Source: a virus. Taken from it: DNA of 64,000 bases. The position numbers were made by a program, and so were the translations under genes. The DNA lies in IMG/VR virus record IMGVR_UViG_3300027969_000063, positions 41,517-105,516 of that record. One strand, given 5' to 3'. Numbering within the stretch: the stretch's first letter is position 1; each line of letters starts with the position of its first letter. Under the pieces are notes generated by a model. That model ran no database searches and was not told where the DNA came from. It worked only from the letters and a program-made list of their open reading frames with translations. Positions 1 through 64,000 of the stretch are shown piece after piece.

Positions 1-690
1 TTCTTTTTCTTGTTGCCGGCCAATAATGAAAACATTATCAGCCGAATACATTGAACCTGTTCCACCACCAACAATGGCTTTAGGGAACATTCCAATTTCC
101 ATGTAAGTATGATTTACCACAATCATTGGAATATCTTTAAGATTCAGGTGTGGTGTTACCATTCGAAATAATGATTTAACTTGTTTTGCTCTTGACATAT
201 CAGCAACAGACTTTTCAGCCAAGGCATCTTCTACTTCTTTCTTCGATGCTAAGTTACCAATAGAATCAATTATGATGATGAGTTTGTCACCCCTATCAAG
301 TTTCGTAAGTTGTTGCATAATGTCGAATTTGAGTTGTTCGATATCTGTGAGGGGAGTGTGCAGTACACGCTCGGTATCGATACCAAAGCTGTCAAAATAA
401 CTCTGAGGAGTACCAAACTCACTATCGTAGAATAAAAGAGCCGCATCTTCATATTTGTCCAAATAAGATTTTGCCATCAAAAGTGAGAAAGCAGTCTTAA
501 AGTGTTTTGATGGACCTGCCCACATTGTAAGACCTGGTGTTAAACCACCATCTAGTTTGCCACTCAATGCCACATTAATAATTGGCACAGAAGTAGGAAT
601 CATATCCTTGGCAGTAAAGAACTTTGATTTCGACAGAATGGCCGAATCTTTAATACTACTGTTCTTTTTAATTTTATCTAATATACTCAT
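1..690 (-). CDS. uvsX: UvsX RecA-like recombinase (3' end runs off window)
   Basis: Not in the ORF track; manual translation MSILDKIKKNS...WAGPSKHFKT (Walker A)...FYDSEFG...IDSIGNL...VNHTY..., typical of T4 UvsX. Confidence 0.93.
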   Translation of the reverse strand, partial: MSILDKIKKNSSIKDSAILSKSKFFTAKDMIPTSVPIINVALSGKLDGGLTPGLTMWAGPSKHFKTAFSLLMAKSYLDKYEDAALLFYDSEFGTPQSYFDSFGIDTERVLHTPLTDIEQLKFDIMQQLTKLDRGDKLIIIIDSIGNLASKKEVEDALAEKSVADMSRAKQVKSLFRMVTPHLNLKDIPMIVVNHTYMEIGMFPKAIVGGGTGSMYSADNVFIIGRQQEKE

Positions 691-1697
691 TTCTTATCCT
701 TTTCACGAAATGCAAACTCTGCTTCATAATCATACTTAGGTTCTAATTTCTTAACTGGTTCTTCATCATGATGTTCACTATAAAATCCTGGTGCATGATG
801 AACTCTTTGGAAATTAGATATAGGTGGAATACTTTCACCAGTAACTCCATCGATAACAATATCTTCTTCCGGTTTTATTTCTGCAATGTTTTCCTTATCA
901 ACTTTAACTCTATCATCAACCGGATCTTCTGGCTTTTGAGGCTCTTCTGGCTCAGGCTTTTTATCTGTGAATACGGGAATATCGTTGGCAGTTAAACCTA
1001 CCACTTCACCATTACGAACAATTGGCTTACCAACTGATCTGTTGTTCATAGACATATTTGCTGCTATCAATAATAACACAGCTAGCGGGTCAAATACAAC
1101 CATGATTAACATGATTACCAATCTTACTGCTTTATCTAAGGCATTATCATCTTCCACTCCATAGATCATATCACCAACATACTTGATAGGACCAACTTCT
1201 GCGGTAAGTTTATTATTCTCTTTGAGTAATGGCAACTTCCGTTTATTGATTTCGGTAAGTTCTTTTTGAGTATCTTGAATTTGTTTATCGAGGCGGTTAC
1301 TTGCCGTTGATGGATCTTTGGCACGAGCAAGTAAATAATCCAATCGTTCTTTGGTAATCTTTTCTTGTTGTACTAAAGTTTTAATCTCTACTGTATTCAT
1401 ACCAGAGTCCATGGTAGAATCAATATGTGCTTTTGATAAGAAACCAAAAATACCCATCGAGGTAATAATCATCAGAATGACAACGGCAAATGTCAAGTAT
1501 GATTTTAATAAAAGTGGGCAGGTTTTCCAATTACGATACAGCCATGATGTAGTTACCAATTTGCTCAACTCAAGAACCGAACCCATAAAAACGATTGGCC
1601 AAAATGCGCCAGTAAAAATTGCAGCCAAACCAATAACGGAATAATAGGCTGCAATACCTGATAGTAGTAGTGCTGATAATAGTGTTAAGAATATCAT
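687..1697 (-). CDS. Membrane protein: three N-terminal TM helices, coiled coil, one further TM helix, acidic Pro-rich tail
   Basis: Hydrophobic segments in the translation; start moved to ATG 1697, which overlaps the gp43 stop (ATGA). Confidence 0.75.
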   Translation of the reverse strand: MIFLTLLSALLLSGIAAYYSVIGLAAIFTGAFWPIVFMGSVLELSKLVTTSWLYRNWKTCPLLLKSYLTFAVVILMIITSMGIFGFLSKAHIDSTMDSGMNTVEIKTLVQQEKITKERLDYLLARAKDPSTASNRLDKQIQDTQKELTEINKRKLPLLKENNKLTAEVGPIKYVGDMIYGVEDDNALDKAVRLVIMLIMVVFDPLAVLLLIAANMSMNNRSVGKPIVRNGEVVGLTANDIPVFTDKKPEPEEPQKPEDPVDDRVKVDKENIAEIKPEEDIVIDGVTGESIPPISNFQRVHHAPGFYSEHHDEEPVKKLEPKYDYEAEFAFREKDKK

Positions 1698-4228
1698 GAG
1701 AAAAAATCCTCTAGTGAACTTACCTTTTCTGTCGACCAACCCATACATTCTAGAATAACCCTAATTGGTTCTATGAATGCTTTATCAAACTGTGTGTCAT
1801 AATCGATATACTGTTGCATTTCAAATTCCTTTGGTAAGCGTGACGGAAATGAAATGACCATATCTTTAAACGGGTTTGGCATTTTCAAATAAGTAAATTT
1901 AACTTTCTCACCTTCTTGTATGAGTGGATATTTTTTGGTTAGATTTAATTTATTTAAGTTATGATTATATATGATGGCACCCTTCACATGAATGGGTGTT
2001 CCCTTTTTATATAGTGATAAAGAATCGGAGTAATTCTTCAAACCGTTCAGGCCTCTTGGAAAAGAGATATCTTCTACCGGTAAAGTTTTAAAATATTCTT
2101 TAAACTCAGCAATAAATTTATGTACATCATCTTCTGTACCAGTTACCAACAGTTTAATCAACTCATACATCTTACCACGAATAACGGATGGTGTCGATGA
2201 CTTCACCATTTCAAGACCCATTACCTTGAGTTGGGGTTCATTATACTGTACGCCTTCGTTATTATACACATTAAGGATGTATCGTTTCTTGGCAGTCCAA
2301 ATACCTTTGTCAGAGAGGCCTTCCCTCTTCATCTCCATTTTCTGCTGATACGCATTAACATACTCACCAAGTTCATCGTAACTTTTATCAATGAAAGGTT
2401 GTATTTTATCTTCACATATCTTATCCATGAAGGAGATGACTTTGTTAGGTTCGCTTGTATCTTTAATAAATTTGCTGACCAACGGACCAAGCTTAAGATA
2501 AATCGAATCTGTATCTGATGCAATGACATAATCTTCCTTACTTTGTAATAACTTATTCATCCAGCCATTAAGTTTGGCTTCTATCCAACGAATACTTAAT
2601 TGCCCAGCAGTTGTGACACCGAGTGCCATGCGTAAATCGTAAAAGCGAAAGTACTGAGAGCCCAGAGCACCGTAAGCTGAGTTGAGGGAAACTTTCTTTG
2701 CCAACTGGATGTTATTGTACTTTGCAATTCGTTTTTCAATTTCATAAAGCTTGGAAGGATCTTTTTCATTCTCATATTCCTGTTTTGCTTTTAACATTAA
2801 GTTCTTAAACTTCTTACGATCAGTATACATCTCTTCCATCATCTTAGGTAAGAAACCTTGGAAGTCTGTACGAAAGAATTGGCCATTAGGAGTTATTGTT
2901 GCACCTTCAAGTTTAGATAAATCAATTTTCTTATCCAACAACTTATTCACATCAACGCCTGATGAAAGTATTTTACGCATCTCATCTGTATAGTTCTCAG
3001 GTTCAATCAATGTTTCTGGACTGATATTGTATTGCATCATCAAATGTGGATACAAAGAGTTCAAGTCAAATGAGGCAACCCAATCGTGCTTGCCTACTTG
3101 AACCTCTTTAACATAGGCACCTTCAAATGCCGAATCTTTACTCTTGGTAATTCGTGGTGGAACAATAATACCTTTCTCAAAGAGATAGGCATATGTCATT
3201 GAATCCCACATACGAGTTTGAGCAAAAATATCTTCAAAGTTGGTTTTAGTATCATAGGCCAAGGTTACTCCTAGTTCAAGTAACTTTAACTTTTCTTCCA
3301 ACTTGATAATGATCTCAACGTCACGAATGTTATATTCAATAAATTTCTGGAAGTTTAGTCGATATAAGGTATGGAGATTATCATATTCATCATAGGCAAT
3401 CTTACCTTCACCCAACTCAACTTGAGCAATGTTATCCAACCGATACGATTCTTGCGACTTACCACCAGGAGCATACCATTTGTATAGTTCGATATAATCA
3501 AGTGAGGCAACACCAACAAGATAGTATTCGGTCATCTCACGACCATTGATGATGGCTTTTCGTTCTGAAATATAATTCCAAGGAGATAGTTTCTTGGTTG
3601 CATCTTCTCCAAGAAGTTTCTTAAAACGATTTACGATGTATGGTATATCAAAGAATTTGGTATTCCAACCAGTAATGATGTCAGGACATTTACTTGTCCA
3701 CAAGGCCATGAATTGTTTACATAAAGAATATTCATCTTTACATTTCACATAGATTTCTTTACCTTGTGTTTCATAGATTCCACAACCAAAGACATAGGTC
3801 TCACCATTAAGATATTTCACACAAATGGCTGTGATAGGTTCATCTGCTTTATATGGATCAGGAAACCCATTCTCAGAACCTACCTCGATATCGATTACGG
3901 CAATTGAAATTTTCTCATAATCATAGTCGACCATACCATTGTGTTCATCGGCAATAAAAGCATATTCAAAACGAGTTTGACCATAGATTTTAGAGGCGTT
4001 AGCCACACCATCAAATTGCTTGATAAAATCTCTGGCCGATTTGGTATTGCCAAAGATTTTCTGGTCGAGGTAATCACCTTCGAGTGTGGTGAAGTTTGTT
4101 ATTTTCTTGGATGGCAAATACAAAGATGGAGAATACTCTATCTTATCTTTGATTCTTTTACCATCAACAACACCCCGATAAAGGATGTTGTTACCAAAAC
4201 ATTGGACATTTGTGTAGAATTTTGTCAT
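1694..4228 (-). CDS. gp43: Family B DNA polymerase (T4 gp43)
   Basis: DIEV exonuclease motif, SFDLNSLYP, KVSLNSAYG, SDTDS, C-terminal clamp-binding SLEDFF. Confidence 0.98.
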   Translation of the reverse strand: MTKFYTNVQCFGNNILYRGVVDGKRIKDKIEYSPSLYLPSKKITNFTTLEGDYLDQKIFGNTKSARDFIKQFDGVANASKIYGQTRFEYAFIADEHNGMVDYDYEKISIAVIDIEVGSENGFPDPYKADEPITAICVKYLNGETYVFGCGIYETQGKEIYVKCKDEYSLCKQFMALWTSKCPDIITGWNTKFFDIPYIVNRFKKLLGEDATKKLSPWNYISERKAIINGREMTEYYLVGVASLDYIELYKWYAPGGKSQESYRLDNIAQVELGEGKIAYDEYDNLHTLYRLNFQKFIEYNIRDVEIIIKLEEKLKLLELGVTLAYDTKTNFEDIFAQTRMWDSMTYAYLFEKGIIVPPRITKSKDSAFEGAYVKEVQVGKHDWVASFDLNSLYPHLMMQYNISPETLIEPENYTDEMRKILSSGVDVNKLLDKKIDLSKLEGATITPNGQFFRTDFQGFLPKMMEEMYTDRKKFKNLMLKAKQEYENEKDPSKLYEIEKRIAKYNNIQLAKKVSLNSAYGALGSQYFRFYDLRMALGVTTAGQLSIRWIEAKLNGWMNKLLQSKEDYVIASDTDSIYLKLGPLVSKFIKDTSEPNKVISFMDKICEDKIQPFIDKSYDELGEYVNAYQQKMEMKREGLSDKGIWTAKKRYILNVYNNEGVQYNEPQLKVMGLEMVKSSTPSVIRGKMYELIKLLVTGTEDDVHKFIAEFKEYFKTLPVEDISFPRGLNGLKNYSDSLSLYKKGTPIHVKGAIIYNHNLNKLNLTKKYPLIQEGEKVKFTYLKMPNPFKDMVISFPSRLPKEFEMQQYIDYDTQFDKAFIEPIRVILECMGWSTEKVSSLEDFFS

Positions 4229-4539
4229 TAACCTGTAATAATTTGTTTTTGTGGAGGTACAACAAGGCCGGAACCAAAGATTTGCTTGTAATTATTAACA
4301 AAATCTTCTGCCGGTACATAGGAGTATACTACATGTTTCTTGGCCAAGGCAACCGTGGCACCAGTCTTTTGTTCGGCATGAAGTGGGAATGGAGAGAATC
4401 CAATATTAGGTTGGCCATCTTTACCACGGACTACCGTGATACCTACTGGATTGACAATGACAAATTCAGTTTCGGATTGAGAATCGATCTCACCTAAGAT
4501 ATCTTCACCGGTGATTAATTTTAAAGCAATGATTTCCAT
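4228..4539 (-). CDS. Conserved T4-like hypothetical protein, probable Sm-like fold
   Basis: LKLITGEDILG N-terminus; AGGA ribosome-binding site; coupled to gp43. Confidence 0.7.
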   Translation of the reverse strand: MEIIALKLITGEDILGEIDSQSETEFVIVNPVGITVVRGKDGQPNIGFSPFPLHAEQKTGATVALAKKHVVYSYVPAEDFVNNYKQIFGSGLVVPPQKQIITG

Positions 4540-4555
4540 GTTATTTCCTTTTTAT

Positions 4556-4563
4556 TATAAATA
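4556..4563 (+). promoter_or_regulatory. T4-type late promoter (gp55-dependent)
   Basis: Exact TATAAATA upstream of the + strand ORF at 4635. Confidence 0.7.
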
Positions 4564-4585
4564 CTTACAATGATTTGAACATTTA

Positions 4586-4614
4586 ATTATACTATTTTTT
4601 ATCCTTTTTGTCAA
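4586..4614 (-). promoter_or_regulatory. Sigma70-type early promoter for the gp43 operon
   Basis: TTGACA-N17-TATAAT, perfect consensus. Confidence 0.85.
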
Positions 4615-4634
4615 CACAATAATGGTATACTTAG

Positions 4635-5078
4635 ATGCCCGATCCAATATCTGCTGGCGGCCAGACCGCTGTTTCCTCTTTGAAAAGTGCGCAACAAGTT
4701 GGTAAACAACTAGGCGCTGTGGTTGCTGATCAACAAGCCGACATGGAAAAATCGGTCCAAGAACAGCATAAACAAAGGCTCTTGGCACAAAAAAGAAAAG
4801 ACTATGAGCACTCAATAGAAGAGTTTAGAGCCTTTGAAAGATATGAGAAAGATAAAGCTCACGAAAAAGAAATAGCAAAAATTAAAGCTCAAGCCATTGC
4901 AAAATATGGTGCTGGTGCTTGGAATGAAATTGAATCATTAAAACAGAAATTGAAAAAAGAAAAAGAAGAAGAAGCAAAATTAATGGACAAAGATCGTGAA
5001 AAGGTCCAAGAATTATTCTGGTGGTGTATGACGGCAGCAGCTTTAATAACATATTTTTTTAAGTTGTATAAAATATGA
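4635..5078 (+). CDS. Coiled-coil protein with C-terminal TM helix
   Basis: Charged helical body ending in LFWWCMTAAALITYFF; lies downstream of TATAAATA. Confidence 0.75.
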   Translation: MPDPISAGGQTAVSSLKSAQQVGKQLGAVVADQQADMEKSVQEQHKQRLLAQKRKDYEHSIEEFRAFERYEKDKAHEKEIAKIKAQAIAKYGAGAWNEIESLKQKLKKEKEEEAKLMDKDREKVQELFWWCMTAAALITYFFKLYKI

Positions 5079-5164
5079 AAAAATTGCAACCAACAGTTTT
5101 TATTTTAGTTTTGATTCTTTGTTTGGTATTAATGGTAGTTGAATCGGGACACGTTTTCAAATAA
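5075..5164 (+). CDS. 29-aa single-TM peptide
   Basis: MKKLQPTVFILVLILCLVLMVVESGHVFK; ATGA overlap with the previous stop. Confidence 0.6.
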   Translation: MKKLQPTVFILVLILCLVLMVVESGHVFK

Positions 5165-5181
5165 ACTAAAGTGAGGTTATT

Positions 5182-5262
5182 ATGTTATCTAAAATTGTTT
5201 TTATATTTTGTTTTTTAGGAATGTCGTTGTTAATGATAATGGAATCTTTAGCTAAGTTTTAG
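5182..5262 (+). CDS. 26-aa single-TM peptide
   Basis: MLSKIVFIFCFLGMSLLMIMESLAKF; GAGG ribosome-binding site upstream. Confidence 0.6.
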   Translation: MLSKIVFIFCFLGMSLLMIMESLAKF

Positions 5263-5263
5263 C

Positions 5264-5404
5264 CTATCTTCCTCTTCCCGCTTTTCTCATCACATTAGGT
5301 TTTGGAACAAACTTAGGTTTATTAACCTTTGGTGCTGGTCCTACTGGCTTTAGATCACGAACCTTTTTTAATTGTTCTTCACGAAATTTTTTGTCATCAG
5401 ACAT
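5264..5404 (-). CDS. 46-aa basic hypothetical protein
   Basis: MSDDKKFREEQLKK...KAGRGR; AAGGAG ribosome-binding site. Confidence 0.6.
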   Translation of the reverse strand: MSDDKKFREEQLKKVRDLKPVGPAPKVNKPKFVPKPNVMRKAGRGR

Positions 5405-5413
5405 ATTTTCTCC

Positions 5414-5650
5414 TTAATAGATAAAAACAACTTCCGTAATGGGGATAACATAATCTTCATCGGCTACCTTAACCGCTTTATTCCAATTCACCAGTAACTC
5501 ATCACCAATCTGTACTTCATCAACTTTAGGACCAAGAGCAACAACTTTTGCACGGTCTGGTGCTTCTGTGTACTTTAGAATGATACCTGATGCCGTCTGT
5601 TTCTCTGCGGCGATTCTTGTCACAATGATATTATTTTTTAATGGTTGCAT
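5414..5650 (-). CDS. groES: GroES-like co-chaperonin
   Basis: MQPLKNNIIV...TASGII...AKVVALGP..VQIGD motifs. Confidence 0.9.
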   Translation of the reverse strand: MQPLKNNIIVTRIAAEKQTASGIILKYTEAPDRAKVVALGPKVDEVQIGDELLVNWNKAVKVADEDYVIPITEVVFIY

Positions 5651-5808
5651 AATTTTCTTTCCGCAATAGCTCTTTGAATTTTGTTGATATGTTTTTTACG
5701 AGCACCTTCAAGTAGTTTCTCTAACTGTTCAATATTCAACGGACCTAATCTCTGTTTACCATTTTTGGTCAACATTGGATTTTTCTTTTTAGATTTTGCA
5801 ACAGCCAT
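5638..5808 (-). CDS. 56-aa basic hypothetical protein
   Basis: MAVAKSKKKNPMLTKNGKQRLGPLN...; AAGG ribosome-binding site. Confidence 0.55.
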   Translation of the reverse strand: MAVAKSKKKNPMLTKNGKQRLGPLNIEQLEKLLEGARKKHINKIQRAIAERKLCNH

Positions 5809-5825
5809 AATATACCTTTTAAAAG

Positions 5826-5899
5826 TGGAGCGGGATATTGGAATCGAACCAATAACGAGAGGTTGGAAACCTCTAGTTTTACCATTAAACTAATCCCGC
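5826..5899 (-). tRNA. tRNA-Gly(TCC)
   Basis: GCGGGAT acceptor stem, D loop, TTCCAA anticodon loop, GGTTCGATTCC T arm, encoded TCCA end. Confidence 0.95.
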
Positions 5900-5900
5900 A

Positions 5901-5962
5901 TGGACTACATTAGCCACAGTTTCTATGTTTGCTACCGATAACTCGGTTCGTCTAATGCAGTT
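5901..5962 (-). ncRNA. Small three-way-junction RNA ending in CCA
   Basis: ACTGCATTAG/CTAATGTAGT closing stem, ACCGA/TCGGT and CATAG/CTGTG hairpins, 3' CCA one base before tRNA-Gly. Confidence 0.55.
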
Positions 5963-5967
5963 TAAAC

Positions 5968-6034
5968 TGGAGCGGTGGTCTGCTATGCTCAGATAATATA
6001 AGAGGGTATCTCACATCGTACTATTACACACCGC
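5968..6034 (-). ncRNA. Non-canonical tRNA-Gly-like RNA (67 nt)
   Basis: GCGGTG/CACCGC acceptor stem + TCCA, mini D arm, extended anticodon stem around ACC, T-like arm lacking TTC. Confidence 0.7.
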
Positions 6035-6037
6035 ATA

Positions 6038-6157
6038 TTACTTTTCTTTATCTTTTCTTGCCTTACCTTTTGCTTCAATTCTGGCAAGTAAATCTAATAA
6101 TTCTTTTTTAGTTAACATTCTACCCCAAGAAGGAGTGTTATTTGCTTTTTCTGTCAT
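6038..6157 (-). CDS. 39-aa hypothetical protein
   Basis: MTEKANNTPSWGRMLTKKELLDLL...; follows a sigma70-like promoter. Confidence 0.45.
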   Translation of the reverse strand: MTEKANNTPSWGRMLTKKELLDLLARIEAKGKARKDKEK

Positions 6158-6164
6158 ATGTAAC

Positions 6165-6194
6165 ATGATATCATTACTTATACATCATTGTCAA
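6165..6194 (-). promoter_or_regulatory. Sigma70-type promoter for the RNA cluster
   Basis: TTGACA-N18-TATCAT. Confidence 0.6.
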
Positions 6195-6359
6195 ATGGTT
6201 ATAGCAAAATATACCAAAATAAACTTTACTATAACCACTCTTCTTAGACTTCTCTAAACGCCTTACTGCTTTGTTACTTTTACGATGAACTCCAGCCTTA
6301 CGAAACAATGCCAACTTGACAAGATAGTTTCGTGGTTGAGGAGTAGTTTTCTTTTTCAT
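6174..6359 (-). CDS. Small basic hypothetical protein
   Basis: AGGAG ribosome-binding site; PRN...RKAGVH motif. Confidence 0.6.
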   Translation of the reverse strand: MKKKTTPQPRNYLVKLALFRKAGVHRKSNKAVRRLEKSKKSGYSKVYFGIFCYNHLTMMYK

Positions 6360-6390
6360 GATACTCTCCTGTTGATAATACTTTATAAAC

Positions 6391-6903
6391 TTATTGTGGG
6401 GGTTTCCAACCTAGAGATTCTGGAACAATCTGACTGTCCGGATCTTGAATGCCAAAGAATACTTCCCACAATTTCTCTTTTATTGCGAACTTACTAAACA
6501 AACCAACTTCTGTTCCAAATGCTTCTATTTCCCAAGGCTGAACCCAATAATCCATACTATCAGAATCAACCTTCTTTCCTTTCCAACGAGTTAATGTTTC
6601 GTTGGTTTCATTATAAGCATATTGCTTAATGTGTGTCATTTCGTGTGCCAAGGTTTTTAATATCTCAGCTGCACCAATTCCAGGATGAAGTTCAATTTGA
6701 AACTCTCTCGCCTTACGACTTTCATTGTACTCTAAAATTTCAGCGTAACCATAGGCCTCAATCTTAGGATTAAATCTAATCCGTAGATAGATATTTTCTC
6801 TTAACTTTGGTGATATAAGTTGTTCAGCATAAAATACAGCAGCTCGTTTTACATACGGCCTGAAGTGCTTTTTATCGGGACAACCAACTATACTTAGCTG
6901 CAT
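6391..6903 (-). CDS. HExxH zinc metallopeptidase-like protein
   Basis: LAHEMTHIKQ plus downstream YWVQPWEIEA. Confidence 0.75.
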   Translation of the reverse strand: MQLSIVGCPDKKHFRPYVKRAAVFYAEQLISPKLRENIYLRIRFNPKIEAYGYAEILEYNESRKAREFQIELHPGIGAAEILKTLAHEMTHIKQYAYNETNETLTRWKGKKVDSDSMDYWVQPWEIEAFGTEVGLFSKFAIKEKLWEVFFGIQDPDSQIVPESLGWKPPQ

Positions 6904-6999
6904 TTGGGGCCTCTCTCCTTAGTAAATTGACCCAATACAAAGCTATTTAGGAACCAAACTCTTTTCACCAGGTGAAATCACAATACTACTTTAGATACC

Positions 7000-7028
7000 A
7001 TTATAACACACTTCTCCAAGAAAGTCAA
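7000..7028 (-). promoter_or_regulatory. Sigma70-type promoter
   Basis: TTGACT-N17-TATAAT with an extended TG. Confidence 0.75.
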
Positions 7029-7040
7029 GCCGTCTGTCTA

Positions 7041-7214
7041 CTACCATTCACCATTATCAAACCATAAACGAATTGTAACAGGCAACAATTCAATCACCAA
7101 AGCATCTTGTTCCCAAGCTTCATTCGACTTGTTATAATTAAAACTAATTCTCCAATGAAATGGATTTAATTTAAAAGTAATATTACAACCAGAGTACATT
7201 AGCCAATCAATCAT
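7041..7214 (-). CDS. 57-aa hypothetical protein
   Basis: MIDWLMYSGCNITFKLNPFHWRI...DNGEW; start overlaps the upstream stop. Confidence 0.6.
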   Translation of the reverse strand: MIDWLMYSGCNITFKLNPFHWRISFNYNKSNEAWEQDALVIELLPVTIRLWFDNGEW

Positions 7215-7417
7215 TATATTCCTAACTGAGATTTAATATATTTGTCTTTCAACATATCTGGTATGTTTAGATATGGTTCTTCTAATAGAAAAGGACAAGG
7301 AGATCCCCACCTGTTTTCATTTAAAAAATATCTCAATAAATTTATATGATACTTATTTCTTGGATCAAACAAATATTTTGGATTGCCCAATGTTTGTTGC
7401 TGTGTTAGAAAACTCAT
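7214..7417 (-). CDS. Hypothetical protein
   Basis: Translationally coupled ORF; FDP...CPFLLEEPY motif. Confidence 0.65.
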   Translation of the reverse strand: MSFLTQQQTLGNPKYLFDPRNKYHINLLRYFLNENRWGSPCPFLLEEPYLNIPDMLKDKYIKSQLGI

Positions 7418-7659
7418 TTAATATACTCCACATTATCTTTGCGCATGTAAAAAACCACCTGATTTTTTTTTGGATCAGGTACTTCTCTAACTACGGGAAT
7501 AAAAGTTATACCTTCAATCTCATTGGTTGACCAATTCGAATAAGTGTAATAGACATCTTGATTCGTTTTTGAACGAACCTTTTTAAGAATGGCTTTACCG
7601 CCAGTTGTCATGGCAATATAACCAGGTCGAGAGGGTTTAGTTTTGTTCCAGTTTTTCAT
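7414..7659 (-). CDS. Hypothetical protein
   Basis: ORF directly after a sigma70 promoter; exact start uncertain. Confidence 0.6.
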   Translation of the reverse strand: MKNWNKTKPSRPGYIAMTTGGKAILKKVRSKTNQDVYYTYSNWSTNEIEGITFIPVVREVPDPKKNQVVFYMRKDNVEYIK

Positions 7660-7665
7660 GATATA

Positions 7666-7694
7666 ATTATAACTCAAAAGGAGGGGGCTGTCAA
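7666..7694 (-). promoter_or_regulatory. Sigma70-type promoter overlapping a terminator hairpin
   Basis: TTGACA-N17-TATAAT. Confidence 0.75.
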
Positions 7695-7703
7695 GAGCCC
7701 CCT
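7676..7703 (-). terminator. Rho-independent terminator after hsp20
   Basis: AGGGGGCT-CTTGAC-AGCCCCCT followed by CCTTTT. Confidence 0.65.
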
Positions 7704-7706
7704 GTA

Positions 7707-7772
7707 TTATCTACCGTTTGGGTAGTTCAATTGTTCCCATTCCTCATCGGATACAGGCCACCAGTTACTCAT
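7707..7772 (-). CDS. Possible 21-aa peptide overlapping the hsp20 stop
   Basis: MSNWWPVSDEEWEQLNYPNGR; fills the gap between hsp20 and the terminator. Confidence 0.4.
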   Translation of the reverse strand: MSNWWPVSDEEWEQLNYPNGR

Positions 7773-8232
7773 CTTTTGATTTTACGGCAATCTTCTTTAC
7801 CGCATCCTGTGCTTTTACCATGGCTTCTAACCAGATTTTAAGCATACCATTAGTAATTACGGCATCCTTAATCTCTACCTTATCGGCAAGAGTAAAGGTA
7901 CGAGAAAAATTACGGTTGGCAATACCTCTGTAGATGAAACTAGCCGGATCTTCTTCAGATTCAACTGCAGAACCTTTGATTACCAATTTACTACCGTCTA
8001 AGGTAACTTCAATATCAGTTTTAGCAAAGCCAGCAACTGCCAGTTCGATGACATACTTGTTGTCTTTTACTTGTTTGATATTGTATGGAGGGTAGCTAGT
8101 TGTTGCTTTAGCGACTGTTTCAGATACTTCACGGATTTGGTCCAATACGTCATCGAAACCAACTGTGAACGGATCCAAAGTTTTGTGGAGGGAAGCCCAT
8201 TGTGGGATTAAAGATAAAGTTGTGCTTGTCAT
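7765..8232 (-). CDS. hsp20: Small heat-shock protein (Hsp20/IbpA family)
   Basis: YPPYNI, IELAVAGF, RGIANRNFSRTFTLA, NGML motifs. Confidence 0.95.
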   Translation of the reverse strand: MTSTTLSLIPQWASLHKTLDPFTVGFDDVLDQIREVSETVAKATTSYPPYNIKQVKDNKYVIELAVAGFAKTDIEVTLDGSKLVIKGSAVESEEDPASFIYRGIANRNFSRTFTLADKVEIKDAVITNGMLKIWLEAMVKAQDAVKKIAVKSKDE

Positions 8233-8238
8233 AGATTT

Positions 8239-8289
8239 CTCCTTAATTAAGCGAGTTACATTAAATTAAGATACCCCGAAGGCATATCT
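8239..8289 (-). promoter_or_regulatory. ROSE-like RNA thermometer with an upstream cUUCGg hairpin
   Basis: CUCGCUU-AAUU-AAGGAG: UCGCU anti-SD with bulged G pairs with the SD of hsp20. Confidence 0.7.
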
Positions 8290-8292
8290 GGT

Positions 8293-8385
8293 TTATACTG
8301 GTTACGGTATCCAGCGGCATCGTAACGTCATGCCCGCTTTAAAACGCTTCGTAAACTTAGCGGTCCTAAGGTGAAGCCAGTATAA
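8293..8385 (-). ncRNA. Structured multi-stem RNA in the hsp20 leader
   Basis: 9-bp closing stem TTATACTGG/CCAGTATAA, two internal arms, possible GTTACG/CGTAAC pseudoknot. Confidence 0.55.
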
Positions 8386-8388
8386 TCT

Positions 8389-8396
8389 TATTTATA
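8389..8396 (-). promoter_or_regulatory. T4-type late promoter
   Basis: TATAAATA immediately before the structured leader. Confidence 0.65.
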
Positions 8397-9432
8397 CTAG
8401 AAAAGTAAATAGTCCAGCGGTTATTAATAATAAACCAGCCCAACTACCTAGTGCTTTATAATATGTTTTGAGTGGTGTACCAAAATAACGGTTACCAACC
8501 ATAACACATTTATGCGTAGGACTTAATAAGTAACCAGCATAATCTACTGCAAAGAACCACATAAAATATTCTTGGCCAAATACTTGAGCCATCAATACGG
8601 CGATTGCAATAAACTTACCGCTACTACCCATCAGGAAACTTACAACAAATCCAACAAGCGAAATCAAGGTCATACCAATTAAAGAGTGTGGGTCAAAACC
8701 CGAACCTTTAATGTATGTAATAAATTCGTTATTGTAGGATTTAAAGAAGTTACCTAGAATGATAACTGCGGCGACTGTACCTAATACTTCCCAATTCACA
8801 TAACTTAATAATTTTGGAATACGCCATTGTTGTGTAATAAAAACATAATACAATGCCAACAAACCAAAAATTATAAAAACATTATCTTTACCGCCACCAT
8901 AAATGTAAGCACCCAAGGCAATAAACATAGGAAAGACATTACGCATTACTGTGCTGAGTTTGAAGGTGTCTGGTTTGATAACCACATCTTCTTCTTTTAC
9001 TTCATGCCAAATATACCAAGAAATAAAAATAAAACTAACAATCAGTAATGGTGCAATCATGCCCATAAATGTTGCATAGGTAAGACCAAATGCTGCAATA
9101 GGAAGAACAACTGTTTTCTCTAAAGGTGACCACATATAATAGTGGTGTGTCGATAGATAATCAACGATGCCCATCTTCTCACGACCTGGACCATTTTTTG
9201 GAACTACGGTGTCTAATAAACCTGCTGATACTGTTACTCTGCCTTCAATTGGTAAAATACCGCCAATAGCACTTAGAAGAACAACAACAAATTTATTAGA
9301 ACGGAAGGTGTTCTTAATATAAGAGTACGCTGGGGCAAAAAGAGAATACTCTTTGGCTAGTCCAGCAGCAATCATTATAAAGAATACCATCCATAGATAG
9401 CCTAGGCCATCTAATAGTTTTAATACATCCAT
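8392..9432 (-). CDS. Multi-pass membrane transporter (DUF401/ion-transporter superfamily-like)
   Basis: About 10 TM segments; GGILPIEG and GYLLSPTHKC motifs. Confidence 0.65.
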   Translation of the reverse strand: MDVLKLLDGLGYLWMVFFIMIAAGLAKEYSLFAPAYSYIKNTFRSNKFVVVLLSAIGGILPIEGRVTVSAGLLDTVVPKNGPGREKMGIVDYLSTHHYYMWSPLEKTVVLPIAAFGLTYATFMGMIAPLLIVSFIFISWYIWHEVKEEDVVIKPDTFKLSTVMRNVFPMFIALGAYIYGGGKDNVFIIFGLLALYYVFITQQWRIPKLLSYVNWEVLGTVAAVIILGNFFKSYNNEFITYIKGSGFDPHSLIGMTLISLVGFVVSFLMGSSGKFIAIAVLMAQVFGQEYFMWFFAVDYAGYLLSPTHKCVMVGNRYFGTPLKTYYKALGSWAGLLLITAGLFTFLV

Positions 9433-9493
9433 ATAATACTCCTCAAATCAAATGCACCACAGAATCATGGTATAATCATATTTATTACATCAA

Positions 9494-9901
9494 TTAATAG
9501 GCGCCTGGTTTTTTACCAATATTGTATTTTGGTACCAGTTCCCAATCATCTTTTTCTTTATGAGATAGTATCTTAATCTGTGATAGAAAAATAGGAGGAG
9601 GATTCTCTGCCTTATCTCTATTGATAATCTTTACCAGTCCCCAATCTTCCAATAACTTAGCAATTGCATTTCTACGAGATAAATCGTTTTCAGAAATGTC
9701 ACTAGGCTTACCATCCAAAGCAAATAGTTCTTTGAAATGTACGATATAATATCTACCTTGTTTATGTAAGATATGGCAAGATTGGTATAAAATTCTGTCT
9801 TTTTTGGAAGCCACACCGATTCGTGTGAGAGTTTCACGCACTTTGAGGAAATCGTCCTTCTCACCTAATGTAACTTCAACCAAATCTAAAATTGAAATCA
9901 T
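9494..9901 (-). CDS. regA: RegA translational repressor
   Basis: DDFLKVRETLTRIG, LYQSCHILHKQGRYYIVHFKELF. Confidence 0.97.
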   Translation of the reverse strand: MISILDLVEVTLGEKDDFLKVRETLTRIGVASKKDRILYQSCHILHKQGRYYIVHFKELFALDGKPSDISENDLSRRNAIAKLLEDWGLVKIINRDKAENPPPIFLSQIKILSHKEKDDWELVPKYNIGKKPGAY

Positions 9902-10290
9902 TACTTGTTCACTCCGCCTTTTGCTGTTTTTATTTTTATTTCAGCGAGTTGTTCATCATTTAGAATTCGTAAGGCTTCCTTGGCTCTTTCATTAGAATAG
10001 CCAAAATATTGCTTCACACATTCTATATCTTTGTCGACCTCTGATTTCTGCCACGGTTGAAATTTCCGTTTCATTGGTCTTATGGTATTTAGAAGATATG
10101 AATATTGCATATCGGAGTCAAGCCCCGTATGAATATTCATCTCATTCACATATAGAACACAGTCCATATGATACGACAAAGCACGATTTACAACAAAAGG
10201 TTTGTAATCCTTGTAATCATATTCATCTTGAAAAACAGACTTCTTCTTCTCCAGTATAGACGGAAGAATCTCTTTGAATAAATCTGGCAT
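9901..10290 (-). CDS. gp62: Clamp loader small subunit (gp62)
   Basis: PFVVNRALS...YFGYSNERAKEAL; synteny with gp44 and regA. Confidence 0.9.
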   Translation of the reverse strand: MPDLFKEILPSILEKKKSVFQDEYDYKDYKPFVVNRALSYHMDCVLYVNEMNIHTGLDSDMQYSYLLNTIRPMKRKFQPWQKSEVDKDIECVKQYFGYSNERAKEALRILNDEQLAEIKIKTAKGGVNK

Positions 10291-11225
10291 TATTTGAACT
10301 CACAATCCACCATAATTTCTGTCAGACAAGCAACCATATTAATCTCATGATCAGCCACGAAAGCTGCCTGATATTGATACTTAGCAAGAATCAAAACTAG
10401 TTGAGGAACGGATTGAGGTTTCAATACCTCATAAAGAGTATCGTATAGTTTACGATAGATTTTGACCGGATCATTGTCAAGGTTAGCAGTAACCCATTTA
10501 CGAGTTGAGCCAAAGTCTTTAGATTTTAAAGCTGTAATGAGGGTATCAAGTTGAATGTCAGCAACATTAGAAAGAATACCAGAATCAATTGTGCCAGAAA
10601 CCGAATATCGTTGCAGTTCATTAAGAACCCTACGATTATCAGGAAAGTGTTTTGTGATAACTGCCGCAACGACATCTTTTGAATAGGTGATATTTTCCTT
10701 TTCAAGAATCCATTCAACTCTTTTAAAGAATTGAGCAGCCATTTTTTGTTTGGCGCCATTGATTTTAAAATCGACCACAGAACAACGAGAGTGGATTGGA
10801 TCGATGATACGATTCTTATAATTACAAGTGAATATGAACGAACAGTTTGAGGAGAACTCTTCAATCGCTCCACGCAATGCTGGTTGAGTTGAATTAGGAT
10901 TAAGATAGTCGGCCTCATCAATGATAACAACCTTCCGGCCACCAGCAAGAGAAACTGATGAAGCATAGTTCTTAATCTTTGTCCGAAGGACATCAATACC
11001 TGATTCGTCTGAACCGTTAATAACAATAAAGTCACACCCAACTTCATTACATAGTGCTTTAGCAATAGTTGTTTTTCCAACACCTGCTGAACCAGATAAT
11101 AATAGATTAGGTATTTCTTTTCGGTTAACGTACTCTTGAAAGGTAGATTTAATCGCATCAGGTAAGATACAATCTTCAATAGTTTTTGGCCGATACTTCT
11201 CGACCCATAGTAAATGTTCCATCAC
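10290..11225 (-). CDS. gp44: Clamp loader ATPase subunit (gp44)
   Basis: LWVEKYRP, GSAGVGKT, IIDEAD, SRC. Confidence 0.97.
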   Translation of the reverse strand: MMEHLLWVEKYRPKTIEDCILPDAIKSTFQEYVNRKEIPNLLLSGSAGVGKTTIAKALCNEVGCDFIVINGSDESGIDVLRTKIKNYASSVSLAGGRKVVIIDEADYLNPNSTQPALRGAIEEFSSNCSFIFTCNYKNRIIDPIHSRCSVVDFKINGAKQKMAAQFFKRVEWILEKENITYSKDVVAAVITKHFPDNRRVLNELQRYSVSGTIDSGILSNVADIQLDTLITALKSKDFGSTRKWVTANLDNDPVKIYRKLYDTLYEVLKPQSVPQLVLILAKYQYQAAFVADHEINMVACLTEIMVDCEFK

Positions 11226-11248
11226 AAACTCCCATAATATAATACATC

Positions 11249-11857
11249 TTATTCAAAAATACAATTAATAATCAAGCGATACTTCTTGTCCGTTGGTATG
11301 TTACCGGAATGTATCTGGTTAGAATCAAATATGATAGCACGACCTTTAACTGCTTCTATCCTTTGTTGTATAGTTAACTCTTCTTTAATAGGCACTCCAT
11401 TATACTTCTCATTATATAAAATGGTTTCACCGTCAGAATTGTTTACATAGTACAACAATGTTTTTCTATTTCCAATATAACCTGTTGAATCATATGAAGA
11501 TTCATCACCATCATCCGTATGTGGTCTTTGTAGTTTTACTCCGACCTGAGGCATTAATAAATTAGCTTTGATTCTTGATGCAGATTTTATCTTACCAAAT
11601 TGATTCTCATAACAAGCAATCAATGGTGCAATATAGTGCAGGTGTGCTGATTTGATTTTATTGTTTTCAATAAACGTATGTCGGAATTGAATATGTTCAG
11701 CCGTTGGTTGATTTGTAAAAAACAAATCTTCTAACTCCGTACTACTACTCACCGAATGTTTATGGAACGACCAAGCGATATCTTCACCACCCATTAATTT
11801 ATAAATTGAATCTATATAAACTTCTGGTAAGAAGTTATCAATAATGATTGGTTCCAT
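11249..11857 (-). CDS. 2OG-Fe(II) oxygenase
   Basis: IIIDNFL, PHTD, LYYVNNSDG, IFDS..H, R.IIN. Confidence 0.85.
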   Translation of the reverse strand: MEPIIIDNFLPEVYIDSIYKLMGGEDIAWSFHKHSVSSSTELEDLFFTNQPTAEHIQFRHTFIENNKIKSAHLHYIAPLIACYENQFGKIKSASRIKANLLMPQVGVKLQRPHTDDGDESSYDSTGYIGNRKTLLYYVNNSDGETILYNEKYNGVPIKEELTIQQRIEAVKGRAIIFDSNQIHSGNIPTDKKYRLIINCIFE

Positions 11858-12057
11858 TAATTGGTGGCCAATGCACCGTTAATAACACCAACCACTTCAC
11901 TATAGTTTTGTGTAACGCCAATCGTTGCACTAGGAATACCAATGACAACAACCTCTTCATTGAGTTCTTCATTTTTATGTGTAACAACACACAAAACGTG
12001 TTTTGGATTAATTGCAACTGGATTACCAGTCATTTTGTCCGTGAATTGAACTAACAT
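11857..12057 (-). CDS. Small hypothetical protein (FlbD-like beta fold)
   Basis: MLVQFTD...PVAINPKHV; AGGAG ribosome-binding site before ATG 12057. Confidence 0.6.
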   Translation of the reverse strand: MLVQFTDKMTGNPVAINPKHVLCVVTHKNEELNEEVVVIGIPSATIGVTQNYSEVVGVINGALATN

Positions 12058-12058
12058 A

Positions 12059-12730
12059 TTATTCTCCTGTTTTAGTTTCTTTTGCTTCAAATGCGATCCA
12101 ATATTGGATATCTTCTTTCGTATTCTTGAAATGACCAATACCCTTGAAAGAGATTTCAACATCATAACTTCCAGGAATCATTTTGATATTTTCAGTTTTG
12201 AATACAATATTATACTTCTTGCCATTACCTTCGCCAACTTGGGTCGAGTTTGTGTGTGCGGAATTATCTAAGGCATCAAATGTAACCACTTCGATTGCAT
12301 CACCATCGGACTTGATACCAATGTGTGGTGAACTCAAAACAGAAGATGATGACATGATTGATTTGTAATCTTCTTCAGAAAGAGTGAAAGAACAATCAAC
12401 AGAAGGAAGAGTAATCTCTTTTTCTGGAGGAGTAACAATCATCTCCTTTGCCGTCATACGATAGTTTGTTTTTCTCTTACCACTCTTAAAAATGATATCG
12501 GAATCACTAAAATCAATTTCAGAATCTTTAAACAAAGAATGTACCGATAGGAATTGATTCAAATCGTATACACAAAAATCTTGTGGAAAAGAATCTTTCA
12601 GAACGGCTTGTGCCAAAACAGTTTTACCAGATGATACTGTGGTAAGTTTGGTGCCTTTTTTGAATTGAATACCTTGATTGATACTTGAAAAGTTTTTCAA
12701 TACGGTTAGTGTTTCATTTGATAACTTCAT
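12059..12730 (-). CDS. gp45: Sliding clamp (gp45)
   Basis: MKLSNETLTVLKNFSSIN, YDLNQFL, YWIAFE. Confidence 0.95.
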   Translation of the reverse strand: MKLSNETLTVLKNFSSINQGIQFKKGTKLTTVSSGKTVLAQAVLKDSFPQDFCVYDLNQFLSVHSLFKDSEIDFSDSDIIFKSGKRKTNYRMTAKEMIVTPPEKEITLPSVDCSFTLSEEDYKSIMSSSSVLSSPHIGIKSDGDAIEVVTFDALDNSAHTNSTQVGEGNGKKYNIVFKTENIKMIPGSYDVEISFKGIGHFKNTKEDIQYWIAFEAKETKTGE

Positions 12731-12753
12731 TTATTTCTCCATTATGTAAAATT

Positions 12754-13176
12754 TTACTGCTCTTTCGAATACATTATATCATGTTCATACAGAAACATCA
12801 AGCAGCACATGGCGTGTGCCAAGTGATGTAAACCGGATTCAGGATCAAACTTCTCTCCTTCTTTCCAAGCCCATGTATGCCGTTGCATTGCATCAAAGTA
12901 CCTACGCTTTGCTTCTGGTACATGGATCCAATTATCTCTTTCATACTTCTGAGCACCAAAAGTTAAAACTTCTGTAAGGGCTTTTAGCCCGTGAGGGGGA
13001 ACTAAACCATATTCTAATTTACCACCATCAAATTTACGGCCAATATTTGTATTAAAAGCATCTTCATAACCTGGATGATAAGGTGCTTCTTCAACTAGTT
13101 TGTTACTTGTAGATTCAAAAAGCTTTGTTCCATAAGTTATTTCTTTACCTTTAACACCATACTTTTTTGTTCCCAT
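12754..13176 (-). CDS. DUF5664 / dATP-dGTP diphosphohydrolase-domain protein
   Basis: GRKFDGGK, VLTFGAQKY..NW, DAMQRH..AW, DPESGLHHLAHA. Confidence 0.85.
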   Translation of the reverse strand: MGTKKYGVKGKEITYGTKLFESTSNKLVEEAPYHPGYEDAFNTNIGRKFDGGKLEYGLVPPHGLKALTEVLTFGAQKYERDNWIHVPEAKRRYFDAMQRHTWAWKEGEKFDPESGLHHLAHAMCCLMFLYEHDIMYSKEQ

Positions 13177-13994
13177 TACATTTCTCCAACATAATTAGCA
13201 ACAGCTGGCATATCTCCTTGGAAATGATATGTACCAATGTGTGCAGTTCTCATCCAAGGACATAAGAAGATTTCTCCACCAATCTTACGCCACATCTGGC
13301 AGAACATATAATCTTCTGATAGGTAACGGTCTGAACCACCACCTGTAATAGAATCTTTGGTGTCAATTACTGTATCAAAATAAGCATGAATGTAACGAGT
13401 ACCATCAAAGTGTGCCTGACCTACATGGTCTGGTTTATATTTGATTTCAGGATAAGCTTCTTTCATTTTGGTAAATACTTCACGCTTAATCATCATGAAT
13501 CCCGTTCCAATTTCCAAAACATCTAAAGGTTCTGTTACACTAAACTGTGCCGTTCCTTGTACTGGATTGAATACAAAGTCACCAGCAATTTTTTCTAATG
13601 TCTGTGGGTCAATGTCAGGATTCTTTATAACACCTTTTTTAATAGACGACCACTTAATTGCTTTTTTAGGATAAGGACCACCAATCACATCTTTGTCTAG
13701 TGCCAACATGGCAATAACATCCTGTGGCTGGAAGTGTACGTCAGAATCTATAAACAACATATGAGTACATTCTGAACGATTTATAAATTCGTCAACAAGG
13801 TAATTCCTTGCTCTTGTAATTAGTGATTCATTAAACAGAAATGAAAATTTTATATTTACGCCATATTGAATACAAGAACTCTGTAAGTCTAAACAGGCCT
13901 TCATGTATAGTCCGTGGTTCATACCACCGTACATGGGTGTGGCCACAAATAAACTTTTCTTTTGTAGTTCTTCTTTTTTGATTGATATTTCCAT
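13176..13994 (-). CDS. GT-A fold glycosyltransferase-like protein
   Basis: FVATPMYGG, SLITRARN, LFIDSD, GTGFMMI, LSEDYMFC. Confidence 0.8.
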   Translation of the reverse strand: MEISIKKEELQKKSLFVATPMYGGMNHGLYMKACLDLQSSCIQYGVNIKFSFLFNESLITRARNYLVDEFINRSECTHMLFIDSDVHFQPQDVIAMLALDKDVIGGPYPKKAIKWSSIKKGVIKNPDIDPQTLEKIAGDFVFNPVQGTAQFSVTEPLDVLEIGTGFMMIKREVFTKMKEAYPEIKYKPDHVGQAHFDGTRYIHAYFDTVIDTKDSITGGGSDRYLSEDYMFCQMWRKIGGEIFLCPWMRTAHIGTYHFQGDMPAVANYVGEM

Positions 13995-14012
13995 TTGTGC
14001 TCCGTGAATAGT

Positions 14013-14045
14013 AAAAAAGGGAGTATCTCCTATGAAGAACTCCCT
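14013..14045 (-). terminator. Rho-independent terminator
   Basis: AGGGAGT...ACTCCCT stem followed by a T run. Confidence 0.65.
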
Positions 14046-14053
14046 ATGCTAGA

Positions 14054-14317
14054 TTAGGCTAAAGAATAACCTGATTTGATAGCCGCCTTAACCAAAGCTT
14101 TGGTTGGCTTACCCATGCGATAGAAGGCAACCTTCTGACCATCTACAACTTTTTTATTTGTGTAGATTACATGGCCTTCTTGACGCAGTTCATCAATACG
14201 GGCTGAAACATTGGTGATGCCGAAACGGCGTTGTGCTTGTTTGACGGTAAAAGTGTTGTAACCTTCGGTTTGTTGTAAGGCATTCAACATCTTTTGTTTA
14301 GCAGATAAATTGCTCAT
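14054..14317 (-). CDS. Winged helix-turn-helix DNA-binding protein
   Basis: FGITNVSARIDELRQEGHVI. Confidence 0.7.
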   Translation of the reverse strand: MSNLSAKQKMLNALQQTEGYNTFTVKQAQRRFGITNVSARIDELRQEGHVIYTNKKVVDGQKVAFYRMGKPTKALVKAAIKSGYSLA

Positions 14318-14369
14318 TGTAATACTCCATAGTAAAGTTAAAAAATCCTTGCCTTAAGCAAGTATTCAC

Positions 14370-14399
14370 ATCATATCATTTATGTATGTGATTTGTCAA
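14370..14399 (-). promoter_or_regulatory. Sigma70-type promoter
   Basis: TTGACA-N18-TATGAT with an extended TG. Confidence 0.6.
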
Positions 14400-14403
14400 G
14401 CGT

Positions 14404-15663
14404 TTATCGACCAACTTGTGGTAAATATTTCGCTTTGGTATCTTCCCATGACAGGTAAATAAGGTCGTCATAGAAAAGAGTTTCGTAGGATACCGTATTC
14501 TTTTTCTGTAATTGCCGAATACGGCCTTTGGCATACTTTGTTTTCCAAATAGTTGCCAATGCTTGTTCACTGGTATCGAATGATTTTACCAATGCCTCAT
14601 CTGTAATTTCTTTACGGAGAAATTCATTGGTATTATTATAGAGCGGACTAAAATAGATACCACGTTGGTGTTCGGTACGAATCAATTCTTTTGGTATACC
14701 AAGTTTAGAATAAGCAAAGTTCAATGAACGATTCTTATGATCACGCTTGAGTGGAAGTCCTTGTGTGTTCTTGGCTTCCCACCATTCAAAATATTTACGA
14801 GTATGGTTTTCTTTAATCCAATCGAATACTAATTTTTTAGTCGATCTACTTGGTTCGAAAGCCACAGAACCAGAAGAAAAACCCATAGGAGTCCAATGGT
14901 CAAGACCATCATACTGTGAGAGGCCTCCGGTTTTTGTTTTTCCATATAGTGATGTTGTAGTAACGCCGACAAGAGTGTCTCCATATTGCCTCTTCCAATC
15001 TGCTTGAACTGTATCAGATAAACACATCAATGCCAATAATTTACCACCCATGTAATTAAAACCAAGTGGTTGTAACGGAACGATGGTGGATCCAATCGCT
15101 GTATGATTAATCATATGTTGTTGTGTCTTAACATCTCTCGACCATCCGATTGCATTATCTCTCGGAGTCAAGTCCAGGAAGTCTGAGGAGATACAAATAA
15201 CACCAAGGTATTTACCTGTTACTTCATCTGTCAAAACATAGAATAAATTACGACCAATGTTGGAATTGTTTTTCATTGTGGATGAAAATGTACGAATGGC
15301 ATTCCACTTTTCGGCATCAGGACCATTTGAAAGAACCATAACAGGTTTCAATTTCTCATAATCATCAGGTTGTGTTGGCATCCAGAAATTTGATTTCATT
15401 TTATCAACCAATTTCTTTTGTTCAGGATCAACCATCTGTGTTTCTTGGCCAAACAATGTAGATACTTCTTGAACTGGATATCTCTCTTTTACTTCACACC
15501 ACTTTTGATATAAGGTATATTCACGAACATCCATTTGAGAAGCATAAGTTAAGTCCTTGATGAGGACTTCTTTCATGTTACCTTCATCGATGTGTTCAAA
15601 GATAGTGTTCTTTTCAGACCACTCTTTCCATTGTTTTTCTACATACTCAATTGGTGTTGCCAT
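14404..15663 (-). CDS. DUF4338 / DruA-like protein (putative GNAT/Mom-like fold)
   Basis: GRNLFY..D..TGKYLGVI, IVPLQPLG..GGKLLA, W..QYG, TTTSLYG, SQY..L..W..MG.SSG. Confidence 0.7.
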   Translation of the reverse strand: MATPIEYVEKQWKEWSEKNTIFEHIDEGNMKEVLIKDLTYASQMDVREYTLYQKWCEVKERYPVQEVSTLFGQETQMVDPEQKKLVDKMKSNFWMPTQPDDYEKLKPVMVLSNGPDAEKWNAIRTFSSTMKNNSNIGRNLFYVLTDEVTGKYLGVICISSDFLDLTPRDNAIGWSRDVKTQQHMINHTAIGSTIVPLQPLGFNYMGGKLLALMCLSDTVQADWKRQYGDTLVGVTTTSLYGKTKTGGLSQYDGLDHWTPMGFSSGSVAFEPSRSTKKLVFDWIKENHTRKYFEWWEAKNTQGLPLKRDHKNRSLNFAYSKLGIPKELIRTEHQRGIYFSPLYNNTNEFLRKEITDEALVKSFDTSEQALATIWKTKYAKGRIRQLQKKNTVSYETLFYDDLIYLSWEDTKAKYLPQVGR

Positions 15664-16238
15664 TATCGTATTCTCAAACCATTCATAATTTTATTACGCT
15701 TCTTGATACCTTGTTGTAATGCCAAAGGTTTTACTTTACTAGTATACACTATTCCATTCATGTGGTCAAGCTCATGTTGGAAACAACGAGCAGATATACC
15801 AGAGAATGTAGTTTGTTGCCATTCACCTTTAAAGTCTTGGTATGTTACCGCAACTTCTTCTGGTCTTGTAATTCTTAATGCCAGAAAAGGATAAGAAAGG
15901 CAACCTTCCACCATGTGAACTTCCGTTTTAGAATTCAATACAATACTAGGATTGAAAAATGCCACATAATGATCACCTGAACCCATCACAAACATTCTAT
16001 ATGGAAATCCACATTGATTGGCTGAAAGTCCTACACCACGATGTAGTTTACAGGTTTCTACCATCGATGATGCAAACTCAACTGGATCAACCGGTGGATT
16101 TTTAAAATCAAATTCCGGCATTACTTCACGGAGAATTGGATGTTGTTCTGATACCAACTCAAAGGTTTTAAATTGTTCAATGGGAGTATTCGGTTGTATT
16201 AACGAATCTTCTGTATTAATTTTAATTACATCACTCAT
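15663..16238 (-). CDS. def: Peptide deformylase
   Basis: GVGLSANQ, EGCLS, QHELDHMNG. Confidence 0.96.
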   Translation of the reverse strand: MSDVIKINTEDSLIQPNTPIEQFKTFELVSEQHPILREVMPEFDFKNPPVDPVEFASSMVETCKLHRGVGLSANQCGFPYRMFVMGSGDHYVAFFNPSIVLNSKTEVHMVEGCLSYPFLALRITRPEEVAVTYQDFKGEWQQTTFSGISARCFQHELDHMNGIVYTSKVKPLALQQGIKKRNKIMNGLRIR

Positions 16239-17950
16239 TGTGCTATCCTACTAAAGTTATTATGTTTCTCGAATTTAATAATGGATCTAAACTTATCAAA
16301 CAGTTGGTCTCCTTTGTGTGAGATAACAAACACATTGGTGTCGGTTCCCATCTCATGAAGCAACTTTAAGAATTCTTCTGTACCAACACCGTCTAATGAT
16401 GAATCAAATACCTCATCTAGAATTAATAGATTGGTATTGGTGGAGTTCTTCAACTTGGCAATCTGACGCCATGTAAACAATAAGGCCAAGTCAATACGCA
16501 TTTTTTCACCTTCTGAAAAGTTAGCATAAGAGAACTCATCACGGTGCCTACTTTTAATTGTTTCTTCAAACGATTCATTGATATTAAAGTTTACAAAGAA
16601 ATCCATGGCAGTCAAATACTTATTAATTAACTTATTCATAATAGGTAAGTATTGACGAATAATCTTGGTCTTAATACCAGTATCTTTTAATAGATTTCCA
16701 GCAAACTCATAATACTGCTTCTCTACTGATAGTTCTTCCATCTTGCTGAGCAACACGGACAACTGTTGTTTGAGTTCCTTAAGCTTCTGATTTTCTTCCT
16801 CAACAGTATCTTTACCAATCGATAACTCATCGATTTCTTTTTGTAATTTAGTAACATAAGCATTAATTGCCGATATCGTGGAATTATGTTTAACAATTTC
16901 ATTATTATGTCCAGAAATGTGTTTGTTGATATTAATAATTTCTTCTATTCGTTGGTTTGTTTTAGCAATCTCCGCTGAGATTTCCGTAAGGCCTTCCCGT
17001 TGAGTAACGACTTTGGATTTTCTTTCGCTGACTTGTTCTGACTTGAAGTCTCCTTCAATGGTTTGTTTACAGGTTGGGCAGTTGTCGTGTTCTTCATAGA
17101 AAGCAATGTCCTTTTCATTTTTCTTAATGTTGGTTTCAATCTTTGATTCTAGTTGTAACAACTTCTTACTCTTCTTTTCCACAGAAAGTTTATCTTCAAT
17201 CTTTCTTTGTAGTACATCAATGTGTTTTTGGATTAAATCCACATCTCGTTTGAGTGTAAAGATTTGGTCTATGCTATCAGCAATTTCTTTTCGTTTCTTA
17301 CCAATCTCTTCGTCACTTCTATTCTTGTGGTCCTCAATACTTTGTTTTTGGAAATTAATTCTTTCAGATGTCAAGTCCATCTCATGTTTACTTTTAACCG
17401 AGAGGTCTTTAATTTCTGCCATCTTCTCTTTAACAACACCATTCATTGAGGAGAAGATATTAATATCCAATAAGTCCTCAATAATTGCCCTACGATCCGC
17501 AGGAGTTAATTGCATAAATGGAACAAACGATGCAGAACCTAATATAACAACTTGAGTAAAGGATTTAAAATTTATTTTGAGAATGAACTTCTCTAAGAAC
17601 TCTTGATAGTCCTTTGCTTTGGCATCTTGGTCTAGTAGTTTATCACCAAGGTACACTTCAAATACATTTGGTTTAATACCACGAATAACCTTATAGTTCT
17701 TTTGGCCAATGGCAAATTCAATCTCCACAACACAAGCTTGTTGGTTGATAGAGTTTAATAACTGTGGTTTGTTTATCTTACGAAATGGTTTACCAAAAAG
17801 ACCAAAGCACAAAGCATCCAGAATTGTGGACTTGCCTGCACCATTATGGCCAATGATTAGTGTATTGGGTGACTTCTGAAAATTAATTTCTGTAAAGGTG
17901 TTACCTGTTGATAAGAAATTCTTCCAACGGACTTTCTGGAATATAATCAT
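16235..17950 (-). CDS. gp46: Rad50/SbcC-like recombination ATPase (gp46)
   Basis: GHNGAGKS, CPTC zinc hook, FSEGEKMR, LILDE. Confidence 0.97.
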   Translation of the reverse strand: MIIFQKVRWKNFLSTGNTFTEINFQKSPNTLIIGHNGAGKSTILDALCFGLFGKPFRKINKPQLLNSINQQACVVEIEFAIGQKNYKVIRGIKPNVFEVYLGDKLLDQDAKAKDYQEFLEKFILKINFKSFTQVVILGSASFVPFMQLTPADRRAIIEDLLDINIFSSMNGVVKEKMAEIKDLSVKSKHEMDLTSERINFQKQSIEDHKNRSDEEIGKKRKEIADSIDQIFTLKRDVDLIQKHIDVLQRKIEDKLSVEKKSKKLLQLESKIETNIKKNEKDIAFYEEHDNCPTCKQTIEGDFKSEQVSERKSKVVTQREGLTEISAEIAKTNQRIEEIININKHISGHNNEIVKHNSTISAINAYVTKLQKEIDELSIGKDTVEEENQKLKELKQQLSVLLSKMEELSVEKQYYEFAGNLLKDTGIKTKIIRQYLPIMNKLINKYLTAMDFFVNFNINESFEETIKSRHRDEFSYANFSEGEKMRIDLALLFTWRQIAKLKNSTNTNLLILDEVFDSSLDGVGTEEFLKLLHEMGTDTNVFVISHKGDQLFDKFRSIIKFEKHNNFSRIAQ

Positions 17951-18168
17951 TTATTAAAGTGGTCTTTGATCGCTTCACATACCAGAACTTTACCATCATA
18001 AGATTCAGAAAGTCCTGAATGTTCTAATGTGTGTTTTCTAGCCACATCCATACAGGTATTAATAATCAATTCCGCAAAGAATTCAATTTCTTTATCGGTC
18101 ACTTCACGATTGTCATATGCAATGTATAATCCAGACCTCTCAACCAATTCTCTAATTTTATTATTCAT
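17947..18168 (-). CDS. Hypothetical protein
   Basis: Coupled ORF between gp47 and gp46. Confidence 0.65.
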   Translation of the reverse strand: MNNKIRELVERSGLYIAYDNREVTDKEIEFFAELIINTCMDVARKHTLEHSGLSESYDGKVLVCEAIKDHFNK

Positions 18169-19241
18169 GCTTGCTCCTGATTCAATGCCTCAATATACAG
18201 TTCTTTTAATACCGTTTTGAGTTTGTCATTATCAATATGTTCTTCTTTAATACCATCCACAAACTTGTTAATAATCGTGATAGTATCTTCAGCTTCATTA
18301 ATCATATCATCATCCACGCCTTCTGTCAAGTCAGCAAAGTCTTCCGCAATGGTAATATCGACTGGATTGACCTTGTATAATTTGTCCATGAACCGGTCAA
18401 ATAGATGTGGATTGATCTTGTTCACTACCACAACTTTCACATATGTTCCGGTATACTTTTCTAAATCTTTGGCTAACATCTCGGAAATGGTGGTTTCTTT
18501 ATCATCATATGTAATACGATGAAACATTACGTTGGGGTTCTCAATAAATTCCAAATCAAGAGAACTAAGATCAAACAAATGAAAGCCCCTCGGATCATTA
18601 TAATCCTGCCAGGTGAGTTCGTAAGGATTACCAAGATAACGGATATTATCCTGATTTGAACGATGATGATAGTGACCTGAAAAAACAGTATCAAACTTTT
18701 TAAATAATCCACGGTCTAGTCCTTCTTGTGATGGCATACCACGATGCATGGCAAAGCCGGCAATTTCAAGATGTCCCATACAAATATTAGCATCGGTATC
18801 AGACAATACAAAAATTGAATCGTCATAATTTTCTGGACAAATCCAAGGTATCATGCAAATAGGATATTTTTCATTGTCTAACCAAATTGTAGTTGGTTCA
18901 TCAATTACGGAAATGTTATTATATTCTTTTAATAGTAAACGTACCGAATTAACTTCATTGGTATTTTTGAAATAGGTATCATGATTACCTGCCAACATAT
19001 GAACTTGAATGTTCCTTTTGGCCAATTCATCAAAGAACATCTCCTTGGTTCGTTTTAAGGAGTAAAAGTTTACATACTTACGGCGGTCAAAAGTGTCCCC
19101 AAGTATGAGAACAGTATTAATACCATTACTGTCAAGAGTAGGAAAGAATGTATCTTTATAGAACTTCTCATAGTAATCCAAAAAGTGGGGTGAATCGTTT
19201 CTAGCTCCGAAGTGCTGATCTGTTATTACTGCTATCTTCAT
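18165..19241 (-). CDS. gp47: Mre11/SbcD-like nuclease (gp47)
   Basis: DQHFG, GDTFD, GNHD, SGHYH. Confidence 0.96.
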   Translation of the reverse strand: MKIAVITDQHFGARNDSPHFLDYYEKFYKDTFFPTLDSNGINTVLILGDTFDRRKYVNFYSLKRTKEMFFDELAKRNIQVHMLAGNHDTYFKNTNEVNSVRLLLKEYNNISVIDEPTTIWLDNEKYPICMIPWICPENYDDSIFVLSDTDANICMGHLEIAGFAMHRGMPSQEGLDRGLFKKFDTVFSGHYHHRSNQDNIRYLGNPYELTWQDYNDPRGFHLFDLSSLDLEFIENPNVMFHRITYDDKETTISEMLAKDLEKYTGTYVKVVVVNKINPHLFDRFMDKLYKVNPVDITIAEDFADLTEGVDDDMINEAEDTITIINKFVDGIKEEHIDNDKLKTVLKELYIEALNQEQA

Positions 19242-19368
19242 GTAGTTTAATCTCAATTACGCTGTTAATGGGACTCGAATTAGAAAACAAAGTGGCTTCA
19301 AACAAAGTTTTAAAAAATTTATAACTAACGGTTGAAGAACCATTTAAATAATAAGATACTCTGTACAT
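19201..19368 (-). CDS. 55-aa hypothetical protein
   Basis: MYRVSYYLNGSS...; AGGAG upstream; fills the gp55-gp47 gap. Confidence 0.45.
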   Translation of the reverse strand: MYRVSYYLNGSSTVSYKFFKTLFEATLFSNSSPINSVIEIKLHEDSSNNRSALRS

Positions 19369-19372
19369 TATA

Positions 19373-19930
19373 TCATTCTCCTAAGAATTTTTCAATACCT
19401 TTTGGTTTCTTTACCTCTTTTTTCTTTTCTTTGGCTTCCTCATAGTTCTCAATAAATTCTGCAATGTTATCATAGAGTTCGAACTGTTTAGAGGTACCAT
19501 CTTCAAACTCCATTAGTTCCATTTCATCAAGTATGCCCATTTGCTGTGTGGCTTTATACTTCACATATAACTGTTTCTTCTCTTTTTGGATCCTACGCAG
19601 AAAGGCATAGTAAATAATTTGAGTAAAGTAAGCAAAAGGGTTTTTGGATTTGGTAGGATCAAAGTTGCTAAAATACATTAAACAGTTTTCAATACCATCC
19701 GATATCATTTCATCACGGTAAGTATAGTTAATGAAATTGGGTTTATGTGATAGACCTTCTGCTATCTTCATGAAGCACTCACCAATATAGTTTGGAATAG
19801 GAGGAGGTGTAGTTTTATTCTTCTTAGCTTCTTTGGATTTTTCTTGATAGTCCATCAAAGCTTGTAGAAAGTCCCCATTATTGACATATTGTTTAGGTTT
19901 CTTTGGTGCTTTAGGTGCTGGTGTATTCAT
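19373..19930 (-). CDS. gp55: Late-transcription sigma factor (gp55)
   Basis: YVNN, IAEGLSHKPNFINYTYRDEMISDG, NPFAYFTQI. Confidence 0.96.
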   Translation of the reverse strand: MNTPAPKAPKKPKQYVNNGDFLQALMDYQEKSKEAKKNKTTPPPIPNYIGECFMKIAEGLSHKPNFINYTYRDEMISDGIENCLMYFSNFDPTKSKNPFAYFTQIIYYAFLRRIQKEKKQLYVKYKATQQMGILDEMELMEFEDGTSKQFELYDNIAEFIENYEEAKEKKKEVKKPKGIEKFLGE

Positions 19931-19948
19931 ATTTACCACATAATGTTA

Positions 19949-19977
19949 TTGACATGTGCTTGACAAGTGTGTATAGT
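19949..19977 (+). promoter_or_regulatory. Antisense-oriented sigma70-type promoter
   Basis: TTGACA-N17-TATAGT on the + strand, with no + strand gene downstream. Confidence 0.55.
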
Positions 19978-20012
19978 CGAGTATGTCCTTGGTTGAAAGT
20001 AATAAAGGATCA

Positions 20013-20393
20013 TTAATGTATGTTATGTCCATCGTATTTTAATTCGTCTAATGCTTCCATAATATCTAGGGATTCTATATCATCTAAATCGTCCATGATA
20101 TCTCTTGCCTTAAGCAGCTTCTTAATTTTTTCCACAGAGTTGACATAGAACTCACAGAGGTCGTCAAGTGGTTCAAACACACACATAATATCTTTAGTTG
20201 ATATTACCGCTTCATTCTTCTTCAACAACTGTACCGGCAACCAGTGATTCATTATCAATCCAGATTCATTATTTTTAAATTGTATTCCAACTGTCATAGG
20301 CTCACATATAGTGAACTGGTCATCATCTTGACTAATCACGGTACCAACAATATCTTCACCATTCTGTAAGCGAACTATTTTAATATTATCCAT
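20013..20393 (-). CDS. Conserved T4-like hypothetical protein, probable Sm-like fold
   Basis: IVRLQNGEDIVG, WLP; between uvsW and gp55. Confidence 0.7.
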   Translation of the reverse strand: MDNIKIVRLQNGEDIVGTVISQDDDQFTICEPMTVGIQFKNNESGLIMNHWLPVQLLKKNEAVISTKDIMCVFEPLDDLCEFYVNSVEKIKKLLKARDIMDDLDDIESLDIMEALDELKYDGHNIH

Positions 20394-21882
20394 TTTTTAG
20401 TCCAATCTTGTATATTTTAAATGGGAACTTCTCTTCATTATATATCTTAGTCCTATCCACAAAATGTTTCAAAGTAAAATTCATGTGTTTTCCAACACGG
20501 AGGTCATCAGATATATCATAGAGTGTGGCTATTTCTTTGCCATCACTTTGTCGTAAGCCTCGTCCAATGCTTTGCAGAGTTCGAATGCTCGATTTTGTTG
20601 GCATTGCAAATATAATGTTATGCAGGTTCCTAATATTAATTCCAGTACTAAAAGTACCAAAACTAGCCACAATAATAGCATCTTGTTCTATCTCCATAAT
20701 TCTTCTAACTTCTTCACGGTCTGATGTATCTACACCACCATGAATAAAGAAAACTTTTCTGTTGCCAATCTTCTCTGTATCCTTTATCATATCATACAGG
20801 ATCTTGCCATGTTTGTCAACCATTTGATATAGTACCAGAGTATTTTTGCCTAAGCTAACTGCAAGATTCTTAACGAATTTATTTCTTGCCTCATGCGATA
20901 TCAAGTAACCAATCTCTTCAGCATATGTCATACCTTTAACTGCCTTAGATTCTTCATTGGTATGTTTTAATACAAGACATTTAATTTCAAAGTTAGATAG
21001 CTGGTCTTTGTCGATCAGTTCTTTTGTGGAGATTACCTTCTTAACTGGACCAAACAAACCTTCTAATACTAATTTGTGTGTCTTGGTACCATCTAAGGTA
21101 CCCGTAAGGCCAATACGGTATTTGGCATTAGTACAAGAAGTAAGAATAGTAGTAAGTGATTGTGCTTTAAAGTTATGTGCCTCATCACCAATTACATAAT
21201 CAAACTGTTCAAAATATTCTTTTGGCATTTTATACAAGGACTGCCAAGTGGATATTGTCAACGGTTTGTCTGTGGTCTTTTCTTTACCTTGATAGATTCG
21301 GTGTAAATGTTCTTCCATACTACCATCATTGTAATCACCAAAGTCGGAGAATAACTGTTCCACCAAAGATGTAGTTGGAACAATAACAAGGCCTTTTAAG
21401 TTTTGGTATTTCCAAAGTTGTCTAAAGATGAGGTAGATAATAAGGGATTTACCTGAAGCTGTTGGAGATAATAGTAACGCTCTTCGCTTCTGCATTGCAT
21501 GAACATAGGCATTGATTTGGTGTTCTCTAACTTCAATTGGTTCGCCACGAGCATGTGGGTTAATTTCTGAGATAAATTTCTTTGCATGGTATATCGAGTA
21601 TTCACTTTCTATATCTAAATCATTTTGACATTCATATGTGTAACCTCTTGATTCACAAAACTGTTGGATATAATCCAATAGACCCAAATACAACTGTGAT
21701 GTTTGTAAGTTGTATAATCTTATTTTGCCATCCCAAATTTTATTTCGGAATGCTGGAACAAATTGGTAACCAGGAACAAAGAACGTAAAAAACTCCGATA
21801 ACTCTCGAGCAATATGCTTCTCGCAAGTTATCTTGGCATATACTTCATCCTTTTTGGAGATTATTATATTACTGTCCGCCAA
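20386..21882 (-). CDS. uvsW: UvsW SF2 DNA helicase
   Basis: PTASGKS, DEAH, TGT, QSIGRGLR; TTG start inferred. Confidence 0.95.
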   Translation of the reverse strand: MADSNIIISKKDEVYAKITCEKHIARELSEFFTFFVPGYQFVPAFRNKIWDGKIRLYNLQTSQLYLGLLDYIQQFCESRGYTYECQNDLDIESEYSIYHAKKFISEINPHARGEPIEVREHQINAYVHAMQKRRALLLSPTASGKSLIIYLIFRQLWKYQNLKGLVIVPTTSLVEQLFSDFGDYNDGSMEEHLHRIYQGKEKTTDKPLTISTWQSLYKMPKEYFEQFDYVIGDEAHNFKAQSLTTILTSCTNAKYRIGLTGTLDGTKTHKLVLEGLFGPVKKVISTKELIDKDQLSNFEIKCLVLKHTNEESKAVKGMTYAEEIGYLISHEARNKFVKNLAVSLGKNTLVLYQMVDKHGKILYDMIKDTEKIGNRKVFFIHGGVDTSDREEVRRIMEIEQDAIIVASFGTFSTGINIRNLHNIIFAMPTKSSIRTLQSIGRGLRQSDGKEIATLYDISDDLRVGKHMNFTLKHFVDRTKIYNEEKFPFKIYKIGLKNG

Positions 21883-22303
21883 TGAACTTTTCCCATCCAA
21901 TAAAATCACGCAACTGCCAAGTTCTTTGTTTTAATTCATTCATAATAGATTCGATCACAGATACCGTTTCTTCATGATATACTTTCTTTTCTAACATACG
22001 AATAAGGTCATCATCACCTTCCAAGTAAGCATTGATATCCGATTTCAAAACAAACTGAAACGGTTCCCATCCATGTTCTTTTAACTCATCGGCATCCATA
22101 CGGCCAGAATAATAGTTAATCTTTACCTTACGCATACGCAAATAATCAAAGTGTGCCTTTTTAGAGGCAATCTTATGTTTGGTAAGAATGGAGAGGTACT
22201 TGTTGTGTAGAGTGGGTATCTTGATGAGTTCTTTACCAGGTTCGGTTTGGTCCATCTCTGCATCTTTTTCCCAATACTTTAATACTTGTTCTAAGTTTTC
22301 CAT
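21869..22303 (-). CDS. uvsY: UvsY recombination mediator
   Basis: IPTLHNKY, YYSG, LKSDINAYLEGD; synteny. Confidence 0.9.
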   Translation of the reverse strand: MENLEQVLKYWEKDAEMDQTEPGKELIKIPTLHNKYLSILTKHKIASKKAHFDYLRMRKVKINYYSGRMDADELKEHGWEPFQFVLKSDINAYLEGDDDLIRMLEKKVYHEETVSVIESIMNELKQRTWQLRDFIGWEKFIGGQ

Positions 22304-22333
22304 AATATAATAAAAAAGTTATCCTAAACCTGT

Positions 22334-22362
22334 ATAATATCACATATACATTACGTTGTCAA
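22334..22362 (-). promoter_or_regulatory. Sigma70-type promoter for uvsY-uvsW
   Basis: TTGACA-N17-TATTAT. Confidence 0.7.
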
Positions 22363-22365
22363 TAC

Positions 22366-22896
22366 TTAAACACTTTCAAATTCAAAATAATCAAATATAA
22401 AAGTGGCATCTGCCGTCATGATGTCATCTGCCGATTGAGAACTATCAAAAATAATATCCGATAGACTAATTGGGAACATGTTAATTAATTTAACTCTCAA
22501 TATGGGGTTGTTTAACGATGATAACACCGTAAGGGTACCATCGGAGTAATACTTTAAATTGGTATTCTTGCCAACATTTTGTACATCAGTTAACCTTTTT
22601 CTCTCCTCAAAATTGACTGGAGATGCGATGGAACGGAACCAGTTATGGATATGGCGCCATCCTTCTACCGATTCATCCAGCAGGAAATGAACGTTGAAAG
22701 GGTTATAGGTTATCTTATTACCAGGAGCAAAGTAATCTAATAGTGGACTACTAATAGGAGCTTGACCCAAGTTAATACCAGGTAAGTTTACCGATTGGCA
22801 AAAGAATTGGGATGTACCAATCCTATCAAACGTCAATATAAACTTGGTCGGTTGAAGTAGGTTGGTGTTCTGAGGGGTTCTGTTAAATGCTGTCAT
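22366..22896 (-). CDS. gp3: Tail tube terminator / tail completion protein (gp3)
   Basis: NLLQPTKF, FFCQSVNLPG, FPISLS; CATAAATA late promoter at 22902-22909. Confidence 0.85.
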   Translation of the reverse strand: MTAFNRTPQNTNLLQPTKFILTFDRIGTSQFFCQSVNLPGINLGQAPISSPLLDYFAPGNKITYNPFNVHFLLDESVEGWRHIHNWFRSIASPVNFEERKRLTDVQNVGKNTNLKYYSDGTLTVLSSLNNPILRVKLINMFPISLSDIIFDSSQSADDIMTADATFIFDYFEFESV

Positions 22897-22914
22897 ACTA
22901 GTATTTATGTAGCC

Positions 22915-22943
22915 AAAAAAAAGACCACCCGAAGGTGGTCTTT
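22915..22943 (-). terminator. Rho-independent terminator after gp23
   Basis: AAAGACCACC-TTCG-GGTGGTCTTT followed by a T run. Confidence 0.9.
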
Positions 22944-22969
22944 CAAATATCACTCTACGGTGATTTTTA

Positions 22970-24298
22970 TTACATCAAGTTTGCAACTTTGAAAATGCGA
23001 TAGTACTTGTTAGTACGAGCATTCATACGACCGTTACCAACAGTAATACCTTCTGCGAATGGGTTTGCGACCATTCCATAACGTGTCTTAAAGCCAATCT
23101 TAGGTTGGAATGTGTACTGATCTACTGCACGAACCATTTGTAATGGAACGTATGGGCAATAGAACAAGCCAGCATCGTAAGGGCTAGAACCTTTGTAACC
23201 GATAGTTACGAGTTCTTGGTTAGATGTATATCCACCAAAATACGGGTCAATATAAACCTTCATACGACCATGTAACAAACCAGCAAAAGTATTGCCTGTG
23301 TCATCTACTTGCAAATCAGTTTGGAGAGCAGGAGTATATTGTAATACACCAGCCATTGCCATTGCTGAAGCAACGTCAGAAGATACGATCAATACATTAC
23401 CTTTTCCACGGCGAGTCTGCTTAGCAATTACGTTAGCATCACGCTCGATTTGGAAAATTAGACCTTTGAAACGCTCAACTGACCAACGGCCGTTAGAGTC
23501 TGTATCTAAGTCAAATGTACCAGCGTTTGTTGTACCATACTGAGCACCTACAACAGCAGTTGCGTAGATTGTACGGATAACTTCACGGTTGATCTCAGCA
23601 AGGATTTCTGTTGAAAGAATGTTGCTCAATTCTGTTTCAGCGTCAAGACCATGGATTGCTTTCAAGTCTTGTGCTAATTCGAGTGAGTACTCAGCTTTCA
23701 AAGCACGGCTTTGAGCAGTTACAGTAACTTTCTCAATAGAGAATGCCATCTGTGCAAATGCTGTGTTGCCATCAGAACCCAAGAATTCAGCAGTAGCTGT
23801 TGGGATACCTAGACCGCTTGTGAAAGCGTTAGCAGAGAAAGAGTTAACAGGGTTTACTGAAACGTCAGCGGCTGTATTACCACCAAAACCATAGATGTTA
23901 GTGGCAGAACCTTGGCCAGTAAACATTGTGTTGGCTTCGTTGAAGAATGCCTCATCGCCACCTTGGTTAACATACTTAGCACGCATTGCAAAAATCAAAC
24001 CGGTAGGACCAGTCATTGGCTGAACGCCAGCAACGTCATAAGCGATTAGATTTGGTAGAGCACGGCGAACCAAAGAGATCAAGATTGGATCAAAGTTTTG
24101 AATAGCAGATCCAGTAACGTTTGTAGGACCGTCAGAGGAGGTTTCGTTCAAAGCTTGACGATCTTGTGTCATAGCTTGTTGTTGATTTTCCAAAACAAGG
24201 GCTGTAACAGCACGCTTGTATGGGTCTTTAATGGCTTCTAATTCTGGATGCTCCAGAACTGGTGCCCACTTAGTTTGTAGTTCTTCAGTTAAATACAT
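22970..24298 (-). CDS. gp23: Major capsid protein (gp23)
   Basis: KWAPVL, GVQPMTGPTGLIFAMR, SRALKAEYS, FQPKIGFKTRYG. Confidence 0.98.
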   Translation of the reverse strand: MYLTEELQTKWAPVLEHPELEAIKDPYKRAVTALVLENQQQAMTQDRQALNETSSDGPTNVTGSAIQNFDPILISLVRRALPNLIAYDVAGVQPMTGPTGLIFAMRAKYVNQGGDEAFFNEANTMFTGQGSATNIYGFGGNTAADVSVNPVNSFSANAFTSGLGIPTATAEFLGSDGNTAFAQMAFSIEKVTVTAQSRALKAEYSLELAQDLKAIHGLDAETELSNILSTEILAEINREVIRTIYATAVVGAQYGTTNAGTFDLDTDSNGRWSVERFKGLIFQIERDANVIAKQTRRGKGNVLIVSSDVASAMAMAGVLQYTPALQTDLQVDDTGNTFAGLLHGRMKVYIDPYFGGYTSNQELVTIGYKGSSPYDAGLFYCPYVPLQMVRAVDQYTFQPKIGFKTRYGMVANPFAEGITVGNGRMNARTNKYYRIFKVANLM

Positions 24299-24328
24299 TT
24301 TAGTATCCTTTGTTGTTATTATTATGGC

Positions 24329-25516
24329 TTACTTAGCCAAGTTTTTTGAAATTACATTAGCATACTGTTCCATTAAAGGATCAGAAGATTTAGAAACCTT
24401 CTTTTCTTCTTCAATTTCTACAGTATCATCTAAAGCAGAACTGTCGGCAACTTTAACATCGGACTTGAAATATGATTCTTTCAAAGTTTCGACTTTAGTA
24501 GCAAACTCTTCCTCTGTGGTAAACTCTACGTTCTCTGCGAGCGATTTCAATTTCTCCACTTGGGTCTGCGATAGGCCTTCACACGCTGTGTAGATTGCCT
24601 CAATTTTTTTCTGTTCGTTAAGTGCTTTAGCCAACTCAACGCCTTTGCTGATTTGCTCATTTAAAGAAGCTTCGAGTTCTTCTACCTTGGTTGCCAACTC
24701 TTCAACAACATCAACCTTGTCGGTAGGAATATCGATGTAATGCTCTTCGAACAAACTTTTTAATCCAGTAATAAAATCTTCTACGATTTCGGCACGGAGA
24801 CCTTTTTCGATAGCGATTTCGTTATCTTTCATCCACTCTTCAACCATGTAGTTGAGGTAGTCGTCCACTTTAGCAGCCAAATCTTCTTTAATTTCTTCGA
24901 CAGCGGCATGGAACTGTTCTGTGAGTTCTGCTTCAATTTCTTCAGCAACTTCTTCAGCACGAGCAATAACTGCAGCTTCAAAAATTGTGGTAGCTTTAGC
25001 AGTGAACTCTTCAGAAAGATTTTCGCCAGACAACAGAGCGTCAATATCTTCCTTCATTTTTGCCTTAGACATAGCTTTCTTAATCATGGCTTTATCTTGA
25101 GCAGCATCTTCGTGACCTTCTTTTTCTTCGGCAACAACTTCATCACCTTCAACTTCGGTCTCTTCGTACTGCTGAATACCAACACCACCTTTATTTGGTT
25201 TCATCATTTGCTTACCTGGCTTTCCTTCTGGTTGTTCTACTGAACCAGACTGAGCAGGCTGGCCAGTGAGTTTTTTAGCTGGCTCAGAACCTACAGGAGG
25301 TGTTGCACCTGGAGCGGTAGCTGTTGGCGTACCTCTAGTTGCATCTGGACCAGAGTCAGTTGTTTTGGTAACTTGAGTACCAATGTCACCTGCGTCTTTT
25401 GTACCGTAGGCAACATCACCACTTAGTTTTGCTGGTTTATCTTGACCACTTTTCTTACTAGCGACAGAGCCTGAAAGAATTTCTTTAGCGGCTTCGGACA
25501 GATTAAATTTTCCCAT
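24329..25516 (-). CDS. gp22: Prohead core scaffold (gp22)
   Basis: Acidic coiled coil, IFEAAV, VDDYLNY..EEW; TATAAATA at 25545-25552. Confidence 0.92.
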   Translation of the reverse strand: MGKFNLSEAAKEILSGSVASKKSGQDKPAKLSGDVAYGTKDAGDIGTQVTKTTDSGPDATRGTPTATAPGATPPVGSEPAKKLTGQPAQSGSVEQPEGKPGKQMMKPNKGGVGIQQYEETEVEGDEVVAEEKEGHEDAAQDKAMIKKAMSKAKMKEDIDALLSGENLSEEFTAKATTIFEAAVIARAEEVAEEIEAELTEQFHAAVEEIKEDLAAKVDDYLNYMVEEWMKDNEIAIEKGLRAEIVEDFITGLKSLFEEHYIDIPTDKVDVVEELATKVEELEASLNEQISKGVELAKALNEQKKIEAIYTACEGLSQTQVEKLKSLAENVEFTTEEEFATKVETLKESYFKSDVKVADSSALDDTVEIEEEKKVSKSSDPLMEQYANVISKNLAK

Positions 25517-25544
25517 TTTGAAAATCTCCTTGATTTATATTGGA

Positions 25545-25552
25545 TATTTATA
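25545..25552 (-). promoter_or_regulatory. T4-type late promoter
   Basis: TATAAATA upstream of gp22. Confidence 0.8.
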
Positions 25553-25553
25553 T

Positions 25554-26198
25554 TTAAAGTTTTTTGAAGAAGTTCTCAAAAATGCGTAGACTTACTTCCT
25601 CGATCTCCCCTCTGGTTGCCTTGCGGATTTGACCCACGGCCTCAGAGTAATCTTGTTCGGTCCATACACCATTGACTAACATCCATTCTTTACCCTCCAT
25701 GATACCTTGTACAAAAGCACCAGGCGCTGAAGGGTCTGCTACAATATCTGCCGCTGTGGCTAGATAGAAATCGGGTTGTACAACGTTAACACCGTTAACA
25801 TTTTTTAGTGAACCCATGCCTCTTGAAGATACTCCTAATTGTGCACCACCTTCAATAAGACTTTTGGCGATGTTGCCCATAGGCGTATCTAAAATTTTTG
25901 CTTTACCGATCCATTGTTGACCATCTTCTTTTAAGGCGGTGATCATATGTGATACACGGTCAAGATTGATACTTGGTGATTCTGGATGACCTAACTCTCC
26001 AAAAGCACGATGTTTATTGATGTACTCTTCTGTATACCGAGCAACTTCTTTTCTCATGGTATTGAACTCATACAAACGGCCGTTACGGTTCTTTTTTTCG
26101 GAAACCAAAAATGGCCCCTCGATGTGTAAAGACTTCTTACCATCGGATTCTTCAACCAAGTAACTTACGGTTTCATTAATTTCTTTAATGAGTTTCAT
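25554..26198 (-). CDS. gp21: Prohead protease (gp21)
   Basis: NRNGRLY, GELGHP, GVSSRGMGS, DIVADPSAP. Confidence 0.96.
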   Translation of the reverse strand: MKLIKEINETVSYLVEESDGKKSLHIEGPFLVSEKKNRNGRLYEFNTMRKEVARYTEEYINKHRAFGELGHPESPSINLDRVSHMITALKEDGQQWIGKAKILDTPMGNIAKSLIEGGAQLGVSSRGMGSLKNVNGVNVVQPDFYLATAADIVADPSAPGAFVQGIMEGKEWMLVNGVWTEQDYSEAVGQIRKATRGEIEEVSLRIFENFFKKL

Positions 26199-26611
26199 AA
26201 TCCCATTGCCCTTCTTTTCCTTAACGACATAATTCTCTTTCTAAGAGATTGTCCTAATTTAGCACGCCTTTTAGTTTTAGAACGTCTAGCACCCATTTTA
26301 CGGTTTCTACGCTCAATAGGTGACATGCGTGTCATTTTGCCACCTCTAATTGTCCAACCTTTTACAGCAGAAAGTTTCTTCCTACGTTGAATCTTTCCTT
26401 TTCTAATTCTTACTCGAAAGGTCTTAGTTCTACCAATCTTCATTACATTTCTTACCGCTTCAGATATATTGCTAGTTTCAAACATCTCTGACGCCAAACG
26501 CAATTTCATTTGGTTGAGTTTTTGGTCAACCAAATCATTTAAATATTGATCTAAAACTTCTTTACTTTCTACCAGTTGGTTGTTAAGAAGTTTGTCAATA
26601 AAACCATCCAT
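26195..26611 (-). CDS. Prohead core protein (gp68-like)
   Basis: Highly basic C-terminus ending RKRRAMGL; position before gp21. Confidence 0.7.
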   Translation of the reverse strand: MDGFIDKLLNNQLVESKEVLDQYLNDLVDQKLNQMKLRLASEMFETSNISEAVRNVMKIGRTKTFRVRIRKGKIQRRKKLSAVKGWTIRGGKMTRMSPIERRNRKMGARRSKTKRRAKLGQSLRKRIMSLRKRRAMGL

Positions 26612-27129
26612 TATGGCCTTAGATTATAAGGAGGATAGTTAAATGCTGCCGGATCATTAAACTGACCACGTTGATAATGCGCATTGTCTTTACGGAATTC
26701 AATAACAATCGTGTAAGAACTGTTTGCAATCATACCTCTGGTTTGAATGCCCATATCACCTTTACAATTAGCCGTACCTCTTGCATTATTTGGAATTGTA
26801 ATCCAGTTACCTGCACCGTCATATTCTCCATTACTATTTAAAAACAAACAAGTAATTGCCGTATCTGCATGCCAAAACAATTGAACATCACCATCTTTAG
26901 GAGAATCATACCAAACACGGTTAACGGCTAAACCATAGTAAGGTAATGCTGTACCGCCGTCACTTAATAAACCAGGTACTGTGTTTGCATTTAAAGCACC
27001 AGACAAGGTGTTTGCTACAATACGAGCGTGATTATCTTCTTGACCTGAACCGTCAAATTTACCCGTTAACTTAATAACAGCATGTTCTGTTGTGTCTTTT
27101 AAGACTTGGTATGTAAATAGGTTTGCCAT
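26611..27129 (-). CDS. Hypothetical virion-region protein
   Basis: ORF within the head cluster. Confidence 0.65.
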   Translation of the reverse strand: MANLFTYQVLKDTTEHAVIKLTGKFDGSGQEDNHARIVANTLSGALNANTVPGLLSDGGTALPYYGLAVNRVWYDSPKDGDVQLFWHADTAITCLFLNSNGEYDGAGNWITIPNNARGTANCKGDMGIQTRGMIANSSYTIVIEFRKDNAHYQRGQFNDPAAFNYPPYNLRP

Positions 27130-27132
27130 TTT

Positions 27133-27363
27133 TTATTCCTGTTTAAATTCTTCTGGTAAGGCTATCGCCCATTGCGAAGCGTTATACGGTATGCTTATGT
27201 ATTTATTAATCTTATCTATGTGGTATAGTGCCACTCGCTGGCCGTCACCAAACTGTCTAATTGACATTCTTTTCATCAACATGACGGCAGGAGGGTCAGC
27301 CGGTAACTTGTCTTTACGGGCTTCATTTATCTGACCAAAACGAACTTCTTTAAGAGTTTTCAC
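27133..27363 (-). CDS. Hypothetical protein
   Basis: ORF within the head cluster; DPP..L.MKR..IRQF motif. Confidence 0.6.
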   Translation of the reverse strand: MKTLKEVRFGQINEARKDKLPADPPAVMLMKRMSIRQFGDGQRVALYHIDKINKYISIPYNASQWAIALPEEFKQE

Positions 27364-27544
27364 CCGTTTCTTCCTCTTCTGATTCTGTTTCTTCTTCTGG
27401 TTGAGCCATCAAACCTTGAGCAATTTCTACCTTTTTTGCTTCAATATGAGCATTTACTTTATCTTGAATGGAAGAATATAGTGAGTTTCTAAACTCTACA
27501 CCGTTGTCGTCCATTGCGTAATCGATTATACTTTTAGTTTCCAT
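27350..27544 (-). CDS. Small acidic prohead core protein (gp67-like)
   Basis: Position after portal; acidic tail; GGAG ribosome-binding site; TATAAATA at 27562-27569. Confidence 0.65.
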   Translation of the reverse strand: METKSIIDYAMDDNGVEFRNSLYSSIQDKVNAHIEAKKVEIAQGLMAQPEEETESEEEETGENS

Positions 27545-27561
27545 TTTTATCTCCAATAAAA

Positions 27562-27569
27562 TATTTATA
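27562..27569 (-). promoter_or_regulatory. T4-type late promoter
   Basis: TATAAATA overlapping the portal stop codon. Confidence 0.75.
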
Positions 27570-29247
27570 ATATACGTTTCAATTTAATTAATGTACCACT
27601 TACTTCTTCTTTAGTGGCTTTGGCTTGTGCATCTTGTTGTTGCTGTGCCATGTCCATAGCATGTTGTTGGTCATCCGGATTCTGTGGTTGACCAGGTACT
27701 TGGGACATCATCTGTGCCTGTGCCACATCGTTGGTTACACCAACTGGCAATCCAAGACCATCTTTCTTCTCTTGCTCAATCTCTTTCTCCATAATCTGAA
27801 TGTCGTCATCAGTCAAACGGAGAACATTACGTTGAATCCATGCTTGTGAGAAGTACCGACCAGTATACGGATCAACAGAACCCAACAACTGTAGACGGTT
27901 GGTCATCAGTTCGGCTTCTTTGAGTTCAGAGAAGTTATTGTCTTTAATGAAGTCATAATGGATGTATTCTTTGAATTCATTCCACTCCTCATTAGTACAG
28001 ATACCTTTTAGTACACATTGTACTCGCATTGCTTGGTCAAACAACTCGGAGAACTTACTGCGTAAACGGTCTACAAACTTGGCAAACTTTAACTCGTCAC
28101 GGGTAATCTCATTTGAACGACCTAAAGAGAAACCTGAAGTTTCTGGATTCAACCTAGACACAGGTACACATAGTGCCTTGTATAGTTTCTTTTCAAAATA
28201 CTTAACATCTTCCAATTCACCTAGGTTTTGACCGCCAGGTAATGTGGTAATTTCTGTACCTTTACCGCCTTCACGGCGAGGTAACCAAAAATCTTCTAAC
28301 ATTGAAAGGTGTTTACGGTCATCACGAACTTCACCTGTGGCAGAATCGTATACAAGTTTGTTCTTGTATTTGACCATAATATCACGGAGATACTGCTCTG
28401 CCTTTAATTTTGGTAGATTACCCACATCAATGTAAAAAATACGGCGTTCAGGAGCACGACTAATTCTGTAAATGACTGTAGCATCTTCAATCATCCTTAA
28501 TTGGTTAAGTGGCTTAATTGCTTTGTGAAGGTAAGATAATACCACGGCACGCCTAGAATCCATTAGACCAGAAACCACCGACACAATAGAGTCCACAGTA
28601 ATACGAACTCCTACTGGTCCAAAGTTGTTGGAACCGCCCGTGGTGACTTTATCGTTGAACAGGTAATACTCATTGATCACCTTCATGATTTCAGCACCAG
28701 TCCGTTCATCCTTTTGCTTCTTAATTTCACGAACTTTACGCAGTTTTCGTGGGTCGATATAACGGAGTTCTTTGACACCTTGTGATGGGTTTTCTCTATC
28801 GACAATAATGTGGTAATATAAACGACCATCCACATAGTATCTACGGAAGATATCTTGTCCCATGTTCTTGTAATTAAACAATCTCAGAACGGTATTAAAT
28901 TCATCCTTAATAGCAGTTTTGATTTTATCTGGTTGTTTGAGATCATCCAAAATAATTTTAATACTTTGACCATCATCATCTTGGCAAATGGCTTCATTGA
29001 TAATATCATCGATGGCCGATTCGATTTCTGGCTGCATGGCCATTTCACGATAACGAGAAATGAGTTCTACTTCATTTTTGGCTGTACCATCGAGGTCCAC
29101 ATATGTGCCATAGTAGGCCGCAGAGGTAATGGTGAGAGCGCCGTCCTCATTAGCAGGAGGCGTAAAAGATTGTTGCACATCTTGGACTTCTTCGTCCTTG
29201 TTTCGTGCAATTGTAAAACCAAAAAGAGAAAATTTATTAGCCGCCAT
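27565..29247 (-). CDS. gp20: Portal protein (gp20)
   Basis: YRISRAPERRIFYIDVGNLP, EDFWLPRREGGKGTEI. Confidence 0.98.
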   Translation of the reverse strand: MAANKFSLFGFTIARNKDEEVQDVQQSFTPPANEDGALTITSAAYYGTYVDLDGTAKNEVELISRYREMAMQPEIESAIDDIINEAICQDDDGQSIKIILDDLKQPDKIKTAIKDEFNTVLRLFNYKNMGQDIFRRYYVDGRLYYHIIVDRENPSQGVKELRYIDPRKLRKVREIKKQKDERTGAEIMKVINEYYLFNDKVTTGGSNNFGPVGVRITVDSIVSVVSGLMDSRRAVVLSYLHKAIKPLNQLRMIEDATVIYRISRAPERRIFYIDVGNLPKLKAEQYLRDIMVKYKNKLVYDSATGEVRDDRKHLSMLEDFWLPRREGGKGTEITTLPGGQNLGELEDVKYFEKKLYKALCVPVSRLNPETSGFSLGRSNEITRDELKFAKFVDRLRSKFSELFDQAMRVQCVLKGICTNEEWNEFKEYIHYDFIKDNNFSELKEAELMTNRLQLLGSVDPYTGRYFSQAWIQRNVLRLTDDDIQIMEKEIEQEKKDGLGLPVGVTNDVAQAQMMSQVPGQPQNPDDQQHAMDMAQQQQDAQAKATKEEVSGTLIKLKRIL

Positions 29248-29266
29248 ATTGTGTTATATCCAATTC

Positions 29267-29304
29267 AAAAAAAACATAATGGAGAGAACCGTAGCTCTCT
29301 CCGT
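29267..29304 (-). terminator. Hairpin / probable terminator after gp19
   Basis: GGAGAGAGC-TACG-GTTCTCTCC with a downstream T run. Confidence 0.65.
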
Positions 29305-29317
29305 AAAATAAAATAAA

Positions 29318-29860
29318 TTAACTTGTTGTAACAGCTTCCCACCATTGGTAGGCAAAGGTTACACCGTATTCTTCAATACTGTCATTTGAACTCCAATCTA
29401 AATCAATTGGTGCCAAATCAACAGGGAACAAGCCAACAAATTTATAAGATTTGAGAGCTTCGCCTGCTTTGCCGTATTGAGTAACGGTTGCGTCTGTGGT
29501 GTATCCTAGTGGATTAACAGCTGCACCATTTCTGACGTTACTTGCATGACTGTTGATTGCATTCATCCATGATTCCATAGAATCTCTGATTACAAAATCT
29601 TCATCATTGATAATTTGCAATGTCCAATCGGCGAATGAACGGTTACCAGCAAACTTCAATTCACGACCAAAGTAATAAATTGGGAATGAATTAACGGTTG
29701 AACCAGGTAACTGTGCCGTTTTAGCCATAAACGATGTCTTTTGTGAAGCTGCCACACCGTTTGCTGCGACTGTTGGAAATGTTAAGGTTACTTGAAATAG
29801 ATTGGGACGGGCACCGTCACCAATCATATTAGACCTAAATTCCGCTACATTAAATGCCAT
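29318..29860 (-). CDS. gp19: Tail tube protein (gp19)
   Basis: GARPNLF, GRELKFAGNRSFADW, IEEYGVTFAYQWW. Confidence 0.95.
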   Translation of the reverse strand: MAFNVAEFRSNMIGDGARPNLFQVTLTFPTVAANGVAASQKTSFMAKTAQLPGSTVNSFPIYYFGRELKFAGNRSFADWTLQIINDEDFVIRDSMESWMNAINSHASNVRNGAAVNPLGYTTDATVTQYGKAGEALKSYKFVGLFPVDLAPIDLDWSSNDSIEEYGVTFAYQWWEAVTTS

Positions 29861-29889
29861 TTGTATCTCCTATATCGTTGTATTATTTA

Positions 29890-31605
29890 TTAGAACTTCC
29901 CAACGACTTCAGTAAAATCAACACCAGTTCTTACTGCCACAAAATTCAACTGGATGAAGTTGATAGAACGAGCAGGTTTGATGTAGATATCACCAACAAA
30001 TCGGTTTGTATCAATCACTTCACCAGTATTATTTGTAGAATCACAAACAACACGGAAGTCATAGATACCACGGCGACCTTGTACATCTCTTAGGAACGGT
30101 GTAACCAAAGCAACAAACTGAGCCCGTGTAAATTCGTCATTGAATTCAAACATGGAATATTTAGCTGCTGAAGCAATAGCCTTTTCTAATACAATAAACA
30201 ATCTACGAACATTAATACGATCAAAGGCAGATGGTTTGGATTGTAAAGTCTTGTCACCATACAACACTACGCCTGTACCAGCCATTGCAACTACTGGATT
30301 AACACCTTTTGCATAAAGTGTATCTCTATCTGTCTTGGTTGGATTGTATGCCAACTTAACAACATTCTTTAGATTACCACGGTTTAGACCAGCAGGTGAG
30401 AACCATGGATCACGAACATTGTCGGTATTAACACATAGTCCAGCAATATCACCGTTTAAAGGAACCCAACGATATGTATTGTTGTACTTGTCAAACATAT
30501 ACTTCCAACCAGAGTCGGCAACAGTATAAGAAGATGAACGAGCCAACGTAGTATTCCAAGCAACAATATCAGCAGCTTCATCGCCAGCATTGTTTACAAC
30601 AGTATCGGAAGGTGGAGAAATAAATGCCACACAATCTTTTCTGTATTCAGCAACATTATCGATGATGTACTGTTGTACGGCCACAGCAGCATTACCAGAA
30701 ATTACCAATGAAATATCTAATGCTTCAGAATTTCTGAATAAACCATATCCAGTTTGAAGATTGCTAGCAGCTGGTTGGCTATCGGTACCTTTGGTCAATG
30801 TGATTGTTTGTGGTGTAGCCACAGTTACATAATTGGTATTGCTTAATGCATTACCCCATGTGGTAGAAGTTGTGCTGTAACTTACTGGATCCATAGAATA
30901 AACATACTTTGATTGCTTAAACAATACATCTTTGTAGAAATTTGAATTTCCTAAAGAGTCTGTTGAATCTGAACCTTTTGAAAGGTATGGGAATACTTCT
31001 AATACAGTATTTTTTGTACCAGTAAATAGACCTTGTGAGTCCATAACGACAATGTGTATTTCATCATTAGCAGCACCAGCAGATGCAGCTTGTACAGAAG
31101 TACCTGGAGCGCCAGTAAAGTATGAAGAAACACCCACACCATTAACTGTCCAAGTATTAAAAGTGGCACCAGCATCAATAACTGAAACTGTTATTGAATT
31201 ACCTAGAGCACCAGCATACTTAGCGGCAAAAGCACCAGTAGTATTAGCGTTAAGTCTGTTATGTAAATAGGACTCTTCGTAGATATCTTCATTTAAAATT
31301 TGGATACTTGTAGCAGTAGTATTTGCAATAGCATTGTATCCGCTATCACCAACCGCACGAACAATTTTTAAATTATTACCATAGGCCAGAAAACTGGCTG
31401 CTGTGAAGAATGATGTATATGTGTTACTATCAGGCTTGCCAAATACTTTTGCTAAAGTAATTTCGCTATCGATAGTTTTTACTATATTTGCTGGTCCCCA
31501 TTGGAAACCTCCAGCAAAAGCACCGGCCGTAGTGAGTACTGAAGGAACGACTGTTGTAAGGTCGACTTCAGAAACGTTTACGCCTGGAGAGATTTGAAAT
31601 GCCAT
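29890..31605 (-). CDS. gp18: Tail sheath protein (gp18)
   Basis: SPGVNVSEVD, PWFSPAG, RINVRRLF, IKPARSINFI; CATAAATA at 31657-31664. Confidence 0.97.
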   Translation of the reverse strand: MAFQISPGVNVSEVDLTTVVPSVLTTAGAFAGGFQWGPANIVKTIDSEITLAKVFGKPDSNTYTSFFTAASFLAYGNNLKIVRAVGDSGYNAIANTTATSIQILNEDIYEESYLHNRLNANTTGAFAAKYAGALGNSITVSVIDAGATFNTWTVNGVGVSSYFTGAPGTSVQAASAGAANDEIHIVVMDSQGLFTGTKNTVLEVFPYLSKGSDSTDSLGNSNFYKDVLFKQSKYVYSMDPVSYSTTSTTWGNALSNTNYVTVATPQTITLTKGTDSQPAASNLQTGYGLFRNSEALDISLVISGNAAVAVQQYIIDNVAEYRKDCVAFISPPSDTVVNNAGDEAADIVAWNTTLARSSSYTVADSGWKYMFDKYNNTYRWVPLNGDIAGLCVNTDNVRDPWFSPAGLNRGNLKNVVKLAYNPTKTDRDTLYAKGVNPVVAMAGTGVVLYGDKTLQSKPSAFDRINVRRLFIVLEKAIASAAKYSMFEFNDEFTRAQFVALVTPFLRDVQGRRGIYDFRVVCDSTNNTGEVIDTNRFVGDIYIKPARSINFIQLNFVAVRTGVDFTEVVGKF

Positions 31606-31675
31606 TTGTTATCTCCTTGAATATGATGTTATTTGGCAGTTATGATACCATACAGATATTTATGTAAGGCGGTAT

Positions 31676-33361
31676 TTAGAGATTCCTAAAAGATTCTCTG
31701 ACGAAAGATTCATAAACATTGCCTCCGTCTGCTACTTCCCATACATCACCACCAACAACCTCTAGTCCTGGCCGTTCTAAACCAGTTTCTATGATTGGTG
31801 CTGGTAATGTTTCATCATCTAATTGATTCATATTTTCTAACTGAATCTGTTTTCTAATGTCATGGTTGACAATTTCTTTAAAGTATTTCTGTGTGGCAGC
31901 CCATGCAAAAAGAACTAAAGTCATAGCCATATCATCATTGGCTTCAGCTTCAGCCGCAAAAGATGTCTTGTTGGCCACAAAGGTGGTTAGTTCAGAAATG
32001 GTATCAAAGTCTACAACTTGTAACTTGTCACCCTCAATCAAGGTCTTTAGGTTAGAACAACCAACTCGTTTGACCGCTGTAGACATCTTGACACCCATCT
32101 GTACACCACGACCAAATCCACTATGAAGTTGTTGGGGTTTCTTATTACCTGTAAACACTTTCCATAGATTTTCATACTCCAAATCTTGGTGAATAATATC
32201 GGCTACTTGTGGATTGTTATTAATTTCAACCAAAACATAAGCTTCATTATATAATCTTGCAGCATTGTATATGATGGTTGGAAATAAAATTGGTGAAATT
32301 GATGAACTCTTATAGGTGGCCACTTGCCGATATGGTGTGATGGATATATCGAATACAGAAAATGCTGAACAGTCCAAGTTACGACCTTCTGATACATCCA
32401 CGGTAATGGCATACAGATGGTCTTTTTTACCATAATCATCACCTTTAATTGGATATTCATAGATTTTCATCATATCGTGTTCAGTAACAGGATCTTTATA
32501 GACCATTGCCTGTAATTTTTGACCAGAAATAAGAGTGTTATTAGAACCTAAAAACTCCGTTTCAAACTCCTGACGGAACTGATGCTCAGATGTGTTACGA
32601 ATTGTTTCTTCTTTCCAAGCATCATCTCGACCTGGTACCATAGACCAATGAACTTCAAATGGTGTGTAGTTATTCTTTTTATTAATGGCATCTGTCCAAA
32701 TCTTATAAAACAGATTCATACCATTAGGTGTAGAAACAATAATAATCTTTGTTTTGGTACCAGCAGTAATAACAGGATACACAGAAGTAAAGAAGTCCGT
32801 GGCAATATTGGATGGTACGAAAGCAAACTCGTCTAAGAATACAATGTTAAACGAACCAGAACGAGCCGCTGAAGATGATGTTGAAGATGCAATGATTACA
32901 GAACCGTTTTCTAATTCGACACGACCTTTGTTCCACTCTACAACACCTTGTTGTAACCACATTGGTAAATTCTCATAGGCCAACTGTAGTTTACCTAGAA
33001 TACCACGAGCAGTTTCACCACGGTTAGCAAGAACAGCAACGGTCTGTGAATCTTGAAACAATATGGTCCAGAGAAGATAAGCAACTGTTGTGGTGGTTTT
33101 ACCAACTTGTCGAGGACATTTCATGATTGTAAAACGATTTTGATGGAACGTTTTAATCATGTCCTCTTGAAAATCATACATCTTAAATGATGTTATACCT
33201 TCATCAAGAGTAATAATCTTAATGTATTTGGTAAAATACAAAGGATCTTTAGAACATTTGATATATTCTTGTACTTGTTCTTCCGTAAAGTTAACCTGAA
33301 CACCTACCCGTTTCAGTAGGGGGTTATCACGGTACGATTCTTTATTCTTTTTGAGAGCCAT
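31676..33361 (-). CDS. gp17: Terminase large subunit (gp17)
   Basis: PRQVGKT, FLDEFAF, STPNG, DDMAM. Confidence 0.97.
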   Translation of the reverse strand: MALKKNKESYRDNPLLKRVGVQVNFTEEQVQEYIKCSKDPLYFTKYIKIITLDEGITSFKMYDFQEDMIKTFHQNRFTIMKCPRQVGKTTTTVAYLLWTILFQDSQTVAVLANRGETARGILGKLQLAYENLPMWLQQGVVEWNKGRVELENGSVIIASSTSSSAARSGSFNIVFLDEFAFVPSNIATDFFTSVYPVITAGTKTKIIIVSTPNGMNLFYKIWTDAINKKNNYTPFEVHWSMVPGRDDAWKEETIRNTSEHQFRQEFETEFLGSNNTLISGQKLQAMVYKDPVTEHDMMKIYEYPIKGDDYGKKDHLYAITVDVSEGRNLDCSAFSVFDISITPYRQVATYKSSSISPILFPTIIYNAARLYNEAYVLVEINNNPQVADIIHQDLEYENLWKVFTGNKKPQQLHSGFGRGVQMGVKMSTAVKRVGCSNLKTLIEGDKLQVVDFDTISELTTFVANKTSFAAEAEANDDMAMTLVLFAWAATQKYFKEIVNHDIRKQIQLENMNQLDDETLPAPIIETGLERPGLEVVGGDVWEVADGGNVYESFVRESFRNL

Positions 33362-33770
33362 TATTTTTCAGTAGTTTACTTAGTTCAGAGGTTGAACCAA
33401 CAAAAATGGCTTTATCGATATTGGTGTTAGTTGTTTCTCTCTTAACACCATCCATCTCACGCATTTGTTTTTGAATATTTAAAAGTTCTTTATTGGCATC
33501 TACCATATTTTTAAGTATACCACCATACACTTCAAATGCTCTTGGATGTTGACCTGCTTTGGCAACTTGTAATATTTCTTCCATGGCTTCTTTACCTTGG
33601 TCAATAATACCTTGTAGGTTTTCTTTTGACTGTTGATACGCATCAGACAAATCTTGTTTTAATTCGGGATCATTATCTTTGGTAGATACCGCAGGAAGTT
33701 TTTCTTTCTTTTCCTCTGGCGCAGGCACCACATCAAATATTTCTTCCATTTTTTTATCAAAGTTGTTCAT
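33342..33770 (-). CDS. gp16: Terminase small subunit (gp16)
   Basis: HPRAFEV, IFVGSTSEL. Confidence 0.93.
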   Translation of the reverse strand: MNNFDKKMEEIFDVVPAPEEKKEKLPAVSTKDNDPELKQDLSDAYQQSKENLQGIIDQGKEAMEEILQVAKAGQHPRAFEVYGGILKNMVDANKELLNIQKQMREMDGVKRETTNTNIDKAIFVGSTSELSKLLKNNGSQKE

Positions 33771-33785
33771 AGTTAGTTTTATTCA

Positions 33786-35405
33786 TTAAGATAGTTTAAC
33801 GTAACCCCAATAAACAGTTTGTTCCGATCCGCTGGTGTTATTAATTCCAAAAACAAATACATTGTTTGTTGTGCCTGATACAGTAGCAGTTGATATTGCA
33901 CCTACTGTTCCCACAATTTGATCCGGTATACTTGTGATTGTAATTGGACTTCCACCACCTGTATAATTCCAAGCGTATTGATTACCTAATACTGGCACAT
34001 TACTATTGGTAACATGTACGGTAGCAATGTATGATATAATCCCGTTAGGAATATTACCTCTAACCCATAACTGATAAGCGCCATTTATTGGAACTGTAAT
34101 ACTGTATGTGCTTGCGCCGGTAGTAACAGTCCAACTACCTGAAGTGAGATTTGCTCCGCTTGCACCTTGAACACCCGTAGCACCATTGGTGCCAGAAGGA
34201 CCGGTTGCACCACTAACACCAGTAGCACCATTAGTACCTGCTGAACCGGTGGCACCATTAATACCTGTACCTGTAGCACCGTTAGTGCCGGCAGAACCTG
34301 TGGCACCAGTAACACCTGAAGCACCCGATACTCCACTAGCACCATTTGTACCATTTGTACCAAAAGGACTTAAATCGGTTACATAGATGGCATACTGAGT
34401 ACCGTTAGTGGCGTATACTGGTAAAACTATAGCATCGTTGGTATTAATTACCCAAGTAGGATGGCCTGGATCGTCACCTAATGACACATTAGATTGAGGA
34501 GTATTCATTAATTTTGTAACAGTATTGGCAGGATCACCAACAGGTACAAAAGTCCAATTTGTATTTCCAAGACCAATTATTTCATTTATGTAAGCATCTA
34601 CTACTGAGCCATCTTTTCTAACAGTAAAACCATTTCCATAAGAATTAAGATTAAATTCTCCTAGTGCTACTGTATAACTGCCTGTAAAACTATCTAGTAA
34701 TAATAAATTACCAGCACCAATAGTACCTTGTGGTCCAGTAGCACCAGAAACACCAGTTGCGCCTTGTGTACCTACACCAGTTGCACCATCAATACCTGTA
34801 GCACCATTAGTACCCGCTGAGCCTGTGGCGCCATTGGTACCGGCAGAACCTGTAGCACCATCAACACCATTTACTCCACTAGCGCCATTAGTACCGGCTG
34901 AACCTGTGGCACCATTGGTTCCATTTGAACCGGTAGGACCAGTAGCACCATCAATACCTGTAGCACCATTTGAACCAGAGGAACCCGTGGCACCATCAAT
35001 ACCTGTAGCACCATTAGTACCTGCTGAACCTGAAGCACCTTGTACGCCTGTAGCACCATTTGTACCGGCTGAACCTGTGGCACCATTAGTACCTGCTGAA
35101 CCTGAAGCACCTTGTACGCCTGTGGCACCGTTGGTACCGGCAGAACCTGTAGCACCAGAAATACCAGTAGCACCTTGGCCACCAGTAACACCACTAGCGC
35201 CTTGAGCACCTGTAGCACCTTGATTACCTTGAATACCAACATGGTCAACATAATATTTTGAAGCCATTGCATGGCCGCCACGGGTTACACCATCATGGAT
35301 TGTTATTGTGTGGTTTGTTGAATCGATAATAAATTCACCATTAGCTCCAGTAGTATTAGCAACTACTGTGTTGGCAAATCTTTTAAATTGTAATGTTCTT
35401 GGCAT
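33786..35405 (-). CDS. Collagen-repeat fibre protein with Mtd_N-like N-terminal anchor
   Basis: LQFKR...GANGEFIID...IHDGVTRGG N-terminus; two G-X-Y blocks. Confidence 0.8.
   Translation of the reverse strand: MPRTLQFKRFANTVVANTTGANGEFIIDSTNHTITIHDGVTRGGHAMASKYYVDHVGIQGNQGATGAQGASGVTGGQGATGISGATGSAGTNGATGVQGASGSAGTNGATGSAGTNGATGVQGASGSAGTNGATGIDGATGSSGSNGATGIDGATGPTGSNGTNGATGSAGTNGASGVNGVDGATGSAGTNGATGSAGTNGATGIDGATGVGTQGATGVSGATGPQGTIGAGNLLLLDSFTGSYTVALGEFNLNSYGNGFTVRKDGSVVDAYINEIIGLGNTNWTFVPVGDPANTVTKLMNTPQSNVSLGDDPGHPTWVINTNDAIVLPVYATNGTQYAIYVTDLSPFGTNGTNGASGVSGASGVTGATGSAGTNGATGTGINGATGSAGTNGATGVSGATGPSGTNGATGVQGASGANLTSGSWTVTTGASTYSITVPINGAYQLWVRGNIPNGIISYIATVHVTNSNVPVLGNQYAWNYTGGGSPITITSIPDQIVGTVGAISTATVSGTTNNVFVFGINNTSGSEQTVYWGYVKLS
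34720..35240 (-). repeat. G-X-Y collagen-like coding repeats (GATGSAGTN); second block at about 34160-34360
   Basis: 9-nt and 27-nt periodicity. Confidence 0.85.
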
Positions 35406-35406
35406 T

Positions 35407-36516
35407 TTAAGATCCTAAATCTATTTGGTTTTCTAATTCGATATGCAAATCGTCTATACCAAATACGTTTGTGTTTAAATCAACAACTAAAGTATTTGAT
35501 GAAATAACTGTATCATCAATATTTGGTATTTCTGTTGTAGTGGTGGTATATGTATAAGAAGTGTTTACGTTAGCATCAGTTGGATTAGTAACAATAACAA
35601 TCTGTGCTTGTGTTTGTGGTAATACATTGTATGAATCAAATACATAATTGGCATTACTTACATAACCAACAATGGGCGAATCTGATATAAAATTACCTTC
35701 AATATTGGTTAATTTTAATACGCCATTTTCCCAAGAAAGAACCTTGGCAGTTGCTGTGGCATTGGCATGAGAGTATCCTTGATATACCAATTCATCTTTT
35801 TTATAATTTTGTTCATAAGAATTTTGGTGATGTGATCTCATATTAAATTCAACAACATCATTTGTAGTAATGTTATTCAATATATTTGTAATAGAAGTTC
35901 TGATTAAACCACCAACATCAGATACCTTACCAAATACAAATCCTTTAACTGTAAAGTTTAATGTCCAAATAACCATTCTAGTTTCTACAGTTCTACCATC
36001 ACCTTCGTATTCTATTTCGTGTGTAGCACTATTTAAAACAATAGGTATTTCTTTTACAATACCCATTTCAGGAATAAGATTTAATTTAATAGTGTAATCT
36101 GGTGCAAAATATGGAAGTATGTGTTCAATAATTTGTGTACCATCTTCAATGTTTCTTACATAGATGTACAGATTAAAATCAAAATTATATGGAACAGGAT
36201 TGTATTGAGATACAACACCACTAGTTGTTTTGGCAAATGTTTTAATATTTGTATTTTGTTTACGAGTGGCATCGTAAGTCATATTAGACATTTCGAATGA
36301 CATTCTTGGTAAAGTTGTTTGAACTTTTTTATCCAAGTTTGGATCATCCTCTAGACGCCTAACATACATCTCTTTGGTGGCATAGACAATAGGCACCAAC
36401 ATTCTTTGTTGTTCTGATAAATTTGGATTGTAACGAACCAATGTAATATCTTTAAATAGATTACCAAATCCTATTACTAGTTTTCGAATGATTCTATTGT
36501 ATGATGTATTTGCCAT
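35407..36516 (-). CDS. gp15: Tail sheath stabiliser (gp15) with C-terminal extension
   Basis: FGNLF, LPRMSFE, PVPYNFDF, QIIEHILPYFAP. Confidence 0.92.
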   Translation of the reverse strand: MANTSYNRIIRKLVIGFGNLFKDITLVRYNPNLSEQQRMLVPIVYATKEMYVRRLEDDPNLDKKVQTTLPRMSFEMSNMTYDATRKQNTNIKTFAKTTSGVVSQYNPVPYNFDFNLYIYVRNIEDGTQIIEHILPYFAPDYTIKLNLIPEMGIVKEIPIVLNSATHEIEYEGDGRTVETRMVIWTLNFTVKGFVFGKVSDVGGLIRTSITNILNNITTNDVVEFNMRSHHQNSYEQNYKKDELVYQGYSHANATATAKVLSWENGVLKLTNIEGNFISDSPIVGYVSNANYVFDSYNVLPQTQAQIVIVTNPTDANVNTSYTYTTTTTEIPNIDDTVISSNTLVVDLNTNVFGIDDLHIELENQIDLGS

Positions 36517-37403
36517 TATATGCTACCAAAAGGATTTGTTTCTGAAAAATCAATAATAGAATTAGCAGAATTACTAATATGTTTATTATCGTAAGTTTCT
36601 GAATAAGTGTTGTCCACTAATGGATCAAACGATGCCAAGACATATTGAGCACCACTTGTTTCACCAACAAGAGTTTCACCATCGACAAAGTTTCCGTAGA
36701 TAGTTGTTACAGCCAGAATGTTGGATGCTGGTACCCAACCTTGAACTGTAGCAGAAGCAATCACAACATCGTTTACTGTTTGTGTTACCAATTCTTTTTG
36801 TAAGAACTTTCCTGTACCTGCACCAGTATTTAAATGTAATGTGTAAGCATTATTAGTAACAACATCATCAATCTCACTAATGCCAGTAGAAATCTCTTCT
36901 TGTGAATACTTGAATTTCTCTAAACTGAGTTCAAAGAAATAAGGTTGTTTTCTACCTAACATATGGAAATCTTTGGCTTGTTCTGTAAATTTAATTTCAA
37001 ACAATTCGCCAGTACCATTCAACCAAGGTACATACACCAAATCACCTTCTCTTGGTCTGGTAAAATGGTTATCTGGATTCTGTAGTACCTTTTCTTCAAA
37101 GGCTCTCTTAGAAACAATTACTTTAACGTCATCTTTAATTTCCAAACCAAACTTGGAAAATACATCATGCTGACCAATGTAATCTGTTGGATCAGAAGAT
37201 AGATACATCTCAACTGGAAATGAAGTTTTAAATTTCTTAACTGGATCTTCACCGTACAATAGATCACGATCTCCCGAATTGGTAATAGGAAGATAGAAAG
37301 CATCAAAGCCCATAATCTTGATTGATTCAACAATCAAATCTTCTATGAGTCTTTGTTCGCTATATTTTGAATTGTAATTATTAAAGTAAACTGAAGTTGC
37401 CAT
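36516..37403 (-). CDS. gp14: Neck protein (gp14)
   Basis: LIVESIKIMG, SKFGLEI, PREGDLVY, DFSETNPFG. Confidence 0.92.
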   Translation of the reverse strand: MATSVYFNNYNSKYSEQRLIEDLIVESIKIMGFDAFYLPITNSGDRDLLYGEDPVKKFKTSFPVEMYLSSDPTDYIGQHDVFSKFGLEIKDDVKVIVSKRAFEEKVLQNPDNHFTRPREGDLVYVPWLNGTGELFEIKFTEQAKDFHMLGRKQPYFFELSLEKFKYSQEEISTGISEIDDVVTNNAYTLHLNTGAGTGKFLQKELVTQTVNDVVIASATVQGWVPASNILAVTTIYGNFVDGETLVGETSGAQYVLASFDPLVDNTYSETYDNKHISNSANSIIDFSETNPFGSI

Positions 37404-37404
37404 A

Positions 37405-38178
37405 TTAATTCATGAACATTTCTAGTGGTGCACCGTATTCGGTTTGCATTTGTGCTTCTAGTGCTTTAATTTCTTCAAATGCTTCGTCATAAATTTTATC
37501 GCCATTAAGTGTTACACCACCTGGCAATTGTAGATTGTTAAACTTTTTAAGGTTGGCTCCCCAACTACGCTTGATAACTGCCGTGGCATATTCTTTTAAC
37601 CAACGGTCATTCCATACTTTACCATATACATCAGGATTAATTACGGCATATGCTTCAGCAATTACGATTGTACCAACTGGTGCCTCAGATGCTCCCCAAG
37701 CCCAATCAATATACAATCTTTGCATGTGTCTTTGAAAACGGATTGGTACTTCTCCAGAGAATAACAACTCCAAAGAACGTAGATGTTGCATGGTTAATGT
37801 ATAGTTAATATACGATGCAGAAGTAAAGTCGTAGAGTTCATTTAAACGTAATTGGTATCTTAGGTCAAACATATTGACGGCTGCATGAGAATCTTGGACT
37901 GGAAATATTCTGGTGATACCAACAATTTCCAATGGATTACCATCAGCGTCTTGTGATTCGGATAAGTCTAGATATTTTTGGTCAATTTCGGTTTGACCAA
38001 CGGCTTTGATATAATATACCTTTTGTAGACCATCAAAATGATAGTCCTGCCAGTATTGTAAAGCGTCATCGATACGGTCTTCCACTTGGTCATCATCTAT
38101 GTTGATATCGATAACGGGAAAACCTAGTCTACGGAGGCAGTAATTTTTAAAGTCCGTTCTATTAGTGATTGTTGCCAT
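37405..38178 (-). CDS. gp13: Neck protein (gp13)
   Basis: YCLRRLGFPVIDIN, WLKEYATA, LPGGVTLNG. Confidence 0.95.
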   Translation of the reverse strand: MATITNRTDFKNYCLRRLGFPVIDINIDDDQVEDRIDDALQYWQDYHFDGLQKVYYIKAVGQTEIDQKYLDLSESQDADGNPLEIVGITRIFPVQDSHAAVNMFDLRYQLRLNELYDFTSASYINYTLTMQHLRSLELLFSGEVPIRFQRHMQRLYIDWAWGASEAPVGTIVIAEAYAVINPDVYGKVWNDRWLKEYATAVIKRSWGANLKKFNNLQLPGGVTLNGDKIYDEAFEEIKALEAQMQTEYGAPLEMFMN

Positions 38179-38218
38179 GTTATCCTCAGATATAAGAATT
38201 TATTGGATATTTAGGCAT

Positions 38219-38995
38219 TTATTTGGTGTACTCTCCCCACCATGTGGTCCAATCAATGTAAGGGTCCATTTGTGTGTCAAACTGCATATGTAATGCCACA
38301 CTTGGTATTGGACTAAACCGTAAAGCATGGTTCTTCCAAACATGACAGATGGTATTGCCTTCGTGAGTATGTTCCTCTGGTGTACTATAGTCTGGATTGT
38401 ATTCCTTAGCCAGTTTTTCAAATTTTGGCCAATGGTCAATGAGTACCTGTGGTCGTAACATGAAAGTATTGGTTGTCCAGATACCAGATTTCCAATGTCT
38501 TTTTGAACCATGTACCACAAAACATGGTTCCATGTGTGGTGGATAATAATCATCTGGCATATCAAACGGATAAATTACAATTTCTTGGCCAGATTTATCT
38601 TTAAATAACTGATAAGAATCTAACATTTCTACCAAAGAACTATTACAATGTAGGTAATCATCTTCCACAGAATATACTAAATCTGCTTCTGAATCACGGC
38701 AGAATTCAAACTGTTTTAATGCTGAATAGTTATAACCAGGTTCTGCCATGTTATAGATTTCATGTGGCCATTTGGATTTCTCAAACAAAGCATAGATACC
38801 TTGTTTCAATAAATCGGTACTGTGGTCATCTAGAATTTTAAAATTGACTTCGTGGCTTTCTACCATGTTGGCTGCATTGATGAGTGATGATAAACAACCT
38901 AGAATTAAAGTTGTTTTGTCCATACCACAATATCTCTCACGGTCCAAGTGTACATTACCCAAGTCGTGTGTTCTTAAAATGATTTCTAGTTTCAT
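38219..38995 (-). CDS. GT-A fold glycosyltransferase
   Basis: LDDHS, VYSVEDDYLH, SPIPSVALH. Confidence 0.75.
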   Translation of the reverse strand: MKLEIILRTHDLGNVHLDRERYCGMDKTTLILGCLSSLINAANMVESHEVNFKILDDHSTDLLKQGIYALFEKSKWPHEIYNMAEPGYNYSALKQFEFCRDSEADLVYSVEDDYLHCNSSLVEMLDSYQLFKDKSGQEIVIYPFDMPDDYYPPHMEPCFVVHGSKRHWKSGIWTTNTFMLRPQVLIDHWPKFEKLAKEYNPDYSTPEEHTHEGNTICHVWKNHALRFSPIPSVALHMQFDTQMDPYIDWTTWWGEYTK

Positions 38996-39792
38996 GTTAT
39001 CCTATCCCATAAATCTCTCCACCCTAAGTGAGTGGTTCTTATTGTTGCCGGTTCATTAAATGAAAGATGATACGCTACAGATGGTATTGGACTAAACACC
39101 TTTACATGACCTGTACCTTCTTCATAGTTCTCATATAACTTGTTTATAAACTGATCTTCTGCCGCATCAGGAAAGGTCAAAGCCAATCCTTTAAATACTT
39201 CAAAATTATCTTTAAAGAAACTTTGATGTGCAAATATGGTATTGGCAGTATGGCGAACTTGCCTCCAATACCGAACACCATCATATAGAAGAATAGTAAG
39301 ATACTCTCTACCTACATCATATCTAAATGCACAATCATAAGGATACAAAGCAATTGGATTTGGATATTTTTGTGTCAAATAATTATAAGCAATCAACATA
39401 CTGTTTAAAGCATTCTCTTCGTGCAAATAATCATCTTCTACCGAATATACCATATCTTCGGACTCAGCACACATCTCAAACTGCTTAAGTGCTGATTGTT
39501 TAAATCCTTTAGTTTCTAAACTGATTAACTCAACTTCTTTACTACACTTACTTAACACTTCTCTTAAATCTACCAAAAAAGATTCAATACTATTATCATC
39601 CAGTACGGTCAATTTAATATCTTCAACGACCACACAGTTATTGATTGCATTTACTAAAGACGTGGCACACTTTAGGACCATACCTTTCCTGTCGTCACCA
39701 CATATTCTTGGTAACTGCTGAACTGTTGGTTGATTAGTGCCTTGCTTAGGTACTTCTTTCTCACAAGTCCTTAGTATGACATGAAGCTTCAT
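38992..39792 (-). CDS. GT-A fold glycosyltransferase (paralog)
   Basis: LDDNS, VYSVEDDYLH, SPIPSVAYH. Confidence 0.75.
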   Translation of the reverse strand: MKLHVILRTCEKEVPKQGTNQPTVQQLPRICGDDRKGMVLKCATSLVNAINNCVVVEDIKLTVLDDNSIESFLVDLREVLSKCSKEVELISLETKGFKQSALKQFEMCAESEDMVYSVEDDYLHEENALNSMLIAYNYLTQKYPNPIALYPYDCAFRYDVGREYLTILLYDGVRYWRQVRHTANTIFAHQSFFKDNFEVFKGLALTFPDAAEDQFINKLYENYEEGTGHVKVFSPIPSVAYHLSFNEPATIRTTHLGWRDLWDRIT

Positions 39793-41210
39793 GCAATAAT
39801 CAATTCTGGATCACACATGGCATCCAATGGAGGTTCTCCTTTGAATAGTATTGCCACCACTTCACCATCTTCCGATTTAACATGTGCATCAAAGCCTAAA
39901 GAATTTAATATCTGTGTCATAGAATGTTTAGTAAATCCAGTTTTATGTAACATACCTTCACCCCAAGATTCTGTAAACCCACGATGACCATAAATCATAT
40001 CAATGACCGAAACTGGACCAGCAGAGCTTTCATATACAGTATCAAGTAAATTGTTTTCAATCTTATCTGCAATAGAACCAATATCTGGTACTCTGATGAC
40101 GGCAAAGCCACCATCTTTTAATACTCTCAACATACTATTAAAGATTTTTGGTAGGTCATGAAAGTAATTATGTTCTACCACATGAGAAGCCCAAATGGCA
40201 TCCACAGATTCATTAGGTATACCTTCAAAATCAATGATAGAAGATTTCATGTGTGCTGTATCATTTTCATAAGCATCAACACGAATCTCTTTCCAATCTA
40301 AAAAGTATTTTGATTGTGATTCTAGTTTTGTTTTACCACAACCAATGTTAACCACAATTTTTTTATCGGTCGTAAACAGGTCTTGGTTATCATTTCGTGC
40401 AAAACTGGTAACATCATCACCGTGTTTATTCCACCAATCTTCCCACTTAATGTAAGGATCTTTTTCATTCTCACCTTGAAAGTGCAATGCTAAAGATGGT
40501 ATTGGTGACATGACCACATACTCTCTTTCTTGCCATAATCTGTTTACCGATTCATCTTCCAGCTTTGGATTATGAGGATGGTCGTTAACAATCTTCTCGA
40601 ACAGGTCCCATTCTTTCACCACGACTTCGTGAGTTGTCATGAAGGTACACGGTACCTGATAAGTTTGCCGCCAATGGCGATCTGGTCCTTGAACGATCCG
40701 AACAGGTACCACATTGTGGTCCCAATACCGGTATGGATCATTGTATGGTAACAATGAAAGTGGCTGAGGAAACTTAGGTTGGTATTTTTGCCATTGTAAT
40801 ACCATTTGATAAAAACATTCTTCGTCAAAAAGGTAATCATCTTGTGCCTGAAACACCAAATCTTTACCATCATCACGCATACTCTCATAACACTCACGCA
40901 ATGATGCCATTAAACCAAAACCTTCAATATGTTTTAGATTGGTTGGAAAGTTAGCCAACGAGAGATTATCTTTTAATATTTGAATACCATTCTCATCGGA
41001 GTGGTCATCAAATGCATTCAGTTTAAACTTCCAAGTTGGTAATTTCTCTTGAGCATAGTTAATGGATTTAATTAAAGAACGGGTACAACGCTTTACGATT
41101 TCTGTTTTATCGTTACACCCGTATCTTGTAAATTTAAATCCTTCATATGGTACATAATTATCTTGGCTGTTTGATTTATTATGTGTTTGTAAAGCAATCA
41201 AAAATTCCAT
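39789..41210 (-). CDS. GT-A glycosyltransferase fused to a class I SAM methyltransferase
   Basis: FDDHS, QDDYL, SPIPSLALH; VNIGCG, ASHVVEH, RVLKDGG..VPD. Confidence 0.8.
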   Translation of the reverse strand: MEFLIALQTHNKSNSQDNYVPYEGFKFTRYGCNDKTEIVKRCTRSLIKSINYAQEKLPTWKFKLNAFDDHSDENGIQILKDNLSLANFPTNLKHIEGFGLMASLRECYESMRDDGKDLVFQAQDDYLFDEECFYQMVLQWQKYQPKFPQPLSLLPYNDPYRYWDHNVVPVRIVQGPDRHWRQTYQVPCTFMTTHEVVVKEWDLFEKIVNDHPHNPKLEDESVNRLWQEREYVVMSPIPSLALHFQGENEKDPYIKWEDWWNKHGDDVTSFARNDNQDLFTTDKKIVVNIGCGKTKLESQSKYFLDWKEIRVDAYENDTAHMKSSIIDFEGIPNESVDAIWASHVVEHNYFHDLPKIFNSMLRVLKDGGFAVIRVPDIGSIADKIENNLLDTVYESSAGPVSVIDMIYGHRGFTESWGEGMLHKTGFTKHSMTQILNSLGFDAHVKSEDGEVVAILFKGEPPLDAMCDPELIIA

Positions 41211-41212
41211 TA

Positions 41213-42988
41213 TTAACTCTTCTCAGGTTTAGGTGCTGTTAAGGCTGCCTTCCGTTTATCATCACGGCGTTTAATGGTATCTTTAAGTTCTTGAATCGTA
41301 TAACGTGGTGGTTTGTGAACTTGTAACAACATGATAGTTGCTTCTGCCACATTAGATTGAGTATGTAAAGCAAACTGTAATTGCTCTTCGGTAATTTCCT
41401 TATCTTTCAACATTCTCATCCACTCACCAACATAGGTATACTTGACATCACATACATCAATATCAATACCCAATTCAATTGACAATGTACTGTCTGAACG
41501 ACCAATCTCCATGCCATCAATTAAACTCTTTTGATTAAACAAAGCAAATGTTCCAGGAGTTAATGGACGCTTGTGTGTAGGATCATCCCAAGCATGGTCT
41601 GAACGATGATGTGGGAACTGTACTTCCCATACGGCACCATTCTCTGATACACGATACATTTCTTTAATGATATCTACGATTGAATGTGTATCATTACCTA
41701 AATGTTCTAGAATATCTTTAGCAACGATGTGCTGGAACTCATCATCTTGAAATGGCCATGGTACTGATTGTAGATCCACGATTTGATCTGGTTCAACATT
41801 CTCTGAAGCATCCACATTAAGAAAGCCATCCATCTTAAAGAAACCACAACCCATGTTCATCTTCTTAGGCTCTTTATCGTGACTTTCATGTTGAACTGGT
41901 TTTAAATTAAATTTCTTTTCAAAATCTTTGTAGAGTTTTTGAAATGTTCCGTTCCATGATTTGGCTTCTTGCTGACGATACAAAGTAACACAATCATAAT
42001 AAGGAGATTTGGTACTCTGTGGTGCACCAAATGTCCATGTATGATATGGTAGAATTGGTGTAAGAATCCAAGTTTGTTTACCAAGTGCAGCAGCCGCATG
42101 AGCAATACTGGTACAAGAGGTAATAACAATGTCAAGATTCTCCATTGCAGCCAATGTATCTTCCCAAGAAGTTAATTGATGTTGTAAATCAATAATGTTC
42201 TCTGGCAAATCAATAATGTTTTGGTCACGCTGTAATGAATACAACTGAACTTCATCGTACTTACCAAGTTCTGTTAAGAAACCAGGAGGGAATCTACGGA
42301 ACTGTTGATGTTCAAATTTAGGATTACCAGCCCAACGAATACCAACTTTAAGTTTGTCAGATTTAATAATATCTTTCCACTCTTCAATCTTTTCTGGTAA
42401 AGCATGTAGGTATTTTTTACTTGGGAAATTTTTGAATGTATTGCCTGATACCCAGCCTGCTGAGAAACCTGGTACCCAATAATCATGAGCAACTAAGTGG
42501 CTTTGATTTCGTAGAATAACACCATCACAACCTTCAATACGCTCAAATACCGATACCACTTCTGGTGATGCGGCCAAATAAACTTTATCTGCACCTAGTT
42601 TTTTAAATGATTCTACAAAACGAGAGTGAATAATTTCATCACCAAATCCACCCTCTAAAGAGATGATAATTGATTTACCTTTGATATCATCTTTTTCAGG
42701 ATTAAAAATGGGAGCATTTGTTTTGAGTGGAGGAGAACCATAGACATTAATAAATCGTCCTGATTCCAACATCTGGCAACCTTCTTGATAATTGCCATCT
42801 TGTAACATGAACCAGCCACGATTAAATGTGTGCCGTGTCCACATTTCAGGATTACCAAGTTCACCTTTGGTGTCTGGAATACCTTCTGGTCCTAGTTTCT
42901 GTAACTTATCAGATATTTGGCGAGCTTTAACAAACTCACCTTTTAACATCAACTGCAATTCACTATCAATATCATGCATTGAATTCAT
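41213..42988 (-). CDS. GT9-like (GT-B) glycosyltransferase fused to a SAM methyltransferase
   Basis: EGGFGDEI, GIRWAGNP, YSLQ, DIVITSCTSIAHAAAALG, SPYY..LYRQ; NMGCG, DILEH, DDPTH. Confidence 0.8.
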   Translation of the reverse strand: MNSMHDIDSELQLMLKGEFVKARQISDKLQKLGPEGIPDTKGELGNPEMWTRHTFNRGWFMLQDGNYQEGCQMLESGRFINVYGSPPLKTNAPIFNPEKDDIKGKSIIISLEGGFGDEIIHSRFVESFKKLGADKVYLAASPEVVSVFERIEGCDGVILRNQSHLVAHDYWVPGFSAGWVSGNTFKNFPSKKYLHALPEKIEEWKDIIKSDKLKVGIRWAGNPKFEHQQFRRFPPGFLTELGKYDEVQLYSLQRDQNIIDLPENIIDLQHQLTSWEDTLAAMENLDIVITSCTSIAHAAAALGKQTWILTPILPYHTWTFGAPQSTKSPYYDCVTLYRQQEAKSWNGTFQKLYKDFEKKFNLKPVQHESHDKEPKKMNMGCGFFKMDGFLNVDASENVEPDQIVDLQSVPWPFQDDEFQHIVAKDILEHLGNDTHSIVDIIKEMYRVSENGAVWEVQFPHHRSDHAWDDPTHKRPLTPGTFALFNQKSLIDGMEIGRSDSTLSIELGIDIDVCDVKYTYVGEWMRMLKDKEITEEQLQFALHTQSNVAEATIMLLQVHKPPRYTIQELKDTIKRRDDKRKAALTAPKPEKS

Positions 42989-43046
42989 TCAAATCTCCTA
43001 TAATTAAATCATGTTATACTATTATATATGCTTGTTGTTTTTCGAC

Positions 43047-46000
43047 TTACCTTCTAAAGTTACTTCCAGCACCACCAGAGAATAGGTTGGCGGTATAACC
43101 TGTGGCTAATTGTGCTACTAATACCGGACTAGATCTTGTGACAGTTGATCCATCACCGTACTGACCTACAGCATTATTACCCCAAGCATACAGGTAACTA
43201 TTGGTTTCATTATCAGTTGTAATGGCTATCGTGGTATTATTACCTATAGCAACATCAATAATATTTAAATTTGATATGGCTATATTTACAATGTCGGGAG
43301 TGGACCTACTGGTTGGAACAGTATTAAAACCAAAAGCATTATTGGTATTTGCACCCCATGCATATAAGGAATCAGATAAATTAATACCAAAAGCTGTACT
43401 AAGTCCAATAGATAAAGATTTCCAACCTAAACCTTTTGAATTTTTAATATTTGATTGATTTATTATGGCAGCTCGATCTGTAACACTGGCAGGACTAACT
43501 GTGGTTCCAATACCCATTTGTCCATAAGTATTGTTTCCATAACCATAAGATACATTATTATTATCTAAAAGAAGATAATATTGTACACCACCACCGCCAC
43601 CAGTAACAGCTGTTTTCCATGGCACTCCAGTTGATGCGGAATTTGAAACGATTGATGGTACACCTCCGCCATTTCCCCAATTAAACAAACGGCCAGCAAT
43701 ATCAATAGCTACCGAACTATTACCATTACAATTTATAAAAGAAAAAGAAGATCCACTAACAACCGTTACAGGAGTTGATTTAGAAATTACGGTATTATCA
43801 CCTATTTGACCACTAGAGTTACCGCCCCATCCAAATAAACGGCCTGTGTTAGTAATAGCATGGCCAGCTGTTACCATTGTCCATGAAACTGTGGTAGAAC
43901 CTTCAGCACCAATTTTAACCGGAGATGATCTATTAATTAAAGTACCGTCACCTAAATCACCACTACTATTATCACCCCATGCATATAAAGCACCAGTTAT
44001 ATCAATAGCAAAATTATTATAAGAACCAGCATATACAGATGACCATGAAGATGTACCAATTTTTACAGGAGAAGATTTATTAATAGTTGTACCATCACCG
44101 AATGCGCCAAATAGACCAGTTCCCCAAATGTATAAAGCACCCGTAGTATCAATAGCAATAGTGTTGACATATCCAGCACTTACTGCTGACCATGATTTGG
44201 TACCAATTTTTACTGGAGAAGATTTATCAATCGTAGTACCATCACCTAATTGGCCATTAACATTATAACCCCATGTATAAAGAGCACCTGTAGTATCAAT
44301 AGCTGCTGAATGTCGATTTATTCCAACACTAAGTATAGTCCAAGAATTGCCAAACAAAAGTTGTGGAACAGTTTGTCTTTCAGTAAATGTATTACCTGCT
44401 ATACCGTTACCTAACATTCCATCATTATTGGAACCCCATGTATAAAGAGAACCATCATCACTTATACCACCAGAAGTGGGGCCAAGAGCGCCACCAGTTC
44501 TAAGTAATTTCCAAGATGTAAATGGCTTAGAGTTTGTAATTATTATTGGTTGTGATTTACCAATTGTTGTACCATCACCTAATTGTCCATATTGGTTATC
44601 ACCCCAAATATAATTATATCCATTTTTAACTCCTGTAGTATTTTGATAGTGCGCTTTTACTGAAGTCCAAGGATAAACATCAATTAATACAGGCGAAGAT
44701 TTATCAACTATAGTACCGTCACCCAATCGGCCAGAATTATTGGAGCCCCATGCATGCAATTGGCCAGCAGCAGTAAGACCGACTGTAAAATAGTTACCAA
44801 CACTCACTATTGACCATGAACTTGTACCAATTTTTACCGGTGTAGATTTACCAATTGTTGTGCCATCGCCTAAATTACCACTTGAATTAGCGCCCCATGT
44901 GTACAGAGCACCAGTAGTAGTAATAGCAGCAGTATGGGAACCATCAGCAGATACCGCTGACCATGAAGAATAACTGTTTAATGCTTCGTTTATCACAGAA
45001 ACTAATACTGGTGAAGATTTAGAAACTGTTGAGGTATCACCTAATTGTCCTTGATTATTATAACCCCATACATATGCATTGTTTGCAGTAGTAATGGCTG
45101 CTGTGTTATATTGTGAAGCACTCACGGCTGACCATGAAGAAGAGGAATAACCACTAGTAGTTGTCGAAAGCTGAACAGGTACCGATCTACTAGCTGTTGA
45201 AAGGCCACCTAAGTTACCATAAGGATTGTAACCCCATAACCATAAAGAACCAAGCGTATCAATAGCAGTAGAAGTAGAATATCCAGCAGAAACAAAATTA
45301 AAAGAAATGTTTGATGTGGTATCATAAGGATAACCTAATACAACAGGAGAACTTGTTAAATTGCTAGGTAATATATTAAAATAATTAATACTACCCCAAT
45401 TCCATAAAAGACCATTAATATCAATCGCTGATACATTTGATGTCATTGAAAATACTTTTGTCCATGAGCTAGTACCAATTTGTACTGGTGATGATTTATT
45501 GATTGTAGTGCCATCACCTAATTGGCCTTGAGCATTATAACCCCAAACGTATAAAGCACCATTTGTGGCAATACCTGCTGATGTTGAAAAACCAGATGAT
45601 ATTGCTGACCATGAACTAGAACCAATTTTTATTGGTACTGATCTATTAGATGTTGTACCGTCACCTAAGAAACCTAAGTTATTTTGGCCCCATGCATACA
45701 AAGAACCAGTAGTATCAATACCAAGAACATAACCAGATCCAGCACTTACTGTAGTCCATGAAGAATAAATGGCAGCTGCATTATTTCCAATACCAATGAA
45801 TACTGGTGAAGATTTATTAATTGTGGTACCGTCACCTAAACCACCATAAAGATTATAACCCCATGTATATAAATTACCAGAAGTGGTAATACCAATAACA
45901 CCGAAAATATCTGAACCTATGAATGACCATGAGCTTGTACCAATTTGTACAGGTGAGGATTGATTAATTGTTGTACCATCACCTAGTTGGCCATAAGTAT

Positions 46001-49000
46001 TACTACCCCATGCAAATAATCGGCCATTAATATCAATAGCTCTGTGACCATCGTATCCTGCAGCTAACTTAGACCATGAACTTGTACCAATTTTAACGGG
46101 TGATGATTTATTAATTGTAGTACCATCACCCAATTCACCATTGCTATTATTGCCCCATGTAAATAAGCTGCCATCTTTTGTAATACCAGCTGTATTAGAT
46201 GGACCACTTATGGATATGATTGTCCATGAACTCGAACCAATTTTTATTGGAAATGATTGATTAGTTGTATTACCGTTGCCTAACTGACCAGTAGAATTAG
46301 TACCAGTCATCCATAAACCACCATTAACATCAATTCCTCCTGTGTGGTTGTAACCAAGGCTCACTATTGTAAATGAAGAACCACTATTAATTAATACCGG
46401 TGAGGATTTAGCAACTATAGTACCGTCACCTAATGCACCATTGGTGTTATTGCCCCATGCATACCAAGCACCAGAAGAGGTAATACCTGCCATGTAACTT
46501 ACACCTGCAGCCACAAATGCCCATGAAGATGTGCCAATTTGTACAGGTGAAGATTTAGTGACTGTGGTATTATCACCTAATTGGCCGGCAGTATTTTGAC
46601 CCCATGTGTATAGACGGCCGTTAATATCAATACCTGCTGAAGCAAGTCCTTTTACGCTTACTCTAGTCCATGAAGAGCTACCAATTTTAATTGGTGCTGA
46701 TTTATTATTTGCAGTATTATCACCTAATTGACCATTAGGATTATAACCCCATGTATATAAAGCACCAGTAGAGGTAATAATTGCTTGATTATATTGACCA
46801 GAAGCTACTTGATTCCAAGAAGAATAATATACTGAAGATGTTTGAATTTTCACCGGCAATACATAAGAAAGATTTAAACCTAAATCCGTACCAATTTCTC
46901 CAAAACTATTATCTCCCCATGCCCATAAAGCACCAGTAGAATCAATTGCGCTCGTATGATACGAACCAACAGATACAGATGTCCATGAAGAACTACCAAT
47001 TTGTACAGGTGATGATTTGGCAACCAATGTACCATCACCTAAATTACCAAAACCATTAGCTCCCCAAGTAAATAACCGACCATTAATATCAATTGCTGCA
47101 GTGTTATTACCAACACTTACTTTTGTCCATGAGCTAGTACCAATTTGTATTGGTGATGATTTATTAACCGTAGTACCATCGCCTAATTGTCCATTAGAGC
47201 CACTACCCCACGCAAACAATCGACCTACAGTATCAATTGCTGTTACATAAGAAGTGCCTGCAGCTATAGCTAACCATGAAGAAGAACCAATTTTTACTGG
47301 AGAAAATCTAGTAGTTACTGTACCGTCACCTAATTGGCCTTGTTGATTGTCACCCCATGACCACAATGATGAATCTGAATTTTTAATGGCTAAAAAGAAA
47401 TTAGCAGGACCTCCAGTAATTTGTTTCCATGCACCTGGTATACTTGGTGTTGTAACTACTGGTGAAGATTTATTAATTGTTGTGCCATCACCTAATTGTC
47501 CAAGAGAATTATCACCCCAAGCATATAATTTTTTAAGCGAATCGCTAGCAATGGTGTGTGCTTGGCCTGCACTTACTGCTGACCATGATGAAGTACCAAG
47601 TTGTACTGCAGAAAGTTTATCAATCGTGTTACCGTTACCCAATTGACCTGCAGCATTACCACCCCATGTATATAATTTACCACTAGTGGTGATAGCCGCT
47701 GTGTGCGATACGCCAGCAGTTACAACTGTCCATGAAGAATAGACGTTTAATACAGGATCATATGCAGTAACGAATACAGGAGAAGATTTGGAAGTTGCCG
47801 TACCATCGCCTAATTGGCCTGATGTACCAAGACCCCACATGTATGCTGTATTTGCAGTAGTAACCGCAGCAGTATGAGTACCACCAGCAGATACAGATGT
47901 CCAAGATAAAATTGATGGATTGCTAGTTGGGCCAACTTTAAATGCTGTAGTTTTGTTTATTGTTGTGCCATCACCTAATTGACCGGTAGCATTACCACCC
48001 CAAACATATAACGTGTTTGCAGTAGAAATAGCAGCAGTATGAGAACCACCAGCAGATACGGATGTCCAAGATACAATTGGATTAGTTGGAGCTAAAACAA
48101 ATACAGGCGATGATTTGCTAACAACAGTATTATCACCCAATTCACCAGAGGTACCAAGACCCCATGTAAACAGAACACCAGTTGTTGTGATACCCGCTGT
48201 GGTTGAACCGCCTGCACCTATTGATGACCATGAGCTTGTACCAATTTTTACTGGAGAGGATTTATTAACAGTAGTACCATCGCCTAATATACCACCAGCA
48301 TTATTACCCCATGTATATAAAGCGCCTGTAGTATCAATAGCGGCTATACTACCATTACCAACGTTTGACACAACTGCAATCCATGAACTTGTACCAATTT
48401 TTACTGGAGAGGATTTGGCAATTGTAGTACCATCACCCAAGTAACCTGTGTCAGAAGCATTAGCACTCCATGTAAACAAAGATCCATCAATAGTAATACC
48501 TGCACCAGCAGTTACTACTGACCACGAACTAGATCCAATTTTAACAGGAGAAGATTTAGTAACACTTGTGTTATCACCTAATTGGCCAACATTACCAAAA
48601 CCCCAAGCATATAAAGCACCAGTAATATCAATAGCCCAAGCATTAAGTGAACCAGCAGCTACTTTTGTCCATGAAGAAGAACCAATTTTGACTGGTGAAG
48701 ATTTAGTAACTGTAGTATTATCACCCAATGCACCAAAACTACCACTACCCCATGTCCATAAAGCACCAGTGGAATCAATCGCAACTGCGTGCTGATTTCC
48801 AGCAGCTATTGTACTCCATGAATTATTACCAATTTGTACTGGTGAAGATTTAGTAACTGTAGTACCGTCACCTAATTGTCCAACGTTGTTGTAACCCCAT
48901 GCATACAGAGCACCAGCAGTAGTAATACCAAACGCAACTTGAACTCCTGCAGCTACTACTGACCATGATGATGATCCAATTTTTACTGGTGAAGATTTAT

Positions 49001-51152
49001 TAACTGCTGTATTATCGCCTAATTGACCTATAGCGCCATTACCCCATGTCCATAAACCACCAGTAGTATCAATAGCAACTGCAGCTGATATGTTATAACT
49101 TATTTGACTCCATGTGCTTGGTATAGTAACAGTTGTTTGTACAGGAGTAGATTTATTAATTGTAGTACCATCACCTAATTGGCCGGTAGCATTATTACCC
49201 CAAGCAAACAATTTACCATCTGATGTAATACCGGTTGAGTGTGTACTACCAGCACTTACTGATGACCATGAACTGGATCCAATTTGTACAGGTGAAGATT
49301 TGTTTATTGTTGTACCATCACCTAAGTGACCGTTAGTATTTTGACCCCAAGTATATAAGGCACCGGTAGTGGTGATACCTGCTGTATGTGAAGCACCAGC
49401 TGATGCTACTGACCACGATGATGTACCAATTTTTACTGGTGAAGATTTGGCAACTGTAGTATTATCACCAATTTGACCGGTAGCATTAGAACCCCACGCA
49501 TATAAATTACCATTAATATCAGTAGCGGTAGTATGTATATCACCAGCAGATACAGATGACCAAGAAGAAGATCCAATTTTTACTGGTGAAGATTTTGAAA
49601 CTATTGTGCCATCGCCTAATTGTCCTGAAGTACCAAAACCCCAAGCATATAAAGCACCAGTAGAATCAATAGCAACTATATGTGAATTGCCTGCAGATAC
49701 AGATGACCATGAAGATGTACCAATTTTAACTGGTGAAGATTTTGAAACTACTGTATTATCACCCAATTGTCCTATGGAATTATTACCCCAAGTATATAAG
49801 GCACCGGTAGTGGTGATACCTGCTGTAAATGTTCCATTTCTATTAGCTGAAAGTTGTTTCCAAGTAGGCGCTGAGATTATAGGAATTAATACGGGTGACG
49901 ATCTATTAGTTGTGGTGCCGTCACCAATTTGACCAGTAACATTATAACCCCATGCATATAAATTACCATTAATATCGGTAGCAGATGTGTGATATTGTCC
50001 AGCACTTACTGTTGTCCATGAAGAAGAACCAATTTTAACGGGAGAAGATTTAGCAACGGTAGTATTATCACCTAAACCACCATAATTATTATAACCCCAA
50101 GCATAGAGCGCACCAGTAGAATCAATGGCGGCCATATGTGAAAAACCGGCTGATACTATTGACCATGAGTTTGAACCAATTTTAACAGGAGAAGATTTAG
50201 AAACTATTGTATTATCGCCTAATGCACCATAATTGGTGTTATTGCCCCATGTATACAAAGCACCATTAGTGGTGATACCTGCTGTAAATCCTGCTCCAAT
50301 ACTAGTTACAATTTGTTTGAAAGAAAAATTACCATTTGCAAAACCAATTTGTGTTGGTGTACTATAATATGGTTGACCCGTTATGTAACCAACTTGACCC
50401 GCATCATTTTGACCCCAAGCCCATAGTCCGCCATTTGTTGTAATACCTGTTACATATTGACTTCCAGCACTTACAGATGTCCATGAAGATGTACCAATTA
50501 ATACCGGCGATGATTTATTAATTGTAGTACCATCACCTAATTGATTACTACTATTTAAACCCCATGTATACAAAACGCCAAGTGAATCAATTGCTGCTGT
50601 ATAAGATTGTCCTGCACTCACTATACTCCAAGATTTATTTCCAAGTTGTGTTGGTGTTGATTTGTCAATTGTAGTACCATCACCTAATTGGCCATTATTA
50701 TTAAGGCCCCATACAAACAAAGCACCATCAGTAGTACGAATGGCTGCAAAATGATTGCCAACACCTTGACCTCCTGTAATTGATTTCCAAGGATACTCAA
50801 CAGTTTTTGTTATTGATATTGCTACTGGTGAAGATTTGTTAATTGTAGTACCATCACCAATTTGATAAGCTGAATTATTACCCCATGTGTATAATTTATT
50901 ACCTGTTACAACACCAAAATTAGCATAACCAGATTCAAGTGCTGTAATACTTCCTAAAGGTATTGATGTTGGAGTGGATTTACTGACTGTTGTACCATCA
51001 CCAAGTTCTCCGTTGCTAGCGTTACCTAATACATATAAAGTTTGAGCTGCATCTAATATAGCTGTAGTACCAGAGCTAGTTGTTGCTATTTTTGTAACAG
51101 TATTAGCAGTTGATAAAACTGGAACTTGTGTTGGAAATGAAGTAGTGGTCAT
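43047..51152 (-). CDS. Giant RCC1-repeat beta-propeller protein (2701 aa), probable virion appendage
   Basis: About 52 repeats of SW..VSAG..H..AI...G.LY.WG.N..GQLGDGTT..KSSPV.IG. Confidence 0.88.
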   Translation of the reverse strand: MTTTSFPTQVPVLSTANTVTKIATTSSGTTAILDAAQTLYVLGNASNGELGDGTTVSKSTPTSIPLGSITALESGYANFGVVTGNKLYTWGNNSAYQIGDGTTINKSSPVAISITKTVEYPWKSITGGQGVGNHFAAIRTTDGALFVWGLNNNGQLGDGTTIDKSTPTQLGNKSWSIVSAGQSYTAAIDSLGVLYTWGLNSSNQLGDGTTINKSSPVLIGTSSWTSVSAGSQYVTGITTNGGLWAWGQNDAGQVGYITGQPYYSTPTQIGFANGNFSFKQIVTSIGAGFTAGITTNGALYTWGNNTNYGALGDNTIVSKSSPVKIGSNSWSIVSAGFSHMAAIDSTGALYAWGYNNYGGLGDNTTVAKSSPVKIGSSSWTTVSAGQYHTSATDINGNLYAWGYNVTGQIGDGTTTNRSSPVLIPIISAPTWKQLSANRNGTFTAGITTTGALYTWGNNSIGQLGDNTVVSKSSPVKIGTSSWSSVSAGNSHIVAIDSTGALYAWGFGTSGQLGDGTIVSKSSPVKIGSSSWSSVSAGDIHTTATDINGNLYAWGSNATGQIGDNTTVAKSSPVKIGTSSWSVASAGASHTAGITTTGALYTWGQNTNGHLGDGTTINKSSPVQIGSSSWSSVSAGSTHSTGITSDGKLFAWGNNATGQLGDGTTINKSTPVQTTVTIPSTWSQISYNISAAVAIDTTGGLWTWGNGAIGQLGDNTAVNKSSPVKIGSSSWSVVAAGVQVAFGITTAGALYAWGYNNVGQLGDGTTVTKSSPVQIGNNSWSTIAAGNQHAVAIDSTGALWTWGSGSFGALGDNTTVTKSSPVKIGSSSWTKVAAGSLNAWAIDITGALYAWGFGNVGQLGDNTSVTKSSPVKIGSSSWSVVTAGAGITIDGSLFTWSANASDTGYLGDGTTIAKSSPVKIGTSSWIAVVSNVGNGSIAAIDTTGALYTWGNNAGGILGDGTTVNKSSPVKIGTSSWSSIGAGGSTTAGITTTGVLFTWGLGTSGELGDNTVVSKSSPVFVLAPTNPIVSWTSVSAGGSHTAAISTANTLYVWGGNATGQLGDGTTINKTTAFKVGPTSNPSILSWTSVSAGGTHTAAVTTANTAYMWGLGTSGQLGDGTATSKSSPVFVTAYDPVLNVYSSWTVVTAGVSHTAAITTSGKLYTWGGNAAGQLGNGNTIDKLSAVQLGTSSWSAVSAGQAHTIASDSLKKLYAWGDNSLGQLGDGTTINKSSPVVTTPSIPGAWKQITGGPANFFLAIKNSDSSLWSWGDNQQGQLGDGTVTTRFSPVKIGSSSWLAIAAGTSYVTAIDTVGRLFAWGSGSNGQLGDGTTVNKSSPIQIGTSSWTKVSVGNNTAAIDINGRLFTWGANGFGNLGDGTLVAKSSPVQIGSSSWTSVSVGSYHTSAIDSTGALWAWGDNSFGEIGTDLGLNLSYVLPVKIQTSSVYYSSWNQVASGQYNQAIITSTGALYTWGYNPNGQLGDNTANNKSAPIKIGSSSWTRVSVKGLASAGIDINGRLYTWGQNTAGQLGDNTTVTKSSPVQIGTSSWAFVAAGVSYMAGITSSGAWYAWGNNTNGALGDGTIVAKSSPVLINSGSSFTIVSLGYNHTGGIDVNGGLWMTGTNSTGQLGNGNTTNQSFPIKIGSSSWTIISISGPSNTAGITKDGSLFTWGNNSNGELGDGTTINKSSPVKIGTSSWSKLAAGYDGHRAIDINGRLFAWGSNTYGQLGDGTTINQSSPVQIGTSSWSFIGSDIFGVIGITTSGNLYTWGYNLYGGLGDGTTINKSSPVFIGIGNNAAAIYSSWTTVSAGSGYVLGIDTTGSLYAWGQNNLGFLGDGTTSNRSVPIKIGSSSWSAISSGFSTSAGIATNGALYVWGYNAQGQLGDGTTINKSSPVQIGTSSWTKVFSMTSNVSAIDINGLLWNWGSINYFNILPSNLTSSPVVLGYPYDTTSNISFNFVSAGYSTSTAIDTLGSLWLWGYNPYGNLGGLSTASRSVPVQLSTTTSGYSSSSWSAVSASQYNTAAITTANNAYVWGYNNQGQLGDTSTVSKSSPVLVSVINEALNSYSSWSAVSADGSHTAAITTTGALYTWGANSSGNLGDGTTIGKSTPVKIGTSSWSIVSVGNYFTVGLTAAGQLHAWGSNNSGRLGDGTIVDKSSPVLIDVYPWTSVKAHYQNTTGVKNGYNYIWGDNQYGQLGDGTTIGKSQPIIITNSKPFTSWKLLRTGGALGPTSGGISDDGSLYTWGSNNDGMLGNGIAGNTFTERQTVPQLLFGNSWTILSVGINRHSAAIDTTGALYTWGYNVNGQLGDGTTIDKSSPVKIGTKSWSAVSAGYVNTIAIDTTGALYIWGTGLFGAFGDGTTINKSSPVKIGTSSWSSVYAGSYNNFAIDITGALYAWGDNSSGDLGDGTLINRSSPVKIGAEGSTTVSWTMVTAGHAITNTGRLFGWGGNSSGQIGDNTVISKSTPVTVVSGSSFSFINCNGNSSVAIDIAGRLFNWGNGGGVPSIVSNSASTGVPWKTAVTGGGGGVQYYLLLDNNNVSYGYGNNTYGQMGIGTTVSPASVTDRAAIINQSNIKNSKGLGWKSLSIGLSTAFGINLSDSLYAWGANTNNAFGFNTVPTSRSTPDIVNIAISNLNIIDVAIGNNTTIAITTDNETNSYLYAWGNNAVGQYGDGSTVTRSSPVLVAQLATGYTANLFSGGAGSNFRR

Positions 51153-51177
51153 ATTTTTTTATTTTATTAATATCTAA

Positions 51178-51185
51178 TATTTATC
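51178..51185 (-). promoter_or_regulatory. Late-promoter-like element
   Basis: GATAAATA overlapping the stop of the 4228-aa ORF. Confidence 0.45.
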
Positions 51186-54100
51186 TAAGGTTTCCTAATT
51201 GGCCATTACTATCAAGACCCCATGTGTATAAAGTATTGGTACTGTCAATTGCTGCTGAATGTCCTTGTCCAGTTGCAACAGAAATCCAATTTGATTTACC
51301 TACACTAATTTGAACAGGTGAAGATTTGTTAATTGTAGTACCATCACCCATTTGACCGGAACTATTAAGACCCCATGCAAATAAACGACCACTTGAATCA
51401 ACTGCTAATATTTGGCCAAAAGATGCACTTACTGATACCCATGAAGAATTGCCAACTTGTACCGGTGAAGATTTGTTAATTGTAGTACCATCACCTAAAC
51501 TACCCCAAGTATTATCACCCCACATAAACAACCGACCTTGAATGTCAATACCTACCGTAGTTCTATTAGAAGAAGCTTGAACAAAAGCCCAAGAACTGTT
51601 GCCTATTTTATTAACCCATGAAGTTTTTGTTGTTACTGTACCATCACCTAATGCACCACTAAGTGCATCACCCCATGCATATAGAGCACCAGCCGTGGTA
51701 ATACCTACTACATATCCACCAGGAGTAGCTCCTGTACGGCCTCCACCAACATCTACAATTGTCCAAGAAGATCCAGTTAGTGGTTGACCAGTGCTTGAAC
51801 CAAAACCACCAGAAGTATTGTCACCTTTTTCACCGGTAACTGAATATCCTGTAAAGGTAGCAACACCATTGTTATTTAAAAGGAATGTACTGCAATAAGC
51901 TGTTCCTCCAGCATTATTTGCAGAATTGGTGCCAACAAAACTAAATGATGATCCAGCATAACATAATACCGGTGAAGATGTGGATGCTCCGGCACTAGCA
52001 TTTGCTGGATTTCCTCGATCATTAAAACCCCATGCATATAAAGCACCTTGAGTAGTAATAGCTATACTAATAAAATGAGAGGCTTTTACAAATGTCCATG
52101 AAGAAGTACCAAGTTTTACTGGAGATGATTTAGAAACTATTGTATTATCACCTAATTGACCAGAAGTATTCAAGCCCCAAACCCATAAACCACCAGTAGT
52201 ATCAATAGCCATTGTATGAGAAGCACCAAGACTTATTTTTTTCCAAGTTGCAGATGTGTTATAAAAATTGGTAGTAACCAATGTTTTTTGCGGATTATTT
52301 ACAAGCGGATTAGTTCCTAAACCTAATTGACTATTGGTATTATTTCCCCAACCATATAAACTACCGGATATTCCACGGCCATAGAAGAAGTTTCCTGTAC
52401 CTGATGATATTAAATTAAATGAAGTATCTGCCACTACTGTATCTAAACCAATTTGTACGGGTGAAGATTTGCTAGTAGTGGTGACATCACCTAATTGATA
52501 AGAACTAGCAAGACCCCATGTAAACAGTCGGCCATTAATATCAAGACCTAAATTATTATTATTTGAAAATGGATTACCATTTACCACGGACCAAGATGAT
52601 GAACCAATTTTTATTGGAACGGATCTACTAATTGTTGTACCATCACCTAATTGACCAGAAGCATTAACACCCCAAGCATACAAAGCACCAGTTGAATCAA
52701 TAGCATTTGATAAACCAACATAAGACCAAGATGTAGTATTGTAAGAATATGGAACAGAATTAATTGTTTGAACATTTCTATTGGTTGTTGTGCCATCACC
52801 TAATTGGCCAGAAGTATTAAGACCCCAAGTATATACATTACCTGTAGTATTAATAGCTGCTGCATGAGTACTACCAGCACTTACTGTAGTCCATGATAAT
52901 GAACCAACTTGTACTGGTGATGATCTAGTTGCACCACCATCACCTAATTGACTAGTAGCACCATTACCCCAAGAATATAAACGACCGAGTGTATTGAGAG
53001 CAAATGTACTATCAAGTCCAGCACTCACTACAGTCCAAGAATAATATGTTGAAAGAATGACAGTTGCACCAATTTGTACTGGAGAAGATTTATCAACAAT
53101 AGTATTATCACCTAATTGGCCATAATTATTAACACCCCAAGCAAACAAACGACCAGTATTATCTATAGCAGAACTACCTTGGCCAGAAGATAATTTAGTC
53201 CACGATGAAGTACTAACTTGTACTGGTGATGATCTATTAGTGATTGTACCATCACCAAATGCGCCGCCAGCATTTGAACCCCAAGCCCATAAATTACCAA
53301 TAGAATCAATAGCTGTGGTAGCATAGTTGCTAGTAACTACTTTTGTCCAAGCTCTTGTACCAATTTTTACCGGCGATGATTTATTAATTGTTGTGCCATC
53401 ACCCATAAAACCAGAAGCATTCCATCCCCAAGTATATAATGCACCAGTAGTATCGATAGCCGCTGTAGTAGAAAAACCTACTGATATTAATATCCATGAT
53501 GAAGTACCAATTTGTACCGGTGAGGATTTACCAGCTGAGGTGTTATCACCTAATTGGCCTAAGGAATTATTACCCCACATAAACAAACGACCATTAATAT
53601 CAATTGCTGCACCCCTTGAATCACCACAACTTACCATTGACCATGAACTCGTACCAATTTGTACTGGTGAAGATTTAGCAACTAAAGTACCATCACCTAA
53701 TTGACCAACAGCGTTATCACCCCAAGCATATAAACGACCATTGGTATCGATAGCTAACACATTACTGTATCCAACACTTACTGCTGACCATGAACTTGTA
53801 CCAATTTTAGCAGGTGAAGATTTAGAAACTCCGGCATTATCACCTAATTGTCCGCTAGCTGATGAACCCCAAGTCCACAAAGCACCAGTAGAATCAATAG
53901 CTGCCGACATAGCATTAACAACACCAAATCCGCCGGCGCTTACTTTACTCCATGTGCGATATCCGGTTGGTGTATCCAAATTTGATCCAATTTGTATTGG
54001 AGTGGATTTACTAATTGTAGTACCATCACCTAAATTACCAACTGAATTTTGACCCCATGCCCATAATGTTGAATCTTCAGCACGAATGGCTAAAGTATGA

Positions 54101-57100
54101 GAATTATTTAATCCTCTCGACACTTCACTCCATGTAGAAGATATTGTTGTTGAAGTATTTGCTTGTTGTATTATTACTGGTGAAGATTTACTAATTGTAG
54201 TACCATCACCTAGTTGGCCACTAGTATTTTGACCCCATGTAAACAAACGGCCAATAGTATTAATTGCAGTAGTATAAGAATTACCAAGAGCTACGGATGA
54301 CCACGAATCGGTTCCTATTTGTACAGGTGAAAATTTATTAATTGTGGTACCATCACCTAGTTGGCCAACATTATTTAAACCCCAAGCAAACAAAGCTCTT
54401 GCACTTGTAATAGCTGCTGTATGAGTACCACCAACAGCTACGGCTGACCATGAAGAATAAACATATGTTGTTTCATTATAAACATTAGAAACGGTTACTG
54501 GTGATGATCTAGTAATTGTAGTACCGTCACCTAATTGATATGAAGAATTAAAACCCCATGCAAATAAATTACCAGTCAAATTAATTGCAGTGGTAAAAGA
54601 ACTACCATTACTAACAGCTACGGTTGTCCATGAAGAAGTACCAATTTGTACTGGTGATGATCTAGTGGTTACTGTATTATCACCTAAGTTGCCTAGACCA
54701 TTATAACCCCATCCATACAAACGACTGTTTATATCAATACCCATTGTATGGAGATCACCTGCGGCCACTTTAGTCCATGAGCTTGAACCAATTTTTACCG
54801 GCGATATATTGTTAGTTGTACTGTTGTTACCTAATTGACCATAAGCATTATATCCCCAACCATATAAAGCACCAGTAGTATCAATGGCGGTAGTATAATT
54901 AGTACCTGCACTTACTGCGGTCCATGAAGAATAAACATTTAATGCTTCATTGTATGCTGTAACTAATACTGGAGATGATCTACTGGTTACGCTACGGTCA
55001 CCTAATTGGCCAGAAGTATTAAGACCCCAAGCATATAAATTACCTGTAATATCAATAGCTTTTGTGTTATTATTACCAGCACTTACTACTGACCATGAAG
55101 AGGTACCAATTCTTGCTGCTGTAGATTTAGTTGTTGTTGTATTATCGCCTAATGCACCATAAGTACCACTACCCCATGTCCATAAAGCACCGGTAGTAGT
55201 AATAGCGGCACCACCTGAGGCGCCAGCAGACACAGAAGTCCAAGACGGAAGAGAAGAACCTGTTACAGTATCCGCTAACGTACTCAATAATACTGGTGAA
55301 GATTTAGAAACTGTTGAATTATCAGCTAGTTGTCCATATTGATTGCTACCCCATGTATACAAAGTACCATTACTTAATATACCAGTAGTATAATTATATA
55401 GTGCTGAAGCTGGCATATTAACGGCCACGGCCGACCATGAAGAAGTACCAATTTGTACAGGAGAAGTTTTATCAACAGTAGTATTATCACCTAAATTTCC
55501 ATAACCATTATAACCCCATGCAAATAAAGCACCAGTAGAAGTAATTGCCGCAACGTGTTGTGAACCAGTACTTATTGATGACCAAGAATAAGTTGATACA
55601 ATTTTAGTTGGATAAGAAAGATTTTGTTGACCATATATTCCTGGAATAAAAGTATAACTACCCGATAATGCTTTTTGGTAACCCCACATATACAAACTGC
55701 CATTAGTATCAATTGCCGATTGAGTAGATCCACCAGCATTTACAAATGACCAAGAAGAATAAGTAACTGTGGTGCTATCTACATTAAGTGCTGTTAATGA
55801 ACTTAATTGAAATGGTGGACTACCTGCAGCTGAGTAAGCTGTGCCATCTGTAGCAATAGCAACTGGTTGTGTATAACCAGCATCTACAAATGACCAAGAA
55901 GAAGTACCAATTTTTGTTGGTGACGATCTAGAAATTACTGTACCGTCACCCAAACGACCATCGCTATTTTGACCCCATGTATATAGAGCACCAGTAGTAT
56001 CGATGGCATATGTATAATCCCATCCAGCGGATACTTGTGTATATGAATTTGTACCATATATTTGAGTTGGTGTAACTATAAAAGTTTGGCCGTTACCTAA
56101 TCCACCACTATAACTTGCACCCCATGTCCATATTCGGCCAAGAGTATCAATAGCTGCGCAATGACTTTGGCTAATACTTACCATGGTCCATGAAGAACCT
56201 GCAGGACCAATTTGTACCGGCGAAGAATAGTTAACACTATTAAATCCGTTTTGACCTATACTACCGGAACCCCAAGCAAATAGTCGACCAACAGCATCGA
56301 TAGCTAAAGTTGTAAATGCTGATTTACCAGTAGCAACCATTGCCCATGAAGAAGTACCAATTTTTTGTGGAGTGGTTTGAGGAGTAGTTGCATTACCAAT
56401 ACCTAATTGACCCTGAGCATTATAACCCCATCCATAAAGTTCTCCAGAAATAGTAATGCCCATGGTATAACTATGACCGGCTGAAATTTTACTCCAAGAA
56501 GATGCGCCCACTCCAATTATTCGTTTTGGCGCACTAACAGTAGTTGTTGTACCATCGCCTAATTGATAAGTACTATTATTACCCCACACCCATAAACGAT
56601 TAAGGGTATCAATAAGCATGTAATGATTGGTTCCTGCTGATACTGATGATACTTTAGGACCAAAACCGTAAAGTGATCCGCCATAATTATTATAATAAAG
56701 ACTAATAGTATACAAATTTTGATTATTATCAACAGCATAAGCATTTTGATTTGTATCAATAGATATTTTGCTTAAAGGTACTGTTGCTGGTTTATTAGAA
56801 ACTTGTCCTGCTGCACCACCACTGGCCCATGTATATAAATTTCCTAAATTATCAATTGCAAAAGTTCGATTTGCAGCACTTAGTGAAGTCCAAGATTGAG
56901 TTGAAGGAGCTAAAGGTGTTGATTTAACAAATACTGGTGATGATTTTGTAGCCACTCCTGATCCGTCAGCTAATTGACCATAGGTGTTATCACCCCACAC
57001 ATATAAATTGCCACCAGAATTATATGCTAGAATATTTTGCTGAGTAATCTCTATTGAATTTGGAGACAATCCACTTAAATTAGGAAGAGTTGTCATTATA

Positions 57101-60100
57101 GGACTAACATTGGTGTTATTGTTACCGCTTAAATAATAACCATTATAACCCCAATGCCATAAAGTATTAGTGCTATCAATAGCACAGCTCGCTAAAGCAG
57201 TTTTTGCAAATATCCAACTTCTATCAATACCAATTTGTACAGGTGAAGATTTAGACACGTTAGTACCATCACCTAATTCATATGAGGAATTATAACCCCA
57301 TGTAAACAAACGGCTATTAATATCAATAGCAGATGAAGAGGAATAACCAGCACGCACAAATGACCATGAGCTATTACCAATTTGTACCGGCGAAGCAGCT
57401 GTATATTGAGCAACTGTTGTACCATCACCTAAATTACCATAAGTATTATTAAGTAAACCCCATAAACGACCAACGGTATCAATTGCAAGAATATGAGCTG
57501 CACCTTGAGATGACATTACAAATGAGTTGCCTGCACCCATTTGTACTGGTGAATTTCCTTGTCCTAAACTAGAACCCCAAAAATATAATCGACCACTGGT
57601 ATCAATGGCTGAAAATCCAGCACATTGAAGATCCGTAGCACCTAAAGCTGTCCAGCTTTTATCAGTACCAATTTGTACAGGAGAAGATTTATGAGTAAAT
57701 GTTGAAGCATTATTAATATCACCTAACTGAGAAGCATCATTTGAACCCCATGTGAATAGGCGACCATCAACCGTAATACCTGCTGAAGATGACCTACACA
57801 CCGCTACTGTTGTCCATGAAGAAGTACCAATTTGCATGGCACTATATTGTTTATTTCCTGTTCCTGAATTAACTGAATTATTACCTATTTGGCCACTTCC
57901 ATTAGCACCCCATGCCCATAAAGCACCGGTAGAATCGATGGCTAATGCATGTTGACCTATTGAAACTTTTTTCCAATTACCCGATAATGCAACCGCTACT
58001 GGTGATGATTTATTAACCGCTGTACCATCACCTGGATTGTTACCCCAACTATATGCTTTACCTGTACTATCAATTGCAGATGTAAAAAAGTTACCTGCAG
58101 CCACTTTTGTCCATGAACTAGAGCCAATTTTAACTGGTGAAGATTTTGAAACTGTAGTGCCATCACCTAATTGGCCATAGGTAGCATTAGAACCCCACAC
58201 ATATAAAGCACCTGTAATATCAACAGCAGCTGAATGAGAATTACCAGCAGCTACATATGCCCATGATGATGTACCAATTTTAACTGGCGAAGATTTATCG
58301 ATGGTAGTACCATCACCTAATTGACCGGCAATATTTCGGCCCCACGCCCACAATGATGAATCTTGATTACGAATTGCTAATGTAAAAAATTCATTTTGAG
58401 AAATTTGTTTCCATGTAGCTGTTGTGGATCCAATTAATTGAACGGCTCGAGATTTATCAATTGCAGTATTGTCACTCAATTGACCATTAGAATTATAACC
58501 CCATGCCCACAAAGAACCAGTATAATCAATAGCAGTTGTATGGTAATTACCAGAACTTATTTTTGACCATGATGTATATGAATTTAATGTTTGAGTAAGA
58601 GAAGCGGTAAAAGCAGCAAGAACAACAGGAGAAGATTTGGAAATTGTTGTGCCATCACCAATTGCACCTGATGTGCCAAGACCCCAAACAAATAAATTAC
58701 CATTAACATCAATAGCGGATGTGTGTGTTTGTCCAGCGTATACGGCTGACCATGATGAGGTACCAATTTGTACAGGAGAAGATTTATTAACTGTTTGTCC
58801 ATCACCTAATTGGCCATTAGCATCATTACCCCATGTAAACAAACGACCAACAGAATCAATAGCGGCACAATGAGATTGTCCTGCACTAACAAATGACCAT
58901 GAAGATGAACCAATTTTGGTTGGTAATGATTTTTGAACTGTAGTGCCATCACCTAATTGACCATTAGAACCACTACCCCAAACATATAGAGAACCATCAA
59001 TAGTAATAGCTAATGTATTGGAACCTCCAACAGAAACTTTTGCCCATGAAGAAGAACCTACTTGTACGGGCGATGATTTAGTAACAGTAGTGCCATCGCC
59101 TAAGTTTGCTAAGTTACCATAACCCCATGTAAACAAACGGCCATTAATATCAATAGCGGCCGTATTTGAAGTGCCAGCTGATGCTACTGACCATGAAGAA
59201 GCACCAATTAATGTAGGATTAGATTTACTGGTAGCAGTACTATCACCTATTTGTCCATTAATACCACTACCCCATGTATATAATTTTCCTGTTGTATCAA
59301 TAGCAGCATTATGTAGATAACCTACGGATAGTAATGACCATGAACTTGAACCAATTTTAACCGGAGAAGATTTAGCAACAGTTGTGTTATCACCTAACTG
59401 ACCATAAGTAACGTTACTACCCCATGCATACAAAGCACCAGTAGAATCAATAGCAACTGCATGTGAAAAACCAGCACCAATTTGACTCCACGAAGAAGTA
59501 CCAATTTGTATTGGTGAAGATTTAGCAACTATTGTATTGTCACCTAATTGACCACCGTTATTAGAACCCCATGCCCATAAAGAACCATTAGAACGAATAC
59601 CAAATGTATCTTGAAATGTACCGGGTCCGCCACCTGCTGCGGTTTTACTCCAATAAACTGGTTCTGTATATGTTACAGCTGCAGCTCCAGCTTTTACCGG
59701 TGTGGATCTAGTAACTGTAGTGCCATCACCTAATTGTCCATAAACATTTTCACCCCAAGAATAGATTTGACCATTACTGGATTTTGCTACTGAATAATAG
59801 GTACCAACATCCAAATCAGTCCAAGTAGATGGTATAGTAAATGGTATGACGCTAGTTGAAATTGTTGGAGAATTTACAGGAGTAATATCTGTAATTGGTG
59901 ATGATTGACAAGTCATCAATTTTGTATTTGCTATTGCTGATATTGGTTGAGTTGGTACAGTAAATAATGATCCACTATAAACTGCTGTGCCGTTAACAAA
60001 ACGGAAGTTAGAAATATTTCCAGCAAATGTTGCAGCACCACTACCATCTGCTCCAATTCTTAATGATCCATTTCCTATTGTGCCGGCTTGTGTATCTGTT

Positions 60101-63100
60101 GTTGCATCAAGAGTACCATTAACATATAATTTAACTGTTGAACCTGAACGAACTACAGCAATATGAGCCCATGTATTAATAGACAATGTGCTAGTATAAG
60201 TGGTTGAAATATTACCGTATAGATTTGAAGTTATAGTATTTCCTACTAAAAACCAAGTGTATCTGCCAGTAGCTTCTGAGCCCAATGTAAACAAAGAACG
60301 AGTACCTGTTACGCTAGTTGGATAGTACCAACCTTCAACAGTAAAATCACCAGTACAATTGTATGTCGAATTTATATAACCGGTATTTGTGGTTAAGTAT
60401 TGATTTGTTCCGTTAAATAATACAGAATTAAAACCAAGAGTGCCGGTTGGAATGCTAATTGCTACAGGAGAGGATCTATTTGTAAAAGTATTATCGGCTG
60501 TTGCATTACTATAAGGATTATAACCCCATCCAAATAAAGCACCAGTAGAAGTAATGCCATTTGCCCAATAATTTCCAAGAGATATTACCGACCACGATGA
60601 TGAACCAATTTTTACTGGCGCAGATTTGTTAACTGTAGTACCATCACCTAATTGTCCATAACCATTATACCCCCATGTGTATAAAGCACCAGTAGAATCA
60701 ATGGCGGCCGTACCTAAGTCGCCAACTGCCACGGATGTCCATGAAGAGTTGCCAATTTTAACTGGTGTTGATTTATTAACAGTAGTACCATCACCTAGTT
60801 GACCATTAGTATTATTACCCCATGTGTATAAAGCACCTGTGTTAGTGATACCAGCAAACTGTACTCCATTATCACCAGTAGCAAGTTGTACCCAAGAGTA
60901 TGTTGATCCTGAATTAGCAATTTGTGTTGGTGTACTATAATTTGCAAAGCCAGTTAAGTATCCAATTTGGCCTTGAACATTACTACCCCATGCCCACAAT
61001 TTACCATCTGATGTAATACCTGTTGTAAATAAAGATCCTGCAGATACAGATGACCATGAGCTTGTACCAATTTTTACTGGTGAGGATTTACTAACGGTAG
61101 TATTGTCACCTAATTGATAAGAGCCATTAAATCCCCAAGTATATAAAGCACCTGTAGTATCAATAGCAGCTGTGTGTGTTGATGAAGCAGTTATGGATGT
61201 CCATGAAGAGTTGCCGATTTTAACAGGCAATGATTTGCTAACTGTAGTACCATCACCTAATTTTCCAATTGCACCATCACCCCACGCATACAAAGCACCA
61301 AGCGAATCAATAGCAACCGAATGTGAATATCCAGCACTTACTTTTGACCAAGATTTGGCACTAATTAATACTGGAGAGGATCTAGTAACTACAGTACCAT
61401 CACCAAGTTGACCGCTAGCATTACCACCCCATCCATATAAAAGTCCAGTATTAGAAATAGCTAATGTGTGGCTAACTCCTTCCGAAATTTGAGCCCAAGA
61501 ATGTGGTGTTGCAGAATTAGGAAGTTTTGTTGGTACAGTATATAATGATTGGTTAATAAAGTTTCCAAGTTGGCCAAAAGTATTACTACCCCATGTCCAT
61601 AATGAACCATCGGTTGCAATTGCAGTAGTGTGAGAATCACCAGTACCTATGGATGTCCATGAATTAGAACTTCTTAATGGATATATTATGGTATTTAATG
61701 AAGAAACAACACCACCATTATTAGTAATTGTAAACGCATTGGTGCTGTTATCAATGAATGTGTCTGATTGACAAGTTAACAATGCTGTGTTGGCAATAGC
61801 AGTCAATGGTACAGATAATGTGTTAAAGTCAGATGTATATACAGCAGTACCTTTAACAAAACGAAGATTAGAAATAGAACCAGTAAATCTACTACCACCA
61901 GCGGAAACTGCCTCACCAATGTATAGAGGTTGAGCATTACCATTAAGTGTGGTGGTATTTGTAAATTGTAGAACAGCACGGCCATCCACATAAACTGTGT
62001 TGTTGTTTGTGCCTGAACCATTTCTAACCCAAGCTACATGATGCCAAGTACCATCAGTAATTGGTACTGAAATATCATTTAGTGCCGATTGGCCAATGAT
62101 AGCTCTAAGTAAATTTGATTTAAATCCAAAATTCCATTCACCTAATGCACCTGTGTTATATTGACTAATTATACTAGCGGTTTGAGCATCACTACCATAA
62201 GTTGTATTGAGCCAAGCTTCAATTGTAAAATCACCACTACCTGGCTGATTTGCTACAGTATTAGGAGTACTCAAATAACAACCGCCAGCTCCATTAAATT
62301 GTGAAGCAAAAGTACTAAATGTATTAAGAGCACCAACTTGTACAGGTGAAGATTTACTAATTGTAGTACCATCACCTAATTGATAAGAACCATTTAAACC
62401 CCAAGCATATAATTTTCCATCTGAAGTGACACCAAATCCTGCAGAGTTACCGGCGTTTACTGTTGACCAAGAACTTGTACCAATTTGTACTGGCATTGAT
62501 TTATTAACTACAGTACCATCACCTAATTGTCCAGCAGTATTATTACCCCATGCCCACAATGTTGAATCTTGATTACGAATTGCTAGTGTAAAATTGGCAC
62601 CAGGAGCTTTAGATGCAGAAACAATTCTCCATGAGGAATATGATGCAACAGTATTAACCACTACAGGAGATGATCTATCAATAGATGTACCATCACCTAA
62701 ACCACCCAAATAAGTACCGTTATTTGAACCCCAAGCATATAATGTGCCAAGGCTGGTAACAGCAAATGCTTGAGAATTTCCAACACTTACTGTTGACCAT
62801 GAGCTTGTACCAATTTGTACTGGAGATGATTTAGTAATCGTAGTGCCGTCACCTAATTGACCATTAGCATTAAGCCCCCAAGTAAACAAACGTCCAACAG
62901 TATCAATGGCAGCTGAATAAGAATTAGCTGCACTTATTTTTGACCAAGAGGATGAACCAATTTTAACTGGTGATGATCTAATAGATGCTGTGTTATCACC
63001 TAAAGCACCACTATTAAAACCCCATGCATACAATGCGCCAGTAGAATCAATAGCAATTGTATGAATTTGGCCAGTTGATACTGTTGACCATGAAGAATTG

Positions 63101-63867
63101 CCAATTTTAGTTGGTGCGTATTTAGTGGTACTAGTGTTATCACCTAATTGTCCGCTGGTACCAAGACCCCACATATACAAAGCACCGGTAGTATCAATAG
63201 CAGCTGAAAAATTTGTACCAGCACTTACTACTGACCAAGACCTAGATTTTGAAATTAAAACTGGTTTTGATCTATAACTAACTGTACCAACAGTACCATC
63301 ACCTATTTGGCCACTAGTGGCCAAACCCCAACCCCATAAAGAATAATCCGATTTTCTAATAGCTAATGAATGTACTTGTCCCACACTTACTGCTGCCCAA
63401 GAAGCATAAGATGCAGAATCAATAAAAGTTGTAATTTGAACTGGACTAGAACGATTTTCTACATCTGCTACACCTAGTTCACCAAAACTATTTCTACCCC
63501 ATGACCATAAAGTACCAGCAATAGTTAAACCAACAGTACTATCTGCTTGTGCTGTTACTGATGTCCATGATGATGAACCAATTTTAACCGGTGTTGATTT
63601 ATTAATTGTTGTACCATCACCAAGTTGACCATATTGGTTAAACCCGGTCATGTACAAGCTACCATCAGAATAAACGATGGCTGTATGGTTGTTACCTGTA
63701 GAGGATGTTGGAGAGAACTGTGCGTTTAATGAAACAGGAGTAGACCTGTTGATTGTTGTACCATCACCTAATTGACCATAACTATTCAGACCCCAAGCAT
63801 ACAGAGTTGTCTTAGGTATGTTACTAATGTTTTGTGTTGGTAACGATATGTAGTGGTAGAATAACAT
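51181..63867 (-). CDS. Giant RCC1-repeat protein (4228 aa) with two LamG/ConA-like lectin domains
   Basis: About 73 RCC1 repeats; LamG motifs GDFTIEAW...WHHVAWVR...ISNLRFVKGTAVY at about 61680-62320 and 59835-60445. Confidence 0.88.
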   Translation of the reverse strand: MLFYHYISLPTQNISNIPKTTLYAWGLNSYGQLGDGTTINRSTPVSLNAQFSPTSSTGNNHTAIVYSDGSLYMTGFNQYGQLGDGTTINKSTPVKIGSSSWTSVTAQADSTVGLTIAGTLWSWGRNSFGELGVADVENRSSPVQITTFIDSASYASWAAVSVGQVHSLAIRKSDYSLWGWGLATSGQIGDGTVGTVSYRSKPVLISKSRSWSVVSAGTNFSAAIDTTGALYMWGLGTSGQLGDNTSTTKYAPTKIGNSSWSTVSTGQIHTIAIDSTGALYAWGFNSGALGDNTASIRSSPVKIGSSSWSKISAANSYSAAIDTVGRLFTWGLNANGQLGDGTTITKSSPVQIGTSSWSTVSVGNSQAFAVTSLGTLYAWGSNNGTYLGGLGDGTSIDRSSPVVVNTVASYSSWRIVSASKAPGANFTLAIRNQDSTLWAWGNNTAGQLGDGTVVNKSMPVQIGTSSWSTVNAGNSAGFGVTSDGKLYAWGLNGSYQLGDGTTISKSSPVQVGALNTFSTFASQFNGAGGCYLSTPNTVANQPGSGDFTIEAWLNTTYGSDAQTASIISQYNTGALGEWNFGFKSNLLRAIIGQSALNDISVPITDGTWHHVAWVRNGSGTNNNTVYVDGRAVLQFTNTTTLNGNAQPLYIGEAVSAGGSRFTGSISNLRFVKGTAVYTSDFNTLSVPLTAIANTALLTCQSDTFIDNSTNAFTITNNGGVVSSLNTIIYPLRSSNSWTSIGTGDSHTTAIATDGSLWTWGSNTFGQLGNFINQSLYTVPTKLPNSATPHSWAQISEGVSHTLAISNTGLLYGWGGNASGQLGDGTVVTRSSPVLISAKSWSKVSAGYSHSVAIDSLGALYAWGDGAIGKLGDGTTVSKSLPVKIGNSSWTSITASSTHTAAIDTTGALYTWGFNGSYQLGDNTTVSKSSPVKIGTSSWSSVSAGSLFTTGITSDGKLWAWGSNVQGQIGYLTGFANYSTPTQIANSGSTYSWVQLATGDNGVQFAGITNTGALYTWGNNTNGQLGDGTTVNKSTPVKIGNSSWTSVAVGDLGTAAIDSTGALYTWGYNGYGQLGDGTTVNKSAPVKIGSSSWSVISLGNYWANGITSTGALFGWGYNPYSNATADNTFTNRSSPVAISIPTGTLGFNSVLFNGTNQYLTTNTGYINSTYNCTGDFTVEGWYYPTSVTGTRSLFTLGSEATGRYTWFLVGNTITSNLYGNISTTYTSTLSINTWAHIAVVRSGSTVKLYVNGTLDATTDTQAGTIGNGSLRIGADGSGAATFAGNISNFRFVNGTAVYSGSLFTVPTQPISAIANTKLMTCQSSPITDITPVNSPTISTSVIPFTIPSTWTDLDVGTYYSVAKSSNGQIYSWGENVYGQLGDGTTVTRSTPVKAGAAAVTYTEPVYWSKTAAGGGPGTFQDTFGIRSNGSLWAWGSNNGGQLGDNTIVAKSSPIQIGTSSWSQIGAGFSHAVAIDSTGALYAWGSNVTYGQLGDNTTVAKSSPVKIGSSSWSLLSVGYLHNAAIDTTGKLYTWGSGINGQIGDSTATSKSNPTLIGASSWSVASAGTSNTAAIDINGRLFTWGYGNLANLGDGTTVTKSSPVQVGSSSWAKVSVGGSNTLAITIDGSLYVWGSGSNGQLGDGTTVQKSLPTKIGSSSWSFVSAGQSHCAAIDSVGRLFTWGNDANGQLGDGQTVNKSSPVQIGTSSWSAVYAGQTHTSAIDVNGNLFVWGLGTSGAIGDGTTISKSSPVVLAAFTASLTQTLNSYTSWSKISSGNYHTTAIDYTGSLWAWGYNSNGQLSDNTAIDKSRAVQLIGSTTATWKQISQNEFFTLAIRNQDSSLWAWGRNIAGQLGDGTTIDKSSPVKIGTSSWAYVAAGNSHSAAVDITGALYVWGSNATYGQLGDGTTVSKSSPVKIGSSSWTKVAAGNFFTSAIDSTGKAYSWGNNPGDGTAVNKSSPVAVALSGNWKKVSIGQHALAIDSTGALWAWGANGSGQIGNNSVNSGTGNKQYSAMQIGTSSWTTVAVCRSSSAGITVDGRLFTWGSNDASQLGDINNASTFTHKSSPVQIGTDKSWTALGATDLQCAGFSAIDTSGRLYFWGSSLGQGNSPVQMGAGNSFVMSSQGAAHILAIDTVGRLWGLLNNTYGNLGDGTTVAQYTAASPVQIGNSSWSFVRAGYSSSSAIDINSRLFTWGYNSSYELGDGTNVSKSSPVQIGIDRSWIFAKTALASCAIDSTNTLWHWGYNGYYLSGNNNTNVSPIMTTLPNLSGLSPNSIEITQQNILAYNSGGNLYVWGDNTYGQLADGSGVATKSSPVFVKSTPLAPSTQSWTSLSAANRTFAIDNLGNLYTWASGGAAGQVSNKPATVPLSKISIDTNQNAYAVDNNQNLYTISLYYNNYGGSLYGFGPKVSSVSAGTNHYMLIDTLNRLWVWGNNSTYQLGDGTTTTVSAPKRIIGVGASSWSKISAGHSYTMGITISGELYGWGYNAQGQLGIGNATTPQTTPQKIGTSSWAMVATGKSAFTTLAIDAVGRLFAWGSGSIGQNGFNSVNYSSPVQIGPAGSSWTMVSISQSHCAAIDTLGRIWTWGASYSGGLGNGQTFIVTPTQIYGTNSYTQVSAGWDYTYAIDTTGALYTWGQNSDGRLGDGTVISRSSPTKIGTSSWSFVDAGYTQPVAIATDGTAYSAAGSPPFQLSSLTALNVDSTTVTYSSWSFVNAGGSTQSAIDTNGSLYMWGYQKALSGSYTFIPGIYGQQNLSYPTKIVSTYSWSSISTGSQHVAAITSTGALFAWGYNGYGNLGDNTTVDKTSPVQIGTSSWSAVAVNMPASALYNYTTGILSNGTLYTWGSNQYGQLADNSTVSKSSPVLLSTLADTVTGSSLPSWTSVSAGASGGAAITTTGALWTWGSGTYGALGDNTTTTKSTAARIGTSSWSVVSAGNNNTKAIDITGNLYAWGLNTSGQLGDRSVTSRSSPVLVTAYNEALNVYSSWTAVSAGTNYTTAIDTTGALYGWGYNAYGQLGNNSTTNNISPVKIGSSSWTKVAAGDLHTMGIDINSRLYGWGYNGLGNLGDNTVTTRSSPVQIGTSSWTTVAVSNGSSFTTAINLTGNLFAWGFNSSYQLGDGTTITRSSPVTVSNVYNETTYVYSSWSAVAVGGTHTAAITSARALFAWGLNNVGQLGDGTTINKFSPVQIGTDSWSSVALGNSYTTAINTIGRLFTWGQNTSGQLGDGTTISKSSPVIIQQANTSTTISSTWSEVSRGLNNSHTLAIRAEDSTLWAWGQNSVGNLGDGTTISKSTPIQIGSNLDTPTGYRTWSKVSAGGFGVVNAMSAAIDSTGALWTWGSSASGQLGDNAGVSKSSPAKIGTSSWSAVSVGYSNVLAIDTNGRLYAWGDNAVGQLGDGTLVAKSSPVQIGTSSWSMVSCGDSRGAAIDINGRLFMWGNNSLGQLGDNTSAGKSSPVQIGTSSWILISVGFSTTAAIDTTGALYTWGWNASGFMGDGTTINKSSPVKIGTRAWTKVVTSNYATTAIDSIGNLWAWGSNAGGAFGDGTITNRSSPVQVSTSSWTKLSSGQGSSAIDNTGRLFAWGVNNYGQLGDNTIVDKSSPVQIGATVILSTYYSWTVVSAGLDSTFALNTLGRLYSWGNGATSQLGDGGATRSSPVQVGSLSWTTVSAGSTHAAAINTTGNVYTWGLNTSGQLGDGTTTNRNVQTINSVPYSYNTTSWSYVGLSNAIDSTGALYAWGVNASGQLGDGTTISRSVPIKIGSSSWSVVNGNPFSNNNNLGLDINGRLFTWGLASSYQLGDVTTTSKSSPVQIGLDTVVADTSFNLISSGTGNFFYGRGISGSLYGWGNNTNSQLGLGTNPLVNNPQKTLVTTNFYNTSATWKKISLGASHTMAIDTTGGLWVWGLNTSGQLGDNTIVSKSSPVKLGTSSWTFVKASHFISIAITTQGALYAWGFNDRGNPANASAGASTSSPVLCYAGSSFSFVGTNSANNAGGTAYCSTFLLNNNGVATFTGYSVTGEKGDNTSGGFGSSTGQPLTGSSWTIVDVGGGRTGATPGGYVVGITTAGALYAWGDALSGALGDGTVTTKTSWVNKIGNSSWAFVQASSNRTTVGIDIQGRLFMWGDNTWGSLGDGTTINKSSPVQVGNSSWVSVSASFGQILAVDSSGRLFAWGLNSSGQMGDGTTINKSSPVQISVGKSNWISVATGQGHSAAIDSTNTLYTWGLDSNGQLGNLR

Positions 63868-63881
63868 TGACTTACCCTATT

Positions 63882-64000
63882 TTAAACGTTTTGTGCTGAC
63901 ATTACTGCATTGTAACTTGTGCCTGCGTCTGTCGTAAAAATAGTAAGTATGTCCCTTTTACCGTTGGTGTATGTTAATGTTGGAGCTATGCCACTAGGAA
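63882..64000 (-). CDS. C-terminus of a tail-fibre-like protein (partial)
   Basis: ...PSGIAPTLTYTNGKRDILTIFTTDAGTSYNAVMSAQNV*, a C-terminal motif common in phage fibre proteins. Confidence 0.65.
   Translation of the reverse strand, partial: PSGIAPTLTYTNGKRDILTIFTTDAGTSYNAVMSAQNV

What the first reader, a model, noticed from the sequence alone, without database searches (positions are those of the whole stretch)
5968..6034. Non-canonical tRNA-Gly-like RNA: a possible non-ribosomal glycyl donor
Seen: GCGGUG/CACCGC-U-CCA acceptor, a 3-bp D arm without GG, a 7-8 bp anticodon stem around AU-ACC-CU, and a T-like loop AGCAUAG without UUC. Established: G1-C72, C2-G71, G3-C70, U73, C35 and C36 are bacterial GlyRS identity elements, and all appear to be present. 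Staphylococcal non-proteinogenic tRNA-Gly species lose D/T-loop consensus features. All stems remain paired, which argues against simple decay. Inference: the RNA is chargeable but excluded from the ribosome, or acts as a decoy for anticodon nucleases.
Basis: partly seen in the sequence, partly recalled or inferred. Interest (0 to 1): 0.75.

Follow-up and report, generated by a model that had tools for sequence, protein, structure and literature searches.

The report
Phage mini glycine tRNA, probably non-decoding
An uncultured freshwater T4-like phage carries a conserved, shrunken 67-base derivative of glycine tRNA that tRNA finders miss; it keeps what the glycine-charging enzyme reads but has lost marks of ribosomal tRNAs, so it probably carries glycine for something other than protein synthesis, perhaps a phage GNAT-fold enzyme.

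Summary
Window 6034..5968 (minus strand) encodes a 67-nt cloverleaf RNA ending in U-CCA. ARAGORN and the Rfam tRNA model both miss it.

It is a real, selected RNA. Across 53 distinct homologues in related IMG/VR phage contigs, 99.1% of pair cells are paired. Eleven of 22 pairs show compensatory changes, spread over all four stems. Most copies have their own sigma-70-type promoter ending 8-9 nt upstream.

G1-C72, C2-G71, G3-C70, U73, CCA, C35 and C36 are invariant. Position 34 varies (A/U/G). Position 37 is C in 51/53, 32-38 is always a Watson-Crick pair, and the anticodon stem has 8-9 bp. A 70-nt sister form carries G33 and a UGC T-loop, as staphylococcal cell-wall tRNA-Gly does.

A complete relative has canonical tRNA-Gly(GCC) and (UCC) in a 34-tRNA cluster. 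Its mini-tRNA lies about 75 kb away, directly behind a DruA/DUF4338 gene. That protein models as a GNAT fold, and its top structural match, tied with other GNATs, is Mu Mom, which uses Gly-tRNA-Gly to modify DNA.

Best reading: a non-proteinogenic glycyl carrier. Charging and the partner enzyme are inferred, not shown. This scan reached the same reading earlier on other DNA (e1-5652883, e1-5908632).

The parts
5968..6034 (-). Mini tRNA-Gly-like RNA, type A, 67 nt. RNA position i corresponds to window coordinate 6035-i. Acceptor stem: 6034-6029 paired with 5977-5972. Discriminator U at 5971; encoded CCA at 5970-5968.
   Evidence: Sequence; fold; covariation on 53 homologues; own covariance model R1 scores it 92.6 bits.
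6018..6027 (-). D arm: 3-bp stem GUA/UAC with an invariant 4-nt loop AUAG and no GG.
   Evidence: Pair 10-15 switches A-U (29 sequences) to G-C (24) with no broken cells. The loop is invariant in 53/53.
5995..6017 (-). Anticodon-like arm: 8 bp plus a closing pair (A-U in 46 sequences, G-C in 7), around U-N-C-C-C. As a 7-nt loop it reads AUACCCU, with 'anticodon' ACC. The invariant C35 and C36 lie at 6006 and 6005.
   Evidence: Seven of nine pairs show compensatory changes. Loop variants: AUACCCU 30, ACACCCU 7, AUUCCCU 6, GUUCCCC 5, AUACCAU 2, and others 1 each.
5979..5993 (-). T-like arm: 4-bp stem with a 7-nt loop A-G-C-A-W-A-G. G, C, A, A and G are invariant. There is no U54-U55; a C at the position of C56 is kept.
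   Evidence: Pairs 42-56 and 43-55 covary (U-A / C-G / G-C; C-G / G-U / A-U).
5826..5899 (-). Canonical tRNA-Gly(UCC), 68 nt downstream on the same strand. It has the same GCGG..U-CCA acceptor end and is the likely evolutionary parent type.
   Evidence: ARAGORN; Rfam tRNA 68.6 bits. In about 30 of 86 related contexts the element lies only 1-8 nt upstream of this tRNA.
5901..5961 (-). A 61-nt CCA-ended structured insert between the element and tRNA-Gly. It has a 10-bp closing stem and two hairpins. Essentially private to this genome.
   Evidence: MFE -18.8 kcal/mol, z = -3.3. Only one partial match in 238 related loci. A metatranscriptome contig from a relative skips it.
6165..6194 (-). Sigma-70-like promoter (TTGACA-18-TATCAT with TG) that would drive the small ORF, the element, the 61-nt RNA and tRNA-Gly in this genome.
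   Evidence: Consensus scan, 11/12 matches. In relatives the promoter sits directly in front of the element.
6038..6166 (-). Small basic ORF (42 aa from the first ATG; 28 aa from an internal ATG preceded by GGGG). It ends 3 nt before the element.
   Evidence: ORF list. Homologous C-terminal coding sequence precedes the element or type B in L048 and L184.
14404..15663 (-). DruA/DUF4338-family protein with a central GNAT fold. Candidate user of the glycyl-RNA; this link is inferred.
   Evidence: Pfam PF14236, 79 bits. AF2 model pLDDT 95. Every match is GNAT. Top is Mu Mom 8bv8: Z 9.8, rmsd 4.0, 184 aligned; Z 9.6 in the unbiased search, with FemA at rank 10. The element lies 22-64 nt behind this gene in 7 of 85 distinct contexts.

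Best explanation
The element is a gene for a miniaturised, tRNA-Gly-derived RNA of 67 nt. In most relatives it is transcribed from its own early-type sigma-70 promoter. Here it is transcribed together with a small ORF and tRNA-Gly(UCC). Its ends are presumably trimmed to G1 and the encoded CCA by the host tRNA-processing enzymes. It most likely is glycylated by the host GlyRS, because every known bacterial GlyRS identity element is invariant. It is not built for decoding: it has a 9-bp stem with a 5-nt loop, C37, no G18G19 and no U54-U55. It would therefore act as a non-proteinogenic glycyl carrier that keeps a pool of activated glycine away from EF-Tu and the ribosome.

The best candidate consumer is the phage's conserved DruA/DUF4338 protein. 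Its catalytic domain is a GNAT fold most similar to Mu Mom, which transfers glycine from Gly-tRNA-Gly onto adenine in DNA.

Shown here: the structure, conservation, covariation, promoter, tRNA-Gly ancestry and gene neighbourhood. Inferred: charging, exclusion from translation, the partner enzyme and its target.
For: 1. The RNA is real and selected. Among 53 distinct homologues, 99.1% of cells are paired and 11/22 pairs are compensatory.
2. It has Gly identity. G1-C72, C2-G71, G3-C70, U73, CCA, C35 and C36 are invariant in type A and type B. GCGG..U73 is exclusive to tRNA-Gly among the ARAGORN tRNAs of the loci. The identity set is as listed in PMC7826273. In T4, model R1's only weak hit is tRNA-Gly.
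3. The anticodon loop does not look like a decoding loop. C37 occurs in 51/53, a Watson-Crick 32-38 pair in 53/53, and C or A at 33 in 8/53. Type B has G33 in 19/19 and a T-loop UGC. UGC is the triplet that marks the staphylococcal non-proteogenic tRNA-Gly (PMC7826273).
4. It is redundant for decoding. Copies with a UCC loop sit 1-5 nt from a canonical tRNA-Gly(UCC). The complete genome G016 has canonical Gly(GCC) and Gly(UCC) among 34 tRNAs at 82-90 kb, while the element lies at 7.9 kb.
5. It is an independent gene. A TTGACN-16/18-TAnnnT motif lies within 70 nt upstream in 56/74 type A and 29/32 type B contexts, against 1% of random 70-mers. The motif mostly ends 8-9 nt before G1. L128 and L145 also have an intrinsic terminator after the element.
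6. Copy number is stable. There is exactly one copy in each of four complete genomes, and 25/26 large records have type A or B.
7. The partner lead. The element lies 22-64 nt behind the DruA-like gene in 7/85 contexts. The DruA-like model is a GNAT fold with Mom as top match. Mom uses Gly-tRNA-Gly (PMC13219725).
8. Short contigs from lake metatranscriptome libraries join the element's 3' part to tRNA-Gly. This is weak evidence of expression.
Against: There is no direct evidence of charging, of EF-Tu or ribosome exclusion, or of processing. The RNA evidence is contig-level only, and DNA carry-over cannot be excluded.

The loop ACC is the exact complement of GGU, which makes up 62% of Gly codons in the window's genes. 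A decoding role is therefore not excluded. D arm plus anticodon stem (3+8 bp) and acceptor plus T stem (6-7+4 bp) roughly preserve the arm lengths of a tRNA.

The DruA link is weak in several ways:
- DruA-like is present in all 26 large related records, so co-occurrence carries no information.
- The seven adjacent cases may trace to one ancestral arrangement.
- The cultured pelagiphages HTVC008M and Mosig have DruA-like at 55-58% identity, but model R1 finds no match in them.
- There is no sequence-level relation between the DruA and Mom families. Mom's Z exceeds that of other GNATs by less than 1, which is a tie.
Confidence: 0.45

Rival explanations
1. It is a working, structurally compact elongator tRNA-Gly of the mitochondrial or tRNA-Pyl type. 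It would supplement decoding of the phage's dominant GGU codon through an A34-C35-C36 anticodon.
For: GGT makes up 62% of Gly codons in the window's genes, and ACC is its exact complement. Position 34 varies like a wobble base (A 41, U 11, G 1) while 35 and 36 are fixed. The element lies in tRNA clusters on the tRNA strand and has an encoded CCA like all the phage tRNAs. Its arm lengths are roughly those of a tRNA. From memory, not checked here: an engineered tRNA-Gly(ACC) reads all four Gly codons in vitro (Boren et al. 1993), and a Watson-Crick 32-38 pair occurs in some GC-rich-anticodon tRNAs.
Against: C37 occurs in 51/53 sequences. Position 33 is not always U, and it is G in all type B copies. 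A Watson-Crick 32-38 pair in 53/53 gives a 5-nt loop. Copies with a UCC loop coexist with a canonical tRNA-Gly(UCC) a few nt away. G016 already has Gly(GCC) and Gly(UCC) and keeps the element 75 kb from its tRNA cluster. The Rfam tRNA model and ARAGORN mitochondrial modes give nothing.
Confidence: 0.15
2. It is a decoy, sponge or regulator that mimics tRNA-Gly for a host protein. Candidates are a tRNA-Gly-directed nuclease, a GNAT toxin that acetylates Gly-tRNA-Gly (TacT/AtaT2 type), or GlyRS itself. It would protect the real tRNA-Gly pool or retune it during infection.
For: The acceptor end and C35/C36 are preserved while the rest is remodelled. An early-type promoter fits a counter-defence gene. 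Phage tRNAs are known to counter tRNA-targeting defences; reviews were found. TacT recognises Gly-tRNA-Gly (cited in PMC13219725).
Against: The loop is not a copy of any real tRNA-Gly loop and varies at positions 32, 33, 34, 37 and 38. This is poor mimicry for a loop-specific nuclease. A stoichiometric decoy is an inefficient answer to an enzyme. No tRNA-Gly-specific defence is known for the unknown host.
Confidence: 0.15
3. It is an uncharged tRNA-like processing or stability module. An RNase P / RNase Z 'punctuation' structure would define the 5' end of early transcripts or release the downstream tRNA-Gly or mRNA.
For: It is the first element after the promoter in most relatives. It is followed either by tRNA-Gly after 1-8 nt or by a Shine-Dalgarno sequence and ORF after about 10 nt. 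T4 clusters also hold co-processed stable RNAs, rnaC and rnaD, of unknown role.
Against: RNase P and Z need only the acceptor/T helix. That does not explain the invariant C35-C36 and U73, the conserved D-loop AUAG, or covariation along a 9-bp anticodon stem. In L128 and L145 the element is a stand-alone unit of promoter, RNA and terminator with nothing to release.
Confidence: 0.12
4. It is a decaying tRNA-Gly pseudogene, or a chance hairpin cluster.
For: No tRNA finder calls it. The single-sequence z-score is only -2.2.
Against: It is 82-100% conserved over its full length in more than 100 contigs, while the neighbouring protein drops to 63% identity. Compensatory changes occur in all four stems. 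It has a dedicated promoter.
Confidence: 0.01

Closest known systems
Staphylococcal non-proteogenic tRNA-Gly (S. aureus NP1-NP3; S. epidermidis Ia/Ib), which serve FmhB/FemA/FemB (PMC7826273)
   Same: Both are extra tRNA-Gly species that keep the GlyRS identity set. Both lose G18G19 and the U54-U55 of the T-loop. The 70-nt sister form (type B) even has the same UGC triplet. Both coexist with proteinogenic tRNA-Gly(UCC). In staphylococci this design is shown to reduce EF-Tu and ribosome binding while the RNA stays chargeable.
   Different: The staphylococcal species are full-size 7/5 cloverleaves with a normal 7-nt UCC loop. They belong to a lineage restricted to staphylococci. This RNA is phage-encoded and 67 nt long. 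It has a 6(+1)/4 acceptor/T helix, a 3-bp D arm, an 8-9-bp anticodon stem and the loop UNCCC. It arose independently. No Fem transferase is encoded in the 105.5-kb partial (63% complete) record that holds the window.
Phage Mu Mom with host Gly-tRNA-Gly (PMC13219725)
   Same: Mom is a phage GNAT-fold enzyme that takes glycine from charged tRNA-Gly for a non-ribosomal purpose, hypermodification of adenine in DNA. The DruA-like protein of this phage has Mom as its top structural match.
   Different: Mu uses host tRNA-Gly isoacceptors and encodes no dedicated RNA. The DruA-like family shows no sequence relation to the Mom family PF25680. Its substrate and donor are unknown.
T4 stable RNAs species 1 and 2 (rnaC, rnaD)
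   Same: They are small stable non-tRNA RNAs encoded in the tRNA cluster of a T4-type phage, ending in tRNA-like 3' parts. Their function is unknown (annotation; sequence).
   Different: They are 139 and 119 nt long and not cloverleaves of this kind. Model R1 does not match them.
Canonical phage tRNA-Gly(UCC) next door (window 5899..5826)
   Same: It has the same first four acceptor pairs, U73 and encoded CCA. The type B loop UGUCCAA differs from its loop UUUCCAA only at position 33. The tandem arrangement suggests origin by duplication.
   Different: The canonical gene scores 68.6 bits on RF00005, whereas the element gives no hit at E<=10.
Compact-core tRNAs (tRNA-Pyl, mammalian mitochondrial tRNA-Ser(UCN)) and irregular or allo-tRNAs from metagenomes and phages (PMC5389517)
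   Same: They share short connectors, a small D loop without GG, a T loop without T-psi-C, a lengthened anticodon stem and a short variable region. The tRNA-Pyl and mt-tRNA-Ser features are from memory.
   Different: Those tRNAs decode on ribosomes and keep U33 and a purine at 37. Their anticodon stems have 6 bp, not 8-9.

Membership tests
Canonical tRNA (Rfam RF00005 / ARAGORN) | Scores at or above the family's covariance-model gathering threshold (29 bits), or is called by ARAGORN. | tested here: not met
   No RF00005 hit at E<=10 on window 5600-6400. Types B and C are also missed. ARAGORN standard, relaxed and mitochondrial modes are all silent.
Canonical tRNA (Rfam RF00005 / ARAGORN) | 7-bp acceptor and 5-bp T stem, G18G19 in the D loop, U54-U55-C56 in the T loop. 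| tested here: not met
   Acceptor of 6 bp (a 7th position is a U-C mismatch) and a 4-bp T stem. D loop AUAG; T loop AGCAWAG. Only a C at the C56 position is kept.
Canonical tRNA (Rfam RF00005 / ARAGORN) | 7-nt anticodon loop with U33 and a purine at 37. | tested here: not met
   C37 in 51/53. Position 33 is U in 45, C in 7 and A in 1. Positions 32-38 form a Watson-Crick pair in 53/53.
Substrates of bacterial GlyRS (tRNA-Gly identity set) | G1-C72, C2-G71, G3-C70, U73, C35 and C36 present. | tested here: met
   Invariant in 53/53 type A and 19/19 type B sequences. The identity set is as listed in PMC7826273.
Substrates of bacterial GlyRS (tRNA-Gly identity set) | Actually aminoacylated with glycine. 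| not testable with these tools
   Needs an in vitro charging assay or an acid-urea northern blot.
Staphylococcal-type non-proteogenic tRNA-Gly | T-loop UGC or UGU instead of UUC, and no G18G19. | tested here: inconclusive
   Type B has UGC. The window's type A has AGC, so G55 and C56 are shared but U54 is not. Both lack GG in the D loop.
Staphylococcal-type non-proteogenic tRNA-Gly | Belongs to the staphylococcal NP lineage and serves Fem transferases. | tested here: not met
   It is phage-encoded and derives from the phage's tRNA-Gly type. FemAB (PF02388) has no match in the 105.5-kb partial (63% complete) record that holds the window. PMC7826273 states that the NP lineage is restricted to staphylococci.
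Staphylococcal-type non-proteogenic tRNA-Gly | Poor binding to EF-Tu-GTP and to the ribosome. | not testable with these tools
   Inferred only, from loop and core features.
Mom family (PF25680), for the candidate partner protein 14404-15663 | Match to the Mom profile, or profile-profile homology. | tested here: not met
   PF25680 has no match in the own genome at E<=1. hhalign of the DruA-like alignment against the Mom alignment gives probability 0.1%.
GNAT superfamily fold, for the candidate partner protein | GNAT core fold. | tested here: met
   The model has pLDDT 95. All 50 top matches are GNATs. Mom 8bv8 is first: Z 9.8, rmsd 4.0, 184 aligned; Z 9.6, 171 aligned. Other GNATs lie within 1 Z unit, which is a tie.
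DruA / DUF4338 (PF14236), for the candidate partner protein | Pfam match above the curated cut-off. | tested here: met
   79.1 bits against a cut-off of 27.

The most novel reading that the evidence does not exclude
The mini-tRNA is a dedicated glycyl-carrier RNA for the phage's DruA-family GNAT. That enzyme would carry out a Mom-like, aminoacyl-tRNA-dependent modification of phage DNA or of another nucleic acid or protein. This would be the first phage-encoded non-proteinogenic tRNA. It would also imply that DruA, the unexplained first gene of Druantia type I defence, is an aminoacyl-tRNA-dependent transferase.
Probability: 0.25. Interest if true: 0.9.

Novelty: new variant of a known kind. 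Interest (0 to 1): 0.78.

Why it matters
Dedicated non-proteinogenic tRNAs are so far essentially a staphylococcal curiosity. A phage-borne, drastically miniaturised version would show that viruses also partition an aminoacyl-tRNA pool away from translation.

It gives a compact 67-nt natural substrate for asking what GlyRS, EF-Tu, RNase P and the CCA-maturing enzymes minimally require.

The gene-neighbourhood and fold link to a DruA/DUF4338 protein offers a testable biochemical hypothesis: aminoacyl-tRNA-dependent transfer, as in Mu Mom. DUF4338 is widespread in pelagiphages and cyanophages and is the signature gene of Druantia type I defence, whose mechanism is unknown.

The family is also invisible to ARAGORN and Rfam. 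Phage tRNA censuses therefore miss it.

Tried and rejected
- ARAGORN in standard, -ps80/-ps70 and three mitochondrial modes finds only the canonical tRNA-Gly.
- Rfam at gathering and at E<=10 gives no family for types A, B or C.
- blastn of the 801-bp region and of the 67-mer against 50,697 cultured-phage records gives only tRNA-Gly hits or 18-nt chance hits.
- Model R1 finds nothing at E<=1 in Pelagibacter phages Mosig EXVC030M and HTVC008M. It finds nothing at T4 rnaC or rnaD.
- Co-occurrence of the element with DruA-like is uninformative, because DruA-like is in 26/26 large records.
- There is no sequence relation between DruA and Mom: single sequence, profile-profile, the PDB by phmmer, and PF25680 in the own genome.
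- FemAB has no match in the own genome.
- psbA (PF00124) is absent from four complete relatives, so a cyanobacterial host is not indicated. The host remains unknown.
- Metatranscriptome contigs cover only 5968-6011 of the element at depth 2, and they come from relatives. Parts without cover say nothing.
- The 61-nt neighbouring RNA has no homologues for a covariation test.
- Full-text searches turned up no paper describing this RNA.

Full report
**What is there**

The window is part of a 105.5-kb IMG/VR viral contig. It is a T4-like myovirus with gp43 DNA polymerase, gp46/47, gp44/62/45, regA and Hsp20, all on the minus strand. The reverse complement of 5968-6034 is a 67-nt RNA:

GCGGUG-U-GUA-AUAG-UAC-GAUGUGAGA-UACCC-UCUUAUAUU-A-UCUG-AGCAUAG-CAGA-C-CACCGC-U-CCA.

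ARAGORN and Rfam see only the canonical tRNA-Gly(UCC) at 5899..5826, 68 nt downstream. Relaxed and mitochondrial ARAGORN modes also miss the element. No ORF of 40 aa or more overlaps it.

**Is it more than chance?**

Yes. I fetched relatives through the neighbouring 170-aa ORF and through a degenerate pattern of the element's 5' half. This gave 110 stretches with the element and 53 distinct full-length sequences.

- 99.1% of pair cells are standard pairs. Column shuffles give 88.6%, and slid partners give 29-65%.
- Eleven of 22 pairs show changes on both sides, in all four helices.
- Examples are U5-A59 to A-U, A10-U15 to G-C (29 against 24 sequences), seven of nine anticodon-stem pairs, and two of four T-stem pairs.
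- RNAalifold independently predicts the same structure.

The element stays 82-100% identical while the flanking protein falls to 63% identity. It is a selected structured RNA, not a decaying pseudogene.

**Anatomy and what is conserved**

- Invariant in 53/53: G1-C, C2-G, G3-C and G4-C of the acceptor stem; U at the discriminator position; the encoded CCA; the D-loop AUAG; G, C, A, A and G of the T-loop AGCAWAG; the single linker A41; and the two loop cytosines at the positions of C35 and C36.
- Position 34 varies: A 41, U 11, G 1.
- Position 37 is C in 51/53.
- Position 33 is U in 45, C in 7 and A in 1.
- The closing pair, equivalent to 32-38, is A-U in 46 and G-C in 7 and is never broken.

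The arm is therefore really a 9-bp stem with the pentaloop U-N-C-C-C. Among all canonical tRNAs that ARAGORN finds in the related loci, a GCGG acceptor start combined with U73 occurs only in tRNA-Gly. The invariant positions are exactly the bacterial GlyRS identity set as listed in PMC7826273.

**Relatives of the element**

My covariance model R1 also detects a 70-nt sister form, type B, at about 30 bits. Its sequence is:

GCGGU(C)GG-GGU-AUAGA-ACC-A-GAGUAGGU-GUCCA-ACCUACUC-A-UCUAG-UGCGAAU-CUAGA-CCACCGC-U-CCA.

- ARAGORN and Rfam miss it too.
- It has 19 distinct sequences, 100% paired cells and five compensatory pairs.
- It occupies the same genomic slot behind the same promoter cassette, and in L041 and L150 it stands in tandem with type A.
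- It is closer to a normal tRNA, with a 7/5 acceptor/T helix.
- Its loop UGUCCAA equals the canonical phage tRNA-Gly(UCC) loop UUUCCAA except for G at position 33.
- Its T loop has UGC instead of UUC. UGC is the triplet that marks the staphylococcal non-proteogenic tRNA-Gly (PMC7826273).

A hybrid form, type C (L184:2135-2204), combines the type A loop with a type B T arm. In T4, model R1's only weak hit is tRNA-Gly, not rnaC or rnaD. The family thus descends from tRNA-Gly(UCC). It has been progressively compacted while keeping the charging determinants.

**Expression signals**

A TTGACN-16/18-TAnnnT motif lies within 70 nt upstream in 56 of 74 distinct type A contexts and 29 of 32 type B contexts. 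Only 1% of random 70-mers from the same loci have it. The -10 box mostly ends 8-9 nt before G1. The RNA is therefore the first thing transcribed from a dedicated early-type promoter.

Downstream lies one of three things: tRNA-Gly(UCC) after 1-8 nt (about 30 of 86 contexts), another tRNA, or a Shine-Dalgarno sequence plus ORF. In L128 and L145 an intrinsic terminator follows directly.

The window's own copy belongs to the minority without a promoter immediately upstream. Here a promoter at 6194..6165 and a small basic ORF (6166..6038) precede the element. A 61-nt CCA-ended structured insert separates it from tRNA-Gly.

Short contigs of 91 and 131 nt from a lake-water metatranscriptome library join the 3' part of a relative's element to tRNA-Gly. 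This is consistent with expression, but it is contig-level evidence at depth 2 and DNA carry-over cannot be excluded.

**Decoder or not?**

In favour of decoding:
- ACC is the exact complement of GGU, which is 62% of the Gly codons in 16 window genes.
- The summed stem lengths roughly preserve the two arms of a tRNA.

Against decoding:
- The loop features listed above: C37, a paired 32-38, and a variable or G33.
- The absence of G18G19 and U54-U55.
- Redundancy. Copies whose loop reads UCC lie 1-5 nt from a canonical tRNA-Gly(UCC).
- The complete 168.9-kb relative G016 has 34 tRNAs at 82-90 kb, including canonical Gly(GCC) and Gly(UCC). Its single mini-tRNA sits at 7.9 kb, outside the cluster.

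Each of four complete genomes has exactly one copy. I therefore rate decoding at about 0.15.

**A candidate partner**

An earlier first-stage note on this genome (e1-6025486 / e1-6025497) suggested looking at the DUF4338 protein, so I tested it.

- The protein at 14404-15663 matches Pfam DruA at 79 bits.
- With a 63-sequence alignment it folds at pLDDT 95.
- All structural matches are GNAT-fold acyltransferases.
- In both the Foldseek-seeded and the unbiased VIA-align searches the top match is Mom of phage Mu (8bv8). The scores are Z 9.8, rmsd 4.0, 184 of 222 residues aligned, and Z 9.6 with 171 aligned.
- S. aureus FemA is at rank 10.
- Other GNATs lie within one Z unit, so by Z this is a tie. 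Mom, however, aligns over more residues than most of them.

Mom was recently shown to transfer glycine from Gly-tRNA-Gly to adenine in dsDNA (PMC13219725).

In 7 of 85 distinct contexts the mini-tRNA lies 22-64 nt downstream of the DruA-like gene, with its own promoter. These are L122, L128, L129, L145, L164, L181 and L182, and they include the complete genome G016.

The caveats are these:
- DruA-like is present in all 26 large related records, so co-occurrence carries no information.
- The adjacent cases share a divergent DruA clade and may reflect one ancestral arrangement.
- The cultured pelagiphages Mosig and HTVC008M have DruA-like at 55-58% identity, but model R1 finds no match in them.
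- There is no sequence-level DruA-Mom relation.
- One GenBank record (S-SCSM2R) labels its homologue 'methylcarbamoylase mom'. That is an annotator's label, not evidence.

**Verdict**

The interpretation 'chargeable but kept out of the ribosome' is the best-supported reading but remains inferred. The anticodon-nuclease decoy variant is less likely, because the loop is neither a copy of a real tRNA-Gly loop nor constant.

The closest known analogue is the staphylococcal non-proteogenic tRNA-Gly. The element works like it but is not a member of that lineage, and it is far more reduced.

I found no description of this RNA in Rfam or in the searchable literature. Fremin et al. (PMC10690425) list unnamed tRNA-like candidates from IMG/VR that could include it. 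I could not check this.

The same family was met earlier in this scan on other DNA, and two follow-up reports reached the same reading (e1-5652883, e1-5908632). Those are not independent evidence. I re-derived each point here.

Noticed in passing
window 5901-5961 (-): A 61-nt RNA-like insert ends in CCA one base before tRNA-Gly. It has a 10-bp closing stem and two hairpins (MFE -18.8 kcal/mol, z = -3.3). It is essentially private to this genome: only one partial match (L149) among 238 related loci. A relative's metatranscriptome contig skips it. Three consecutive units here end in UCCA.
   Followed up: partly
L079:3556-3625 and 18 other distinct sequences (alignment A4): A 70-nt sister form, type B, of the mini tRNA-Gly. 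It has G33, loop UGUCCAA, T-loop UGC(G/A)AAU, a 7-bp acceptor stem with a bulged C6 and an 8-bp anticodon stem. ARAGORN and Rfam miss it. It lies in the same slot and behind the same promoter as type A, and it is tandem with type A in L041 and L150.
   Followed up: yes
L184:2135-2204: Hybrid type C: the type A loop (AUACCCU) combined with a type B-like 5-bp T arm (loop UGCAAAC). The same record also has a type A copy about 380 nt downstream.
   Followed up: partly
window 14404-15663 (-): A DruA/DUF4338 protein conserved in all 26 large related records, with a paralogue at 33-38% identity elsewhere in each genome. It has a GNAT fold with Mu Mom as the top structural match. Its closest cultured homologues are in Pelagibacter phages Mosig and HTVC008M. 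The window's phage thus looks like a freshwater relative of the pelagimyophages, and no psbA is found in four complete relatives.
   Followed up: partly
relatives, e.g. L014:4387-4443, L038, L091 (upstream of the element): A conserved cassette of about 56 nt follows the CCA of the preceding tRNA: AGTATACCA..TTGAC(A/T)-17-TATAGT-ATTGAATAT. It resembles the mobile early-promoter cassettes described for T4-type phages and may explain how the element moves between loci.
   Followed up: partly
window 6038-6166 (-): A small basic ORF ends 3 nt before the element. The -10 box of the promoter at 6194..6165 abuts its first ATG, so an internal ATG (28 aa, preceded by GGGG) may be the real start. Homologous C-terminal sequence (..LLDLLAR..KKEK*) precedes the element or type B in L048 and L184.
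   Followed up: no
L096 (minus strand, about position 2418 of the reverse complement): A truncated copy. The first 22 nt of the element (GCGGAGAGTAATAGTACGATAA) run into unrelated sequence. It is likely a recombination junction or a decayed copy.
   Followed up: no
L122:4007-4073: This element is 100% identical to the window's copy, although the adjacent DruA-like gene is only 55% identical to the window's. This suggests recent exchange of the RNA cassette between divergent phages.
   Followed up: no
window 12754-13176 (-) and 11249-11857 (-): A MazZ/MazG-like dATP/dGTP diphosphohydrolase (PF18909), a 2OG-Fe(II) oxygenase and a GT-A-like protein lie between DruA-like and the clamp-loader genes. 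I did not examine whether they form a DNA-modification module.
   Followed up: no

What the first reader, a model, noticed from the sequence alone, without database searches (positions are those of the whole stretch)
43047..63867. Nested tree of 18 seven-bladed RCC1 propellers
Seen: blades are joined either by the short 'PVxIG-xSSW' turn or by longer linkers. Run lengths between long linkers in the 4228-aa ORF are 2.5,5,2,[LamG],1,4,3,[LamG],1,7,1,3,7,1,7,3,2,3,2,7,2,2,1,7. In the 2701-aa ORF they are 2,3,3,5,7,2,2,4,7,3,2,3,7,1,1.5. Read as nested brackets, every open set closes at exactly 7 blades: 5+2; 2+1+2+2; 4+3; 3+1+1+2; 3+1+3; 3+3+1; 3+2+2; 5+2; 4+3. The total is 126 = 18x7. Internal check: in both ORFs the entry linker GY(L/I)TG..YSTPTQI is matched by the exit linker NEALN.YSSW at the position this parse predicts. 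Established: RCC1 repeats form 7-bladed propellers. Inference: the propellers are inserted into loops of other propellers, up to 7 levels deep, giving a branched multivalent virion appendage rather than a bead string. A few boundaries were my judgement calls.
Basis: partly seen in the sequence, partly recalled or inferred. Interest (0 to 1): 0.92.

Follow-up and report, generated by a model that had tools for sequence, protein, structure and literature searches.

The report
Giant two-gene RCC1 propeller array
Two neighbouring genes of a T4-like marine phage encode about 126 RCC1 "blades", enough for 18 seven-bladed propellers, but my tests could not show whether these propellers sit inside one another as proposed or lie in a row.

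Summary
The observation largely holds. A blade HMM built from the sequence finds 74 blades in the 4228-aa ORF (two marginal) and 52 in the 2701-aa ORF, 126 in all. Junctions between blades are either the tight PVxIGxSSW turn or longer linkers, and two LamG domains sit in such junctions.

"Every set closes at 7" is not diagnostic: 82% of shuffled run orders also parse, and the real order has 7 valid parses.

Some sequence evidence does favour propellers inserted into propellers:
- a spike of exact 7-blade runs across the family;
- a|7|b flanks summing to 7 more often than chance (p=0.006);
- one ortholog with a plain 7-run where this protein has 4|7|3;
- orthologs that differ by multiples of 7 blades.

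The one usable AlphaFold model (pLDDT 85.6) makes blades 2-8 a single consecutive propeller. Indirect read-outs suggest consecutive rings after it.

Verdict: partly supported. I put some nesting at about 0.5 and the exact 7-level tree at about 0.15. The scan has made the same reading on at least five other genomes.

The parts
51181..63867 (-). ORF A, 4228 aa (P0001): 74 RCC1 blades (2 marginal) and 2 LamG domains. It begins with a half blade (strands C-D) and ends after strand C of its last blade.
43047..51152 (-). ORF B, 2701 aa (P0002): 52 RCC1 blades. It begins with a lone D strand and ends with a half blade (strands A-B).
51111..51303 (-). Split blade. A ends ...WGLDSNGQLGNLR plus a stop. 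A 28-nt AT-rich spacer follows, in another frame. B then starts MTTTSFPTQVPV, which is the missing D strand.
   Evidence: The split is conserved in P0006/P0009, which the search lists with the same longest-contig length. About 33 giant relatives end this way and about 28 start this way.
63733..63807 (-). N-terminal half blade of A (strands C-D, residues 21-45).
43050..43121 (-). C-terminal tail of B (..LATGYTANLFSGGAGSNFRR), read as strands A-B of a half blade. It is conserved in all five B-type orthologs.
   Evidence: The strand assignment is my inference.
61669..62337 (-). LamG (concanavalin-like) domain 1, inserted in a D->A junction between blades 10 and 11 of A.
59830..60459 (-). LamG domain 2, inserted in a D->A junction between blades 18 and 19 of A.
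49869..50906 (-). B blades 2-8 (runs 1|3|3). AlphaFold2 predicts them as one closed seven-bladed RCC1-like propeller.
   Evidence: pLDDT 85.6. UVR8 4d9s_B Z 46.9, rmsd 1.6 over 337 residues, with most RLD rows spanning model 20-365.
47742..49889 (-). B blades 9-22 (runs 5|7|1|1). This 14-blade block is either nested (5+[7]+2) or two consecutive rings.
   Evidence: The topology is unresolved.
48102..49127 (-). B blades 14-20: a tight 7-run flanked by long linkers (TTVTIPSTW before it, FVLAPTNPIVSW after it).
45801..46847 (-). B blades 29-35: a tight 7-run inside 4|7|3. Ortholog P0022 has a plain 7-run in place of the 14 blades.
58621..59691 (-). A blades 20-26: a tight 7-run flanked by the isolated single blades 19 and 27.
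60913..60963 (-). A 'entry' linker GYLTGFANYSTPTQI.
54919..54951 (-). A 'exit' linker NEALNVYSSW.
50340..50390 (-). B 'entry' linker GYITGQPYYSTPTQI.
44958..44990 (-). B 'exit' linker NEALNSYSSW.

Best explanation
A and B are two halves of one giant RCC1-repeat assembly of a T4-like marine phage.

Shown:
- There are about 126 blades.
- Blades are intact hairpin units joined by tight or long D->A junctions.
- LamG domains are inserted in such junctions.
- A stops inside a blade and B supplies the missing D strand. This break is conserved across many relatives.
- Relatives change size in steps of seven blades.

Inferred:
- The blades fold into 18 seven-bladed propellers.
- The two chains are held together by strand complementation at the split blade.
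- A's N-terminal half blade probably pairs with B's C-terminal half blade.
- Some complete 7-blade propellers, namely the tight 7-runs flanked by long linkers, sit as domain insertions in D->A loops of host propellers. Examples are 5+[7]+1+1 and 4+[7]+3 in B, and 1,[4+3],1,[7],1.. in A. The LamG domains sit in the same kind of loop.
- The nesting is probably shallow, and the exact tree is not determined.
- The product is most likely a virion-surface, multivalent glycan-binding fibre or whisker. This rests on the genes lying just upstream of the neck genes gp13/14/15, on the lectin-type LamG domains, and on RCC1-like domains in proteins annotated as phage tail fibres.
For: - Blade count and junction classes.
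- No B->C linkers anywhere in A or B, so there are no classical tandem RLDs each with its own closure.
- Consecutive rings bounded by long linkers are impossible for B at all 7 phases.
- Family run-length histogram: 75 runs of exactly 7, between 63 at length 6 and 19 at length 8. My extrapolation of the decay (ratio about 0.62 from the count at 6) expects about 39.
- The runs flanking a 7-run sum to 7 in 12 of 72 cases, against 7.9% +/- 3.1% in shuffles (p=0.006).
- B-type orthologs have 45, 45, 52, 52 and 73 blades, all 3 mod 7; A has 74, which is 4 mod 7.
- P0022 is 341 aa shorter than B and has a tight 7-run where B has 4|7|3.
- P0027 carries LamG domains inside otherwise tight runs.
- A stack parse driven by the blade signature W-K-x / W-x-Q predicts 6 of 6 exits (B) and 7 of 7 exits (P0003) at long linkers. 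Random labels achieve this with P=0.001 and 0.0004.
- 52 of 93 complete relatives have a unit count that is a multiple of 7.
- In the AlphaFold2 model pLDDT drops at the 8|9 and 13|14 linkers but stays at 92-93 across the tight 15|16 turn.
- Gene context (neck, sheath, terminase, collagen-like fibre protein).
- RCC1-like domains in proteins annotated as tail fibres (phages PollyC, Littlefix).
- Domain insertion between blades of an RCC1-like domain is known in UBR5: PMC10830417.
Against: - No coordinates could be inspected, so no nested ring was ever seen.
- Double-propeller templates (Aip1, 2ymu, Elp2, GH74) align to the model over residues 21 to about 726-810, with 441-460 residues aligned. 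That fits a second ring of consecutive blades better than 5+[7]+2.
- AlphaFold2 closed blades 2-8 with long linkers inside the ring. Long linkers therefore need not be exits.
- More distant relatives have tight runs of 10-39 blades, and A itself has runs of 10 and 8.
- The general suffix+prefix=7 test shows no enrichment: 45.8% observed against 45.9% in shuffles.
- The signature parse fails for A, P0006, P0009, P0022 and P0027. For B the rule was defined after I had looked at B.
- P0003 admits two different parses that both score perfectly.
- Blade-to-blade identity cannot locate the B/P0022 indel.
- Related proteins share ancestry, so the family p-values are optimistic.
Confidence: 0.5

Rival explanations
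1. A plain string of propellers. The 126 blades form 18 rings from consecutive blades, for example B 2-8, 9-15, 16-22 ... 44-50. The chain crosses from ring to ring even through tight turns. The long D->A linkers are only variable surface loops and sites for LamG insertion. Only the two chain ends come together.
For: - AlphaFold2 ring 2-8 contains long linkers.
- Double-propeller templates align as two successive rings over model 21 to about 750.
- With phase 1, five of the eight ring boundaries in B fall on long linkers.
- Relatives have tight runs far above 7.
- All-tight 14- and 21-unit relatives exist.
- Contiguous double propellers such as Aip1 are established structures.
- Earlier follow-ups on other genomes also report that structure prediction did not reproduce nesting (unchecked notes).
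Against: - This model cuts both tight 7-runs of B, which are out of phase, and gives no reason for the spike at 7.
- It does not explain the a+b=7 enrichment or the success of the stack parse.
- pLDDT is 92-93 at the supposed inter-ring turn 15|16, against 47 at the 8|9 hinge.
- The AlphaFold2 alignment came from generic 21-unit relatives and may bias the model towards consecutive rings.
Confidence: 0.35
2. There are 18 propellers nested up to 7 levels deep. The groupings are 5+2, 2+1+2+2, 4+3, 3+1+1+2, 3+1+3, 3+3+1, 3+2+2, 5+2 and 4+3. The root propeller is shared by both chains.
For: - The signature-driven stack parse of B reproduces this tree except for its last blade.
- The GY..YSTPTQ and NEALN linkers enclose 35 blades in B, 34+1 in A, and 28, 28 and 56 in orthologs.
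Against: - It is one of 7 valid parses for B alone, and 82% of shuffles parse.
- AlphaFold2 puts blades 2-8 in one ring.
- A's middle region needs judgement calls.
- The enclosed counts in orthologs are not independent, because all the indels are multiples of 7.
Confidence: 0.15
3. The blades do not close into discrete seven-bladed rings throughout. Parts of the array could form open spirals or larger rings. The terminal half blades could pair between molecules, so that A-B units polymerise head to tail into a fibre.
For: - The ends of the double-propeller alignments slide between model residues 726 and 810 instead of locking on one ring end.
- pTM is only 0.43 although local confidence is high.
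- Several UVR8 rows in Foldseek reach TM only 0.64-0.65 over about 360-415 columns.
- The half blades at the two ends, and the split blade, are the kind of joints that could also act between molecules (inference).
Against: - The sevens rule across the family and the spike at 7 point to closed seven-bladed rings.
- Blades 2-8 close into a canonical ring in the model.
- Every solved RCC1-like domain that matched is a closed propeller.
Confidence: 0.1

Closest known systems
RCC1-like domains (RLDs): RCC1, UVR8, HERC1/HERC2 RLDs, RPGR, BLIP-II
   Same: Same repeat family by Pfam and by sequence match to solved chains. Predicted blades 2-8 of B superpose on UVR8 with Z 46.9 and rmsd 1.6 A over 337 residues, and on HERC2 RLD3 with Z 43.8. 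Rings are seven-bladed.
   Different: These are single rings of about 350-400 aa, closed by N-terminal and C-terminal strands of one chain. Here there are about 126 blades in two chains and no B->C inter-domain linkers. The only half blades are at the extreme ends of the pair.
Interrupted RCC1-like domain of UBR5 (PDB 8p82, 8e0q; PMC10830417)
   Same: A seven-bladed RLD that tolerates large insertions. A stretch of about 270 residues with the UBA domain sits in blade 2, and more than 220 residues with dSBB domains sit between blades 5 and 6. The LamG insertions at D->A junctions here are the same kind of event.
   Different: The inserted domains in UBR5 are not propellers and there is no recursion. 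Here the proposed insert is another complete RLD, possibly several levels deep, and this is not shown.
Contiguous double propellers: Aip1 (1pgu, 1nr0), EML1 TAPE domain (4ci8), the 14-blade WD40 protein 2ymu
   Same: Many repeats in an unbroken row fold into successive seven-bladed rings without long linkers. They align to the model over two rings' worth of residues. This is the template for the consecutive rival.
   Different: They are WD40-type blades with a different closure, have only two rings, and are not phage proteins. The alignments are loose (rmsd 11-13 A, Z 13-14).
Sec13-Nup145C insertion blade (3jrp)
   Same: A propeller is completed in trans by another polypeptide (established knowledge; the entry appears at Z 13.2). 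This is the closest analogue for the A/B split blade.
   Different: There a whole blade fills an open six-bladed WD40 ring. Here a single D strand, and possibly a half blade at the other end, would be donated. Binding of A to B was not tested.
Phage proteins with RCC1-like domains annotated as tail fibres (Pseudomonas phages PollyC and Littlefix) and classical tandem RCC1 relatives such as P0130
   Same: RCC1-like domains occur in phage proteins annotated as fibres. P0130 shows three rings in a row, 7[8]7[8]7.
   Different: Those have one to three rings, and the linkers lie at the B->C junction. A and B have long linkers only at D->A junctions and are 10 to 50 times larger.

Membership tests
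RCC1-like domain (RLD) repeat family | RCC1 repeat profile matches above the curated cut-off. | tested here: met
   PF00415 scores 1566 and 1226 bits (cut-off 21.7). PF25390 WD40_RLD scores 2400 and 1658 bits (cut-off 150).
RCC1-like domain (RLD) repeat family | Blades fold into a closed seven-bladed propeller. | tested here: met
   By prediction only, and only for B blades 2-8: AlphaFold2 pLDDT 85.6; UVR8 Z 46.9, rmsd 1.6 A over 337 residues. The other rings could not be read.
RCC1-like domain (RLD) repeat family | Ring closed by N-terminal strands pairing with C-terminal strands of the same domain. | tested here: inconclusive
   Half blades exist only at A's N-terminus and B's C-terminus. 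Their pairing is inferred. UBR5 confirms this closure for a solved RLD.
Classical tandem RLD proteins (separate rings joined by inter-domain linkers) | A linker at the B->C junction every seven units. | tested here: not met
   B->C gaps are 0 at nearly every unit of A and B. Relatives such as P0130 do have 7[8]7[8]7.
LamG / concanavalin-like lectin domain | Laminin_G_3 profile match above the cut-off, placed in D->A junctions. | tested here: met
   Pfam Laminin_G_3 scores 109.7 bits (cut-off 27.6) with 2 stretches in A. They lie between blades 10|11 and 18|19.
   The AlphaFold2 model was obtained, but no contacts can be read from it. The VIA ranges lean towards consecutive rings. Sequence statistics lean towards nesting.
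   82% of shuffled run orders parse, and the real order has 7 parses.
   Blade counts are B 52, P0022 45 and P0003 73. P0022 has a 7-run where B has 4|7|3. A consecutive model also allows such an indel.
Virion structural protein (fibre or whisker) | Presence in the particle. | not testable with these tools
   Only gene position next to the neck and tail genes is available.

The most novel reading that the evidence does not exclude
RCC1 propellers are used as a recursive building block. Complete seven-bladed rings are spliced into the bottom-face D->A loops of other rings, several levels deep. The whole tree is spread over two polypeptides that lock together by sharing blades. The result would be a branched, multivalent phage appendage, a protein architecture I found described in no paper.
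Probability: 0.3. Interest if true: 0.85.

Novelty: new variant of a known kind. Interest (0 to 1): 0.62.

Why it matters
- If propellers really are inserted recursively into propellers, this would be a new way to build very large branched binding surfaces from one repeat. It would be of interest for protein architecture, protein design and phage host recognition.
- Even without nesting, these are among the largest phage proteins. They belong to a very large marine family: more than 4000 giant relatives scored E<=0.001 among the 8000 candidates.
- They obey a strict sevens rule.
- They are routinely encoded as two or three genes broken inside a blade. That points to a conserved strand-swap joint between structural proteins, which can be tested directly by co-expression.

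Tried and rejected
- AlphaFold2 job 1 (B 274-1240, 6-row alignment) failed with pLDDT 37.6.
- Complex prediction on B blades 9-15 against 16-22 was meant to read out intertwining. It gave ipSAE 0.11 and 0.00, which is no verdict. It is reported only here and counts neither way.
- Foldseek against PDB and BFVD gives no aligned ranges, so the topology could not be decoded.
- In pdb_via every single-propeller row aligns on ring 2-8 (a few ranges carry stray extensions), so the other rings were never tested one at a time.
Ortholog DNA slices and gene context were therefore not available.
- The metagenome scan with B's tail gave only 2 weak loci. The viral scan gave 4 loci.
- Tiling the window's own blades as alignment rows failed, because MAFFT re-tiled them by identity.
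- Whole-protein alignments were too slow or too large.
- Blade-by-blade identity between B and P0022 is too uniform (summed scores 335-366 for all 8 placements) to place the 7-blade indel.
- Strict regular expressions for entry and exit linkers do not bracket correctly in B, because the entry after blade 8 has lost its motif.
- The opening-blade signature rule fails for A, P0006, P0009, P0022 and P0027.
- An alternating 8,7,8,7 reading of B was dropped. RCC1-like rings are seven-bladed, and AlphaFold2 closed blades 2-8 rather than 6-13.
- Literature searches found no paper on nested or giant phage RCC1 proteins.
Full report
**Context**

The window is a T4-like marine myophage, with all genes on the minus strand. 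PHROGs finds a tail sheath, large terminase, tail sheath stabilizer, head closure protein, head-tail adaptor and a collagen-like fibre protein at 29.9-38.2 kb. The closest GenBank phages are only about 65% identical in DNA: cyanophages P-SSM3 and ACG-2014b, and pelagiphage Mosig. The two ORFs of the finding lie directly upstream of the neck genes. Four small ORFs separate them from those genes; two have methyltransferase-like matches.

**The observation**

ORF A (51181-63867, 4228 aa) and ORF B (43047-51152, 2701 aa) are RCC1 repeats from end to end. A also has two Laminin_G_3 domains.

I built a 49-residue blade HMM from six clean repeats and iterated it. It finds 72 clear and 2 marginal blades in A, and 52 in B, which is 126.

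I then rebuilt the model in the C-D-A-B register.
- The B->C hairpin is tight at essentially every unit.
- The junction that varies is D->A. It is either the tight PVxIGxSSW turn or carries 3-12 extra residues, or a whole LamG domain.

With "long" defined as 3 or more extra residues, B reads 2,3,3,5,7,1,1,2,4,7,3,1,1,3,4,3,1,1.5.

**The split between the ORFs**

A ends ...GQLGNLR directly after strand C of its last blade. A 28-nt AT-rich spacer follows, and B begins in another frame with MTTTSFPTQVPV, which is a D strand.

A starts with strands C-D only. B ends with a conserved tail that I read as strands A-B.

Across the family about 33 giant proteins stop at this point in a blade and about 28 start with M..SSPVQ. 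Two proteins do both. The split is therefore a conserved design and not a sequencing error.

**Is "closing at 7" meaningful?**

No. A dynamic-programming parser for nested groups of 7 accepts 82% of 20,000 shuffles of B's runs, and it finds 7 different parses of the real order.

What is informative is the negative result. No phase allows consecutive rings whose boundaries all fall on long linkers.

**Family evidence**

More than 4000 proteins of 1485-4727 aa match.

B-type orthologs share the C-terminal tail. They have 45, 45, 52, 52 and 73 blades, all 3 mod 7. A has 74, which is 4 mod 7.

P0022 is 341 aa shorter than B. It has one tight 7-run where B has 4|7|3. P0027 has three LamG domains inside otherwise tight runs.

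In 86 linker-rich giants the run-length histogram decays smoothly except for a spike at 7: 63 at length 6, 75 at length 7, 19 at length 8.

The two runs flanking a 7-run sum to 7 in 12 of 72 cases, against 7.9% in shuffles (p=0.006). A looser suffix+prefix test shows nothing.

Among 93 relatives that start at strand C and end at strand B, 52 have a unit count that is a multiple of 7.

Medium-sized relatives are mostly exactly 21 or 14 units. Some are clean 7[8]7[8]7 with linkers at B->C, which is the classical tandem arrangement. A and B do not use that arrangement.

**A deterministic test**

Blades that follow long linkers often start W-K-x or W-x-Q. I let each such blade open a ring and closed every ring at 7 blades.
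- All 6 predicted exits in B and all 7 in P0003 fall on long linkers.
- Random labels achieve this with P=0.001 and 0.0004.

There are three caveats.
- I defined the rule after looking at B.
- It fails for A and four orthologs, whose opening blades lack the signature.
- P0003 also has a different bracket parse, read by hand from the linkers, that is equally perfect (enclosing 7, 7, 7, 21, 42 and 56 blades). The tree is therefore not unique.

**Structure prediction**

Job 1 had a 6-row alignment and failed.

For job 2 I used B 64-1132 (blades 2-22) with 69 relatives. It gave pLDDT 85.6 and pTM 0.43. Confidence is low only at the chain ends and at the 8|9 and 13|14 linkers.

Every RCC1-like structure in the PDB aligns to model residues 20-365, which are blades 2-8. 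For UVR8 the figures are Z 46.9, rmsd 1.6 A, 337 residues. So AlphaFold2 makes one consecutive ring out of runs 1|3|3, with long linkers inside it. The construct lacked the partners that tree would need, so this weakens the tree and does not refute it.

I could not obtain coordinates. The arrangement of blades 9-22 could only be probed indirectly.
- Double-propeller templates (Aip1, 2ymu, Elp2, GH74) align over model 21 to about 726-810 with 441-460 residues. That looks like a second ring of consecutive blades. A 5+[7]+2 ring would require the range to reach about 1065.
- Against that, pLDDT is 92-93 across the tight 15|16 turn, where a consecutive model must break the ring.

A two-chain run meant to read out intertwining gave no verdict.

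**Reading**

What I consider solid:
- blades come in sevens;
- the two chains share blades;
- D->A loops take inserted domains;
- the 7-run is a discrete module.

Whether 7-runs are rings inserted into host rings is open.

The function is inferred from gene position, the LamG domains and RCC1-like domains in proteins annotated as tail fibres. It is most likely a multivalent adhesive fibre on the virion.

**Comparison with what is known**

The closest known cases are:
- ordinary RCC1-like domains;
- the interrupted RCC1-like domain of UBR5, which has other domains inserted in and between its blades (PMC10830417);
- contiguous double propellers such as Aip1;
- Sec13-Nup145C, for completion of a propeller in trans.

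I found no paper that describes propellers nested in propellers or giant phage RCC1 arrays.

The scan has already made this reading on at least five other genomes. Most follow-ups also ended at "partly supported" and did not reproduce the nesting by structure prediction.

Noticed in passing
window 51100-51260, and relatives P0003-P0241: Breaking the gene inside a blade is a family habit. About 33 giant RCC1 proteins end right after WG.N..GQLG.., and about 28 start with M..(S/T)SP(V/T)Q. P0083 and P0094 do both, which suggests chains of three genes.
   Followed up: partly
proteins P0122-P0241: Medium-sized relatives are mostly exactly 21 or 14 units long. They start at strand C and end at strand B. 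Some have clean 7[8]7[8]7 linkers at the B->C junction (P0130), and others have no linker at all (P0167, P0208, P0126, P0148). How the linker-free ones close into rings is unexplained.
   Followed up: partly
window 38219-42988 (-): Four ORFs lie between the RCC1 giants and the neck genes. The 591-aa and 473-aa proteins have methyltransferase-like matches. The 266-aa and 258-aa proteins match nothing in Pfam or PHROGs.
   Followed up: partly
window 33786-35405 (-): A 539-aa collagen-repeat protein with many tail-fibre PHROG matches sits between the tail sheath stabilizer gene and the large terminase gene.
   Followed up: no
L001:3-10733 (IMGVR_UViG_3300027708_000238): A relative with the same gene order. 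It has a 5'-open RCC1 ORF of 2491 aa with 47 blades, followed by 591-aa and 477-aa ORFs as in the window.
   Followed up: partly
protein P0027: This B-type ortholog has three LamG domains, each placed inside a run that is tight in B and P0022 (2[L]1, 2[L]3, 1[L]1). This shows that D->A junctions are hot spots for domain insertion.
   Followed up: partly
proteins P0010, P0007, P0005: More distant giants have tight D->A runs of 10-39 blades. Their irregular junctions lie in the C->D loop instead, roughly every 7-8 blades. Ring boundaries may sit at a different loop in that branch.
   Followed up: no

Follow-up and report, generated by a model that had tools for sequence, protein, structure and literature searches.

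Proteins such as RCC1, UVR8, the RLDs of HERC2, RPGR and BLIP-II share their repeat family (PF00415, PF25390) with two adjacent viral genes, ORF1 and ORF2, which are described here. The known members of the RCC1-like domains form one seven-blade ring in one chain, whereas about 18 rings in two chains are predicted at this locus. The whole cluster resembles human RCC1 in having strands C-D at its start and strands A-B at its end; its modelled inner rings follow the register of UVR8, and closure of the RCC1 type seems to be distributed over the two far ends.

To our knowledge, natural propellers built from different chains are rare. The triple propellers of the DDB1, CPSF160 and SF3B3 type contain several seven-blade rings per protein, made of non-contiguous segments whose termini reunite, but they belong to a different propeller family and consist of a single chain with three rings only. 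In the donor-strand complementation of chaperone-usher pili, the N-terminal strand of the next subunit fills the incomplete beta-sheet of the previous one; unlike the array studied here, this is an Ig-like, polymerising and chaperone-driven system. Among the oligomeric beta-propellers, Ph1500 and the fragment lectins likewise make rings from more than one chain. However, these are homo-oligomers of short fragments, while a hetero-dimer derived from the fission of a giant gene is predicted here. In Sec13–Nup145C, Sec13–Sec31 and Sec13–Sec16, the strands lacking in the propeller of one chain come from another chain. For Sec13, closure occurs in trans through a blade comprising three partner strands and one Sec13 strand, and in the blade shared by Sec13 and Sec16 three strands belong to one protein and the outermost strand to the other (PMC2922654). 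The same 3+1 division is found, at the sequence level, between strands A-B-C of ORF1 and strand D of ORF2. The Sec13 systems are nonetheless built on WD40 propellers from eukaryotic coats, gain a single extra blade and lack a repeat array; the viral case differs in family, host and scale, and would have a second joint, of about 3.5+3.5 blades. In the literature, no paper was found that describes phage RCC1 arrays as split or nested, and the multi-chain propeller joint of nuclear-pore and vesicle-coat proteins was not found described for phage fibres.

Organization of the RCC1 Array

The window analysed (64,000 nucleotides) comes from an uncultured freshwater T4-like myovirus, in which the RCC1 array lies in the tail-fibre/neck region; the closest sheath proteins in a phage GenBank collection belong to Stenotrophomonas DLP_6, Melnitz and the pelagimyophages. 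The same collection contains only distant RCC1 matches and no close relative, and elsewhere in the 105-kb record there are no further RCC1 genes able to supply blades. The two reading frames, which are offset by +1, run uninterrupted across 12.7 kb (ORF1) and 8.1 kb (ORF2). Their RCC1 repeats are well above the curated cut-off of PF00415 (21.7 bits), with 54 stretches and 1566 bits in ORF1 and 44 stretches and 1226 bits in ORF2; the scores for PF25390 are 2400 and 1659 bits, respectively. The original observation that ORF1 starts with the second half of a blade and ORF2 ends with a first half is confirmed: strand C (TLYAWG) follows the first ~20 residues of ORF1, and the C-terminus of ORF2 (...GYTANLFSGGAGSNFRR) is a weak A-B half blade. 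The most likely role of the array is that of a fibre or adhesin in the virion. The positions of the main features are collected in Table 1.

Table 1. Features of the RCC1 locus, in coordinates of the window.
Feature	Position	Strand	Description
ORF1 (4228 aa)	51181..63867	minus	Stop TAA 51183-51181; C-terminus ...LYTWGLDSNGQLGNLR; 74 RCC1 blades (strand-C count) and two LamG inserts; strands C-D first, A-B-C last
ORF1 residues 20-146	63430..63810	minus	C-D hairpin and two blades; proposed N-side of a shared root ring (model)
ORF1 residues 152-516	62320..63414	minus	Predicted closed seven-blade ring in UVR8 register, strand A first and strand D last
First LamG (concanavalin-like) insert	61669..62331	minus	ORF1 residues about 513-733, immediately past the modelled ring
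Second LamG insert	59833..60453	minus	ORF1 residues about 1139-1345
Last blade of ORF1 (residues 4191-4228)	51184..51297	minus	Strands A, B, C and GQLG loop; lacks strand D
Late-promoter-like motif GATAAATA	51178..51185	minus	T4-type (NATAAATA); overlaps ORF1 stop, 33 nt upstream of ORF2 ATG
Spacer (28 nt)	51153..51180	minus	A/T-rich; between ORF1 stop and ORF2 ATG
In-frame TAA (ORF2 frame)	51159..51161	minus	Three codons upstream of ATG
ORF2 (2701 aa)	43047..51152	minus	N-terminus MTTTSFPTQVPV; strand D at N-terminus, 52 RCC1 blades, A-B half blade at C-terminus
ORF2 residues 1-12 (MTTTSFPTQVPV)	51117..51152	minus	Strand D that the last blade of ORF1 lacks
ORF2 residues about 2512-2701	43050..43619	minus	Three degenerate blades and A-B tail; proposed C-side of the root ring

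A Gene Boundary Inside One Blade

By alignment to a 49-column HMM of the repeat, the gene boundary passes through a single blade with nothing lost. ORF1 stops at position 36 of the HMM and residues 1-12 of ORF2 occupy positions 37-48 with no gap; when the ORF1 tail and the ORF2 head are fused in silico, they match positions 2-48 without gaps and reach 59.6 bits, versus 51.2 bits for the tail alone (positions 2-36). Since the fused ends make one gapless repeat, the split amounts to a 31-nt insert composed of a TAA and the 28-nt spacer. Coordinates and alignment thus bear out the observation that ORF1 stops in the middle of a blade and that ORF2 opens 28 nt later with the missing part, a fit that goes beyond coincidence. 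No copies of the spacer exist elsewhere in the window.

The DNA of the array is highly repetitive and the contig terminates 133 nt upstream of ORF1, both of which could favour an assembly or sequencing artefact. This explanation has become almost untenable, because the junction (span 51152-51183) is also covered, without any indel, by Logan contigs from independent freshwater runs that belong to three other studies: X3 over 518 nt with 0 differences, X4 over 514 nt with 10 substitutions, and X5 over 172 nt. The spacer sequence is identical in these other assemblies, and the same junction is found in samples dated from 2017 to 2022. In IMG/VR, no second contig matches the junction sequence exactly.

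Recoding could also yield a single polypeptide from the two genes, either by a frameshift or by a ribosome hop like that of gene 60 in T4, and the phage that carries the array is T4-like. We regard this as extremely improbable. The in-frame TAA that had been noticed is present (51161-51159) and blocks a simple frameshift fusion. Given that it lies three codons before the ATG of ORF2 and that the stop in the ORF1 frame (51183-51181) lies 28 nt earlier, no single shift joins the frames, and an open path between them is absent. Besides, matching take-off and landing codons are not seen, and relatives have 0-nt and overlapping junctions, each with its own ATG.

For the expression of ORF2, a T4-type late promoter was taken to require a -10 element resembling TATAAATA, suitably spaced 5′ of a late gene. 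The late-promoter-like motif that had been noticed over the first stop (GATAAATA, 51185-51178) lies at -33 from the ORF2 ATG, and NATAAATA is found at -31 to -59 ahead of four genes besides ORF2. In the window, the coding strand has nine copies of ATAAATA and the opposite strand one. Five of the copies are followed by a gene start after 31-59 nt; these starts include those of ORF2, of the sheath gene (31605) and of the next gene (29860). The octamers taken alone, GATAAATA included, are not enriched over shuffles. ORF2 is probably expressed via a co-transcript plus its own putative late promoter.

Another reading of the junction is recent gene decay, in which a disrupting insertion killed the downstream part and left ORF2 as an untranslated remnant. 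Unsplit genes in the closest informative relatives and the very fast evolution of the array would suit such decay, but it is very improbable: the ORF2 frame extends for 8.1 kb without any stop, its ATG is clean, and NATAAATA precedes it at -33, much as in other late genes. Furthermore, the junction is unchanged over the years sampled, even in a strain with 10 SNPs over 514 nt (eight of the ten are inside ORF2, four of these eight being synonymous), and equivalent splits have been retained in other clades.

Blade Counts and Structure Models

Counting strand C gives 74 blades in ORF1 and 52 in ORF2 (4 and 3 mod 7), that is, 126 blades or 18 seven-blade rings; three degenerate blades make this total uncertain by about one, and a change of +/-1 in ORF1 breaks 126. 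Within that uncertainty, the counts agree with the 3.5 root blades per chain initially proposed. Single figures were obtained for the relatives L108 (21), L112 (28) and G002 (84), and two for the split relatives G001 (40+65=105) and L091 (26+30=56). This counting needed judgement on degenerate blades; the first gene of L091 (L091_A) could have 27, and G004 and G005, ambiguous by 1-3 blades, were left out. Multiples of seven are found for whole-cluster totals only, and single genes of split clusters never amount to whole rings. A tally of strand-A motifs as an independent count was dropped as too insensitive, and blade-to-blade similarity has no seven-blade periodicity.

Linkers of at least 5 aa are enriched at the ring boundaries predicted by the model (10 of 16, versus 26 of 106 elsewhere; Fisher p 0.0035, post hoc). 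When the boundary phase is anchored at the junction, long linkers are most numerous in both ORF1 and ORF2, and the summed gap is the largest in ORF1 and tied for largest in ORF2. The idea that no uninterrupted run exceeds seven blades between long spacings proved false; runs of 8-16 blades are common, which makes long linkers unreliable as ring brackets. Of the four long linkers in the L108 model, only one coincides with a ring boundary.

Structure models were judged by pLDDT and alignment ranges. The AlphaFold2 (AF2) model of ORF1 residues 1-516 has a pLDDT of 85 and contains a closed ring (152-516) that matches UVR8 (4dnv_A) with a Z of 54.6 and an rmsd of 1.6 A over 352 of 370 residues, and RCC1 (1a12) with a Z of 41.7; at the alignment start, residue 34 of human RCC1 pairs with residue 174 of the ORF1 model. 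The N-terminal 2.5 blades are confidently modelled outside the closed ring, and AF2 does not close the N-terminal half blade in cis. While the modelled inner rings are each closed in one chain, these open blades and the counts of 74 and 52 speak against such closure for the terminal blades. In L108, a complete single-gene relative, AF2 places rings at residues 80-441 and 457-804, which leaves 1.5 N-terminal and 5.5 C-terminal blades (seven in sum) outside them; the N-terminal 77 residues have a pLDDT below 35, and no closed root ring is seen. This layout would correspond to a root ring with inserted rings, as in the window. The ring ranges in both models rule out a tandem RCC1-type (2+2) closure for all rings. 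A propeller "tree" had been envisaged; the models agree with a root bearing inserted rings, and in both of them a single level of insertion suffices. The partition of the whole array is extrapolated from these two predicted models and from counting, and any seven consecutive blades might yield a ring when modelled. Finally, a complex prediction of ORF1 3808-4228 with ORF2 1-378, run without controls and with a 7-row alignment for each, gave a score of 0.00, which counts neither for nor against binding.

Recurrent Splits in Related Phages

Relatives were gathered via a neighbouring gene, and a tree was built on the adjacent 591-aa gene. The RCC1 cluster occupies an equivalent slot in 30+ related contigs and comprises one, two or three genes. 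The search for unsplit homologs was successful, with proteins of 4384 aa and at least 6285 aa. Five junction forms were found: the 28-nt spacer, a 15-nt spacer with TATAAATA, TAAATG, an ATGA overlap, and TAATG. In all five, the upstream gene ends in the same loop, after GQLGDxT (HMM positions 35-40 of 49), and in four the downstream gene starts with strand D, the exception being the A/B junction of G004. In addition, strand C opens every first gene and A-B closes every last gene of the clusters. On the tree, the junction forms are in separate, well-supported clades among interleaved unsplit lineages, with splits in no fewer than four separate lineages.

Even close relatives do not have collinear arrays, and for this reason the orthologous split position sought in the 6285-aa unsplit relative was not obtained. 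An origin of the two genes from one ancestral gene of ~6,900 aa would fit the cut within one blade and the existence of unsplit relatives, but a single ancestor is not supported by such arrays. Within the array, nucleotide identity to the closest relative exceeds 88% in the final ~320 nt of ORF2 and nowhere else; a dN/dS comparison with the 96%-identical neighbour lineage L085 was meaningless because nothing else was alignable. A search with the ORF1 N-terminus for closer relatives reached 55% identity at most. In this group the RCC1 arrays are hypervariable, and they probably contact the host surface.

A real split with two independent proteins is possible but rather unlikely. The cut would lie near a ring boundary, with partial ends tolerated or bound to other virion parts, and the site would recur because the GQLGDG codons (GGN GAY GG) give a Shine-Dalgarno-like restart. 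The ATGA and TAAATG junctions do directly follow GGAGAT- or GGGGA-like sequences, but the spacer at the window's junction has no Shine-Dalgarno sequence. Blades without strand D exist inside relatives, at a 33-37-aa spacing, which together with the G004 A/B junction indicates that a three-stranded last blade may be tolerated unpaired. Independence does not explain, on the contrary, why four diverged downstream genes still begin with a consensus strand D, why whole rings are reached by clusters and never by single genes of split ones, or why the N-terminal half blade of ORF1 stays open in the model.

A Proposed Two-Chain Propeller Array

On balance, we lean towards ORF1 and ORF2 being two translated halves of one RCC1 array, joined by a donated strand and a shared root ring. 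The array would have about 126 blades (18 seven-blade rings) and two LamG domains over two chains. It would open like RCC1 itself, with the closure-blade strands C-D, and carry the matching A-B at the far end; between these ends, complete UVR8-type rings would be inserted into the root ring. Gene fission would consist of the 31-nt insert, with an ATG in place of a Thr codon; the blade whose GQLGDGT loop it cuts is probably the final one in ring 70-76 of ORF1. As far as sequence can tell, the partner ends carry exactly matching missing strands (D at the junction; A-B versus C-D at the far ends), and we infer that ORF1 binds ORF2. A cut inside one blade means that the two proteins probably must snap together. 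With a fission in the blade loop and a shared root ring, two joints should hold the chains: in the first, the N-terminal strand D of ORF2 would complete the three-stranded last blade of ORF1, and in the second, about 3.5 blades from the ORF1 N-terminus and about 3.5 from the ORF2 C-terminus would form the root ring.

A broader proposal, which we offer tentatively, is that fibres of this kind consist of a root ring with inserted strings of rings and have been cut repeatedly, in at least four lineages and in one loop, into two- or three-chain arrays held by a donated strand and a half-shared ring. If the model is true, the locus and its relatives illustrate the making and evolution of proteins of ~7,000 residues, the unsplit, two-gene and three-gene versions are natural experiments on where propeller arrays tolerate cutting, and a new kind of fibre-protein joint would exist in a widespread freshwater T4-like group. 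Such a heteromeric propeller joint would be new for viruses and might permit the swapping of hypervariable fibre halves.

The Junction Between the Giant Genes

RCC1 repeats extend along the whole of both giants, the 4228-aa upstream ORF1 and the 2701-aa downstream ORF2, and are interrupted by two LamG inserts, both in ORF1. With a 49-column HMM built from clean repeats, units were parsed into the four strands of a blade: A (SSWxxVSAG), B (HTAAI), C (LYTWG, then the GQLGDGT loop) and D (SSPVQIG). The last residue of ORF1 falls on HMM position 36, and the first twelve of ORF2 occupy positions 37-48; an in-silico fusion of the two ends matches the repeat HMM without gaps (59.6 bits). This gap-free fit indicates that, in DNA terms, the split is equivalent to the insertion of 31 nt (the TAA and the 28-nt spacer) and the replacement of a Thr codon by ATG. 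The reading frames are +1 apart, GATAAATA overlaps the ORF1 stop, and a TAA stands three codons ahead of the ORF2 ATG; every sequence detail of the original prediction (ends, 28-nt gap, GATAAATA and this TAA) is present.

Coordinates of the features discussed
Feature	Position	Strand	Remark
ORF1	51181-63867	minus	C-terminal end ...GQLGNLR-TAA
ORF2	43047-51152	minus	N-terminus MTTTSFPTQVPV; starts 28 nt past the ORF1 stop
Contig end, within 3′ end of another gene	63882-64000		133 nt upstream of ORF1
Four genes between giants and neck gene	38219-42988		
ATAAATA, example site	25545-25552	minus	
Other starts preceded by ATAAATA	29860, 31605, 9432	minus	
G004, first boundary	11480-11560 of reversed stretch		L121+L122
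L085, compared region	L085:1-9400		compared with ORF2

The junction is not an assembly artefact, since Logan contigs of three other studies span it: two are identical to the window (518 and 172 nt), and the third, X4 (514 nt), has ten substitutions and no indel. Stop, spacer and start are free of variants in these bridging contigs, and four of the eight X4 substitutions within ORF2 are synonymous. Recoding into one polypeptide is excluded because both frames carry stops.

With respect to expression, the motif ATAAATA has nine copies on the coding strand of the window against a single one on the other. Five copies lie 31-59 nt ahead of gene starts, several of them those of structural genes; ORF2 (-33), the sheath gene and the gene that follows the sheath gene are included. 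This bias and spacing are consistent with candidate late promoters of the T4 type (NATAAATA); the octamers by themselves are not enriched. ORF2 has an A-rich leader and lacks a Shine-Dalgarno sequence. The overlapping or abutting junctions of relatives suggest translational coupling there.

Related Gene Clusters

Relatives were found with the 591-aa gene just downstream of the giants, and whole clusters were fetched for four. Nearly all of the 34 related contigs have RCC1 ORFs in the same slot, arranged as one gene (1094, 1491 or 4384 aa), two (1981+4525, 1346+1663 or 4821+5123 aa) or three (3286+3105+5159 aa). Unsplit homologs exist, including the 4384-aa protein and one unbroken ORF of at least 6285 aa.

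All first genes open with about 20 residues followed by strand C and all last genes terminate in strands A-B, the register of RCC1 itself. At every internal boundary the upstream gene stops just past GQLGDxT, and four of the five junction forms have a downstream gene opening with Met and strand D. These four have the 28-nt spacer of the window or, in relatives, a 15-nt spacer containing TATAAATA, TAAATG, or an ATGA overlap; in the fifth (TAATG, G004 A/B) the downstream gene begins at strand A. G004 is a three-gene cluster whose first boundary, GQIGNNT-TAATG-LSWTT, has strand D absent on both sides and matches D-less blade-to-blade connections (33-37 aa spacing) within several relatives. The small RCC1 genes of other phages, surveyed in all 200 loci, are self-contained, starting with an extension and strand C and ending in A-B.

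A tree built from the 591-aa neighbour places the junction forms in distinct starred clades, with unsplit lineages between them; the nearest informative relatives of the window (L112, L086) are unsplit. This distribution indicates that at least four lineages are cut in one and the same loop, through either repeated fission or an old split followed by fusions.

Blade Counts and Predicted Structures

Blades were counted as strand-C motifs by a sub-HMM, with odd spacings inspected. The totals are 21 (L108), 28 (L112), 84 (G002), 105 (G001, 40+65), 56 (L091, 26+30) and 126 (window, 74+52): all six cluster totals are multiples of seven, and none of the six single genes from split clusters is. As evidence that these genes do not contain whole rings, the counts are good but not decisive, because degenerate blades (ORF1 units 41, 47 and 72; a 33-aa insert in L091_A) required judgement and G004 and G005, which allow no clean count, were left out. 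Database homologues (multi-ring RCC1 proteins P0003-P0122) cluster at about 1090, 1450 and 1800 aa, lengths which correspond to three, four and five rings.

The model of L108, a complete relative of 1094 aa (18-row alignment; pLDDT 70), contains two closed rings, at residues 457-804 (superposed on UVR8: Z 50, rmsd 1.7, 340 aligned) and 80-441 (superposed on RCC2: Z 37). Both are contiguous, with strand A first and strand D last. Outside them lie 1.5 N-terminal and 5.5 C-terminal blades, seven in all; confidence is low over the N-terminal 77 residues, so closure is not visible in the model. For ORF1 residues 1-516 (25-row alignment; pLDDT 85, pTM 0.68), the closed ring comprises residues 152-516 (UVR8: Z 54.6, rmsd 1.6, 352 aligned). 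Residues 20-146, a C-D hairpin and the next two blades (pLDDT 76-96), lie outside it, separated by a low-confidence linker (146-154). Tandem RCC1-type rings closed 2+2 would place the ring at about 20-375 and are rejected.

In the proposed layout, ORF1 would comprise root blades 1-3, ring 4-10, LamG, root blade 11, ring 12-18, LamG and eight further rings (21-27 ... 70-76), with both LamG domains at ring ends and the cut within the last blade of ring 70-76. ORF2 would contribute strand D, seven rings (1-7 ... 43-49), root blades 50-52 and an A-B tail. Under this conjectural layout the root ring would have about 3.5 blades from each chain, as predicted, and a single level of insertion suffices for the propeller "tree". 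Linkers of at least 5 aa are enriched at predicted ring boundaries (10/16 vs 26/106, p 0.0035, post hoc). The junction-anchored phase has the most long linkers in both ORFs, and by summed gap it ranks first in ORF1 and is tied in ORF2. Long linkers are not reliable as brackets of ring boundaries.

Genomic Setting and Array Variability

The window covers the final 64 kb of an IMG/VR virus contig 105.5 kb long, and all long ORFs of the window are on the minus strand. T4 neck and tail homologues lie 3′ of both giants (head-tail adaptor, head closure, sheath stabiliser, collagen-like fibre, large terminase, tail sheath), the nearest matches of the sheath (50-57% identity) are Stenotrophomonas phage DLP_6, Methylophilales phage Melnitz and pelagimyophages, and runs holding the DNA come from freshwater, lake and pond metagenomes. 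These observations identify the source as an uncultured T4-like myovirus of fresh water.

The giants are flanked by a large fibre-region gene, of which the contig holds only the last codons, and by a cassette including a methyltransferase-domain protein. The C-terminus encoded upstream (...TNGKRD...) has a homologue at the end of an L112 ORF of 1718 aa without Pfam match and in the pre-cluster gene of all relatives; in several of these an extra gene of ~190 aa (MANYAHIE...) separates the pre-cluster gene from the first RCC1 gene. The four-gene cassette encodes a 473-aa protein with a methyltransferase domain (PF08241) and the 591-aa protein, for which Pfam has no match and PHROG only weak methyltransferase hits; the cassette may serve to modify the fibre.

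L085 is the closest relative (96% identical in the 591-aa protein). Nucleotide identity with it exceeds 88% only in the downstream genes and the final ~320 nt of ORF2; no alignment is possible over the remainder of the RCC1 array. The array as a whole behaves like a hypervariable cassette whose C-terminal end is conserved. In L088 and L089, one lineage of the same clade, a 2576-aa protein without RCC1 repeats occupies the slot: the fibre gene has been replaced entirely.

A Proposed Propeller Shared Between Chains

Sec13 forms an open six-blade propeller, which a partner protein (Nup145C, Sec31 or Sec16) closes in trans. In the blade shared by Sec13 and Sec16, three strands come from one chain and the outermost from the other (PMC2922654), the same three-plus-one division as in the sequences at the ORF1/ORF2 junction. 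Oligomeric propellers are rare in nature (PMC9218822), and no paper on such RCC1 arrays in phages was found. The proposed splitting of an ancestral gene into a heterodimer with a shared propeller is partly supported: gene fission between ORF1 and ORF2 and the non-integral ring content of the genes are well supported, and a putative physical heterodimer of the two chains is a reasonable conjecture.
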